Source of the DNA: Oscillospiraceae bacterium | Lineage (GTDB): Bacteria; Bacillota; Clostridia; Oscillospirales; Ruminococcaceae | DNA length: 40,237 bases | NCBI GenBank assembly: GCA_045593225.1 | Contig: JAZNWG010000428.1 | Span: 1 to 40,237 of the forward strand | Reading direction: 5' to 3' | In this document: piece after piece, positions 1-40,237 of the stretch | Layout of the letters: each line of letters starts with the position of its first letter | How positions within the stretch are numbered: the first letter of the stretch is position 1 | Translations under genes and position numbers: made by a program | The notes under the pieces: model-generated | Told to the model about the DNA's origin: nothing | Databases searched by the model: none | The model's input: only the letters and a program-made list of their open reading frames with translations

Positions 1-42
1 TAATCCACCTAGTACTAGGTGGATTACTTCTTTTTTTTTTTA
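1..42 (+). terminator. Perfect 26-bp palindrome followed by T-run (terminator-like)
   Basis: TAATCCACCTAGT|ACTAGGTGGATTA then CTTC and T12. Confidence 0.55.
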
Positions 43-143
43 CAAAACATCAAAACAAAACAATTTTTCTAAAATAATGAATATTATATCGAAAAGCTTG
101 GTTTTTACGAGGCTTGCGCCTCGTCGAGTGTTATATAAAAGCA

Positions 144-172
144 TTGACATAATCATGCTATCATGCTATAAT
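144..172 (+). promoter_or_regulatory. sigmaA promoter with extended -10
   Basis: TTGACA-17 nt-TATAAT with TGn before -10, 28 nt upstream of ORF 201. Confidence 0.9.
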
Positions 173-200
173 TAAAATATAACAGAAAGGACAAGCGACT

Positions 201-605
201 ATGTTCAATAAAAATGCACCCTATTTCGGCATTCTTAATGACATTGACCCCGAAAAGAGGGAAACAGTCATCGACAAGCTTTCGGGTAGATCAATATCTC
301 CGCTTGTCGATCATACCATAGCAAGTGATGTTGTCGAAGAGATAGTCAGACGCGGAGGACGTTTCTACACAGCAGACGAAGCTCGTCAGGCTGCACCGTT
401 CCGCATTCTCCACAACGATGTATTCTGTGCAAGCTACAAGCATCTTCCAGGCGAACCGATACCGTCCAATCCTGCATACGCTGAGACAGACTGGATCGCA
501 ATAACCATCTGGCAATATTGCTACGGCATGTACCTTACCGGACTCCTCAACAAGGGAACATTGACTCTCACAGATCTGATCGAAACAGCTAAAGCCTATG
601 TATGA
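201..605 (+). CDS. hypothetical protein
   Basis: GAAAGGA RBS, own promoter and terminator. Confidence 0.8.
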   Translation: MFNKNAPYFGILNDIDPEKRETVIDKLSGRSISPLVDHTIASDVVEEIVRRGGRFYTADEARQAAPFRILHNDVFCASYKHLPGEPIPSNPAYAETDWIAITIWQYCYGMYLTGLLNKGTLTLTDLIETAKAYV

Positions 606-617
606 CATAGGCTTTTT
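591..617 (+). terminator. intrinsic terminator
   Basis: AAAGCCTATGT-ATG-ACATAGGCTTT plus T-run. Confidence 0.75.
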
Positions 618-646
618 AGTTTATATCAAATGCGTATCAAATTCGC

Positions 647-675
647 TTGATTATTATGCATGCGTGTGATATAAT
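647..675 (+). promoter_or_regulatory. sigmaA promoter
   Basis: TTGATT-17-TATAAT with TGn. Confidence 0.8.
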
Positions 676-769
676 CAAATCAACACGTAAATCGTTCATT
701 AGTCATGTATACAGAAGGCTGTATACGGGTCAGTATTAAAAAATTTTCAATATGAAAGGAAAATTCACC

Positions 770-1012
770 ATGTTAAAGATAATATTAGGTCTGCCTGTGC
801 TCCTTTTCAAAACAGTGCTTCGTACGCTTTCGCTCGCAATCATCACGTTTCCGATTACAGGCTGGTTCATCATACCAGGCATAACAAACGGCGAAACAAG
901 CAAGATGCTGATTACGATCGTTGCTCTGACTGTCATCACCGTCATCCGTGAGATCGTTATATGGGTGAGAGATTACGATACGTTGTGCAACAAATCTATC
1001 GTTTTTTGGTAA
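770..1012 (+). CDS. small membrane protein (2 TM)
   Basis: AAAGGA RBS before ATG 770; two hydrophobic segments. Confidence 0.7.
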   Translation: MLKIILGLPVLLFKTVLRTLSLAIITFPITGWFIIPGITNGETSKMLITIVALTVITVIREIVIWVRDYDTLCNKSIVFW

Positions 1013-1020
1013 ATTCAGTG

Positions 1021-1052
1021 ATAACCGCTCCGAATAGAGCGGTTATTATTTT
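1021..1052 (+). terminator. intrinsic terminator
   Basis: ATAACCGCTC/GAGCGGTTAT hairpin plus T-rich tail. Confidence 0.75.
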
Positions 1053-1121
1053 GTCAAAAATTTAAACATAATTTGCTGATTTGACAAACCTGAATAATAT
1101 CCGTTTTATCACTAATAATGC

Positions 1122-1150
1122 TTGACTTTGTGTAGATTATGTGATATAAT
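1122..1150 (+). promoter_or_regulatory. sigmaA promoter
   Basis: TTGACT-17-TATAAT with TGn. Confidence 0.85.
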
Positions 1151-1193
1151 ATTATCATAAATGAACACGTTTGACAGAAAGAGGGACATAACC

Positions 1194-2081
1194 GTGAAAT
1201 ATTTATTTGTCTGCTCACGACTCATAGCTGATTCAAACGACACGTATCACAGACACTTACTCGGCATCTTATCACAAGACGATAATGGTAAATATAGTTT
1301 TGAATATAAACTAGGCGATGATGAAAACACCGACCATTTGTTGCTACCTATATTTCCACTCAAAAACAAAATATACGATGATCGAGATGCACACCTTTTG
1401 CTTGATGATTATCTGCCATCTGAAAACGATACAGTTTTCATCAAAACTATACTCGCACGAAATGAAATGTCCGAGTACGACGAATGGGAGTGGCTAAAAG
1501 CGTTTGATACAGCTGATGATAACGCTGACACTATACTTTATGAAACATTGCCAAACGATATAATATGTCATGAAGACATATCCGAATACATAAATGATTC
1601 AACGGATGCTGACACTTACGATGATGACGACGAATACGAGAATGTTGATATTGACGATACGGATGATGAGATCGAGGATATCGACGATGACTTATTTGTC
1701 GATAGCGAAGAAATAACATCTGTTAATTTCGGAGACGATGATTCCGATGATCTGGCAGATGACATTTTCGAATCCGAATCGGATACATTCGATGATATGC
1801 TCGACGATCTGTTTGACGATGATTTTGATGATTATGAAATCACAAATGATGAAGAAAATGCGCAGACGGTTGAAACGCCTGCAAAACAACCGGTAAGAAT
1901 AGTTACAAAAACGATCACAAAACGTATCAAGAAACCAAACGACCTTACCGATTTTATAATGCCACCCCCTGTGAATCCGATAGATATCGTGCAACAGCGA
2001 ATAAAACAATTTGAACAAGACGCCAAATTGCGTGAACAACAACGAAACGCAGAATCAACATCGATAATTCGATCAACATGA
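1194..2081 (+). CDS. HipA N-terminal-like domain protein with long Asp/Glu-rich tract
   Basis: GTG after AGAGGG RBS; LGILSQ..GKYSFEY..LLPIFP resembles HipA N-terminal subdomain; about 90-aa acidic region. Confidence 0.6.
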   Translation: MKYLFVCSRLIADSNDTYHRHLLGILSQDDNGKYSFEYKLGDDENTDHLLLPIFPLKNKIYDDRDAHLLLDDYLPSENDTVFIKTILARNEMSEYDEWEWLKAFDTADDNADTILYETLPNDIICHEDISEYINDSTDADTYDDDDEYENVDIDDTDDEIEDIDDDLFVDSEEITSVNFGDDDSDDLADDIFESESDTFDDMLDDLFDDDFDDYEITNDEENAQTVETPAKQPVRIVTKTITKRIKKPNDLTDFIMPPPVNPIDIVQQRIKQFEQDAKLREQQRNAESTSIIRST

Positions 2082-2208
2082 TATAATATGCTTTCAATTT
2101 TGCTAACACAACCATACAACGGCTTGTGCCGTTGTCGGGTTTTTGTTTAGGTTACATCGTATTTCGATACTACATGACCGATAATTTGACAACAAGGAGG
2201 TGAATGAC

Positions 2209-2508
2209 ATGACCAAGTTTGAGTTTATTTCGGCCGTTGCTGAAAAGAGTGGTTTTTCCAAGAAGGAGACCGATACAATGCTGAAGGCTATGATCGAAAC
2301 TATTACTGAGACAGTAGCTAACGGTGAATCTGTACAGTTTGTTGGATTTGGTACATTCAAGGCTCGCGAACGTGCAGCTAGAACCGGTATCAATCCTCAG
2401 ACAAAGGCAAAGATCAAGATTCCTGCGACAATTGTGCCTTGCTTCAAGGCTGGCCAGAACTTCAAGGACGCAGTTGTATCCAAGAAGAGAAAGAAGGCAA
2501 AGAAGTAA
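2209..2508 (+). CDS. hup: DNA-binding protein HU
   Basis: MTKFEFISAVAEK..GFGTF..RAARTGINPQT..F motifs; AAGGAGGTGA RBS. Confidence 0.95.
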   Translation: MTKFEFISAVAEKSGFSKKETDTMLKAMIETITETVANGESVQFVGFGTFKARERAARTGINPQTKAKIKIPATIVPCFKAGQNFKDAVVSKKRKKAKK

Positions 2509-2579
2509 TTGCGTCTTGTCTTGATTCCCGCGCATTCTGCGTGAAAAAAAATATAGAGCTGTAAAAACAGCTCTATCAT

Positions 2580-2655
2580 GTGCTTGTAGCTCAGTTGGTA
2601 GAGCACCAGACTTTTAATCTGGGTGTCTCGGGTTCGATCCCCGACAGGCACACCA
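2580..2655 (+). tRNA. tRNA-Lys(UUU)
   Basis: full cloverleaf, loop CTTTTAA, CCA. Confidence 0.95.
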
Positions 2656-2778
2656 TTTAACATCATGTCTATTAACATTGTAACACCATGCTTAACAATC
2701 ATATATAACAAACAACGATGACAACTTTGTTTGACACCCTTGTTCAACATGCTACTAATCATGAAAGGGGTGAGATTG

Positions 2779-3063
2779 TTGACTACTATTACCGACATCA
2801 GGTTTCGCAACGTGAGTTCTATCGATTCGAATAAACAGCTTCTTGCTAATGTATCTATTATTATCAATAATGACTTCGTGATACATGACGTTCGAATCGT
2901 TCAGAACAACGGCAAAATTTTTGTGGCAATGCCTAATCGTAAAGAGGGTGATTCTTACAGAGATATCGTTCATCCGTTAACAACGGATATAAGAAAACAA
3001 TTCGAGGAAGATATACTCAGCGCATACGAAAGACATATAGCTACAATGGCTGCCATGTCTTAA
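2779..3063 (+). CDS. spoVG: SpoVG family protein
   Basis: ITDIR..FVIHDVRIV..FVAMPNRK..YRDIVHP; TTG start after AAGGGGTGA. Confidence 0.92.
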   Translation: MTTITDIRFRNVSSIDSNKQLLANVSIIINNDFVIHDVRIVQNNGKIFVAMPNRKEGDSYRDIVHPLTTDIRKQFEEDILSAYERHIATMAAMS

Positions 3064-3213
3064 CAACATGAATCGGACCTATGCGATTTAAAATAAGAAT
3101 AAGCGTGGAGTTCGGCGGTACGATAGTCTCCTTATCAAAACCGTCGCTTGCGTAACAATTGTGCACATGCATTTCAATAAATATAATAAAACAATATCGA
3201 AAGGAGAATCACA

Positions 3214-3579
3214 ATGACGTTTGCAGACAAGCAGAAGCGTATTCTGGATAAGCTCTGTGAAACAAACTATTCAAGCTTCGACGGCAATAAAGAGAAAGCT
3301 CTGGATTTCGTGGAAACACATATGCTGACGATTTTCGGCTTTACACCTGATATGACGCGTTTATACATACGAGAAACGGTTCGTGATATTGACTTGACTG
3401 CTGCTAAAAACGAAAATATTTCCAAGGCGGTCATAAGCATAAACGCATTGAACGATTTGTGTCGCGATCTTGGTCTTGAGCCGTTCGTAGACGCAGATAC
3501 GACAAATGCTGAAGCAACAAGCCGACTGATCGGCAAAATGGCTTCTCAGATCTTCAACGCAGGCATCAATAAGCATTAA
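3214..3579 (+). CDS. hypothetical protein, paralog of 3678-4214 (DUF3232-like)
   Basis: shared TNY..FDG..E.AL.F and LGLEPF.D.DT motifs; AAGGAG RBS. Confidence 0.75.
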   Translation: MTFADKQKRILDKLCETNYSSFDGNKEKALDFVETHMLTIFGFTPDMTRLYIRETVRDIDLTAAKNENISKAVISINALNDLCRDLGLEPFVDADTTNAEATSRLIGKMASQIFNAGINKH

Positions 3580-3677
3580 CTCGACTTTACACACCGACAT
3601 CTTGTTTACATTTTATTTTTCATACTTGCTGACACCATTGTTTAACACCATTTGTATCACTACGAGGAAATGACATC

Positions 3678-4214
3678 ATGAGTTTTATCAACAAACAAAA
3701 TGAGCTTCTTCAAGCGTTACACGGTACGAATTATGATTTATTCGACGGTGACCAAGAGGAGGCTCTTTCTTTTTTGCAGGACCAATTTGAAGCAATGCCC
3801 GATTATGCCAATGTTGTAATTCGTGAGCAAATCATGATACCGCTCTGGCAAAGCCGTTGTGAACCTGACGAATATCGAGAAAACATTCAGAGCATAGATC
3901 GATCCCGTCGTATTGCCCATGACAATGCAATCAACAGTATGAACATCGTCAACAGACTCAGCAGCAATCTTGGTCTTGAGCCATTTTTCGATGTTGACAC
4001 AAACGACAGACATGCCGTGGCAGATGCTGTCGGCAGTTACGTCTGTGAGATCTATAATGGTGAAATCGATAAAACATTTGACGACGCTGCTCTTAATCGC
4101 GTACAAGAGTATGATAGCAAAACTATTGCAAAACGCCTCAACGAAAGCATTCAGAACATTGCAAGCAAATTTGGTGATACACAGTTGCTTGACAATGAGC
4201 GAAACTATAGCTGA
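3678..4214 (+). CDS. DUF3232-like helical protein
   Basis: DRSRRIAHDNAI..NRL..LGLEPF motif; family name from recall. Confidence 0.7.
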   Translation: MSFINKQNELLQALHGTNYDLFDGDQEEALSFLQDQFEAMPDYANVVIREQIMIPLWQSRCEPDEYRENIQSIDRSRRIAHDNAINSMNIVNRLSSNLGLEPFFDVDTNDRHAVADAVGSYVCEIYNGEIDKTFDDAALNRVQEYDSKTIAKRLNESIQNIASKFGDTQLLDNERNYS

Positions 4215-4219
4215 AACAA

Positions 4220-4240
4220 ATCAGCGGCTCTGCCGCTGAT
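4220..4240 (+). terminator. GC hairpin without U-tract
   Basis: ATCAGCGGC-TCT-GCCGCTGAT just after stop codon. Confidence 0.45.
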
Positions 4241-4246
4241 CAATAT

Positions 4247-4319
4247 TGCAGATTAGAGAAACGGTCATCTCGCAAGGGTCATCTCCTTGAGACAGTTGGT
4301 TCAACCCCAACATCTGCAT
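4247..4319 (+). tRNA. atypical tRNA-Met-like (CAU), no encoded CCA
   Basis: TGCAGAT/ATCTGCA acceptor, CAAGG/CCTTG stem with GTCATCT loop, TTCAACC T-loop. Confidence 0.65.
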
Positions 4320-4325
4320 TCATTT

Positions 4326-4622
4326 CTTCAGGGCACAGGCTGCAGCCTGTATGAAGGCACATCAGGATGTCCGACACCATGTGTGAGAATCATGCTACCT
4401 AAAAGAACCTAACAGCACGGGCAACATGACAGCTGTGACAGCCGGAGAGACGGCATACCCTTGATTCGATACGACGAAATGCGTCGTTATCTATATTGGC
4501 ACAGTGACGGCAATAGTCGTCGCAAGCAGGGAGACTGTTCAACAGGAACAGCCATGGACAATGACGGCTGGGGCATTTGTCCAAACGAGCAGGCGCTAAG
4601 ATCATCCCTTAACGGCTGAACC
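4326..4622 (+). ncRNA. candidate structured ncRNA
   Basis: no credible ORF; hairpins such as GCCG-GAGA-CGGC, GCAG-GGAGA-CTGT, ACGACG/CGTCGT, CAGCC/GGCTG. Confidence 0.4.
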
Positions 4623-4658
4623 AAAATATATAAATACATTGAAAGGAGATACACGCAT

Positions 4659-4688
4659 ATGTCAAATGGTGGCATTCCTATCTTCTAA
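4659..4688 (+). CDS. micro-ORF MSNGGIPIF
   Basis: GAAAGGAG RBS; same pattern as 19910-19939. Confidence 0.45.
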   Translation: MSNGGIPIF

Positions 4689-4763
4689 AATACGGCGGAA
4701 GACCGCCGTCGGTCAGCTTATCACAACAATACCCTGTCTATGATCATCATAGGCAGACACACA

Positions 4764-4837
4764 TCGGAATTTAGTTTAAGTGATAAAACGCATGATCAAC
4801 ATATCATGAAACACAGGCTCGTGACCTGTAATTTCGA
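4764..4837 (+). pseudogene. degenerate tRNA
   Basis: TCGGAATT/AATTTCGA acceptor, CATGA/TCATG arm, altered T-loop CTCGTGA. Confidence 0.5.
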
Positions 4838-4869
4838 GGTTCGCTTTCTTTGCAACGAACATACTTTAC

Positions 4870-5028
4870 GTAAGTAATAACGAGTGTGCATAGTCATTAC
4901 TTGCTGTCAATCGGTTTTTTCTGGTATTTCTCCGATTGGCACTCCAGTATGCATGGAAACAGCACAATGGGTGCTGCACGAAGCTGATGTAGGTGGGTTC
5001 TCCTAGACCCAAGTGGTTAGCAGCTTCA
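4870..5028 (+). ncRNA. repeated structured RNA motif, copy 1 of 3
   Basis: shares CGAGTNYGCATAG loop, ATGCWTGGAA and RAGTGGTTR with 21121 and 21640; stems covary. Confidence 0.8.
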
Positions 5029-5034
5029 TTTCAT

Positions 5035-5080
5035 GACAGATTTCAATAAACCATGAGTGCAAATCTCATATCTGTCACCA
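5035..5080 (+). ncRNA. tRNA minihelix (acceptor + T arm + ACCA)
   Basis: GACAGAT/ATCTGTC, ATGAG-TGCAAAT-CTCAT, 11-nt linker. Confidence 0.65.
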
Positions 5081-5230
5081 CCGAAACTACCTGTGTGTCC
5101 ACAGGAAAGTCGGCATTTTAAACAAATGAGCAAGGTACAAAAACATCCAGCGGAGCAGTTTAAGCTCGTAAACGGAGAGTTGAAACGTCAGAAGTGTACA
5201 GCTGACACAGGTACTCGAACGCCTTGCTGC
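5081..5230 (+). ncRNA. candidate pseudoknotted ncRNA
   Basis: TACCTGTGT(5088)/ACACAGGTA(5205) crossed by AGCAAGGT(5129)/GCCTTGCT(5221). Confidence 0.5.
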
Positions 5231-5232
5231 AT

Positions 5233-5308
5233 CGGAACTTAGCTCAGTTGGCAGAGCATTCGGCTCATAACCGATCGGTCACAGGTTCGAACCCTGTAGT
5301 TCCGACCA
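5233..5308 (+). tRNA. tRNA-CAU (Ile2 or Met)
   Basis: cloverleaf, loop CTCATAA, CCA. Confidence 0.9.
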
Positions 5309-5311
5309 CAA

Positions 5312-5387
5312 CGGAATTTAGCTCAGCAGGTAGAGCAATGTCTTGATAAGGCAGAGGTCATAGGTTCAATCCCTATAATTCCGACCA
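5312..5387 (+). tRNA. tRNA-Ile(GAU)
   Basis: cloverleaf, loop TTGATAA, CCA. Confidence 0.9.
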
Positions 5388-5457
5388 ACAGCCTGCAGGC
5401 GACTAGGAATGCGTGCCATGCAAGAAACATCTTGCGTGGTGGGCTCCTAGTTTTTAT

Positions 5458-5537
5458 CGGAATGTAAGCTCAACTGGCAGAGCACAATGCGAGCACAGCA
5501 TTGAGGTTTATTGGTTCGATTCCAGTCATTCCGTCCA
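5458..5537 (+). tRNA. atypical tRNA-Cys-like (GCA)
   Basis: 6-bp anticodon stem, loop GAGCACA lacking U33, U73 discriminator, CCA. Confidence 0.55.
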
Positions 5538-5567
5538 GCCGACTTGTCAATGTCGTTAAACTTGATG
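5538..5567 (+). ncRNA. small H-type pseudoknot directly after tRNA CCA (copy 1)
   Basis: 29/30 identical to 21957-21986. Confidence 0.6.
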
Positions 5568-5826
5568 AGCAGAAGCGTGTTCGAAACGTAGTTGCGTCCC
5601 TGATTGCTTTCGAAGTAAGCCCTAGGATGAAAATGGTTCTCATCAAACGCAATACGATCGCTAATCCCCAAGCGGCTATGATGCATATAGCGTCGGGAGC
5701 TGGAACAGGTAAAGTAGCAAATGCATCTTGTGAAATATCGTCAGCGGGTAGGGATATCCCGCAACTAACGTCTCTGAACGATAAATCAGTAGTGTAACAA
5801 CGAAGTTCCCTGTCGTTCAGATAAAT

Positions 5827-5902
5827 GCTGATATAGCTTAGTCGGTAAAGCGGTTGATTCGTAATCAACAGACCAACGGTTCAAGTCCGTTTATCAGCTC
5901 CA
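5827..5902 (+). tRNA. tRNA-Thr(CGU)
   Basis: cloverleaf, loop TTCGTAA, CCA. Confidence 0.92.
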
Positions 5903-6004
5903 AGGAGATGGTTGGTGTTTCCGTTTTCAAACAACTCCTAAACAAATGTCTCTGAACGATAAATCAGTAGTGTAACAACGAAGTTCCCTGTCGTTCAGAT
6001 AAAT

Positions 6005-6080
6005 GCTGATATAGCTTAGTCGGTAAAGCATTTGATTCGTAATCAAAAGACCAACGGTTCAAATCCGTTTATCAGCTCCA
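6005..6080 (+). tRNA. tRNA-Thr(CGU)
   Basis: second copy with compensated anticodon stem. Confidence 0.92.
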
Positions 6081-6292
6081 TTGTCATGTGAAATGAGATA
6101 TGCGACCAGTAGTAACGCCTTAAGTGGATGAGAGATCGCATATCAATAGTCTGTGGAAACAAATTCCGTGAGGTTGTATGCGGCTTGGATTGTAAATCCA
6201 ATGAGAAAGCGTACGTAAAACAAAAGGCGTGTGAGTTACCCGATAACTACCAAACCAGCGTGATAGGTGGAAAGCTTATCAACACATGACAA
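6081..6292 (+). ncRNA. candidate ornate ncRNA
   Basis: 10-bp closing helix TTGTCATGTG/CACATGACAA, internal hairpins, pseudoknot ACGCCTT/AAGGCGT. Confidence 0.65.
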
Positions 6293-6295
6293 ACT

Positions 6296-6403
6296 AAATG
6301 ATCACATTGCACAGAACGACTGTGGTAATCGCAGACGCCAAACAGGAGCCACAAGTAACGTGTGTGACATATTTTTGCAACGTCTGTCAATGTGATTTCA
6401 TTT
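6296..6403 (+). ncRNA. candidate structured ncRNA
   Basis: closing helix ATCACATTG/CAATGTGAT. Confidence 0.45.
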
Positions 6404-6522
6404 GCATCAGTATCATGCCGGAAAATGAGGCTGTGTATACTGTGTATTATAGAGAGAAGTCATATCTGTATAAACACAGTTGTATAGCTGCGATGTTGGT
6501 TCGAGTCCAGCCTGATGCACCA
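6404..6522 (+). ncRNA. tRNA-like RNA with over-long anticodon arm
   Basis: GCATCAG/CTGATGC-ACCA, D arm, TTCGAGT T-loop; 59-nt hairpin in place of anticodon arm. Confidence 0.75.
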
Positions 6523-6537
6523 ATACATTTTATATAT

Positions 6538-6646
6538 GTTCATGTAGCTCAGAGTAGCAACAAAGTCGACGAGCCTTAAGGCGTTGTTCGGTAGAGCGCT
6601 GGCTGAAAGCCGCCAGAGGTCACAGGTTCAAATCCTGTCATGAACA
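6538..6646 (+). ncRNA. tRNA-like RNA with D-loop insertion and 8-nt anticodon loop
   Basis: GTTCATG/CATGAAC, GCTC..GAGC D stem with about 30-nt insert, TTCAAAT T-loop. Confidence 0.65.
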
Positions 6647-6661
6647 CTAATAAAAACACAT

Positions 6662-6817
6662 GGCGATCATTCTCACATCAGATCTCAGCGAGCATACTTG
6701 CTTTGACGCGATGAAATACGGGAACGAGATAGGTATTCTCGAAAAGATCAAAGAGGTATGCATCTTTGATACAAGTACAGTCTGACTGAGGTGGTTCGAA
6801 TCCACTGATCGTCGCCA
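6662..6817 (+). ncRNA. tRNA acceptor/T scaffold carrying a multi-hairpin domain
   Basis: GGCGATC/GATCGTC-GCCA, GGTGG-TTCGAAT-CCACT, TCAGA/TCTGA stem enclosing about 105 nt. Confidence 0.7.
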
Positions 6818-6943
6818 CACGTGAAATTGCAGACTTCGTATCATAAGCAAATTACAGCCATCGGCATTGTACTATGTGAAGATGTCATGCGACAGAGGAC
6901 GAGGACTTCGAGAGGCGGACGTTGCCTGCAATTTCATACATAT

Positions 6944-7054
6944 GGTTCAGATATGCAAGAGGACAAAGCAGCGGACTGTAACTCCGCGCGTAAATGCTTG
7001 AGCGCGCAAGTGGCATATTACGCTTCGCAGGTTCGAATCCTGCTCTGACCACCA
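6944..7054 (+). tRNA. tRNA-Tyr(GUA) with very long variable arm
   Basis: GCGGA-CTGTAAC-TCCGC, about 39-nt variable region, bulged acceptor, CCA. Confidence 0.8.
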
Positions 7055-7138
7055 CCGCAGCCATAATGCGGCATGTGTATTCTCCTTATAACACATATGG
7101 ACTGCTGTTTCGGCATAATGCCGACGGCAGTTACACAT

Positions 7139-7212
7139 TGGGATGTCACCAAGAGGTAAGGTAACGGACTTTGACTCCGTCATCGTGGGTTCGAATCCCA
7201 CCATTCCAACCA
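7139..7212 (+). tRNA. tRNA-Gln(UUG)
   Basis: cloverleaf, loop CTTTGAC, CCA. Confidence 0.93.
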
Positions 7213-7299
7213 ATTAAACGCATATGCGAGATGCGTCACAAAAAAAAGGCAATTTGCCATCGCATACTTATTAAACAACAGCAAAGGAGATCAAGTGAC

Positions 7300-7428
7300 A
7301 TGACATTTTCCGCTAATTACAAGACAAAGTATTATACCAATCGTATCAATACTCTCGGCAAAAAGCCCCAGAACGCAAATCTGGTCAAAAAGGCTAAGCG
7401 CAATCTCAAAAGACTCATGGTTTGCTGA
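7300..7428 (+). CDS. small basic protein (42 aa)
   Basis: AAAGGAG RBS; Lys/Arg rich. Confidence 0.6.
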   Translation: MTFSANYKTKYYTNRINTLGKKPQNANLVKKAKRNLKRLMVC

Positions 7429-7446
7429 TCATATCAGGTGGTGTAA

Positions 7447-8196
7447 ATGATAAACATTAAGCTCCCCGAAAAGGGTGACATTCTGACACTTAAAAACTCG
7501 AATGGAACGGATCCTGCTGAACAGCTTACAACAAGAACAACGTTAATTAAAGTATTGACGAACAAAGGCTTCTATGACCTCGAAGAATTTGATCTGCCGG
7601 ACGTTGCTGCAGTCGCAGCAACTGCGTCAACAACAGTTGCACCTGAGCAGAAAAACAAGAAAAAACACAGTCTGAACGCAGTCTTGATGCTGATAATATT
7701 CATATTATTGGCGTTGCTGAGCGTAGCGGGTGTGTATATCATTGACAACAGCAAGAACGTGAACGGTCTGATTGCAATAATAGATACACCTATCGACGTC
7801 TCCGGCATCCCCGATGGTTATGATGAACTCACTATACCGATCACTGACCCGACTATCGATAAGCTTAACGAAAAGCTTGAAATGAATAAGATGTGCATCA
7901 ACATGAACAGCACCATCGACTTCTTATCTTGTGATTCAACTGGTTATTTTGGTATCAAAAACGATGTTCGCAATAACTATCCGCAGTTTGTCACAATTAC
8001 ATTGGACAGTAATGGTGCACAGATATATCAGACTGGTCTGATCGACGTTGGCGACTGTATTTTATACGATATGCTTGACGTCAAATTGCCAAAGGGTATG
8101 CATGCATGTACAGCAACCTTTACACAAGTAAACACGGAAACAAATACCGCCTGCGGTCAAGCATCAGCAAAGGTCACGATAACCGTAAACAGCTAA
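7447..8196 (+). CDS. membrane-anchored protein with extracellular beta domain
   Basis: KKK followed by TM segment; C-terminal beta-rich domain. Confidence 0.8.
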   Translation: MINIKLPEKGDILTLKNSNGTDPAEQLTTRTTLIKVLTNKGFYDLEEFDLPDVAAVAATASTTVAPEQKNKKKHSLNAVLMLIIFILLALLSVAGVYIIDNSKNVNGLIAIIDTPIDVSGIPDGYDELTIPITDPTIDKLNEKLEMNKMCINMNSTIDFLSCDSTGYFGIKNDVRNNYPQFVTITLDSNGAQIYQTGLIDVGDCILYDMLDVKLPKGMHACTATFTQVNTETNTACGQASAKVTITVNS

Positions 8197-8222
8197 ACAG
8201 GAAAGGAAAGGAATTGATCATC

Positions 8223-9836
8223 ATGAGAAACAAAATCATCAGCGCTTTTCTTGGTGGAGCGCTACTTGCAGTAACAGTTCTTACACCAACGATCAACGTA
8301 TCCGCAGAAACAACATTTTCATCAGCCGATGAACTCATCGAAGATGTGCTGACAACAGCAATAGCTGACATTGCATCATCAACCAAAGATGCTGCTATTG
8401 ATGCTGTTACAGCCGACATCACAATAACGAATGACGAAATATTTTACGACGGCGCATCTATCGGATATTGGTATTCAGACTCCTCTGATTGCCTTTATGC
8501 TGATTCAGCAAGAACAGAAACATTGATTGAAGGTGAAACCAACGGTTACACTGTAGATCCCGATCTGCTCACCGAGCTTCTCACCGATGTTAATGCGGGT
8601 CTCACTGAAACATACGAACCTACGACATCTGACTGGTCAAAGATCATAGGCAAATATGATATAACTTTAGGTGACATTATGATTCCCGCAGATAACTGGG
8701 CGGAACTGCCAACTGATGGTTCCGAGTATGTAAACATATCCAAACTTACAGGAGTGACGACAAATAGTCCTTATACAGGCGGTACCGCATTTAAGAAAAA
8801 CTGGGTATTTGCATTTTCTTGGTTGATTGATGAGAACGGAAGTCTATATATCTCCAGTGGTATCACAAGCGTTGGAAGTAATGGGATCAACACGGCTACA
8901 ACCATGAATAAGCTTACACATATAATTGGCAGTGATACACTTACTAGTGGTTATGTCAAGAAGGCTGATGGCTCTGGCGGAGCTTTAACGACTGTATATA
9001 ACTGGATTACTTTAGGCGCAAACATAACAACCACTTCCATAGATCCTGTGTTTACCCTTGCTACTGATCAAACACTTGCCACCGAAGTATCGATTCAAGG
9101 CAATGATGAAACTTTCACTACGCTTCGCAGCATAGACGATCCTTCCCTAACTTACTCAGGAAATATTGCAGATGCTAATAAACAGGGTGTTGCGTGGTTT
9201 GTATATGATTGGGACTACTCTAATAGCACTGATAGTGCTGCATTAGCAACTGCTCATAACAATTTCCTTACATCACAAACAGCAAACAAAACTATTGTCG
9301 GCAATTCTTTACTTTCAAAGCGTATAACTAAGATCTCCAACCTGAACGTTTCTGATGTTCTGGTCATCTCTTCAACAGGTTGGACAGTCAACGATGTAGA
9401 TATTGACGAGTTTCTCGGTACACAGGTGCTTATCACGGCAGGTAGCGCTGCTGATATGAGTGTAGCTGTTGAAGTGGAGAGCAAAAACTTCCAGGTTGTG
9501 CTTCCCACAACACTTCCTGTATATGTGGCCTTAGATGGCACAGTTTCCACAGCAACTAATGCAGCCATCGTGAACGAAAGTAACGCTGCAGTTGAAATAA
9601 CTGAGATCGCAATAAATGCTGCGCCGGCAGGCGGGTGGACACTTGTTGATACAATACCATCCACTGATGAAGGAGCAACTGAGTTCTCGTTCTCGACATC
9701 TTTGAATGTCGGGGATAGAATGGATGTGGACGAAACACTTCCTTTTACCTATGACGCGGCTTTTTCACCGACTATTTTCGAAGTCGAAGAACTTGACGCA
9801 GCGACTGTATCAGTCACACTCGACTGGGCAGCATAA
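8223..9836 (+). CDS. secreted/cell-surface protein
   Basis: signal peptide MRNKIISAFLGGALLAV..VSA; Thr/Ser/Asp rich; RBS before 8223. Confidence 0.85.
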   Translation: MRNKIISAFLGGALLAVTVLTPTINVSAETTFSSADELIEDVLTTAIADIASSTKDAAIDAVTADITITNDEIFYDGASIGYWYSDSSDCLYADSARTETLIEGETNGYTVDPDLLTELLTDVNAGLTETYEPTTSDWSKIIGKYDITLGDIMIPADNWAELPTDGSEYVNISKLTGVTTNSPYTGGTAFKKNWVFAFSWLIDENGSLYISSGITSVGSNGINTATTMNKLTHIIGSDTLTSGYVKKADGSGGALTTVYNWITLGANITTTSIDPVFTLATDQTLATEVSIQGNDETFTTLRSIDDPSLTYSGNIADANKQGVAWFVYDWDYSNSTDSAALATAHNNFLTSQTANKTIVGNSLLSKRITKISNLNVSDVLVISSTGWTVNDVDIDEFLGTQVLITAGSAADMSVAVEVESKNFQVVLPTTLPVYVALDGTVSTATNAAIVNESNAAVEITEIAINAAPAGGWTLVDTIPSTDEGATEFSFSTSLNVGDRMDVDETLPFTYDAAFSPTIFEVEELDAATVSVTLDWAA

Positions 9837-9873
9837 AACAAACAATGCGGCATTACAATAATGCCGCTCACAT

Positions 9874-9948
9874 GGCTCGTTAGTCAAGCGGTTAAGACAC
9901 CTCTCTTTCACGGAGGTAGCGAGGGTTCGACTCCCTCACGAGTCACCA
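9874..9948 (+). tRNA. tRNA-Glu(UUC)
   Basis: cloverleaf, loop CTTTCAC, CCA. Confidence 0.95.
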
Positions 9949-9992
9949 TCTGTACTATTATAATAAATGACCCAAACGGAAGGAAATACATT

Positions 9993-10769
9993 TTGGAATA
10001 CAATGACAGACTGGAATTATTTAATAGTTGCATAAATTTGGCCATGAGTGTAGCTATAAAACATTGGTCATACCAATATGTTGAACAGGAAGATATGCAA
10101 CAAGAAGCGCTATTGGCACTATGGCGAGCAACTGAGCGTTATGATGAAAACAAAGGCGCTTTTACAACATATGCAACACATTACATACGTTGTTCATTGA
10201 ACACTGTTGGCAATAAATATCGTTATGGTCACATAGGCGTCACAGAGCCATTCAAGCAGGCATTGCACATAATCAAAGAATGCGATGAAAACGATCGACC
10301 TATCGAAGCAATACTTGCTGAACACGAACATACACCGGCTGTAAAAGACTATGTGAAATTTTTATATCATAACAATCACCATTTTGACAGTCTCAACAGA
10401 TGTCTCAATGACGATACAGATGTTACACTGTGCGATACGATAGCGTCTGCTGAAGATATCGAACACACAGTATTATCTGCACTCAACTACAAAACCTTAT
10501 TGGAGCTGGTATTGACTGATTTTCGTCAGCAATATGAGAGCAAAATGAAAGGTGTGCGCGATCGCAACAGACAAGATCATCTTTTTGATTGTTTCGTCAG
10601 ACAATTGTTCGAATCACGAACAAACGCATCTATTGCCGATGAAGTAGGTGTATCAAGAGAAGCCGTCCGCACACAATTTAATCGCTGGTATAAACAGCTT
10701 CGAGAATTGATAACAACCAAATACCTTGCGCCAAAAACCAAAACATCGTGGTCATACAACGAAGAATGA
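9993..10769 (+). CDS. sigma-70 family RNA polymerase sigma factor
   Basis: region 2 EDMQQEALLALWRATERYDENKGAFTTYA; region 4 HTH SIADEVGVSREAVR; TTG start after GGAAGGA. Confidence 0.88.
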   Translation: MEYNDRLELFNSCINLAMSVAIKHWSYQYVEQEDMQQEALLALWRATERYDENKGAFTTYATHYIRCSLNTVGNKYRYGHIGVTEPFKQALHIIKECDENDRPIEAILAEHEHTPAVKDYVKFLYHNNHHFDSLNRCLNDDTDVTLCDTIASAEDIEHTVLSALNYKTLLELVLTDFRQQYESKMKGVRDRNRQDHLFDCFVRQLFESRTNASIADEVGVSREAVRTQFNRWYKQLRELITTKYLAPKTKTSWSYNEE

Positions 10770-10782
10770 CAAAAAAACATAC

Positions 10783-10869
10783 GCCGTTGTGATGGAATTG
10801 GCAGACATAGCGGATTTAAGTTCCGTCGCTCATTCGAGCATAGGGGTTCGAGTCCCCTCAGCGGTACCA
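10783..10869 (+). tRNA. tRNA-Leu(UAA)
   Basis: type II cloverleaf, loop TTTAAGT, CCA. Confidence 0.92.
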
Positions 10870-10938
10870 GACGGTATATTCCCATGCCGTCATGTCCAAA
10901 TCATTGTCACAGTACAGCCCTTTCGGGCTGTACGAACT

Positions 10939-11013
10939 GCAAATATCGTCTAGTGGTTAAGATATCGGCTTCCCAAGCCGAGGACGCGGGTTCGACTCCC
11001 GTTATTTGCTCCA
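10939..11013 (+). tRNA. tRNA-Gly(CCC)
   Basis: cloverleaf, loop TTCCCAA, U73-CCA. Confidence 0.93.
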
Positions 11014-11040
11014 AAATTATTTTAAAAGGAGGATATCATC

Positions 11041-11235
11041 ATGTGTTACTATGACGATGATTACAGTTGTTACAGTAATAAAAAGCTGACTGAACGCATC
11101 AAGGAACTTGAATATCGTCTTGCCAACACTGCATCCATGGGTGCAGCCGATCGATATCAGATTGAGTTATCCGGTCTTTACGAAGAACAGCAAAGACGTG
11201 ATAGATGTGCAAAAACAAAAAATGAAACGATTTAA
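11041..11235 (+). CDS. small coiled-coil hypothetical protein
   Basis: AAAGGAGG RBS. Confidence 0.7.
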   Translation: MCYYDDDYSCYSNKKLTERIKELEYRLANTASMGAADRYQIELSGLYEEQQRRDRCAKTKNETI

Positions 11236-11505
11236 ACGGCGGTTGCCCGCCGTCGAGTAAAAGCTAGGTAAGATATAAAGTACCATATCAGCTGTGGCAT
11301 ATATGCGAATGTCACGGAAAAATGTGTTTATTGAGCGCATAATCAATAAATCAGTGTAAATTTATAGCCTTTATTACACAACATTATGCAAACACGGGGT
11401 TGACCAAGGCATATGACGACATTATTACGATTTGTACGTCTGGGCACTGAGCGTCGTAAAATAACTGCGAGATGCGTAGTCTCACAGAAGTTCCCTCTCT
11501 TATAT

Positions 11506-11582
11506 GGCGGAGTAGAGAAGTGGTCTATCTCACCAGCCTCATAAGCTGGAAACCGCAGGTTCGAATCCTGCCTTCGCAACCA
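11506..11582 (+). tRNA. tRNA-Met(CAU), initiator-like
   Basis: 1:72 mismatch, loop CTCATAA, CCA. Confidence 0.88.
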
Positions 11583-11585
11583 TAC

Positions 11586-11655
11586 GTTGGAAATAGCACA
11601 TTTGGTTAAGTGCGATATCGGTCAATGTGGATTCAACTCCCACTTTCCATCACCA
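11586..11655 (+). ncRNA. anticodon-less tRNA-like RNA (copy 1)
   Basis: acceptor, GCAC/GTGC D arm, 13-nt linker GATATCGGTCAAT, T arm, ACCA. Confidence 0.65.
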
Positions 11656-11878
11656 ACTGCACAGACTTGCTGTGCCATATCTAGTATCACCGTAGTGACT
11701 CTGTCTTTTGTGACACCGTCTGTCAGGAGCTAGAGAAATTAACAAGCGACGGAGTGTAAAGGCGAAAACTGGGCGATGGTGTAGTGTAGCACATGCGACG
11801 AAAGTCAGTCGCTTAATGTTTGTATTTAAGCGACCATGCAAAGGGAAATACAGTTCCTCCGTTTGATATTTTCTTTTT

Positions 11879-11965
11879 GGATGAGTAAGCCTAGCGGTGA
11901 GGGCAGCGGACTGTAAATCCGTGACGTCAGATACAACGTTGGTTCAAATCCAACCTCATCCACCA
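11879..11965 (+). tRNA. tRNA-Tyr(GUA)
   Basis: type II cloverleaf, loop CTGTAAA, CCA. Confidence 0.93.
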
Positions 11966-11967
11966 AC

Positions 11968-12054
11968 GACGCAAAGTGTCATACCTGCTAGACGGGGTAA
12001 GCGGTTATACCGCTTATAGCTCGCCTGCCACGTGTAGGTAGAGAAACTTGCGTC
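11968..12054 (+). ncRNA. long irregular hairpin RNA
   Basis: GACGCAA/TTGCGTC, TACCTGC/GTAGGTA, TAAGCGG/CCGCTTA nested helices. Confidence 0.5.
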
Positions 12055-12084
12055 CTTATACCCAAATATAGGGGCGCATGCTAC

Positions 12085-12160
12085 GGGTAAGTAGCTCAAC
12101 CGGTAGAGCATTGGACTGAAAATCCAAGTGTAGCAGGTCCGACTCCTGCCTTACCCACCA
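12085..12160 (+). tRNA. tRNA-Phe(GAA)
   Basis: cloverleaf, loop CTGAAAA; T-loop TCCGACT variant. Confidence 0.9.
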
Positions 12161-12255
12161 ACAACATGCTATCGGAACTTGTTGTACACAAGCCAACTCC
12201 GCAAATTTTCGCTGTCTGATATCGCAGCCATTCGGTAGTCTCTGTTGTTCCATAT

Positions 12256-12331
12256 TCCCTCATAGCTCAGCTGGTAGAGCACTCGGCTGTTAACCGAGTT
12301 GTCGCAGGTTCAAGTCCTGCTGGGGGAGCCA
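12256..12331 (+). tRNA. tRNA-Asn(GUU)
   Basis: cloverleaf, loop CTGTTAA, GCCA. Confidence 0.95.
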
Positions 12332-12481
12332 ACTGGCGTAGGACCAAATAATACGCGTTAGGGTTAGCGTATTTATTAAAGGCAATGTTTCGCTAATAGT
12401 AACCGCTGTTCGCACTCGGAGCAAAGTCACCGCCAGAGAATAGTGACGTAACGTGTCGTCTGGGTCCTGATGACACAATAT

Positions 12482-12556
12482 GCAAGTGTAGCACAACGGC
12501 TAGTGCACCAGTCTTCCACACTGGGGACGAGGGTTCGACACCCTTCACTTGCTCCA
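12482..12556 (+). tRNA. tRNA-Gly(UCC)
   Basis: cloverleaf, loop CTTCCAC, U73-CCA. Confidence 0.92.
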
Positions 12557-12707
12557 TGCGGCTATGGCCGCATTAAAAACCTAGGTCGAGGGATACAGAT
12601 AACCTCGCAACAAAGCATGTTTAGGACCGAATGTAACCAATCTGTAGGGGGCTATTAGGTGATATTATGAATATGCGGATAGTTTAAAGGTAGCTATCCA
12701 TGATCAC

Positions 12708-12782
12708 GGCCTGTTAGTCAAGCGGTTAAGACACCTCTCTTTCACGGAGGTAGCGGGGGTTCAACTCCCCCACGGGTCACCA
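12708..12782 (+). tRNA. tRNA-Glu(UUC)
   Basis: cloverleaf, loop CTTTCAC, CCA. Confidence 0.95.
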
Positions 12783-12815
12783 TATTACTATGGCTAAACA
12801 AGGAAAGGACTAAAC

Positions 12816-14651
12816 GTGAAAATGACATTAAGAGTAAGACTCATGAGCCTTTGTATGATAGCGGTAGCAGGGACGAGTGCTCTGCTTATGACATCAGCAG
12901 CTATAACAGCGTATAATGTGACCTATACGAACAACGTCCATTTAGGCGAAAAACTGGCAGAAAACAGCGCAGCGTCAATATATGACGAAATGAGTTACCT
13001 TGAAGAATGTTTGGCAGAAGCCGAGATATCTGAAAACGGTGATTCAACATTCGATCGTGTGAGCTACTGGTCAAGTGCTGATTATGCGGTGGAAAATGGT
13101 GATAGCATTATCACGGGCTTAGCGGACGGTGATTTTGTACTTTTGCCCATTGCCGAAAATGACGGCACACCGGTAAACCTTGCCGCGTACAAATCGAACG
13201 GAAAGATACTTGTTGGTGAGTTAGCCAATGACTATCTGGGAGCATATTTTGACGGTGTTTCAGATACTGAGTTTGCATTTATAACAAACGCAGACGGCGA
13301 TGTTGTCGTAGCATCAGACAAAGATTATCTGAAATCAGGAACAAATATCAGAGATCTTGAGCTTACACAAGTAATGGATCGTTTGGATACCGGCGAAAGC
13401 GGCTGTTATACAGGCGCATCACCCGTATTGAATGGGCGAAAGGCACTGATAAACTACGCAAAAGTAGGCGACAGTGATTATTGCATTGTATATGGTGCAG
13501 ACTATGACCAACTGTTCAGCGCTTATTACAATATGCTGATCATTCTTTCTTGCATCCTTATTACCGGTATAGTCGCAGCTGCAACTGCCACTATGTTCAT
13601 ATCCAAAGGTATTCTCACTCCTGTCGTAAAAGCCACCGACAGACTGACAAGACTTTCTGATGGCGATCTCACCAGCATTTGCGAACAGAATAATCGCAAC
13701 GATGAAACACAGGTGCTTGCCGAATCCTTGCAGAAAACAGTATCTGCGTTGGCTACATATATCAAAGATATAGATATCGTGCTTTCAGCGATCAGCAACG
13801 GCAATTTGACTGTAAATAGTTCTGTAAATTATAACGGCGATTTTACAGGCATTCGCAAATCTTTGGACAACATAACGACGCAGATGCGCGAAACAATGTC
13901 TGCCATGACGCTGGTTGGTGAAAAAGTATTGGCAAGCTCTGATAACCTCTCTGTCAACGCACAGCAGCTGGCAGAGAATACTACAAAAGAAGCAGCTACT
14001 ATCGAAGAGATCAACGCAATGGTGTCGAACATTGAAGCTGATAACATCAGAAATGCCGAACTTACTGAAAACGCTGTAAAGCTGTTAGCAGATGTAATGC
14101 AAAACATTGACGAAGGCGGCAAAAACGTCAAAGATATGACTGTTGCCATGAGCAACATCAAAGACACTTCAGACGGAATACAGAAGGTGATCAGATTGAT
14201 CGAGGACATCGCTGTTCAAACCAATCTGCTCGCTTTAAATGCAAGTATAGAAGCAGCAAGAGCCGGTGCAGCAGGTAAGGGCTTCGCAGTGGTTGCCGAT
14301 GAAGTAAGAAATCTTGCTTCTAAATCAGCAGAAGCTGTTTCCGACACAATGAAGCTGATCGAGTGCAGTGATAGTGCTGTTGAAATGGGCGCAACCATTG
14401 CAACAAATACACAAACGTCATTTGAAACAATAACAGACGCAACAAAGCAATTTGAACAGCTTATACGCAATATCTCTACAGCATCTGAGGAACAGAAGAA
14501 AGCTATGCGTGAAATAGCTTCAGGTCTGGAAAATGTCACAATGACAATACAATCAAATGCTGCCTCTGCAGAAGAAAGTGCGGCTGCGAGCCTTGAGCTT
14601 AAAACACAAGCAGACATTCTTAATAAACAGGTTTCAATGTTTAAAATATAA
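12816..14651 (+). CDS. methyl-accepting chemotaxis protein (TM-sensor-TM-HAMP-MA)
   Basis: [37 protein letters not shown] signalling hairpin; two TMs. Confidence 0.97.
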
Positions 14652-14681
14652 AATTGCGGTATAGCGAAAGGAGTATCAAAC

Positions 14682-15563
14682 ATGGGAGATATTTTACTGG
14701 AAACAGGCACTAACGAGCTGGAGCTGCTCGTTTTCACAGTAGGTACACAGAAATTTGGCGTAAACATTGCCAAAGTAACGGAGATCATGCGATATCAGAA
14801 GATAACGCAGATACCCGGTTGTGAGCCAGAACTCGAAGGCATCTTTACGCCCAGAGAAAACGCAATAAGTGTAGTCAACTTACATACTGTATTAAAGCGC
14901 GAAATGCCTGACAATACGGAAGGTCTGCTCCTTATTTGTCATTTCAACAGACTTGACATTGCGTTCCACGTAACCTCCGTACAGGGTATCCAGCGCATTT
15001 CTTGGGAATCGATCGATAAATCGCCTGAAATTGCAAACAGCGGAACATCGACGTTGACCACAGGTATCGTTAAGATCAATGAAGACATTATTCTTGTTCT
15101 TGATTTCGAAAAAATCGTATCCACGTTGAATTCGTCTGCCATATTGGATACTGACGGTATCGAACCGACAACCGATGCAACAGCTGCAGAGCGACATATC
15201 GTCATTGCGGAAGACTCCGCGTTCCTCAACACGATGATCGTAAAATCTTTGAGTACAGCCGGATACACTAAGGTATCACATTTTGAAAACGGCAGAGACG
15301 CTTGGGATTTCATTTCCAACTTGCCCAATGCTGCAGATACTATCGCATGTGTTATTTCAGATATCGAAATGCCCAAGATGGATGGACACAATCTGTGTAA
15401 GAGAATAAAGTCCGACGATAAACTGAAGAGCATTCCTGTATATCTGTTCTCTTCACTGATAAATGAACAGATGATCATAAAAGGCGAAAGCGTAGGTGCA
15501 GATGCTCAGTTCTCAAAACCGCAGATAAACGAGCTTATCGAGTTTATGAAAAAACACATCTGA
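14682..15563 (+). CDS. cheV: chemotaxis protein CheV (CheW-REC)
   Basis: ILLETGTNELELL..FGVNIAKVTEI; receiver IAEDS..SDIEMPKMDG..FSS..KP. Confidence 0.95.
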   Translation: MGDILLETGTNELELLVFTVGTQKFGVNIAKVTEIMRYQKITQIPGCEPELEGIFTPRENAISVVNLHTVLKREMPDNTEGLLLICHFNRLDIAFHVTSVQGIQRISWESIDKSPEIANSGTSTLTTGIVKINEDIILVLDFEKIVSTLNSSAILDTDGIEPTTDATAAERHIVIAEDSAFLNTMIVKSLSTAGYTKVSHFENGRDAWDFISNLPNAADTIACVISDIEMPKMDGHNLCKRIKSDDKLKSIPVYLFSSLINEQMIIKGESVGADAQFSKPQINELIEFMKKHI

Positions 15564-15635
15564 TCGTGTTACAGTTGCAACAATGATTGTTGAGGCTGTG
15601 ACCTTAACACTGGCGTCTAACGACGTCAGTATTAT

Positions 15636-15712
15636 GGCCCGTTAGTCAAACGGTTAAGACGTCGGCTTTTCACGCCGAAATCGGCTGGGTTCAACTCCCC
15701 CACGGGTCACCA
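15636..15712 (+). tRNA. tRNA-Glu(UUC), probably chimeric with mispaired T stem
   Basis: loop TTTTCAC; last 26 nt identical to tRNA-Glu 12708. Confidence 0.75.
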
Positions 15713-15809
15713 GACTCTGAACCAACAGAGTCTTTCCAAAACTATCCATCGAATGCTGCTTTTTTAAGATTCCCGGTCTTAAGACTTCCCGAAAGCAGCA
15801 TTCGCCCTT

Positions 15810-15886
15810 GGCGCAGTAGACGAATTGGTTAAGTCGCCACCCTCTCAAGGTGGAGAGTGCGGGTTCAAGCCCCGCCTGCGTCGCCA
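15810..15886 (+). tRNA. tRNA-Glu(CUC)
   Basis: cloverleaf, loop CTCTCAA, GCCA. Confidence 0.9.
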
Positions 15887-15908
15887 TAATCATAACAAAG
15901 AGGTGAGT

Positions 15909-16121
15909 ATGATGCTTTTACGCTATAGAACACCTACACAAAAAATCCAAATGATGCCTGTTGATGATTACAACATCGATGGACTCAACTTAACTGTCAC
16001 ATCAGGCACAACTGATCTGACATTTGTTTTCAAAGACATGCTTGATCTTGGTGTAGCTGTCTGTCAAATGAAATTTGACGGTTTCGCTGACATCACAAAC
16101 ATAACATACGAACAATTATAA
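15909..16121 (+). CDS. hypothetical protein
   Basis: AAAGAGGTGA RBS before ATG 15909. Confidence 0.7.
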   Translation: MMLLRYRTPTQKIQMMPVDDYNIDGLNLTVTSGTTDLTFVFKDMLDLGVAVCQMKFDGFADITNITYEQL

Positions 16122-16147
16122 ATAAACATAAGGAGACAGCCAACCAA

Positions 16148-16438
16148 ATGGGAAGTATTGTTAGCATCAATCACAATCCACACACATGGCCTGTGCATGA
16201 CAAAGGTTTAAAAACCACATCAGCTTATGGAAACAAACCTATTTTACAAGTTGAATACGGAACTATTGACGATCACCCTTATGGTACGCAGCCTTTGACA
16301 ATGTACATGCATAAACAGATATACGATAATTTGTTGTCTGGTCGATATAGCATTGACAATCAAGCATACACCGAGCTTGTAATACTCGATGAATCTGATA
16401 AATCCATAAAGCCTTTAGAAAAAGACTTTCTATACTGA
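16148..16438 (+). CDS. hypothetical protein
   Basis: AAGGAG RBS. Confidence 0.75.
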   Translation: MGSIVSINHNPHTWPVHDKGLKTTSAYGNKPILQVEYGTIDDHPYGTQPLTMYMHKQIYDNLLSGRYSIDNQAYTELVILDESDKSIKPLEKDFLY

Positions 16439-16458
16439 TTTATCGTTTTATACCAACA

Positions 16459-16660
16459 GTCAGACACGCATATGCTGACAGCGAGTACGCGCAACCCGTC
16501 TGACGATGCATCAAAAGACTCAAACCCTGTCTTTATACGGGCGAGGAGAAAACGACAGTGTGAGAATGATACGCTCACAATCCCTGCCGCGATTATCGTC
16601 TCCCTAATTCATGGTCATTCGCTGCCTGCAGGGGTTGCAAGTATCAGCAGCCCTTGTAGG
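16459..16660 (+). ncRNA. candidate structured RNA with alternative folds
   Basis: GTCAGAC/GTCTGAC stem whose loop complements a 3' 14-bp hairpin. Confidence 0.5.
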
Positions 16661-16693
16661 AATCAAGAAATGATTAACAATGGAGAAAATTAC

Positions 16694-17074
16694 ATGCGTT
16701 ATATATACAAGCGTTCAAAATACCATTTTCACAAAGATGACGCATTACACGTAATGCGTCCAACTTTAAATGATCCAAATGCGGATAGCGTCACCGATGT
16801 ATACGATAATCGTGATCTCGCTATTACAGCTGCGCTGAAAGATATCACTGCTCTGAGAAAAAAACTAAAAGCTGATAATATTACATATACATCTGAATTA
16901 TGGAACAATACACTTACAATTAGGTTATCTGATGGTACAACATATTGTTATCACGTTGAATCGGTAATCCATAACACAGCAATGACAATTGCGTTGATGG
17001 TGCTATTTTCGATGATTGTCGTTTTAGGTGTTTACTGTACAGCATTCGGACTGTTTTTGTTTTGTCACAGTTAA
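16694..17074 (+). CDS. hypothetical protein with C-terminal TM
   Basis: TGGAGA RBS before ATG 16694. Confidence 0.7.
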   Translation: MRYIYKRSKYHFHKDDALHVMRPTLNDPNADSVTDVYDNRDLAITAALKDITALRKKLKADNITYTSELWNNTLTIRLSDGTTYCYHVESVIHNTAMTIALMVLFSMIVVLGVYCTAFGLFLFCHS

Positions 17075-17170
17075 GATCAAATCATAACAATCAGAACTAC
17101 TTATAAAAACGAGAACAAAAAGATCCACGGCGGACGACCGCCGTCGGGTTTATTTTAAATGATTAAATAT

Positions 17171-17242
17171 TTCCTTGTAGCTCAGTGGTCAGAGCACATG
17201 CTAACGTGCATGCTGTCATCAGTTCAAATCTGATCAAGGAAG
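17171..17242 (+). pseudogene. tRNA-like, 6-nt anticodon loop, no CCA
   Basis: TTCCTTG/CAAGGAA, CATGC-TAACGT-GCATG. Confidence 0.6.
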
Positions 17243-17249
17243 TAAATAT

Positions 17250-17327
17250 GTTGCATGTAGCTCAATCAGGTAGAGCGTCGGACTGTGGATCCGATCGTTG
17301 TGGGTTCAAGTCCCATCATGCACCCCA
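17250..17327 (+). tRNA. tRNA-His(GUG)
   Basis: G-1, loop CTGTGGA, C73-CCA. Confidence 0.9.
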
Positions 17328-17328
17328 T

Positions 17329-17474
17329 GTTGAGACAGCTCTCTGGATAGAGCGGCTGACGTTCCGTCCGTAGAGGTTCGAGTCCTCTCTTGTGTCATGG
17401 ATGACAGCGGGTAGCGGGTGATAGGCGAAAGCGACGAACAGCAGGTATGGGTTCGACTCCCATTCTCAACACCA
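17329..17474 (+). ncRNA. double-elbow tRNA-like RNA with two T arms
   Basis: outer tRNA with CCA; anticodon stem leads into a permuted T-arm/acceptor-hairpin/D-like module. Confidence 0.75.
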
Positions 17475-17538
17475 ACAGGCGGTTCAACGTTCACTGAACC
17501 TTAATGTGCTTCTGATAAAATGGAAGAAGCCGCCTCAG

Positions 17539-17756
17539 ATATGATACGTGGAACAGGCAAGTCGGCTTAAAAGCAGCCATCTTTTAAAGAGTGAACACTG
17601 TCCGCGCAGCCACCGGAAAGTCGAAATTCCTATTTTCTGTCATGGTTTTAGCTTTGTTTTCGACGGTCTCGAACCGCAACATGAACAGAAAAGGCTGCAA
17701 GGATAACAAAGCCTTATCGTTCTTTGGCGTAACAGCACACCTGTTTTCGGTCATAT
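17539..17756 (+). ncRNA. 23S rRNA H43-H44 (uL11-binding) mimic with inserted domain
   Basis: GGCTTAAAAGCAGCCATCTTTTAAAGAGT...GCGTAACAGCACAC closed by AACAGG/CCTGTT. Confidence 0.8.
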
Positions 17757-17812
17757 TGAAAAAAAACACATCCCATAACCAATAACCAAAGATATTTCCC
17801 AAAGGAGGGGGA

Positions 17813-17851
17813 ATGCCGAATGATGCGATTTACAGTTTACTAGCCGCGTAA
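17813..17851 (+). CDS. micro-ORF MPNDAIYSLLAA (ssrA-tag-like)
   Basis: AAAGGAGG RBS; stop codon in GCCGC-GTAA-GCGGC hairpin loop. Confidence 0.5.
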   Translation: MPNDAIYSLLAA

Positions 17852-17946
17852 GCGGCGATATCACAACAAAAGATGATAATACGTGAATTTTTCTGAATAG
17901 ATAATCTACGCCGCAGTAGTACCAATTGCGACTGCGGCGTTTGTAT

Positions 17947-18023
17947 CGAAACATAGCTCAGTTTGGTAGAGCACGCGGTTTGGGACCGTGAGGCCGCAGG
18001 TTCGAATCCTGTTGTTTCGACCA
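17947..18023 (+). tRNA. tRNA-Pro(UGG)
   Basis: cloverleaf, loop TTTGGGA, CCA. Confidence 0.94.
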
Positions 18024-18155
18024 TTATATATGGATGACCATATGCGAAAGCATACGAGTCGTTATTTCAAGTTGCAATCAGATGGAGTATTGACCAAGTT
18101 TGAATCTTTGCGTAAAAGGCTCTTGGCGCTTTGTTCTTGACACCCATATGTTGAT

Positions 18156-18242
18156 GCCGGAGTGATGGAATTGGCAGACTTAGCTGACTCAAAATCAGTT
18201 GGTAGAAATACCGTGCGGGTTCAAGTCCCGCCCCCGGCACCA
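18156..18242 (+). tRNA. tRNA-Leu(CAA)
   Basis: type II cloverleaf, loop CTCAAAA, CCA. Confidence 0.93.
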
Positions 18243-18243
18243 T

Positions 18244-18548
18244 CGAAGCATCGCGTGATGCAAACAACGCACCTGAGTTATCGCAGAGTTACACATGTCG
18301 TAACGGATCGAAAGATTGAAGCGGATTAGAAGGTGTATCCATGCTGCAGCAAATCAAAACAATCTTCTTCCCTCAAGGTCATGATAAACGGACATGGCAC
18401 TTGCGAAGATTGTGCAGACAAGGCGCTTTGTCCGTCAGCCTACAAAACGTCTGCAAACTGAGATAAACACACGTGGAAACGCATGCGTCGTTGGTCAGTT
18501 GTCTCAGGAACTCACCTCAAACGGCAGCGGTTGACGAATCGCTGCTGA
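18244..18548 (+). ncRNA. candidate ornate ncRNA
   Basis: multiple helices and loop-loop pairing ACGGACA(18388)/TGTCCGT(18429). Confidence 0.6.
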
Positions 18549-18551
18549 CAT

Positions 18552-18628
18552 GGCGGAGTAGAGAAGTGGTCTATCTCACCAGCCTCATAAGCTGGAAATC
18601 GTAGGTTCGAATCCTGCCTTCGCAACCA
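18552..18628 (+). tRNA. tRNA-Met(CAU), initiator-like, second copy
   Basis: near-identical to 11506-11582. Confidence 0.88.
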
Positions 18629-18666
18629 AAATTTATCTTATCGAATCACAACAAAGGAGGAGCTAT

Positions 18667-19011
18667 ATGGATACACAAATAGCATGGCGACTTAAGATCG
18701 TCGTACTGTTAAGCCTTGCGCTATGCTTAGCTGTGCTGATTCTAATGCCTATCAATCAGTCAATGCAGAAAAGATTCGCAGAACGTGAAATGTCAGAAAC
18801 AATTACATCAGGCGAGATCTCACGCAAAGAGCTTGTCAACCCTACAACAGGCTTGTTTACATCGACAGATGCTGAATATCGCCTGTATATTGAATACACG
18901 TGGGAATACGACGACGAAGAAATTACTTCGGAAAAATATTTCAGTGTACCATTAGAAGTCTATAATGCTTATGACATCGGCGACACATTCGATTCCGCAA
19001 AGTTGCACTAA
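18667..19011 (+). CDS. membrane-anchored hypothetical protein
   Basis: AAAGGAGG RBS, N-terminal TM. Confidence 0.8.
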   Translation: MDTQIAWRLKIVVLLSLALCLAVLILMPINQSMQKRFAEREMSETITSGEISRKELVNPTTGLFTSTDAEYRLYIEYTWEYDDEEITSEKYFSVPLEVYNAYDIGDTFDSAKLH

Positions 19012-19198
19012 ACCGTAACTTTGAAAATATATACGAAAGAAGGTGATGTGCCATGAAGCGCTTTGGTATCGATGGTTAATATTGAATTTTTTTCGCGGGC
19101 CGGGTCAGATATCTGACCCACAGCGTTAGCTCATACGCTATATAAAAAAGGACGCCGGAGCCGACAGACCTAACGTTATAAATGTCTGTCTAACTTTT

Positions 19199-19271
19199 GT
19201 CTTGACTTTACGAAAGCTCTGCCTGTGATAAGACACAGCGCATGACGGTTCGAATCCGTCTCGAGGCATCA
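19199..19271 (+). pseudogene. degenerate tRNA-like RNA
   Basis: GTCTTGA/TCGAGGC acceptor, perfect GACGG-TTCGAAT-CCGTC T arm, reduced D arm. Confidence 0.55.
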
Positions 19272-19299
19272 AATATCAAATATGAAAAGAGATGACAAC

Positions 19300-19863
19300 A
19301 TGTCTAAAACAACTGTTTTGATCAAACAGAGTATTATCGCAAACGTTTTAAACACATCAAATCTCACACAGATGAACATCGATTGCCTTTATGATTTGTT
19401 ATTGAACACAGAGAATGTTACTAAACTTAAACCGTTTAATATGCTGCGACATATTGACGATCTAACCGAACAAACAGGTGTATTTAAGCTGTGGTTAAAC
19501 GTCAACGCTCGACTGGATGAACAACCCGATCAATATATTGCGGGAAAAAGAGTGACGCGAGCATTACAGTCGATCCATCGTGATTACACAAATGTTTTAC
19601 CTGAAAAACTGCGTAGCGTAAACACTCTGACAATGATGTTCAGATTATTTTTTATCCCGAACGACGTTATTGATAACGCAACTTGTGACGTTCAGTGCGC
19701 AGCCACAGCTGTCTCATCGTTACTCCGAGCAATGATATTGCTTGATCTGATATTCTCGAATGAAACAGATATCAATGGTACAACACCTGAATACTGGCTG
19801 AATCGTCTGCTCACAGAAGCTCAATACAATATAAACGGTATTGCCGCGAGAATAGGCTGTTAA
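19300..19863 (+). CDS. hypothetical protein
   Basis: long ORF; start 19282 or 19300. Confidence 0.7.
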   Translation: MSKTTVLIKQSIIANVLNTSNLTQMNIDCLYDLLLNTENVTKLKPFNMLRHIDDLTEQTGVFKLWLNVNARLDEQPDQYIAGKRVTRALQSIHRDYTNVLPEKLRSVNTLTMMFRLFFIPNDVIDNATCDVQCAATAVSSLLRAMILLDLIFSNETDINGTTPEYWLNRLLTEAQYNINGIAARIGC

Positions 19864-19909
19864 CACGATATTGACCGACAAATAATTCACATAGAAAGGA
19901 CACATCAAT

Positions 19910-19939
19910 ATGAGATACGGTGGAACAACTCTTTTCTAA
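19910..19939 (+). CDS. micro-ORF MRYGGTTLF
   Basis: GAAAGGA RBS; same pattern as 4659-4688. Confidence 0.45.
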   Translation: MRYGGTTLF

Positions 19940-19951
19940 AAACAACGATAT

Positions 19952-20335
19952 GGGGGCGTAAAGGTTTCGACAGGGACTTGAAGCTCTGATAAGCATGCAC
20001 AGGCTGGTGGGTTAACCTGTATAAAAGCCGACCATTGTTGAATAACATTCGACAACATCAGATACGCTGTAGCTGCTTAAGCTACTAGGCATCCATCAGG
20101 ATGCTGAAAACGGCCGTGGTAACGCTCTAGTCTGCTAGACCACCGCTTTCACCTTAAAGACTTGGCTCTACTCACAACCGAGGTTGCGTGAGATGAAGCT
20201 TTATAGACCTCTAAGCGACCTGTATGGAGGCGGAATCCACCAAGCAGGAGCCGACAACAGTAAAACTACCTAAGCATGTAGAAAGTCAGATTGAATGGTT
20301 TTTGGACACGGGTTCAATTCCCGTCGCCTCCACCA
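19952..20335 (+). ncRNA. ssrA: tmRNA
   Basis: GGGGGCGTAAAGGTTTCGAC 5' end, G3-U70, T arm + ACCA, tag frame ..DNIRYAVAA-stop. Confidence 0.96.
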
Positions 20336-20442
20336 ATATTAAATATTGAGATGGTTCTCGGACAGAGAGCCAATACCCTCTGTCCTTTACCATATTATCA
20401 TTATTGTAACAACGGAATAACAATGTGAAAGGAAGATGTATT

Positions 20443-21024
20443 ATGGCAAAAGAATTAACTTACGAAGAGGGTAACGTGTATTTCGATAACATCGACGCGG
20501 CAATCCGGAAAGCAGAAGGTATAACCGACGAACAGCGTACCCTTGCTGAAAGCGCCAATGATGCATTGCGTGACGGCAAACTGGCAGGTCTTGACGGCGA
20601 TGAACTGAAAGAACATGCGTTCAAAGAAATAAGCAAAAAAATGACGCTTGATGAGCTCGGTTACGAACCGCCGGCACGTCCAGCCGAAATGACTGACGCT
20701 GAATATGAAGCATATTGCGAACAGAGCGAAGCCGCTTTCTTGGAAAACGATGATGCAAGCGAGCTGTACGAAAAGCTGTATGAGTCAGCCATCTCCGACA
20801 AAAAGCTGAACGCTGAGTTTGACGATGCAATTAAAAATATGCCTGACATCGAGACTGCACCTGCCAAAACAAATACTGTAACTGCCGAAAGCACCGCTGT
20901 CAAAACTGAAACAAGTAACAGAAAGAGTGTCATACAGCGCCTTCAGGAAACAGCTCAGTCTGTCAAAAATTATGCTGAACAGCAGCAAGCACAGAATACA
21001 ACAGATATGACACAGTCGATCTGA
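20443..21024 (+). CDS. acidic hypothetical protein
   Basis: AAAGGAAG RBS before ATG 20443. Confidence 0.8.
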   Translation: MAKELTYEEGNVYFDNIDAAIRKAEGITDEQRTLAESANDALRDGKLAGLDGDELKEHAFKEISKKMTLDELGYEPPARPAEMTDAEYEAYCEQSEAAFLENDDASELYEKLYESAISDKKLNAEFDDAIKNMPDIETAPAKTNTVTAESTAVKTETSNRKSVIQRLQETAQSVKNYAEQQQAQNTTDMTQSI

Positions 21025-21064
21025 TCGTATGCGACACAGCAGGCTCTTCTGAGCCTGTCACATA

Positions 21065-21113
21065 CGGTGAACCCTGATGGCTAAACAAGGCTCGACACCT
21101 TGTCACCGGCTCA
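21065..21113 (+). ncRNA. second minihelix-like RNA (degenerate 3' end)
   Basis: CGGTGA/TCACCG plus CAAGG-CTCGACA-CCTTG. Confidence 0.45.
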
Positions 21114-21120
21114 TAATTAA

Positions 21121-21283
21121 GCAGATATATCGCGAGTTCGCATAGCTGTATATCTGTATCAATCGGTTTCGCGCATTATTTCCGATTGATACCTCTCAAA
21201 TGCTTGGAAGTAACACACAGGGTGTTACATGAAGCTGTCTTTGGCAGGCATCCACCATTAAGCCTGAGTGGTTAGCAGCTTCA
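21121..21283 (+). ncRNA. repeated structured RNA motif, copy 2 of 3
   Basis: see 4870-5028. Confidence 0.8.
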
Positions 21284-21289
21284 CAATAC

Positions 21290-21366
21290 CGGAATATGGC
21301 TCAGTTTGGTAGAGCGCTGCGTTCGGGTCGCAGAGGTCGCAGGTTCAAATCCTGTTATTCCGACCA
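21290..21366 (+). tRNA. tRNA-Pro(CGG)
   Basis: cloverleaf, loop TTCGGGT, CCA. Confidence 0.94.
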
Positions 21367-21501
21367 AAAGGATCGAAACGCGCATTCACGGCTTGCGGTT
21401 TCGTAAAAACGTATACGATAGGATGCAAATATCCGTGATAAATTGCATCAGACAAGGATAAAACAGTCGGACGAAACCTTAGAGACACCTTGTCACGATC
21501 T

Positions 21502-21569
21502 GCTGAAATAACATGGTTGGCCTCATGTGATATCGGATAATGTCAGTTCAATTCTGACTTTCAGCACCA
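21502..21569 (+). ncRNA. anticodon-less tRNA-like RNA (copy 2)
   Basis: GCTGAAA/TTTCAGC-ACCA, D arm, linker GATATCGGATAAT, GTCAG-TTCAATT-CTGAC. Confidence 0.72.
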
Positions 21570-21639
21570 ATGACAGACGATAGTCTGTCACCTTATGCAG
21601 TTCTGTGGTCTTTCTTGACTGCTGAATGTTCATTGTTCA

Positions 21640-21816
21640 TGCAGTATTTGCGAGTTTGCATAGCAAATATTTGCAATCAATCGAAATCCATATAACAGTT
21701 TCGATTGAACCTTTCAAAATATGCATGGAAGCAGCTATCAGGATGCTGCATCGAGAACGTTTTGGTGAGTCTAAATGACAGGTTCCTCCTCATTACTCAA
21801 GTGGTTGACGTTCTCA
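21640..21816 (+). ncRNA. repeated structured RNA motif, copy 3 of 3
   Basis: see 4870-5028. Confidence 0.78.
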
Positions 21817-21879
21817 CGCTTATCGGCAAATGTCCTCGGACTATGCCTGAGAAAGACGGATGCGTCTGTCTTTCTCTAT

Positions 21880-21956
21880 CGGAGTATAGCTCAGACGGTT
21901 AAAGCACTCGCTTCATACGCGAAAGATCGCTGGTTCAACTCCAGCTACTCCGACCA
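21880..21956 (+). tRNA. tRNA-Met(CAU), elongator-like
   Basis: cloverleaf, loop TTCATAC, CCA. Confidence 0.85.
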
Positions 21957-21986
21957 GCCGACTTGTCAACGTCGTTAAACTTGATG
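21957..21986 (+). ncRNA. small H-type pseudoknot directly after tRNA CCA (copy 2)
   Basis: 29/30 identical to 5538-5567. Confidence 0.6.
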
Positions 21987-22131
21987 GGCACATTCGCCCG
22001 AACTCATGACGACCAAACAAAATGTCGCTATCATGACGACATACGATATAAAAGCAGACTTACTCATCTGCCCACGGCAAAACACAGCTTTGCAGGAGTG
22101 CAAGAGCAACGTGTTAAGCTATGATATTCGT

Positions 22132-22202
22132 ATGACGGTAGCTCAGTCCGGTAGAGCAGGGACAGAACTCTCGCGTCGTCGGTTCAAATCCGACCCGTTG
22201 TT
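22132..22202 (+). pseudogene. tRNA-like with shrunken anticodon arm, no CCA
   Basis: canonical D and T arms; GGGA-CAGAAC-TCTC arm. Confidence 0.6.
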
Positions 22203-22217
22203 TTGTTTGGTATATAC

Positions 22218-22306
22218 GTTTGCTTAGCTCAAACGGCAGTTATTATCGCAGCTGGTAGAGCACGGATCACTCCGGGATACAAGTTCAACTCTTGTAGCAA
22301 ACACCA
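22218..22306 (+). ncRNA. tRNA-like RNA with D-loop insertion and 4-nt anticodon loop
   Basis: GTTTGCT/AGCAAAC-ACCA, CGGA-TCAC-TCCG. Confidence 0.65.
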
Positions 22307-22406
22307 ACAGGCGCACACACTACAATCCAAACAAGCATATTTTTACAAGCTTTTGACGTATATGTTTGAACCTCCTTATAAACAATACCGTGTGCGCCAT
22401 TCCCTT

Positions 22407-22498
22407 GGAAATGTACCCAAGTGGTTGAAGGGGGCGGTCTTGAAAACCGCTAGGCGGGTCACTCCCGTGCGTGGGTTCGAATCCCACCATTTCCGCCA
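22407..22498 (+). tRNA. tRNA-Ser(UGA)
   Basis: type II, loop CTTGAAA, G73-CCA. Confidence 0.95.
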
Positions 22499-22608
22499 AG
22501 CCGAACGGCTGACATAGTTTGGAGCAGGCTTTTTGACCCTGCATGTAGATACTCGGCTTTAGGAGTCGGCAATGTCTTATCCGAGTTAAACGGACGCCGA
22601 CAGTTTGG

Positions 22609-22701
22609 GGAAGCATACCCAAGTGGTTGAAGGGGTCGGTCTACTAAACCGAGAGGCGGGTCAACTCCCGTGCGTGGGTTCAAATCCCACTGCTTCCGCC
22701 A
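22609..22701 (+). tRNA. tRNA-Ser(ACU)
   Basis: Ser body paralogous to 22407; loop CT-ACT-AA. Confidence 0.88.
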
Positions 22702-22703
22702 TC

Positions 22704-22736
22704 AAAACATCGCGTAAGCGATGTTTTGCTTTTTTT
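22704..22736 (+). terminator. terminator ending the RNA array
   Basis: AAAACATCGC-GTAA-GCGATGTTTT plus T-run. Confidence 0.85.
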
Positions 22737-22782
22737 CCAGCGGAACATTTCCGCAATATACTATTATAAAAGGAGGGTTTCA

Positions 22783-25700
22783 ATGATTTCCTCAAAGAAA
22801 CGCGGCATTATCGGACTACTTTGTGCGTCGATCACGATCGGTGCAATAAGTTTTCCTGTTATTGCTGAAACAGGCACCAGTCCACCTGATTTCACAACAG
22901 GTGCCTACGACACATGGGACGGTATCTCATATACGTTCGATTGGTATACTGCACCCGAAACAGCCGAAGACGGCTCCGCCGTCTATACCATCAGTTCAGC
23001 CTCGGATTTTGCGGCACTATCCGTCATTACAAACGATTTGTCCGGAGATGAGTATTCAAACATCACCGCCAATATTGCAGCAGAGGATGCGCAGTACATT
23101 GAAACAGTAGATCTGTTTGACGGTGACACCATCAAGCTTGCTGCAAATATTGATCTGGCAAACTATGACTGGTTGCCCATCGCATATCCATGGCGCACAG
23201 CTAATCTGTCATCCGCTTACGAATTCGCCAATACAAACGGGGAAATTGTTACCTACAATGCTGTAGATCACATTCCCGATGACGTTGTTGATGTATGGGT
23301 TGGCGATGTAAACGGAGAGCCTATTTCTACACGATATTGGGAGTATCCTGAATCAGAGCTCCGTTTCCGCGACTATATCGATGCCAAAACATTCTCGTCC
23401 ACGCATGAATTGTCAGATTTCGAATGGGATGTAGTCGAAGGAACAAAATACTGGTATCCGGGTCCAAGCGGTTCCGCAACACTTCAATATTGGGGCATGC
23501 CTTTGATAGGAGCTGCGTTCTCAACAACAGAAAATGTTGAAGACGAGACAGGCTTTGGTTATGACCCAAGTACGCCCGCCGCAAGCATTGATCCGACATA
23601 CGGTCCGGATAAACTCAGCGCCAAAACGATCATACCTGTCGATTACACCAAAGAAATAGCAACGCCCTATTCATTCAAACCCATCGCGGGTTATACCGAG
23701 TTTGCAGGCTTCTCAGGAACATTTGATGGCGATAACTTTCACATTAAAGGCGTTTCTCCTGACACACCGTGGACGGAAGATGAGACAGAAAGACTGACCA
23801 CATATGACCCGATAGGTCGCGGTCTGTTTTCACTCGTATCCGAACAAGGTGCGATAAAGAACCTGAATGTGCAAGGTGAATATGATGATGAAATATGTTC
23901 GTATTCAGCTATACTCTGTGCATATAACTTTGGATCGATCGAAAACTGTAAAGTTGATGGCACAATGTCACAATCGTTAATAACGATGGTTTATCCGATT
24001 GCCAAAGATTATGCACCCGACGGTAACTCGGAGTATTTGTTATCAGACACAGCCGGCACAATACTTCCTGTGGGCAATTCAGGTTTTGTGACCTCACAGA
24101 ACTACGGCACAATTGAAAATTGTCAGACAACAGGTAATGTAACGCAAGCGTTCAGACAGTTTGGTTTTATTGCAAGTACCAATAACGGTGTTATCAATTC
24201 CTGCACAAATGCTGCTGAACTAAGCACAACACCTGTAACGACCGACTTCTTTACCTACGAATGGTCTCATTCAGATGAAAACAACTCAGCTGCCGACGAT
24301 AAGTACATATTCTCAATAAACACCGGCAACACGCCTGTTTACCCTGAGATCAGCGTTGGCGCAACAATGCTTCCTCCCGCATTAAGCCACATGAACAAAG
24401 CACTGTATGATGTACATGATGCTGCAAATTACGGTATCACCCATACCGCTCTTGTTGCTATGAGCTTATCAGCTGCAGTAAGAAGCAACAGTATATTGAA
24501 TACAAACGTATGGAGCGCAGGTGCAACGGCGTATGCAAGCTTGTATCCCGCTCTGAATGATGAGCTATGGATTGCACCGCTCTACAACGTCGAAGACGAA
24601 GAGAGCATCGCAGCCAACATTCTGTACGGTCGTTATATCATGACACTTGCTGCAGGTATTGCGGCTGTCAATAACGGTGAGATAAATAATTGTGCTAACT
24701 TCGGTGCGATATCTGCAATAGAAAACGTAACTGAAGAACAACTATACACTCGCAAAAACCATGAAGATGTAACGATAGATGATACCGACGCATATAGCTG
24801 GATACGTCCCCAGAACCAATACGGCTTATTCGCAACAGCGACAAGCTCAGCAAGACTTCATGCTGGTATATCTGCTGTGAACACAGGTGCGATAGCCAAT
24901 TGTTCTGATGCTGCTGATTTGTCATACGGCGAGACAGGCGTTATAACCACTAACGGCGTCGAGTACGACGTTGTAGACGACGCTGAAGGTATTGCATCCG
25001 AGTATAGCTCGCTTGGCAACGGCAATAACACCTCGTCTTTAAATATCATCGCTGCAACAGCAAATGGCTTCTACTGTAATGACGTGAAGTATGATAGCGA
25101 TTACTACGCTTTCGGAACACGTTGGTGGATATCTGAGGATATGAAGAATGCGGCATTGCCCGATGGTTATACATCCGCGTCTTATGACGCAAATATGCCA
25201 TATCCGTTCTATTTCGGCTACAACGAACTGCATTCTCGTATATCGGGCGGCATCTCCGTTCATAACTGTGGCACGATCACAGATTGCTCGGCAACAGGCC
25301 GTGCATATGCAGGACTAGCCGCTGTCTGCATCGGCGGTGAGATAACAAACTGCTCAGATGTGTCTGCGTCTGATACAGATATCGGATATGCGATCCGATA
25401 TGCAGAGAACGGAACATTTTCAGACCTGACCTGTGAGGATTATTGCTTTGGCACGATCACACAATCAGGTGATAGTATATGTATCGGCACTCATATCGTT
25501 GCTGACAGCATTGCAGGAACCGTAAACGGCGAAGATACAGACAAGCTTACGCTTGAAACAGTATATGCAAACAGTAAGATCGCTTATAACATACAAACAG
25601 CAACTGTAAATGACTTTGTCACCTGTGGAAGCATCGCTTCCTCGACTCGTGGATCATTAGGGGACTGGGAAGACAGAGCAGATCTGAATAACTGCAAAAT

Positions 25701-28167
25701 TTCCAACGGCGTTGTGCTTGGTGAAAACCTGTGCAATCTGGGTATATTGAACAGTGAACTGACAGACATCACCGTCTTGTCGGACACCACATTCTCTTTA
25801 TATGTCCCGACAGCAGGATTTGGTTCGGTTGACAGTGCTTTCAATAACATTACGATAAGCACGCTGACCAGTCCGGCGCCGACCTTAAACGAAAACTATT
25901 GCACTATCCTCGGCAACTTTGATAACTGCGAACTCGATAATATTCGTGTTCATGGTAACAACATTGCATTCTGGATGACAGATTGTGTTGTAAACGACAT
26001 GATCACCTCCGGTGAAACAGGCATGGATTTCGTTGACTGGCTGAGAGAAAACATAATCCGAAACGGTTCGGCACAAGAGTATCTTTACTTCTTTGAGAAC
26101 TGTGAGTGCACGGATATGTTCCTCGAATCAGACATCCAGTTTGAATTCGCAAATCCGCTCACATCGTCTGAAATACAAAAAATTCCCGGTGTACTGAAAG
26201 CGATTCGCGATACGAACACTTTCACCAGATGTGTTGTATCAACACCTGACGGAGCGATTTCTTATCCAACAACAAATGTGACAAGCTTTGATGACGCCAC
26301 TATTCTTACAGATGCCAAACTGATATACAGTGACGGTTCTTGGAAAAATGGCGCATTGGCATACTATCTTGACAAAGGCTATTCAGATAACAGAACCTTT
26401 GATTTCACAGTAGCTGAGAACGACACGTTTAACTGCGGTGACATGATTTCTGGTGACTTAGCGTTCATGCTCGAAGATGATGTATATGCAGAGGTACACA
26501 CAGATGTGACCATCCCTGCATACACAAGAGCAAAGACGGATGCTTCCGAGCCCTCTTTCTACGCGATATCTGCTCCGTATTCGGGCGCAGGTGCAGGTGA
26601 AATAAAGCTCTCGGTTACGCGCGGTGACGATACATGGTCAACAAGCGCTGCAGGAAATGCATTCCCTGAAACAGATATCTTCGTGATTCCTGATGAAACA
26701 TTCACTTACGAAGTCAATGTAGCTGATGGCGCCGGACTAACAGGCATCACATGGAGCACAAAGACTGATAGCTATGACCTCACATCGGAAGGAACGGCGT
26801 TTGAGAACTTCAAGATCACATCAAGCGTTGCGCCTGCTGAAGACGTTGTAATTCTCGGTAGGTGGGCAAATGTCTGGGATATCAAGATATCTGATGCACA
26901 CACTGACTGGCTGTTGCTTGAAACAAGCGCAGCAGCGGCTCTTCCCGGGGCACATGTCATGGTAAATGCAAATGTACTGGGTACAGATAATGCTCTTGGC
27001 GCTGTGTACTACTATCCATACGCACTTGACGCAAACAACGACTGGGTTCTTGATATGTCTGAAAAGACTTATGTTGATCTTTCGACAGGCGTTTTTGAAA
27101 TGCCGAATGCCCATATCATGCTGTTTGCAGAAGCGTTAAACACAGGTGCTGAGATAACTGAGTTTGTCATCGGCGGTAAAAAGGGAACAATTGATAACGA
27201 CACCATTACAATAGGTCTTGACGCGACTCTTGATATCACATCGCTTATTCCCGACAGTATCGTCATTTCTCCGAACGCAACTATCACTCCCGCGCCAAAT
27301 ATGCCGCAGGATTTTTCAGAACCCGTACAATACACAGTAACTTCCGAGTCTGGTGCCGTCAAAACATACTCTGTACAAGTCATTCCAACTGAAGATGGCT
27401 TGATCACACAGTTTGAGCTTGCTGGTCGTCTGGGTGTCATAGACCAGACCGCAAAGACGATCACCGTAACTGTGCCCCCGTCTGTTGACCTCTGGAATAC
27501 ACAGGCAAACATTGTATGGTCGGGTACGGCAATCACTCCTGACCCGTCAAAGGTGAAGGATTATCATCGTAACGATGTCACATATACGGTTACTGCTTCT
27601 GACGGCACTCTTAACCCCTATACTATTATAATAGATGTAGTAGAGGCATCCTCATGGATCGATGCATTTGTTCTGGAGACAGACAATAAACAATTGACGA
27701 TCGATATTGACGAAGCAAATAGCAAAATATATGTGTACTATGACTATGGTACTGACGTATCGAATGTGAAGCTGACAAGTTATCATCACATGGGTGCTAC
27801 TTCCAACCTTGCGTTGGGTGATACCCTGAACCTGACACAGCATTCGGTTCTGTCGCTCACGACTGATTATGGCGATACTAAATTCTATGACTTGCTGGCA
27901 ATCGAGCGACCAAATCCCGACAAAATGATCACTCAGTTCATCTTGTTTGGTCACATCGGAACGATCGATCAAGAGACAGGTGAGATCCGGATCACATTGC
28001 CAAGCAAATATGACATAACTCGCATTCAGCCCGATGCGATCGCATATCGCGGTCACGAGATACTCGGCGTAAACGAGTTCAAGGATTTCTCTCAGCCTGT
28101 CGAATACACGGTTACATCTTTTGATGGAACATCAAAAACATACACTATCATTGTGACACGATCTTAA
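22783..28167 (+). CDS. giant secreted protein: GLUG/beta-helix-like region plus 4 C-terminal DUF5018-like Ig repeats
   Basis: AAGGAGG RBS, signal peptide, G.I.NC repeats, ITxF..G.ID..DFSxPVxYTV repeats. Confidence 0.85.
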   Translation: MISSKKRGIIGLLCASITIGAISFPVIAETGTSPPDFTTGAYDTWDGISYTFDWYTAPETAEDGSAVYTISSASDFAALSVITNDLSGDEYSNITANIAAEDAQYIETVDLFDGDTIKLAANIDLANYDWLPIAYPWRTANLSSAYEFANTNGEIVTYNAVDHIPDDVVDVWVGDVNGEPISTRYWEYPESELRFRDYIDAKTFSSTHELSDFEWDVVEGTKYWYPGPSGSATLQYWGMPLIGAAFSTTENVEDETGFGYDPSTPAASIDPTYGPDKLSAKTIIPVDYTKEIATPYSFKPIAGYTEFAGFSGTFDGDNFHIKGVSPDTPWTEDETERLTTYDPIGRGLFSLVSEQGAIKNLNVQGEYDDEICSYSAILCAYNFGSIENCKVDGTMSQSLITMVYPIAKDYAPDGNSEYLLSDTAGTILPVGNSGFVTSQNYGTIENCQTTGNVTQAFRQFGFIASTNNGVINSCTNAAELSTTPVTTDFFTYEWSHSDENNSAADDKYIFSINTGNTPVYPEISVGATMLPPALSHMNKALYDVHDAANYGITHTALVAMSLSAAVRSNSILNTNVWSAGATAYASLYPALNDELWIAPLYNVEDEESIAANILYGRYIMTLAAGIAAVNNGEINNCANFGAISAIENVTEEQLYTRKNHEDVTIDDTDAYSWIRPQNQYGLFATATSSARLHAGISAVNTGAIANCSDAADLSYGETGVITTNGVEYDVVDDAEGIASEYSSLGNGNNTSSLNIIAATANGFYCNDVKYDSDYYAFGTRWWISEDMKNAALPDGYTSASYDANMPYPFYFGYNELHSRISGGISVHNCGTITDCSATGRAYAGLAAVCIGGEITNCSDVSASDTDIGYAIRYAENGTFSDLTCEDYCFGTITQSGDSICIGTHIVADSIAGTVNGEDTDKLTLETVYANSKIAYNIQTATVNDFVTCGSIASSTRGSLGDWEDRADLNNCKISNGVVLGENLCNLGILNSELTDITVLSDTTFSLYVPTAGFGSVDSAFNNITISTLTSPAPTLNENYCTILGNFDNCELDNIRVHGNNIAFWMTDCVVNDMITSGETGMDFVDWLRENIIRNGSAQEYLYFFENCECTDMFLESDIQFEFANPLTSSEIQKIPGVLKAIRDTNTFTRCVVSTPDGAISYPTTNVTSFDDATILTDAKLIYSDGSWKNGALAYYLDKGYSDNRTFDFTVAENDTFNCGDMISGDLAFMLEDDVYAEVHTDVTIPAYTRAKTDASEPSFYAISAPYSGAGAGEIKLSVTRGDDTWSTSAAGNAFPETDIFVIPDETFTYEVNVADGAGLTGITWSTKTDSYDLTSEGTAFENFKITSSVAPAEDVVILGRWANVWDIKISDAHTDWLLLETSAAAALPGAHVMVNANVLGTDNALGAVYYYPYALDANNDWVLDMSEKTYVDLSTGVFEMPNAHIMLFAEALNTGAEITEFVIGGKKGTIDNDTITIGLDATLDITSLIPDSIVISPNATITPAPNMPQDFSEPVQYTVTSESGAVKTYSVQVIPTEDGLITQFELAGRLGVIDQTAKTITVTVPPSVDLWNTQANIVWSGTAITPDPSKVKDYHRNDVTYTVTASDGTLNPYTIIIDVVEASSWIDAFVLETDNKQLTIDIDEANSKIYVYYDYGTDVSNVKLTSYHHMGATSNLALGDTLNLTQHSVLSLTTDYGDTKFYDLLAIERPNPDKMITQFILFGHIGTIDQETGEIRITLPSKYDITRIQPDAIAYRGHEILGVNEFKDFSQPVEYTVTSFDGTSKTYTIIVTRS

Positions 28168-28179
28168 GGAGACACAATA

Positions 28180-31100
28180 ATGAGATTGAAAAGATTATTC
28201 TCAGGTCTCGTTGCGTGTACTTTCATCTTGTCGCTCATCCCTCAGATTACACTCTCTGCTGCAACGGCAGAGAGTGAATCGGGTGGTCGAGTAAACTGGA
28301 CAGGATACGAAGACCGCAACTTAGATTTTGATGTATGGGATGGCACTTCATACGACACTTCATGGTATAACGAAGCCGTTGGTAGCGAAAGCGACCCGTA
28401 CATCATCGACTCTGCCGCAGACCTTGCAGGTTTGCAGTACATGACAAACAACAGCGAGAATATTGGCTACGGCACAGTGACTCCGCTGACGACAAAGGAA
28501 ACGAATTTCCTTTCCAAATTCCGCTATGCGTTTTATGATACGGAAAAAGACGCATTTGACCCTGCCGCGTGGTATTATCTGCTTTCAAGCACACGATTAG
28601 ACAAAAACGTAAGATATGAAGCTACCTGTGACCTTGTGGAATACCAGCTTGAATACGACGCAGGAAAATATGTCACTACGGCATACATGGATAACGTCAA
28701 ATACTGGCTCAAAGTCGGGGATGCGGCTGTTCAGCTTAAATTCGACCAAAACCTTGCTGACTTGGTTTCTGACTATTATCGTTTCTATTTTGAACCCGCA
28801 AAAGATTATTCCGAAACAGGCGTCAAACCAAATTACTATCCGCTCAACCAAATGAAAGCGGTAAAAGATGATTGCTGCGCTTTATCCGATATTATCATCG
28901 GTGGTGGAATATCCGCCGATTGGGAAAGCAATACGTTTGAGTATACTGCTTACTATTATAATGGTGGCGACACATATACTTTCACCTGCGACCTTGATGA
29001 CTTCAACATCCTGAAAGGGAAGACCGCAGTCAACGCATACGGCGAAAGTATTGAGCTGAATACCAACATGGTACATCAATATGAAATGTATACATCTTCG
29101 CTCTCTACATTTTCTGCTGTTGTCGGCACCGTCAAAGGATATCCGTTGTCTGATACCACAAGAGCGTCAGGTTTTAACACCTTTATCGGTGATTTAGGTG
29201 TTATCTCTGTTGATACAACAAATGCAGACAGCCATTGTGGTTCGGAGAAAATAATCTTCGAAGGCGGTTATGGCGAAAAAGCAGATTACTCGTATTTCCA
29301 AGATACGACGATATCCACAGACACATGGTACAATGCGCTTGACTCAATCGTTTATGCTGGGCATTTCGGTGCGCCGAGCTATAAGGTAGGTGTACTTTAC
29401 GATTGGGATGCCGTAAATGACGATACCATACTGGTAACACTGAACGTCTATACTGATGATGTTCTGACTTCTACAGTGAAAACATCCGTGGATTGCAGTG
29501 TTGACGGTATTTCCTTGCCCAAGTTCTACGGCTACGATGTAAATGTGACCTTGGACGAACAAGCGCAGGAACTCACAGTTACTATCCCTCGTGTATACAA
29601 GAAGGGCATCAGTATCTGGGGCGCAGATACCAAGACAGGAGCAAACACAGGCGATGTTCTTACTGTTACCATTCCTGTAGAACAGAACAATACGGCAACG
29701 CTGTATACGCTTGACGGAACTGACACAGGCACATACACCAATGACGGCAGATACAAGCTTATCAGCTCGAATTGTTTCGCGCCTGCAGCGTTTGAAACAT
29801 GGACGATAAATTGGGCAACAGATGCCACGTCTCTTGCTCAGTACAACCATCTGACCTGCGATAATCCATCTTTTAAGGGTAAATACATCAAGCTTGGCGC
29901 AGACATTGATATGTCTGCCGCGCCAATATCCATATTCCCTAACAGATATCATGATGGCTATGGTTTGGACGGCACATTTGATTTAAACGGCTATGCGATA
30001 AAAGGCGTGAGCAACGACTTTATTGGGTCGATAAACAAAACAGGTGTTCTGAAGAACGGTCATATTGAATTGGATGTTGCGAATACAAATGGTCCAGCTG
30101 TAATATGCGCAACAGCAGGTGCGATATCTGATGTAGACTTCTACGCATACTCGCTTCTCGAAAGCGAAGGTATCGGCGAACAGGGTGTATCTCGTCATAT
30201 CGTTGGCACAAACAATGGTGAGATACGCAGATGTTCGTTACGAACAACCACCTATAACACAGAAAGCTTTGTGTACGAGAATAACAATCTGATAAGCGAC
30301 TGTGACTGGTACTATATTGAACCGACAGCAGTCGGCGATAGTGTGATAAACACAACGTTTTCCAGTACGCCATCAAGCTTCTTTGTTTATATAAACAATG
30401 GTCACATTCAGAATGTTTGTGTTGATGCCGATGAAAACGCAGTGAACGCTGCTCACGAACTGGCATATGACGGTCAGGCACTCATAGCCGCTAACCCATA
30501 TAGCACAGGAACAGTTGATGGTTTTTACATGGGTGACTTCACTGTCAAAAACACAGGTCGTCACGCATGGATATATGCCGGCGGAATCGTTTCAAACATG
30601 GAGACATACGTGTCTTTTGAAAGAAACAATATATCCGCATATGCGTCCATGCAGAATTCCACACAAAGTCTGACAGATAGCAAAATTGACATGACATCTG
30701 ACTGCTTTGCTTTCAACGGTGATACTGTAAGTGGTGGTATCAGTTTTTACAACTGTGAAGTTAAATACACAGGATCTACAGCACAAGCATATAACAACAG
30801 CTACAACGGCATATTTGAAATAAATGCGATACAGGACTCCAAGTTCGATATCCATGTAAACGACAACCCTGCATACAACAGCGGTAATACAGGAAAAGAC
30901 CCTCTGTTTTTCAGTGACTATGACTCGTCAATAAAGAACTCTATCATTGATAATTCTGAGATAACAATAAACCTGTCTCATTACACAAAGAACGACGAGC
31001 CTATCCTGTGGCTCACTAAGGGTGAGATAACCAACAGTGAAATCAATCTGATTTCGCCGTATGGTTCTGATTGGGGATATGTAGGTCTGATAAACTGTAA

Positions 31101-34100
31101 CCGAGTTCGTAACTCGAAAATCAATTGCCCTGATGTAAGAGGCTATGCAACTCCAATCTTCGGATACAACAGTTCTGGAGCAAAGATTTGCGAAAATTCC
31201 ATTGTATCGGTAAGCTACAAAGGTCAGTTGTTACCATCTTCTCGCGTCTACAACGACAATGGAATGATGTGGGTCAACTCCGAATTCTATGTTCATTTTG
31301 ACGAAACAGCAGTTTTCAACTCTTACGACAATGGTCAATACACCAATGACAACTGTCCACCTGTTTGTCTTGAGGGCTTAGTTGATTCGATAATCGTCAT
31401 GACAAGCGATTCCGATGATGTTGTGTTCGAAGACGAAGTTATCCTGCAAGGTTCAGGTAATTACGGAGAGTTTGCAGGACGATACGAGAACAGCACGATA
31501 CTGCTTGACAGTCTGACACTTTCTGGTGCAGACACTACATTGTTCGGACAGAGCAACTCAAACTCGTCGTATAACTATGTAAAATCCTTAGAAAACCTTA
31601 CAATTATCTCGAAGAACACCAAAAAGGCAACCGCAGACACAAACGTTATTGTTTGTGATTCCATTTCCCAAAACGGTTTGATGTCGGGCATGATTAACGG
31701 TCTGTATATTGATGTTGAATACGCTGACGGACATGAAGAGACTCCTACAATAGGCTTCCATCTGAGAGGTCAGTGCTTTAATGGTAACCCGTTCATTCTG
31801 GCAAATGCCTATATGACCTCGAATACTACATCTCCGAAATCGGCATTGACGCAAGTACACTCTAACACTGTGTTTAGTTATGGTAATCCAAATCTTGTTT
31901 TCAACAACATCTTTCTGGATTTACCCAACGCTCAGACAACTGTGACTCCATCGGAAACAGCAGAGGGCGTTACAACAGGCTTTGTGAGTATGTCTTCGGA
32001 TAGCTCTTATTACAGAGATAAATACGATGATACTGCTGTGATTTGTTTCGGTGACGTTCCTTGGATGGGTAGTTACCTCTTACAGGACAACATGGCGTGG
32101 GGCAACGTTCTGATACCATCGGGACATTCAGTTCTTCCTCAGTATTACAATGCCGATACAACAACACCTGACTCGTGGAACGTTGAATCCAATCTCTCAA
32201 GCGTTTATGGCGGTTGGTTTTATGGTACAGACAATGACGATAGCTCTCACGGTAACATAACAAAAGCTCTTGATGAGCTTTCTGTTATCGAGTTTGATAC
32301 ATCTGACCCCGATTGCTATACAGACGGCTCACTTGCATATGCACTTGACAACGGTTCTTCGCAGTATCGCCGTTCACAAAGCTGGACGGTTATAGATGCA
32401 TTCTCTGTTTACAACCCCTTGACTGACGAACTTGTATGGGAGCAAGACGCTTTCACAGGTCTCGCGGCTATGCACCTTCCTGAGAGAGTTATCATAACCT
32501 ATGATGTGAACTTCGAACCTGTTTACAAGCTTACAATGTTACCCGCTGACGGCGGATACGTTGAAGTGCTTGGATTGGCAGACAAAATCACATCAGACGG
32601 TTCTGTGTACGTCAAGCGAAACACGTCTGTGCCTACAAATGAAGTAGTTGCAGACGAACGACTGACATTTGCATACGCATTGCAGTCTTTCTATGACGGA
32701 GCTACGTCTCGTATTCCGTCTACAGCAGACTCACAGCCGCAGACTTTTGCACGCCGTGCATCCGATCCGACAGATTACACAATCAACGGCTATACCGTAT
32801 ATGCAGCTGATACGACTATTCAGCCTGTATTCGGAACCGCTCGTTATATCACTGTGAATTTGACAGGTTCTGAGAACGGAACGATCGTTCCTTCCACAAC
32901 AGTGTCTATAGCAGGTGAGACCATTCGTCTGCAAAACGATATTGCTAAAGGCTATACCGTGACCAACCTGGCAATAAACGGAACACCGTTAACAGAAATG
33001 ATGTTCATTATGCCTGACGCAGATGTGGAGATCACCGGTGAAATAATTCCATTTGACGGCGGCATTACACAGTTCTCTGTATACGGTTTCGACGGTCTTA
33101 TCGACCAGATAAACCATACGATTTCTGTGATCATTCCTAAAATGGGCAGTCTCACGAATATTCAGCCTGAGATCGAGTGGTCAGGTAAATATCTTACTCC
33201 GTCTGAAAGCACAAGGGTCGACCTCAGCAATCCTGTGACCTACACAGTGACCAAAGACGATGATACAACAGTTGACTATGCTGTTACTGTGACACAGTCC
33301 ACACATACGATGCGTATTTACGAATACGAGATAAACGGTGTAAAAGGCGACATCAATCATGCAACACGACAGATCACTGTTGAGTTACCGGCAGGCACTG
33401 ATTTAAGTGCACTCACACCTACAAACATCGTATACTCCGCAGAAAGCATCGCTCCGACAAGCAATGCGACACAGGACTTCCGTGCCCCTGTCGTGTACAC
33501 ATTGAGCACAACAGGTATGCAAAACGTTCAGTATACAGTGACCGTGAAGGCTCTCGGTTCGTCTGACGCTCGTATTGACGAATATGTATATTCGGGCTAT
33601 TCCGGCGTTATCGACCATGAGAACGGAACTATTACGCTAAACATTCCCGCACTTCTGAGCACAACAGACGTTGTTCCAAGCGTACTGTCGTATGCAGGCA
33701 AGCAAATCAGCCCGTCCAAGACAACAGCTGTTACGCTAACTGACGACATTGCCACTACTGCAACCTACACAGTCACCTCGCAGAATGATACTACAAAGAC
33801 ATACGCAATCGTTGCAAATCTTCTCTCTGACGACACCGCTAAGATTACAAAATTTGAGCTTGGCGGGGAAGAGGGTATTATCGACGAAGATGAAAAGACT
33901 ATCACTGTCACAGTAAGTGAAACAGTGAATATCACTGACGTAACACCTGACAGCCTCATCTTTGAGGGAAAGAGCATATACCCCAGCATCAGCATCGAGC
34001 GTGACTTTACACAACCTCAGACGTATACTGTTGTTGCGCCTGACAATAGCGAAGTAACATACACCGTAGACGTTATCCGTCAGAAGAACGGAGCTGAAAT

Positions 34101-35778
34101 CACAGAATTTGCGATTCTCGGCTACGAAGGCGTCATTGACCAGACAGCAAAGACCATAACGGTTGACCTGCCTTACGGCGTTGACGTTTCTGACGTTCCC
34201 CCATCCAAGGTCGTATACTCTGAAGGTGCTGACATTTCTCCCGAAGTGACAGAAAAGCAGGACTTCACAGAGGAAGTCAAGTATACTGTCAAATCAGAAG
34301 ACGGTCTCAATGAAAACGAGTACACAGTAATCGTGAACGCTGCTGATCAGTACGACAATCTTATCACGCATTTCGAGCTTGATAATGTCGAGGGTGCGAT
34401 TACCAACATCGGAGCAAGCTTGGGTACTATCACGTTGACTATCAAGGATTATCCCAATGCGCCTGATTGGACGAACATCGTTCCGAACGAAATCATAACC
34501 TCTGTTGGCGCTGTATTGACACCTGACGATACCACAGCCCGTGACTTTACAAATGTACTCACTTATGTGGTAACCGGTAAATTAAGCGGTGACCGTACAT
34601 ATACAGTCACAACAGAGATCATCCCCATGTCAACTGTTGCTGAAATCACCAAGTTCACAGCAGACGGATACACAGGTATCATCGATCAAGAAAATGGTAC
34701 GATCAAACTGCGTATACCCGAATCAAAGAAACAAGCTATGACAAACGTAACGCCTGTCATCGAATGGAAAGGCAAAACTTTGACGCCTGATGGCTCTGTG
34801 GACCTGACCAATGACATAACATACACAGTCACAGCCGAGGATCCTGATATCAAGAAAAATTATGACATCATAATTTCTTGGATAGATGATTCTGCGCCTG
34901 ATTCGCTGGATACAACAGCTGAAATAACTCGTTACAAAGTGAACAATATTACAGCTAAGATCGACCAGACGACAAAAACTATAACGCTCAATATACCCGA
35001 AAATAAAAAGGCGGATTTTACGAATGTGGTACCTGATATCACATGGAGGGGATATGCTCTTACGCCAAGCGATACAACACCTGTGGATCTCACAGATGAT
35101 TCGCTTGTCTACACCGTATTTGCTGAAGACCCATCCGTAACGGTTGAATACACAGTAACAGTCAACTGGACAAAATCGTCAACAGGCGGCACCCGACCTG
35201 TTGTGCCACCTTTGACACCAACGGTTAACGACACCGCTCGCATCTGGGACTATACAATATTCGGCATCAACGCTTCTATCGACCAGATAGCAAACACGAT
35301 CACATTGAATATTCCGGAAAGCTTACGCGAAAAGGCGTCGACAGCTATACCTGATACGATCAACTGGTACGGCAAATCGATCAAACCCGCAGCAAATGCC
35401 GCTATATCTTTGATAGACCCGCCTGATTATGTTGTTACAGCAGAAGCCGGTAATACCCGTACATATACAATGATCATCAATTGGATCAACGACGGTGAAC
35501 CCGAAAAGCCTGTTCCTGACAAACCTATTGTTGAAACAGAAGAGCCGACGATCGAAACAGAAGAACCTGACGAGATTATCGATACACCTGATGAAACAGT
35601 AGATGCAACAGATGAGCCCATCGAAGATGAACCCGATGACAAACCTGAGCCACCGCCGGAAAATCCCGACAATAACGAGGACAATCCGAACACAAGCGCC
35701 ACTGACTACACAATGCTTTCAGCATTGCTGGCACTGACATCGGCACTCATGTTTGTATCCAAAAAACGCGAAACATAA
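28180..35778 (+). CDS. giant sortase-anchored surface protein with about 9 DUF5018-like Ig repeats
   Basis: signal peptide; repeats; Pro/Glu linker; NPNTS-hydrophobic-KKR C-terminal sorting signal. Confidence 0.88.
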   Translation: MRLKRLFSGLVACTFILSLIPQITLSAATAESESGGRVNWTGYEDRNLDFDVWDGTSYDTSWYNEAVGSESDPYIIDSAADLAGLQYMTNNSENIGYGTVTPLTTKETNFLSKFRYAFYDTEKDAFDPAAWYYLLSSTRLDKNVRYEATCDLVEYQLEYDAGKYVTTAYMDNVKYWLKVGDAAVQLKFDQNLADLVSDYYRFYFEPAKDYSETGVKPNYYPLNQMKAVKDDCCALSDIIIGGGISADWESNTFEYTAYYYNGGDTYTFTCDLDDFNILKGKTAVNAYGESIELNTNMVHQYEMYTSSLSTFSAVVGTVKGYPLSDTTRASGFNTFIGDLGVISVDTTNADSHCGSEKIIFEGGYGEKADYSYFQDTTISTDTWYNALDSIVYAGHFGAPSYKVGVLYDWDAVNDDTILVTLNVYTDDVLTSTVKTSVDCSVDGISLPKFYGYDVNVTLDEQAQELTVTIPRVYKKGISIWGADTKTGANTGDVLTVTIPVEQNNTATLYTLDGTDTGTYTNDGRYKLISSNCFAPAAFETWTINWATDATSLAQYNHLTCDNPSFKGKYIKLGADIDMSAAPISIFPNRYHDGYGLDGTFDLNGYAIKGVSNDFIGSINKTGVLKNGHIELDVANTNGPAVICATAGAISDVDFYAYSLLESEGIGEQGVSRHIVGTNNGEIRRCSLRTTTYNTESFVYENNNLISDCDWYYIEPTAVGDSVINTTFSSTPSSFFVYINNGHIQNVCVDADENAVNAAHELAYDGQALIAANPYSTGTVDGFYMGDFTVKNTGRHAWIYAGGIVSNMETYVSFERNNISAYASMQNSTQSLTDSKIDMTSDCFAFNGDTVSGGISFYNCEVKYTGSTAQAYNNSYNGIFEINAIQDSKFDIHVNDNPAYNSGNTGKDPLFFSDYDSSIKNSIIDNSEITINLSHYTKNDEPILWLTKGEITNSEINLISPYGSDWGYVGLINCNRVRNSKINCPDVRGYATPIFGYNSSGAKICENSIVSVSYKGQLLPSSRVYNDNGMMWVNSEFYVHFDETAVFNSYDNGQYTNDNCPPVCLEGLVDSIIVMTSDSDDVVFEDEVILQGSGNYGEFAGRYENSTILLDSLTLSGADTTLFGQSNSNSSYNYVKSLENLTIISKNTKKATADTNVIVCDSISQNGLMSGMINGLYIDVEYADGHEETPTIGFHLRGQCFNGNPFILANAYMTSNTTSPKSALTQVHSNTVFSYGNPNLVFNNIFLDLPNAQTTVTPSETAEGVTTGFVSMSSDSSYYRDKYDDTAVICFGDVPWMGSYLLQDNMAWGNVLIPSGHSVLPQYYNADTTTPDSWNVESNLSSVYGGWFYGTDNDDSSHGNITKALDELSVIEFDTSDPDCYTDGSLAYALDNGSSQYRRSQSWTVIDAFSVYNPLTDELVWEQDAFTGLAAMHLPERVIITYDVNFEPVYKLTMLPADGGYVEVLGLADKITSDGSVYVKRNTSVPTNEVVADERLTFAYALQSFYDGATSRIPSTADSQPQTFARRASDPTDYTINGYTVYAADTTIQPVFGTARYITVNLTGSENGTIVPSTTVSIAGETIRLQNDIAKGYTVTNLAINGTPLTEMMFIMPDADVEITGEIIPFDGGITQFSVYGFDGLIDQINHTISVIIPKMGSLTNIQPEIEWSGKYLTPSESTRVDLSNPVTYTVTKDDDTTVDYAVTVTQSTHTMRIYEYEINGVKGDINHATRQITVELPAGTDLSALTPTNIVYSAESIAPTSNATQDFRAPVVYTLSTTGMQNVQYTVTVKALGSSDARIDEYVYSGYSGVIDHENGTITLNIPALLSTTDVVPSVLSYAGKQISPSKTTAVTLTDDIATTATYTVTSQNDTTKTYAIVANLLSDDTAKITKFELGGEEGIIDEDEKTITVTVSETVNITDVTPDSLIFEGKSIYPSISIERDFTQPQTYTVVAPDNSEVTYTVDVIRQKNGAEITEFAILGYEGVIDQTAKTITVDLPYGVDVSDVPPSKVVYSEGADISPEVTEKQDFTEEVKYTVKSEDGLNENEYTVIVNAADQYDNLITHFELDNVEGAITNIGASLGTITLTIKDYPNAPDWTNIVPNEIITSVGAVLTPDDTTARDFTNVLTYVVTGKLSGDRTYTVTTEIIPMSTVAEITKFTADGYTGIIDQENGTIKLRIPESKKQAMTNVTPVIEWKGKTLTPDGSVDLTNDITYTVTAEDPDIKKNYDIIISWIDDSAPDSLDTTAEITRYKVNNITAKIDQTTKTITLNIPENKKADFTNVVPDITWRGYALTPSDTTPVDLTDDSLVYTVFAEDPSVTVEYTVTVNWTKSSTGGTRPVVPPLTPTVNDTARIWDYTIFGINASIDQIANTITLNIPESLREKASTAIPDTINWYGKSIKPAANAAISLIDPPDYVVTAEAGNTRTYTMIINWINDGEPEKPVPDKPIVETEEPTIETEEPDEIIDTPDETVDATDEPIEDEPDDKPEPPPENPDNNEDNPNTSATDYTMLSALLALTSALMFVSKKRET

Positions 35779-35855
35779 TCGCGCATACTAAAACAAGCAA
35801 GACAAAGGGTTGATGTGTTTTGCATCAGCCCTTCTTGCTACGGTTTTACCAACGT

Positions 35856-35935
35856 GTAACAAAAATGTAACAAAAATGTTACACAGAAAAATAATTGTAA
35901 CAAAAATGTTACAATATTGTTACAAAAAAGTGACA
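35856..35935. repeat. cluster of TGTAAC/GTTACA direct and inverted repeats
   Basis: TGTAACAAAAATGT x3, GTTACA x3 upstream of ORF 35952. Confidence 0.7.
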
Positions 35936-35951
35936 AAGAAAGGAATACAAT

Positions 35952-36257
35952 ATGACAATATTACTTACTCGCAACAACATAACAAAAACAATAGAAGCAA
36001 AGGCTGATGTTGAATTTGCAACAAATATCATGGAAAAAGCAAAATGGACAATGACACATATGGGTGAAAAAAACACAGACAGAATGCTGCATAATTTTCG
36101 CATTGCGATACCGTATGTGACAGCACCGGATGTTATGTCCATAAAATCGGCAATGGACAGCGATGCTGATGATATAAACAAATTTGTTACGATCTGCAAT
36201 ATTCTGGCCAAAGCATCCGTTTTCAGTATTTCTCCTTGCATTGAGTTTAAATTCTGA
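35952..36257 (+). CDS. hypothetical protein
   Basis: AAAGGA RBS; hairpin plus T-run follows. Confidence 0.7.
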   Translation: MTILLTRNNITKTIEAKADVEFATNIMEKAKWTMTHMGEKNTDRMLHNFRIAIPYVTAPDVMSIKSAMDSDADDINKFVTICNILAKASVFSISPCIEFKF

Positions 36258-36339
36258 TCTACGCCGTCAGAACGGCGTCGGTTTGTTTTGCACCGACATA
36301 CTGCGATAAATGATAGTGCAAAAGGGGAAAAGAAATAAC

Positions 36340-36723
36340 ATGATGAAACACATACACACAGCAACCACCAATAATCTTATAGTCGTGTTATGCGACACAC
36401 TCGCAAAAGCAGTTATAACAGCAATAGTTATAGTACTCATCATAAACAAAAATATAAACGCGATTGGCGTCTGCACTATGTTAGCAGTCCCCGTGTCAGC
36501 TGCATTAAGCATATTGAAATGCATCTCTCTTGATATGATGTTTGAAGAAAACAACAAAATTTATCTGAAACAACGCGGCACACGAAAAATGCGAGAAATC
36601 AACATCGTTGAATGCTTGCATGCACGAAAAGATGATACTCTTGAATGGCACATAAACGGTGTCACGCACATAACAGAAATACCGCCTATGCTTGTTGATT
36701 ACTTCAGACAAAACGATAATTGA
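36340..36723 (+). CDS. membrane protein (2 TM)
   Basis: AAAGGGG RBS; hydrophobic segments. Confidence 0.65.
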   Translation: MMKHIHTATTNNLIVVLCDTLAKAVITAIVIVLIINKNINAIGVCTMLAVPVSAALSILKCISLDMMFEENNKIYLKQRGTRKMREINIVECLHARKDDTLEWHINGVTHITEIPPMLVDYFRQNDN

Positions 36724-36745
36724 ATTACGAAAGGAACAGACAAAT

Positions 36746-36958
36746 ATGTCTTGGAATATAAACGATAGATTCATAATCTCGGGAACAGTAGATCTTGGAA
36801 CACACTGTCCTCGTGTCCGCACAACAGGAACCATACTTGCTTTTGTCAACCCAAAGAAAATACGCGCACTCTTGGATGGCGTCGAGGGTCATGACAAAGT
36901 TGAAGCTATAGTCAAGCTTCGTGACATCAAGCCCGTGATCGAAAAGGAGGAAAAGTAA
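36746..36958 (+). CDS. small hypothetical protein
   Basis: AAAGGA RBS; TAATG coupling to next ORF. Confidence 0.7.
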   Translation: MSWNINDRFIISGTVDLGTHCPRVRTTGTILAFVNPKKIRALLDGVEGHDKVEAIVKLRDIKPVIEKEEK

Positions 36959-37263
36959 TGCCCGCATTATTGCTCAACAGAAGTTACTCTCCCAGCGAAA
37001 TATGCAGTTTCGAAAAACGCCTCGAAAATAACGTTTGCGTCGAGATCGAACGCTTTTTTGTTGAAGAAAACGACGGTCTTATCGTTCTGAAAGACAGGTC
37101 CGAACAAACAAATATTCTCTACAACATGACATGGGACACATTCCTGTTTTTATTTTTGTTAGGAAAACCTGCCACCGCAACAATAAGAAGACCACATGTC
37201 CCAACTGTTCAGACAATCGATACGCCAGAAAGAAAGGAATCTGAAAATGAACATAGTATGTGA
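36958..37263 (+). CDS. hypothetical protein
   Basis: AAGGAGG RBS, translational coupling. Confidence 0.7.
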   Translation: MPALLLNRSYSPSEICSFEKRLENNVCVEIERFFVEENDGLIVLKDRSEQTNILYNMTWDTFLFLFLLGKPATATIRRPHVPTVQTIDTPERKESENEHSM

Positions 37264-37537
37264 CAGATGTCCTGTTGCAACAGGCTGTTGTTTGGATTTT
37301 GGCGGAAAAGCATGCCAGAAAACAGCGAAAACGCATGGTTTTGACTCCACGCCAACAAACTATGAAAAAATACGCAGCATGACAATCGAAGAAATAACAG
37401 ATCTAATCTTTGATGCCACAATTAACGACATATGTCGCTATTGTCCACATAAAGACACCGATTGTGACAGATCGTTTTGCGAAAATAAATCAACAAGTGA
37501 TATCATCAGAGACTGGCTTAACAGCCCATCCAAATAA
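37247..37537 (+). CDS. Cys-rich, probable Zn-binding protein
   Basis: CDRC..CC..C and CRYC..C..C; TNYEKIRSMTIEE motif common in phage/MGE proteins. Confidence 0.72.
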   Translation: MNIVCDRCPVATGCCLDFGGKACQKTAKTHGFDSTPTNYEKIRSMTIEEITDLIFDATINDICRYCPHKDTDCDRSFCENKSTSDIIRDWLNSPSK

Positions 37538-37552
37538 AAGAGGTGAAAACAT

Positions 37553-39517
37553 ATAAACTTTAATACACTTTCAACCGAACAGCAGTTGTTCTGTAACACC
37601 GCCTTATCAGGACAAAATGTCCGCGTTGAGGCGTGTATCGGTTCAGGTAAGACAACTGCAATTCAGGCACTATGTGACCTGTTTTCCAAGAACAAACTGA
37701 TCCTGTATCTTACATACAACAAGCTGCTCAAAGTCGATGCAAAGGCGAAGATAAAGAACCCGAATGTCGTCGTGACCAACTATCACGGTTTCGTGTATCC
37801 ATATCTTGTGCGAAACGGCATCCGCTGCAGCATGTCCGATTCTATCAGAATATTCACTGAAAACAGACTGTCCATTCCACGCTTTGATATCATGATAATC
37901 GACGAATATCAGGACATCGAGCTTGATTTTGCTGAAATGCTTGAATACGTCAAGTCCACAAACCCTCGAATGCAGATAATCATGGTGGGGGACATGTCTC
38001 AGAAAATATACGATAAGACCACACTCGATGTTGCAAAGTGGTCAGACGGGTTTCTCGGCACACACGTTGAGCTTGAGTTCACACAGTGCTTCCGCTTGCA
38101 GCCTGAACTAGCAGCAAAGCTTGGACGCATATGGGGCAAGACTATAACAGGTGTGAATTCCAATTGCATCGTACGTGAAATGGGCAAGGGCTCCGTAGTA
38201 ACCTACCTCAAGAATAAAAACCCCGGCGACATACTCTGTCTCGGAGCTAAGACCGGCGCAATGTCGGATGTGCTGAATACGCTCGAAGAGCGTTATCCTG
38301 ATCGCTTCAACAAAAAAACAGTCTATGCTCGCATCAAAGATGGCGACGCCAATGTTGAGCCCGACAACAATACCGCTATTTTCACCACTTTTGATAGCTC
38401 AAAGGGTATGGAAAAGCCTATCTGTGTTGTGTTTGACTGGGATGAAGCATATTGGCAGATGCGAAGCCGCCAGCCTGACACAGACGGTGATATTCTCCGT
38501 AATATTTTCTGTGTCGCAGCTTCAAGAGGGAAGAATGAGATAATTTTTGTAACAAGTATGAAGCACGGTAAAAATATCGACCTGCTATCAGAAAAAACAC
38601 TCATGACACCCATCGAGCGGAAGCCTCTCGAACATGCCTACATATATGAAATGTTCGACTTCAAGTATGTTGAGGAAATAACACGTGGCTACGAAATGCT
38701 TGATATAACACGCGTTGACACGATCGAATCCGATATTGATATCAACGAAAAGGATGGTCTTATAGACCTGTCACCCTGTATCCGTGAATATCAGAAAGCC
38801 GTATTCTTCAAAAATTACAACATAGACGTAAAACTTCAGTCGGCTTTTGAGCAGCGTGATAAGAAAATGCCTGACCTCAGCGGTTTTACACCCGAGCAAA
38901 AGCTTTTGCAGCTTGTATCATTGCTTACAAAGCAGAACCGATACTATAATCAAGTCAGATTGCCGTTCGTCACCCCCAATCAGCACAACGCATTGATGGA
39001 CAGGCTTTCAGAACGACTTGACAGAAATGAAAAAACACAGATTGAAAAAAGCATGCAGCTCTGGGATGTAACGATACACGGCATATGTGACGCTTTACAG
39101 TCGGACACAGTATGGCAGGTAGAATACCGAAACGCCATTCGTCCTGAGGATTTCCTACAGGCTGGTATCAACAGTATTCTCTTTGAAAGACCGTACACGA
39201 TGCTCTGGAACATCAAGAACAACGCTTTATACAGAGTTTCTGTAGACCGCTCCATTGTTGATAAGTTCTTGCATCAGATATACTGCATAATCACAAAGCA
39301 GAATCCCAAAACAACTGCTCAGAAAAAGACTGCGCCTATAGCGCCTAAATACCATAACTACAGAATAGGCGAGTTCATCAAGCACAAACAATTTGGTGTC
39401 GGACACATTACGGAAATAAGACAGACACTGAGAGCTGATATCCTTGTCATCCATTTTGATGAAGACAGCAGTGTAAGAAATATCAGTGAAGATTACGTAA
39501 TGCCGTTCACGCCGTAG
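37553..39517 (+). CDS. SF1 (UvrD-like) helicase/ATPase with possible degenerate nuclease-like C-terminal region
   Basis: ACIGSGKTT Walker A, IIDEYQD, VGDMSQKIY, FR, SKGME, VAASRG motifs. Confidence 0.85.
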   Translation: MNFNTLSTEQQLFCNTALSGQNVRVEACIGSGKTTAIQALCDLFSKNKLILYLTYNKLLKVDAKAKIKNPNVVVTNYHGFVYPYLVRNGIRCSMSDSIRIFTENRLSIPRFDIMIIDEYQDIELDFAEMLEYVKSTNPRMQIIMVGDMSQKIYDKTTLDVAKWSDGFLGTHVELEFTQCFRLQPELAAKLGRIWGKTITGVNSNCIVREMGKGSVVTYLKNKNPGDILCLGAKTGAMSDVLNTLEERYPDRFNKKTVYARIKDGDANVEPDNNTAIFTTFDSSKGMEKPICVVFDWDEAYWQMRSRQPDTDGDILRNIFCVAASRGKNEIIFVTSMKHGKNIDLLSEKTLMTPIERKPLEHAYIYEMFDFKYVEEITRGYEMLDITRVDTIESDIDINEKDGLIDLSPCIREYQKAVFFKNYNIDVKLQSAFEQRDKKMPDLSGFTPEQKLLQLVSLLTKQNRYYNQVRLPFVTPNQHNALMDRLSERLDRNEKTQIEKSMQLWDVTIHGICDALQSDTVWQVEYRNAIRPEDFLQAGINSILFERPYTMLWNIKNNALYRVSVDRSIVDKFLHQIYCIITKQNPKTTAQKKTAPIAPKYHNYRIGEFIKHKQFGVGHITEIRQTLRADILVIHFDEDSSVRNISEDYVMPFTP

Positions 39518-39585
39518 AACAAATGACAGCAACATATCAGCCGCCGCAGGCGGCTGATGATAAGACAGCGAAAGGAGAAACAAAC

Positions 39586-39837
39586 ATGACAAACACAACT
39601 TTCCCTACAGAAAACAACAAAACATACAATATCACGCGCGAGATCGCCGAACGTACACATCGTAGACGCATTCGTGACGCCTTTGCTTGTAACGAGCTTA
39701 CTATCGTTGTTACCGATGACGGTGTATTCAACGTCGAAAAGTGCGATAGCGACAGCATCAAGCGTGCCGCCATCAAGGAAACATTGCGTATTCATCCTGA
39801 ATACACATATTGCGGCGATGTCGCAGATAAGGAGTAA
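39586..39837 (+). CDS. hypothetical protein
   Basis: AAAGGAG RBS. Confidence 0.7.
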   Translation: MTNTTFPTENNKTYNITREIAERTHRRRIRDAFACNELTIVVTDDGVFNVEKCDSDSIKRAAIKETLRIHPEYTYCGDVADKE

Positions 39838-39840
39838 AAC

Positions 39841-40137
39841 ATGCGTGTAAAAAGAATAATATCAAACCCTTACGATTCTGACTCAAGACCTCTCGATATC
39901 GAGATCGAGCTCACAGCTGCTGAACTTGAGCAGGCATTCCGAGAAAGAGACAGAGAGTATCTCTATGATGATGCTTGTCGACACATTGAAGATCTCGGAT
40001 ATGATAACACAATATTCGATGACGCGGACATTGACACCATCATCGATCGTTTTGAAAACGAACAGGATTGCAATGTTCCTGAAAACACCACATGGGAACA
40101 TGTTATTGAAGAACATATAAAGAAAAACAAACATTGA
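39841..40137 (+). CDS. acidic hypothetical protein
   Basis: AAGGAG RBS. Confidence 0.75.
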   Translation: MRVKRIISNPYDSDSRPLDIEIELTAAELEQAFRERDREYLYDDACRHIEDLGYDNTIFDDADIDTIIDRFENEQDCNVPENTTWEHVIEEHIKKNKH

Positions 40138-40163
40138 TTGATTTTATAAAAGGATATTCGGCT

Positions 40164-40237
40164 ATGTCAAAGAAAAACAAAAGCAAAAAGAATAAAAATA
40201 AGATCCTTCGAAAAATCAAATATGCACAGGTTATACC
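40164..40237 (+). CDS. 5' part of a CDS truncated by window end
   Basis: AAAGGA RBS; MSKKNKSKK.. open to the end. Confidence 0.55.
   Translation, partial: MSKKNKSKKNKNKILRKIKYAQVI

Follow-up and report, generated by a model that had tools for sequence, protein, structure and literature searches.

The conjugative megaplasmid pMP7017 of Bifidobacterium breve carries a transcribed array of 20 tRNA genes and a tmRNA gene, and the report on this array describes cognate plasmid tRNAs for plasmid-enriched codons (PMC10832533). In Anabaena PCC 7120, ribosome stress was described to induce the trn operon, whose single transcript is rapidly processed to tRNAs; for L-arrays, a role as sponges against toxin RNases was proposed (PMC8421152). 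The tRNA region of phage T4 yields RNAC and RNAD, two small RNAs whose role is given there as unknown (PMC3014915). Engineered tRNA scaffolds with a cargo in the anticodon arm were reported to be processed and stable (PMC3753655).

The cluster described here was found in a DNA stretch of 40,237 nucleotides (the window; Table 1) and is a variant of the plasmid and phage tRNA clusters that is unusually rich in undescribed RNAs. As in pMP7017, at least 20 divergent tRNAs lie close to a tmRNA and further structured RNA on a megaplasmid of about 200 kb, which is here probably conjugative. In contrast to pMP7017, it extends over 20 kb among ORFs and contains in addition 13 remodelled tRNAs, a 23S mimic and three structured families, whereas the manA motif is the only extra RNA named in the description of pMP7017; expression was demonstrated there and is predicted here (PMC10832533). 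The features that define L-arrays (same orientation, supernumerary, horizontally acquired) were all found, and the plasmid tRNAs are accompanied by rtcB, as described for L-arrays and the trn operon; the Anabaena trn array is, however, compact and mostly canonical, and its operon structure and stress induction were shown (PMC8421152). Measured by the tRNA array unit of Tran et al. (2015; PMC4758250), which is given as at least 20 tRNA genes per region and at least two per kb, the number found is above the first value (25–29) and the density below the second (1.2–1.4 genes per kb in 20.1 kb). The likeness to RNAC and RNAD is one of description only, namely small RNAs made from a tRNA region (PMC3014915). 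The tRNA scaffolds are similar in that a cargo replaces the anticodon arm below a tRNA top half; these are an engineered design, whereas the units found here are natural and varied (PMC3753655).

The carrier element

The contig is likely part of a conjugative megaplasmid of about 240 kb, as judged from composition and gene content. By tetranucleotide frequency it belongs to a cluster of about 20 contigs (about 240 kb, low GC), which were joined to one plasmid by composition and one relative (G587, 198 kb), not by assembly. A Pfam search of 125 ORFs from 17 of these contigs identified Rep3, MobL, two T4SS coupling proteins and a ParM-like actin as well as a two-barrel RNA polymerase, RtcB, RlaP and Thg1. 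Thus, a replication initiator, a relaxase and a coupling protein are present on co-binned contigs; VirB4 was not named among the 125 ORFs (at least 150 aa) of the element, which is in pieces. The relative G587 shares the polymerase (52–63%), MobL (74%), the UvrD of the window (70% at the DNA level) and SpoVG. A tailed phage was considered and rejected: no virion genes were found in the 125 ORFs by Pfam, and a PHROGs search of 81 proteins gave no head, tail, portal or terminase, the scan covering ORFs of at least 150 aa on all but two small contigs. The element is best read as a conjugative megaplasmid rather than a phage.

Inventory and layout of the cluster

ARAGORN identified 29 tRNA genes in the region, all on the + strand, and a canonical anticodon loop was found in 25 of them (exceptions at 4247, 5458, 17171 and 22218). 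These 25 canonical tRNAs, against about 26 in an earlier note on this sequence, serve 14 amino acids and include a tRNA-Ser(ACT) at 22609, whereas a canonical tRNA for Ala, Arg, Asp, Cys, Trp or Val is missing from the set. The two Met(CAT) tRNAs at 11506 and 18552 both have a 1-72 mismatch. Rfam gave 28 tRNA matches and one tmRNA in the cluster. A scan for T arms detected 39 + strand hairpins between 2400 and 22800, none on the + strand elsewhere and three on the minus strand; the chance rate of a 7-bp acceptor partner is 5.6% of T arms. A scan for whole units found 29 ends in the window and none on its minus strand, compared to one end in the 404,322 strand-bases of the other plasmid-like contigs. 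The genes are supernumerary to those of the host genome, where 33 other tRNA genes were called and a separate tmRNA is encoded, and the cluster was not found in the 400 family genomes searched.

The region is not purely the 20-kb RNA array that had been proposed, since protein ORFs occupy 9,839 of its 20,122 nt (about half). The stretch with the chemotaxis ORFs is skipped in the relative X2. Promoter-like sites in the cluster were not in excess over chance (37 versus 44.5 expected).

The tmRNA has a G3-U70 acceptor, the CCA and a reading frame ending in AVAA-stop, which together with its Rfam score confirms this assignment. It was not called by ARAGORN and differs from the host tmRNA on contig C106. 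Neither a second tmRNA nor a mimic of a tmRNA product, as previously suggested, was found in the region. The pseudoknots at 5538 and 21957 were considered as pk1 mimics, and are similar to an element-borne tmRNA (locus L078) but unlike that of the host; the pk1-type motif matched in 10 of 300 other genomes, which is about the control level, and a tmRNA was present at none of the 10 loci.

Table 1. Features of the cluster and their positions in the window.
Positions	Strand	Feature	Basis or remark
2580..22701	+	tRNA/ncRNA cluster with interleaved ORFs	ARAGORN, Rfam
4247..4322	+	Unit derived from initiator-like Met/Ile tRNA; changed anticodon loop, no CCA	
4436..4457	+	Short hairpin motif	No Rfam match at motif
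4497..4611	+	Three-helix structured module	Compensatory changes versus distant relative L085/G587
4865..5037	+	Structured RNA M3, copy 1 of three paralogues (about 175 nt)	
5458..5537	+	tRNA-Cys-like unit (GCA, U73, CCA), non-canonical anticodon loop (A33)	
5538..5585	+	Small H-type pseudoknot and hairpin, copy 1, immediately 3′ of CCA	
6404..6522	+	Unit with tRNA body (acceptor, D and T arms, CCA); 59-nt rod replaces anticodon arm	
6538..6649	+	Unit with enlarged D arm, altered anticodon arm, ACTA end	
6662..6817	+	156-nt unit: acceptor stem, T arm and GCCA enclose multi-hairpin cargo	
6944..7054	+	tRNA-Tyr-like unit (GTA), bulged acceptor stem, long variable arm, CCA	
9861..10769	+	Cargo ORF with sigma-70 region 2	Pfam; frame includes upstream tRNA
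11586..11655	+	Short unit (70 nt), 6 of 7 acceptor pairs, variant T loop, CCA	
12816..15563	+	Cargo ORFs: methyl-accepting chemotaxis protein and CheV-like	Pfam
17171..17245	+	Unit with 6-nt anticodon loop, no CCA	
17329..17474	+	146-nt unit: Arg-like D arm, two T-loop hairpins, acceptor stem, CCA	
17553..17744	+	Stand-alone mimic of 23S GTPase-associated centre (H43/H44, E. coli 1051-1108)	
19199..19271	+	Weak unit: T arm, G-U-rich acceptor, ATCA end	Alternative 5′ end 19060
19952..20335	+	tmRNA (RF00023)	Rfam 121 bits, full model
21116..21292	+	M3, copy 2	
21502..21569	+	Mini unit (68 nt), one arm missing, CCA	
21632..21825	+	M3, copy 3	
21957..22002	+	Pseudoknot and hairpin, copy 2, immediately 3′ of CCA	
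22132..22205	+	Unit with shrunken anticodon arm, CCA not encoded	
22218..22306	+	Unit with enlarged D arm, shrunken anticodon arm, CCA	

Remodelled units and structured RNAs

In addition to the canonical tRNAs, 13 tRNA-shaped units were counted (all rows named unit in Table 1), in which acceptor and T arms are kept and the anticodon or D arms are rebuilt. An NCCA 3′ end is present in eight and lacking in five. Such RNAs had been noticed before, and their altered arms could be corroborated, the number being 13 instead of about 15.

For the unit at 6404, the acceptor and D arms are invariant in relatives and the T arm differs at one loop base only. Among 12 arm changes, three compensatory double changes were found (P about 0.013), which come from essentially one lineage; two of six changed pairs break the predicted structure. 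The unit at 6662 shows 97–98% identity in relatives, with three changes over 156 nt in each of X2 and X7. Compared with X2, it is as conserved as the tmRNA (5/165 versus 15/411 changes), and its top three acceptor pairs and G73 are the same as in the host tRNA-Asp. Outside the unit at 6404, 26 substitutions were listed, of which six fall in predicted pairs with pairing kept and four disrupt pairing. X2 and X7 lack precisely the unit at 6538, which is retained in a third relative. The unit at 4247, a region skipped in X2, has undamaged homologues in G587 and may be undergoing decay. The homologue of the unit at 22132 in G587, a distant relative, carries the same defects. Otherwise, the remodelled tRNAs of G587 mostly differ from those found here, and homologues of most units and spacers are confined to close relatives, which points to a fast turnover.

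Three further families are covarying and without a match in Rfam, where tRNA and tmRNA were the only known RNAs of the cluster. In M3, 9 of 36 pairs are compensatory across the three paralogues; searches of 150 other genomes and of 60 loci gave no further M3, which seems to be lineage-specific. In the pseudoknot family, which also occurs in phage tRNA arrays, 97% of the cells are paired and 5 of 12 pairs are compensatory, a value reached by 0 of 500 shuffles. The three-helix module at 4497 is shared with G587, with compensatory changes. Separately, the hairpin motif at 4436 is widespread in phages, frequently few bases 5′ of a tRNA.

The spacers fold with z < −2 in 18 and z < −3 in 12 of 35 cases. 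Of the 35 3′ ends, 21 are followed by a helix that begins within 6 nt (10.4 expected), and of the 37 5′ ends, 24 are preceded by a helix that ends within 8 nt of them (13.6 expected), both counts being inflated somewhat by neighbouring tRNAs. The proposed terminal helices of the spacers thus adjoin tRNA ends at about double the frequency expected by chance, but end-to-end closure was found in 15 of 35 spacers versus 13.0 expected and was not upheld.

GOLLD and ROOL gave no match to the Rfam covariance models up to E = 10. A YrlA/Y RNA was rejected, since the best match (24.9 bits, cut-off 69) straddles adjacent tRNAs, and no TROVE (Ro60) protein was found in genome G000 (77% complete). For an HDV-like (theta) ribozyme there was no Rfam match and no hit with a descriptor of our own that was used without a positive control.

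The region 17553-17744 is, as judged from sequence comparison, a genuine mimic of the uL11 site of 23S rRNA, mimics of 23S rRNA having been proposed in the earlier note, and is predicted to bind uL11. It has both halves and the closing helix of the GTPase-associated centre and, in addition, the positions of its tertiary contacts or ligand sites (U1060/A1088, A1067, A1095, G1091-C1100, C1092-G1099). The sequence was compared with the 23S rRNA of a relative, to which it gave only a 17-nt match. In contrast to 23S rRNA, the mimic is free-standing and closes on itself; it has A at position 1068 and C at 1056, and 134 nt are inserted between 1090 and 1091. A 23S rRNA gene or fragment was ruled out, since no flanking rRNA sequence is present: no other 23S or 5S sequence was found near the mimic and no LSU match in G000.

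A viral search identified the same RNA in 33 of 39 matches, with at least three tRNAs within 5 kb for 21 of the 33. Among 18 distinct cores, pair 1053-1106 is kept in 18 and pair 1058-1080 in 16 (four pair types each), and pair 1082-1086 in 17 (two types). The closing helix and the pairs 1057-1081, 1058-1080 and 1082-1086 were left free by the search pattern and are covarying, whereas the conserved H43 bases were imposed by the pattern and H44 partly by the filter. The same subtype is carried by G587. Unrelated phages and cyanobacterial DNA also contain the mimic and the pseudoknot family, the cyanobacterial form of the mimic being insert-free. The range of the mimic, so far phages, is thereby widened to include a conjugative plasmid and, for the insert-free form, cyanobacterial DNA, and its copies in cultured phages make the predicted uL11 binding open to direct testing.

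Possible roles of the cluster RNAs

The modules exist on one strand and are gained and lost among relatives as discrete cassettes. Covariation was found for the 23S mimic, the unit at 6404, the module at 4497, M3 and the pseudoknot family, which indicates that several modules, remodelled tRNA bodies included, are under selection for structure. The interpretation as an RNA toolkit is partly supported: these modules and the 23S mimic are real, half of the region is protein cargo, and a tmRNA mimic found no support.

We give about even chances to the reading that this cluster, on a probable conjugative megaplasmid, releases separate stable RNAs, which would sustain plasmid translation under stress or defence. 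The intact acceptor and T arms could provide handles for processing and stabilisation like those of engineered tRNA scaffolds, and host RNase P and 3′-end enzymes would free the cargo arms and spacer RNAs. Such tRNA punctuation is plausible, since all units have the same orientation and helices adjoin tRNA ends at about twice the chance rate. The canonical tRNAs and the tmRNA would supplement the host pool, and the non-decoding tRNA bodies could serve as decoys or display platforms for binders of the tRNA top half. The 23S mimic may bind free uL11 or factors aimed at that site. RelA requires uL11, and such binding by the mimic could dampen the stringent response.

Alternatively, the locus could be an ordinary supplementary tRNA/tmRNA cluster, with decaying or rearranged pseudogenes as odd units, spacer structure as a by-product and the 23S mimic as the sole functional passenger. 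We consider this unlikely, although the units turn over fast, that at 4247 is a damaged form of tRNAs intact in G587, five units lack the CCA and the five codons most enriched in the plasmid each have a cognate plasmid tRNA, as in pMP7017. Over all codons, the enrichment was not significant (P = 0.20). Furthermore, acceptor and T stems stayed intact while long paired cargo replaced the arms, and the compensatory changes, the tmRNA-like conservation at 6662 and the identical defects at 22132 in a distant relative argue against decay. A reading of the enlarged units as interrupted tRNA genes, which are spliced (e.g., by RtcB) or decode directly and cover the six missing amino acids, is very improbable: the flanks of the 6404 rod rebuild no U33 loop and relatives vary that position, several units are shortened instead of interrupted, and neither group I nor group II introns were matched in Rfam. 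In its favour are the lack of the six canonical tRNAs, the GCA and U73 at 5458, the Arg-like D arm at 17329, the Asp-like acceptor top and G73 at 6662 and the RtcB encoded on the element.

The modules could also be functional for the machinery of the plasmid itself, as processing or stability signals or as RNAs that its RNA polymerase, RtcB, RlaP or Thg1 bind or act on, and not as decoys against defence or stress systems of the host. The element encodes all four proteins, helices and the pseudoknot lie directly at tRNA ends, and M3 seems lineage-specific. This explanation is nevertheless doubtful, since the occurrence of the 23S mimic and the pseudoknot family in unrelated phages and cyanobacterial DNA points to conserved host targets.

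Beyond the release of stable RNAs from this cluster, it is conceivable, if only tentatively, that megaplasmids and large phages share an undescribed kit of RNAs that imitate parts of the translation machinery, with at least five families here. In such a kit, the free copy of the GTPase centre would titrate uL11 or its attackers and mute the stringent response, natural tRNA scaffolds would display cargo or absorb tRNA-end toxins, and all would be released by one-strand tRNA punctuation. The locus bears on the old question of why mobile elements carry tRNA clusters and what the small RNAs in them do: what look like spacers and "pseudo-tRNAs" can be RNA modules under selection, among them an almost complete copy of a functional centre of the ribosome.

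Phage tRNAs evading anticodon nucleases, which are decoding tRNAs in the work describing them, have anticodon stems and loops unlike those of host isoacceptors (PMC10264068). Similar differences from the host isoacceptors were observed here for Gly(TCC), the Met(CAT) variants and Ser(ACT).

Composition of the tRNA cluster

ARAGORN detected 29 tRNA genes at window positions 2580-22701, all 29 on the forward strand, and Rfam returned 28 tRNA matches for the window together with the tmRNA that an earlier note had claimed. A canonical anticodon loop was found in 25 of the ARAGORN tRNAs, against the approximately 26 normal tRNAs previously counted, and 14 amino acids are covered. No canonical tRNA for Ala, Arg, Asp, Cys, Trp or Val is among these 25. 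Codon compensation by the plasmid tRNAs was not significant for all codons together. The genome bin has its own tmRNA and 33 further tRNA calls, and the GC content of the contig (G000:C428), which the window spans completely, is 43.5% compared to 48.4% for the whole bin.

The earlier note had described a 20-kb RNA array. The one-strand tRNA genes, the tmRNA and the tRNA-shaped units bear this out, but 16 ORFs (among them SpoVG, DUF3232, a sigma factor, MCP and a CheV-like protein) occupy 9,839 of the 20,122 nt, and the locus is therefore not an array of RNA genes alone but a dispersed cluster. A promoter scan found promoter-like sites in the window to be no more frequent than chance.

The tRNA-shaped RNA genes, named here by their window start coordinate, retain the acceptor stem and T arm, whereas the anticodon or D arm is enlarged, shrunken or altered. 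Such units, many with CCA, had been put at about 15; their existence was confirmed, but their number is 13, of which 8 have an NCCA 3′ end. The T-arm scan identified 39 T arms on the forward strand within the cluster, none on this strand elsewhere in the window and 3 on the minus strand. By chance, 5.6% of T arms find an acceptor partner. The whole-unit scan resulted in 29 ends in the window versus 1 in 404,322 strand-bases of sister contigs. Other arrays are poorer in complete remodelled units (6 in 26 other loci having at least three tRNAs).

A double-elbow (YrlA-like) fold of 17329-17474 lies 8 kcal/mol above the minimum-energy fold and is kept as an idea only. TROVE was not found in the search for a YrlA-type partner, and the DUF2828 search, which gave no match in any control, is uninformative. 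No HDV-like ribozyme was found in a descriptor search.

Several minor features were observed. The distant relative G587 (a 198-kb record, L085) also has a tRNA-Ser with anticodon ACT (A34) and, additionally, a tRNA-Ile(TAT). It encodes three related tRNA-shaped RNAs of about 102-106 nt with the variant T loop GGCAGG, and a mini tRNA-like unit; Rfam calls none of these four. The two Met(CAT) tRNAs of the window with a G1-A72 mismatch are near-identical; their D stem is initiator-like, and the anticodon stem is without three consecutive G-C pairs. A tRNA-Thr(CGT) with its upstream hairpin forms a 140-nt tandem duplication (96%), which is single-copy in the metagenome relatives X2 and X5. A GC-rich hairpin without a U tract is repeated 3′ of short ORFs or AT-rich stretches. 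Immediately 3′ of the cluster lie two huge ORFs (1,813 and 2,532 aa) with DUF5018 repeats, which are likely surface proteins.

Coordinates of features in the window and in related contigs
Feature	Location	Strand	Remark
tmRNA	19952-20335		Rfam match
23S rRNA mimic	17553-17744	+	E. coli 1051-1108
Insert-less mimic, two Nostoc genomes and a Dolichospermum plasmid	L076:9990-10048; L077; L086:2376-2575		
M3	4865-5037; 21116-21292; 21632-21825		three copies
22-nt hairpin	4436-4457		
tRNA-Ser(ACT)	22609-22701		
tRNA-Met(CAT) pair	11506-11582; 18552-18628		
tRNA-Thr(CGT) duplication	5763-6080		
GC-rich hairpin	4692; 11236; 17127		
DUF5018-repeat ORFs	22726-35778		
tRNA-shaped RNAs of G587	L212 (G587:C1:13700-19300)	minus	
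Two-barrel RNA polymerase	G000:C414:12448-18750 (L071:12448-18750)	minus	single chain, DFDGD motif
ToxN-family gene	L067:17542-18240		
Sigma-70 region 4 fusion genes	L061:19464-19976; L062:4464-5744		three in tandem

The uL11-site mimic and other structured RNAs

The 23S rRNA mimic proposed earlier was confirmed as a stand-alone copy of the uL11-binding centre: the two halves of the H43/H44 domain are present, and a 134-nt insert lies between positions 1090 and 1091 (E. coli numbering). A pattern from its 5′ half matched 39 viral loci, of which, by inspection, 33 represent this RNA and the other 6 chance matches; at least three tRNAs lie within 5 kb at 21 of the 33. Ten phage records match the 5′ half and carry no annotation at those sites.

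Covariation was analyzed in 18 distinct cores from 42 loci and the window. Loci were left out if they lacked a junction or an H44 match, as were two that were shifted by one base in register, and bases 1062-1079, being fixed by the search pattern, carry no weight as conservation evidence. The closing helix and the junction pairs covary: the closing-helix pair 1053-1106 is kept in 18 of 18 cores with four pair types, and the junction pairs 1057-1081, 1058-1080 and 1082-1086 are kept in 17, 16 and 17 of 18 cores, respectively.

The mimic is also present in a 199-kb Lachnospiraceae contig (G588:C57, locus L078) with two tRNA clusters and a tmRNA. The insert-less cyanobacterial copies lie outside rRNA operons and tRNA arrays, within a conserved element of about 200 nt located 5′ of a hypothetical gene and a ThiF-family gene. 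No further rRNA mimics were found in the window in a comparison with a relative's 23S, 5S and upstream 1.5 kb of the operon. The literature search found no published account of a free-standing copy of the uL11 site, and PMC5737381 mentions neither L11 nor rRNA in its main text.

The M3 paralogues are about 175 nt each, and 9 of their 36 predicted pairs show compensatory changes. M3 patterns gave no viral match and two chance matches, and a search of 151 genomes and 61 sources with the M3 model recovered nothing beyond the three copies on which it was trained. Immediately 3′ of CCA, a 28-nt H-type pseudoknot followed by a hairpin occurs in two copies in the window and in 8 further phage-like or metagenomic loci, all 8 with tRNAs. 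In this family 97% of cells are paired and the hairpin covaries; in one copy, which came from BLAST and not from the pattern, stem 2 shows a compensatory change. The module as a general copy of tmRNA pk1 was rejected after comparison with the latter. Module 4497-4611 is common to the window and G587. The 22-nt hairpin (besides the window, loci L089-L168) occurs in at least 120 viral contigs, often 5-10 nt 5′ of a tRNA, and no Rfam family lies at the motif in the 20 loci scanned.

Two results that, by the earlier note, would have refuted its reading did not arise: the modules are not all in Rfam (no match for M3, the pseudoknot module, 4497-4611 or the 22-nt hairpin), and several modules covary, with compensatory changes in unit 6404, M3, the pseudoknot family, 4497-4611 and the 23S mimic. 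Spacers are more stable than shuffles (z<-2 in 18 of 35). Of their supposed closure by terminal helices abutting tRNA ends, the abutting helices stand at about twice the chance rate, but helices that close a spacer from end to end are no commoner than chance predicts.

Relatives and selection on the units

Four animal-associated metagenomes (wildlife, gut, faeces) yielded contigs that align to the RNA-rich parts of the cluster with about 3-13% of letters changed, and several ORFs and modules are skipped in these alignments. A second alignment (window 6390-7070) has 24 substitutions. In the 59-nt rod of unit 6404, 12 positions differ in X2: three double changes preserve Watson-Crick pairs, one gives G-U and two disrupt a predicted pair (P about 0.013 for at least three compensations in a transition-biased simulation). 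The acceptor and D arms are without change and the T arm is altered at one loop base. X2 and X7, another metagenome relative, have nearly all changes in common, and the covariation thus represents approximately one lineage. Unit 6662 has 3 changed positions in X2 and likewise 3 in X7, and unit 6538 is cleanly absent from both and unchanged in relative X6.

The G587 homologue of unit 22132 has the same shrunken anticodon arm and is likewise without CCA, and G587 has its own set of remodelled tRNAs, unlike those of the window. Unit 4247 looks decayed in the window, since intact versions are present in G587. The anatomy of the cluster and the turnover of units as cassettes are shown, as is selection on the structure of several modules; the modules are very probably under selection. 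Searches of 40 related genomes, 400 family genomes, PLSDB and INPHARED found tRNA matches only and no close relative of the array; the metagenome scan returned distant phage-like arrays and no plasmid relatives.

The host element and a model for RNA release

About 20 contigs, together about 240 kb, have the same tetranucleotide signature as the window contig. Among 125 ORFs from 17 contigs of this group, no virion genes were found with Pfam, nor with PHROGs on 81 proteins. The ORFs include Rep3, MobL, two coupling proteins, a ParM-like actin and a topoisomerase; a 2,101-aa two-barrel RNA polymerase, RtcB, RlaP, Thg1, ToxN and ClpP are also encoded. G587 has the polymerase, MobL, UvrD, SpoVG and the same mimic subtype on a single record, which supports a reading of the contigs as one putative megaplasmid. 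From SpoVG, Spo0A and MobL, a Firmicute host is inferred.

In its presumed mode of working the cluster resembles the L-array and the pMP7017 cluster. Its density falls short of that outlined for the tRNA array unit (PMC4758250). GOLLD and ROOL, previously named as neighbours of phage tRNA arrays, were ruled out together with YrlA by Rfam and by the descriptions as outlined in PMC5737381 and 10.1101/2024.12.08.627333. Small RNAs of unassigned role from the tRNA region of phage T4, as outlined in PMC3014915, provide a precedent. The locus is of a known kind; what is new is that conserved, hitherto undescribed mimics stand so densely on a plasmid.

Host RNase P and 3′-end enzymes would recognise the acceptor/T top halves and thereby free tRNAs, cargo-bearing bodies and spacer RNAs. 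Such release as discrete RNAs is probable by analogy to the Anabaena trn operon, a model for release of tRNAs from an array transcript (PMC8421152), and to engineered tRNA scaffolds, a model for release of cargo-bearing bodies (PMC3753655). The canonical tRNAs and the tmRNA would top up the host pool, for which pMP7017 with its tRNAs and tmRNA is the model (PMC10832533). Some cluster tRNAs have an anticodon arm unlike that of the host isoacceptors, which is what nuclease evasion would predict (outlined in PMC10264068). For the non-decoding tRNA bodies and the 23S mimic, the most likely role would be that of decoys or binding platforms away from the ribosome. To the whole mechanism, decoy roles included, we give about an even chance.

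The two-barrel polymerase is 52-63% identical to that of G587 and was not found in 398 class genomes at E<=1e-60. PLSDB gave only distant relatives (23-30%), which are hypothetical proteins on Streptomyces, Gordonia, Rhodococcus, Staphylococcus and Lactococcus plasmids. No viral relative of the DUF3232 protein was found, nor were tandem ToxI-like repeats near the plasmid toxN. In the three tandem genes listed in the table, sigma-70 region 4 is fused to an RNA polymerase alpha C-terminal domain.

What the first reader, a model, noticed from the sequence alone, without database searches (positions are those of the whole stretch)
17539..17756. Stand-alone mimic of the 23S rRNA GTPase-associated centre with a 134-nt inserted domain
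17552-17592 (AACAGGCAAGUCGGCUUAAAAGCAGCCAUCUUUUAAAGAGU) and 17727-17745 (GCGUAACAGCACACCUGUU) align base for base with 23S nt ~1051-1108 (GGAUGUUGGCUUAGAAGCAGCCAUCAUUUAAAGAAAGCGUAAUAGCUCAC, recalled E. coli sequence). There is a compensatory U1058-A1080 to A-U swap, a new closing helix, and the A1067 and A1095 equivalents are retained. A structured insert (GCAGCC/GGCTGC, GTCGAAA/TTTCGAC, pseudoknot TTTTCTGT/ACAGAAAA) sits at about nt 1090. No other rRNA sequence flanks it. Inference: a decoy or scaffold for uL11/uL10, translational GTPases, RelA, thiopeptides or rRNA-targeting toxins.
Basis: partly seen in the sequence, partly recalled or inferred. Interest (0 to 1): 0.9.

Follow-up and report, generated by a model that had tools for sequence, protein, structure and literature searches.

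The report
Phage RNA copying ribosome's uL11 site
Inside a mobile element's tRNA gene array lies a 218-base stretch whose two ends copy the piece of ribosomal RNA that binds protein uL11; it belongs to a large family conserved across phages that I found in no database or paper searched, and it is likely a free RNA that captures the host's uL11 away from the ribosome, which would blunt the ribosome's starvation alarm.

Summary
Window 17552-17592 and 17727-17745 are colinear with 23S rRNA 1050-1090 and 1091-1109 (31/41 and 14/19 identical to Salmonella), split by a 134-nt insert, with no other rRNA nearby. It is one member of a large family: 112 distinct clusters from viral contigs, a few genomes and cultured phages (e.g. 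Pseudomonas pf16, Cronobacter GAP32), often in tRNA arrays and always on the tRNA strand where tRNAs are near. The 17 strongest of 3655 covarying position pairs are all predicted pairs: H43, the 1082-1086 pair, a private closing helix and the insert stem. Fold-defining bases are invariant; the tips (A1067, A1070) vary more than in rRNA; kink-turn 42 is absent; 0 of 50 carriers encode uL11. Best reading: a stand-alone RNA that likely binds host uL11 and acts as a stalk-base decoy, probably damping RelA signalling. Binding, expression and effect are untested. It is absent from Rfam and from the papers searched, but this scan has already noted the same family in at least eight other genomes.

The parts
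17539..17756 (+). Predicted RNA, first to last base of the outermost stem (true ends not shown)
   Evidence: MFE pairs 17539-17545 with 17750-17756 (whole-region z only -1.75); T17545C in relatives X1 and X7 turns a G-U into a G-C pair
17552..17557 (+). 5' strand of the private closing helix that replaces H42 (1050-1055); pairs with 17740-17745
   Evidence: Pairs 1046-1055 with 1104-1113 are among the top covarying pairs in 112 clusters; median closing helix 9 bp
17558..17592 (+). H43, its loop with A1067 (17569), the 1082-1086 mini-loop and the 5' strand of H44 (1056-1090)
17593..17596 (+). 5' strand of the stem that closes the insert; pairs with 17719-17722
   Evidence: first three pairs formed in 111, 109 and 105 of 112 clusters, with changes on both sides
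17597..17718 (+). Variable insert body: nested stems 17606-17610/17694-17698 and 17633-17644/17680-17692; lineage-specific
   Evidence: insert folds at z -2.2; relatives keep these stems but break the proposed pseudoknot stem; no BLAST match to the other 111 inserts
17719..17722 (+). 3' strand of the insert-closing stem
17723..17726 (+). Conserved UUUR linker between the insert stem and G1091; the family's own signature, absent from rRNA
   Evidence: U in 84, 83 and 82 of 85 clusters found by the 5' pattern, then G 69 / A 16
17727..17745 (+). H44 loop with A1095 (17731), 3' strand of H44 (A1101) and 3' strand of the closing helix (1091-1109)
17251..17327 (+). tRNA-His, nearest called tRNA upstream (context)
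17947..18023 (+). tRNA-Pro, nearest tRNA downstream (context)

Best explanation
This is a self-closed copy of 23S rRNA helices 43-44 kept by phages and other mobile elements among their tRNA genes; it is likely transcribed with the array, predicted to fold like the ribosomal domain, and likely binds the host's uL11 off the ribosome, where it would act as a decoy of the stalk base and would damp uL11-dependent RelA/(p)ppGpp signalling during infection. Shown here: sequence, family, covarying pairs, private closing helix, insert site, absence of kink-turn 42 and of an element-encoded uL11. Inferred: transcription and processing out of the tRNA array; the tertiary fold; uL11 binding (about 0.75); the RelA-damping outcome (about half of that). 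The insert hangs off H44 as an extra arm through a short stem and a UUUR linker; it can shrink to one hairpin, so it is probably an accessory for stability or docking, not the working part.
For: Family: 120 (capped) viral hits to the 5' half, 113 with the 3' half; 94 hits to the 3' half, 73 with the 5' half; 112 clusters at 90%. The top 17 of 3655 APC-corrected pairs are all predicted pairs; an independent count on 11 sequences gives 98.6% paired, 0/500 shuffles as high, slid controls 40-64%. The non-helical 1082-1086 pair varies as U-A 60, C-G 30, A-U 15 of 112; PMC2952862 describes this trans pair as U-A in E. coli and C-G in Haloarcula (passage). The C1072-C1092-G1099 triple (PMC8614978) is swapped whole to U-U-A in phages RSP15 and ME3. 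G1059, U1060, G1062, G1063, G1071, C1072, C1079, A1084, A1085 and A1088 are unchanged in 47/47 clusters found by the other half; that uL11's C-terminal domain reads this face is recalled, not from a call. 0 of 50 carrier records encode uL11, so a partner must be the host's. The uL11 N-terminus is required for RelA activation (PMC4974054, passage). tRNA within 700 nt in 54 of 90 clusters, all on the same strand, none opposite.
Against: No binding, folding or expression data. The invariant bases are also the ones the fold needs, so sequence cannot separate 'folds like' from 'binds uL11'. Free MFE folding prefers another pairing of the 1082-1090 region (-54.8 against -40.7 kcal/mol for the constrained core), though the model ignores tertiary contacts. 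The triple swap is 2 of 112 clusters with related inserts, perhaps one event, and one locus (L263) has U1092-A1099 with C1072 unchanged. Stripping uL11 would also slow the element's own translation (strains lacking L11 grow very poorly; PMC2175356), and a decoy would need to be very abundant or act only on new ribosomes. No link to RelA was tested. 36 of 90 clusters have no tRNA within 700 nt.
Confidence: 0.42

Rival explanations
1. A free, working stalk-base module: the RNA with host uL11 (and perhaps bL12-like proteins) grips tRNA elbows or translation factors, for example to protect or hand on the element's own tRNAs, with the insert as the docking arm.
For: Stand-alone copies of the L1-stalk head lie 0.7-3.5 kb from the RNA on three contigs; both stalks meet tRNA (PMC4974054 for the L11 stalk; PMC10931766 for the L1 stalk). 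bL12-like domains in 11 of 50 carriers against 1 of 48 tRNA-bearing controls. The UAA that uL10 reads is invariant.
Against: The bL12 excess is not significant per megabase (13 in 10.5 Mb against 1 in 4.1 Mb, p=0.06) and only one match is a full bL12. Kink-turn 42 is absent in 112/112. The tips that meet factors are relaxed (A1067 34/47, A1070 33/47). Only 2 of 50 carriers showed an L1 copy.
Confidence: 0.2
2. A bait for a host defence enzyme that cuts or modifies H43/H44 of the ribosome on infection, in the way phage tRNAs offset tRNA nucleases.
For: It sits with tRNAs and tmRNA; low-GC contigs of the same bin hold RtcB, Thg1 and RlaP (same replicon not shown); jumbo phages are described as countering attacks on translation (PMC7824862, passages).
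Against: I know of no anti-phage effector that targets H43/H44 (recalled; not searched on its own). A bait should match the host's exposed loops, yet these drift from rRNA.
Confidence: 0.13
3. A cis-acting sensor of free uL11 that controls transcription or processing of what follows, like r-protein leaders.
For: rRNA mimicry by mRNA leaders is established for uL1 and uL10 (PMC10931766, PMC4538822). The invariant UUUR could pair with U1083-A1085 (108-110 of 112) as a second state.
Against: No common downstream gene: a tRNA comes first in 30, an ORF with a ribosome site in 20, neither in 42 of 92 clusters. The alternative helix shows no covariation; its A1088 pair is broken in 45 of 112 and its 1086 pair in 19. 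The RNA closes on itself.
Confidence: 0.1
4. An intron-like precursor: the insert is cut out and the halves ligated to give an uninterrupted 58-nt domain.
For: Removing the insert gives a sequence that occurs in real rRNAs with U1090-A1101 (63 metagenome hits); the insert's boundary is strictly conserved; RtcB lies on a co-binned contig.
Against: No shared catalytic core or ORF in the inserts; no Rfam intron hit in the window or 20 loci; the bulge-helix-bulge-like pairing I considered does not covary; a second insertion site after A1077 in five loci looks like tolerance of added arms.
Confidence: 0.08
5. A decayed fragment of a captured rRNA operon with no function.
For: High identity to rRNA; some 'phage' records do hold real 23S (Pd_22F; L396).
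Against: In 50 whole carrier records the only 23S matches are this domain (29) and one L1 head; flanks of 112 clusters give one 23S hit, the L1 head; compensatory changes throughout; in close relatives the core differs at 2-3 positions while the insert differs at 16-17.
Confidence: 0.01

Closest known systems
GTPase-associated centre of 23S rRNA (H42 tip, H43, H44; E. coli 1051-1108; the 58-nt uL11-binding fragment)
   Same: Sequence, H43 and H44 pairs, the 1082-1086 pair, the bases of both triples, U1060 and A1088.
   Different: Free-standing; own closing helix instead of H42, no kink-turn 42; an extra arm plus UUUR between 1090 and 1091; relaxed loop tips; U1090-A1101 fixed.
Ribosomal-protein leaders that mimic rRNA (L10 leader of rplJL; uL1 operator of rplK-rplA)
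   Same: RNA imitation of an rRNA protein site (PMC4538822, PMC10931766; passages read).
   Different: Those are cis elements before their own r-protein genes and copy a minimal motif; this copies a whole tertiary domain, lies among tRNA genes of mobile elements, and its carriers lack uL11 (0/50). The review lists no uL11-responsive leader in the passages seen.
GOLLD and ROOL RNAs
   Same: Structured non-coding RNAs of phages and prophages near tRNA arrays, function unknown (PMC12286853, passages).
   Different: No Rfam hit to either; 90-430 nt rather than 600-800 (sizes partly recalled); the word rRNA does not occur in that paper's text.
tRNA mimics and phage RNA decoys (bacterial Y RNAs; the ToxI mimic of phage PhiTE)
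   Same: Non-coding RNA that imitates a host RNA (PMC4201824, PMC3475682; search listing and abstract start only).
   Different: They imitate tRNA or an antitoxin, not a ribosomal functional centre.
rRNA intervening sequences, archaeal rRNA introns and group I introns (recalled)
   Same: An insertion that splits an rRNA-like sequence.
   Different: The flanks are not an rRNA gene; no intron core, no bulge-helix-bulge covariation.

Membership tests
23S rRNA gene or pseudogene | Continuous homology to 23S beyond H43-H44, with other rRNA domains nearby | tested here: not met
uL11-binding domain (works like) | H43/H44 pairs and three-way junction with the 1082-1086 pair | tested here: met
   covariation
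uL11-binding domain (works like) | Bases of the triples 1071-1091-1100 and 1072-1092-1099, and U1060/A1088 | tested here: met
   invariant, with a whole-triple swap in 2 of 112 clusters and one partial change; the tertiary fold itself is inferred
uL11-binding domain (works like) | Binds uL11 and thiostrepton | not testable with these tools
   no RNA-protein assay or complex prediction for RNA available
uL10(bL12)4 site / L10 leader | Unpaired UAA | tested here: met
   A1084, A1085 in 47/47, U1083 in 45/47
uL10(bL12)4 site / L10 leader | Kink-turn 42 below the junction | tested here: not met
   both rRNA-type strands in 0 of 112; regular helix instead; tested by motif, so a divergent kink-turn further out is not excluded
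r-protein mRNA leader | Directly upstream of the cognate r-protein gene | tested here: not met
   0/50 carriers encode uL11; mixed downstream context
GOLLD / ROOL / any Rfam 15 family | Covariance-model score above gathering threshold | tested here: not met
   window and 20 loci give only tRNA and tmRNA
Archaeal-type or group I intron | Bulge-helix-bulge or catalytic core at the insert | tested here: not met
Archaeal-type or group I intron | Spliced RNA product | not testable with these tools
   no RNA holder listed for this window
Bacteriophage (nature of this contig) | Virion or packaging genes | tested here: inconclusive
   none among 27 window ORFs (Pfam), 23 (PHROGs) or 51 ORFs of four low-GC contigs; most relatives are viral contigs or cultured phages

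The most novel reading that the evidence does not exclude
Phages and giant mobile elements encode free copies of both mobile stalks of the 50S subunit, the uL11 stalk base and the L1 head, as small RNAs that load host uL11 and uL1 and act in trans, to silence RelA or to hold the element's own tRNAs: a layer of translation control by ribosome spare parts.
Probability: 0.3. Interest if true: 0.93.

Novelty: categorically new. Interest (0 to 1): 0.8.

Why it matters
Known rRNA mimics are short cis leaders that regulate r-protein operons. A widespread, independently evolving viral copy of a whole ribosomal functional centre has no counterpart in Rfam or in the papers I could search. It would be a new way for phages to act on translation or on the stringent response. 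It occurs, unannotated, in cultured phages with laboratory hosts (pf16 on Pseudomonas putida, UNO-G1W1 on P. fluorescens), so it is directly testable, and 112 natural variants map what the H43-H44 fold tolerates once freed from the ribosome. The novelty belongs to the family; this window is one more member of a family that the scan has already met.

Tried and rejected
Expression: no RNA holder listed for window 16500-19000; this is no evidence either way. PA5oct's two abundant non-coding RNAs (PMC7318152, passages) are not members; its other two were not examined. A switch or splice helix between 1084-1088 and the UCUUU after the insert: no covariation, broken in the GG/CC class. Pseudoknot: not supported. 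Inserts as copies of other rRNA parts: 7 weak hits against 1-7 in ten shuffles. Insert-less copies: 0 in viral contigs; the 63 metagenome hits all show rRNA-type flanks by eye, 47 with at least 150 nt aligned to Salmonella 23S. Paenibacillus phage Pd_22F's hit is real 23S. 10 of 17 genome-contig hits to the 3' motif lack a 5' half and were treated as chance. Not found in 400 other genomes of the bin's family. Promoter scan: 2 sites, chance level. uL11 gene: 0/50. bL12 enrichment: inconclusive. Inserts as a class fold only slightly better than shuffles (median z -0.6, 81 inserts of up to 200 nt). Literature: nine answered full-text searches and a tenth gave no description; the library lacks most subscription papers. 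In PMC10690425 the main text reports no rRNA overlap and five core motifs were absent from 6 supplementary files, but files 1, 2 and 4 could not be searched, so a partial model of this RNA may be among its 10,000 candidates. No covariance model was built; members with a second insertion or diverged anchors (about 40 loci) were left out of the counts.

Full report
Setting. The window is a whole 40-kb contig of a binned genome (G000:C428), 43.5% G+C against 48.4% for the bin. It carries 29 ARAGORN tRNA calls and a tmRNA, all on the + strand, with HU, SpoVG, a sigma factor, a chemoreceptor, CheW-receiver, two giant DUF5018 proteins and a helicase. No virion gene was found. Four other low-GC contigs hold RtcB, Thg1, RlaP, an integrase, ToxN and a MobL relaxase; that they are one replicon is not shown. 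The motif is absent from 400 other genomes of the family. The contig is therefore mobile DNA, phage or conjugative.

Observation. 17552-17592 and 17727-17745 correspond to 23S 1050-1090 and 1091-1109, split by 134 nt. Identity is 31/41 and 14/19 to Salmonella and 34/41 and 14/19 to a Bacillota 23S; the 34-nt core scores 28 against at most 23 in 100 shuffled windows. Rfam gives a sub-threshold archaeal LSU hit (E=0.0033) and no family at gathering score. The proposed pseudoknot stem is broken in the three relatives that cover it, whereas the nested stems are kept, with one compensatory change.

Family. Pattern scans of viral contigs gave 32, 94 and 120 (capped) loci. 113 of 120 found by the 5' half have the 3' half; 73 of 94 found by the 3' half have a close 5' half, and most of the rest inspected have a more diverged one or a second hairpin inserted after A1077 (five loci). 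Seven of 17 hits in species genomes have both halves, among them isolates of Thiobacillus denitrificans and Gemmobacter caeni. Cultured phages with both halves read directly: pf16, UNO-G1W1, Astolliot, Milchi, Aeromonas 4_4572, XacN1, GAP32, RSP15, ME3 and Vibrio 2.275.O; GAP32's copy also matches, over its full length, CBB, Serratia BF, XbC2 and seven Erwinia phage records. No record annotates it as an RNA. Two of 48 viral records picked only for carrying a tRNA hold it. For counting, 236 loci gave 128 distinct sequences; two with a wrong anchor were dropped and 126 collapsed to 112 clusters at 90%; about 40 loci were not parsed.

Structure. The 17 highest APC-corrected mutual-information scores among 3655 position pairs are all predicted pairs: 1058-1080 (G-C 42, U-A 31, A-U 30, C-G 5), 1057-1081, ten pairs of the closing helix, four of the insert stem and 1082-1086 (U-A 60, C-G 30, A-U 15). 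Clusters are still related, so these are not independent events. The last pair is the trans pair that closes the junction mini-loop in rRNA (PMC2952862, passage). The triple C1072-C1092-G1099 (PMC8614978, passage) is swapped whole in RSP15 and ME3, possibly one event, and half-changed in L263. A tool count on 11 sequences agrees (98.6% paired). U1090-A1101 is fixed; this variant also occurs in real rRNAs. The insert is 28-369 nt, always closed by a short covarying stem and followed by UUUR. Inserts fall into 76 similarity groups, the largest of 24 sharing a 3' hairpin motif; the window's matches none. Against the model, free folding prefers to pair the 1082-1090 region with the insert's end, but that helix does not covary.

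What is kept and what is let go. In the 47 clusters found by the 3' half, the core bases G1059, U1060, G1062, G1063, G1071, C1072, C1079, A1084, A1085, G1087 and A1088 are invariant, while A1067 is kept in 34 and A1070 in 33, against 65 and 66 of 67 rRNAs (30 Bacillota, 37 distinct metagenome rRNAs; Fisher p 2e-4 and 1e-5, overstated by kinship). A1095 is kept in 77 of 85. A1067 and A1095 are the thiostrepton contacts. Kink-turn 42, critical with UAA for L10(L12)4 binding (PMC4538822, passage), is absent in 112 of 112. What remains is the minimal uL11-binding domain. Carriers do not encode uL11 (0/50).

Context. tRNA genes lie within 700 nt in 54 of 90 clusters, always on the same strand; there is no common downstream gene. 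Whole-record searches of 50 carriers with a full 23S found this domain in 29 and one other segment, an L1-stalk head. Such heads stand alone on at least five contigs, three of which also carry the uL11 copy.

Mechanism. I commit to a uL11-binding decoy. Steps shown: the domain, its selection for structure, the missing uL10 determinant, the missing own uL11. Steps inferred: expression, fold, binding, and damping of RelA, which needs the uL11 N-terminus to hold deacylated tRNA (PMC4974054, passage; PMC5291266 adds a RelA contact to the H43 tip, passage). The outcome step is the weakest: losing uL11 also slows translation (PMC2175356, passage). The rivals are a working free module, a bait for a defence enzyme, a cis sensor and a spliced precursor.

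Novelty. Ten full-text searches, Rfam 15 and passages of PMC12286853, PMC7824862, PMC10931766 and PMC10690425 gave no description; three supplementary files of the last could not be searched and may bear on this. All papers were seen as passages or listings, none whole. After my analysis, the scan's own notes showed the same family in eight other genomes and the L1 copy in three; these are unchecked AI notes, not independent support, and they make this window a further member rather than the first sighting. Verdict: real, categorically new against the searched record, mechanism untested; interest 0.8.

Noticed in passing
L392:1729-1794 (=G482); G472:C1:154263-154333(-); L393:2488-2558; L391; L395; perhaps L390: Stand-alone copies of the 23S L1-stalk head (H76-H78) among phage tRNA genes; three of these contigs also carry the uL11-site copy, 0.7-3.5 kb away.
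   Followed up: partly
window 17330-17474: A tRNA-like unit (T-arm and D-arm motifs) nested inside a longer stem that ends in a T-arm and CCA; called by neither ARAGORN nor Rfam at gathering score. Present in relatives X1 and partly X5.
   Followed up: partly
window 17170-17243: tRNA with an 8-nt anticodon loop (ARAGORN 'aacg'); G17194A and C17213A in relative X1.
   Followed up: no
L064, L078, L082, L089, L094: Family members with a second hairpin inserted after A1077.
   Followed up: partly
24 clusters, e.g. pf16 L264:4130-4160: The commonest insert class ends in a conserved hairpin with a GNRA-type loop and an ACC/UAAG internal loop that recalls a tetraloop receptor (recalled); a second class of 9 ends in a different motif.
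   Followed up: partly
G499:C1:284586-284783; G486:C1:65845; G505:C1:34798; G508:C1:155526: A full bL12 in one carrier and bL12-CTD-like pieces 2.4-3.2 kb upstream of the RNA in three; enrichment not significant.
   Followed up: partly
window 12816-15563 and 22726-35778: Chemoreceptor and CheW-receiver genes inside the tRNA array, and two giant DUF5018 proteins (1813 and 2532 aa) after it: unusual cargo for a phage.
   Followed up: no
G000:C77, C173, C309 (L398-L403): Low-GC contigs with RtcB, Thg1, RlaP, ThyX, ToxN, Fic, integrase and MobL relaxase; possibly the rest of the same element.
   Followed up: partly
L334 (MZ092003.1 near 83976-84013): The Paenibacillus phage Pd_22F record contains unannotated real 23S rRNA sequence, probably host DNA.
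   Followed up: yes
L215: A 5' half followed by AT-rich DNA and an ORF instead of the 3' half: apparently an interrupted member.
   Followed up: no
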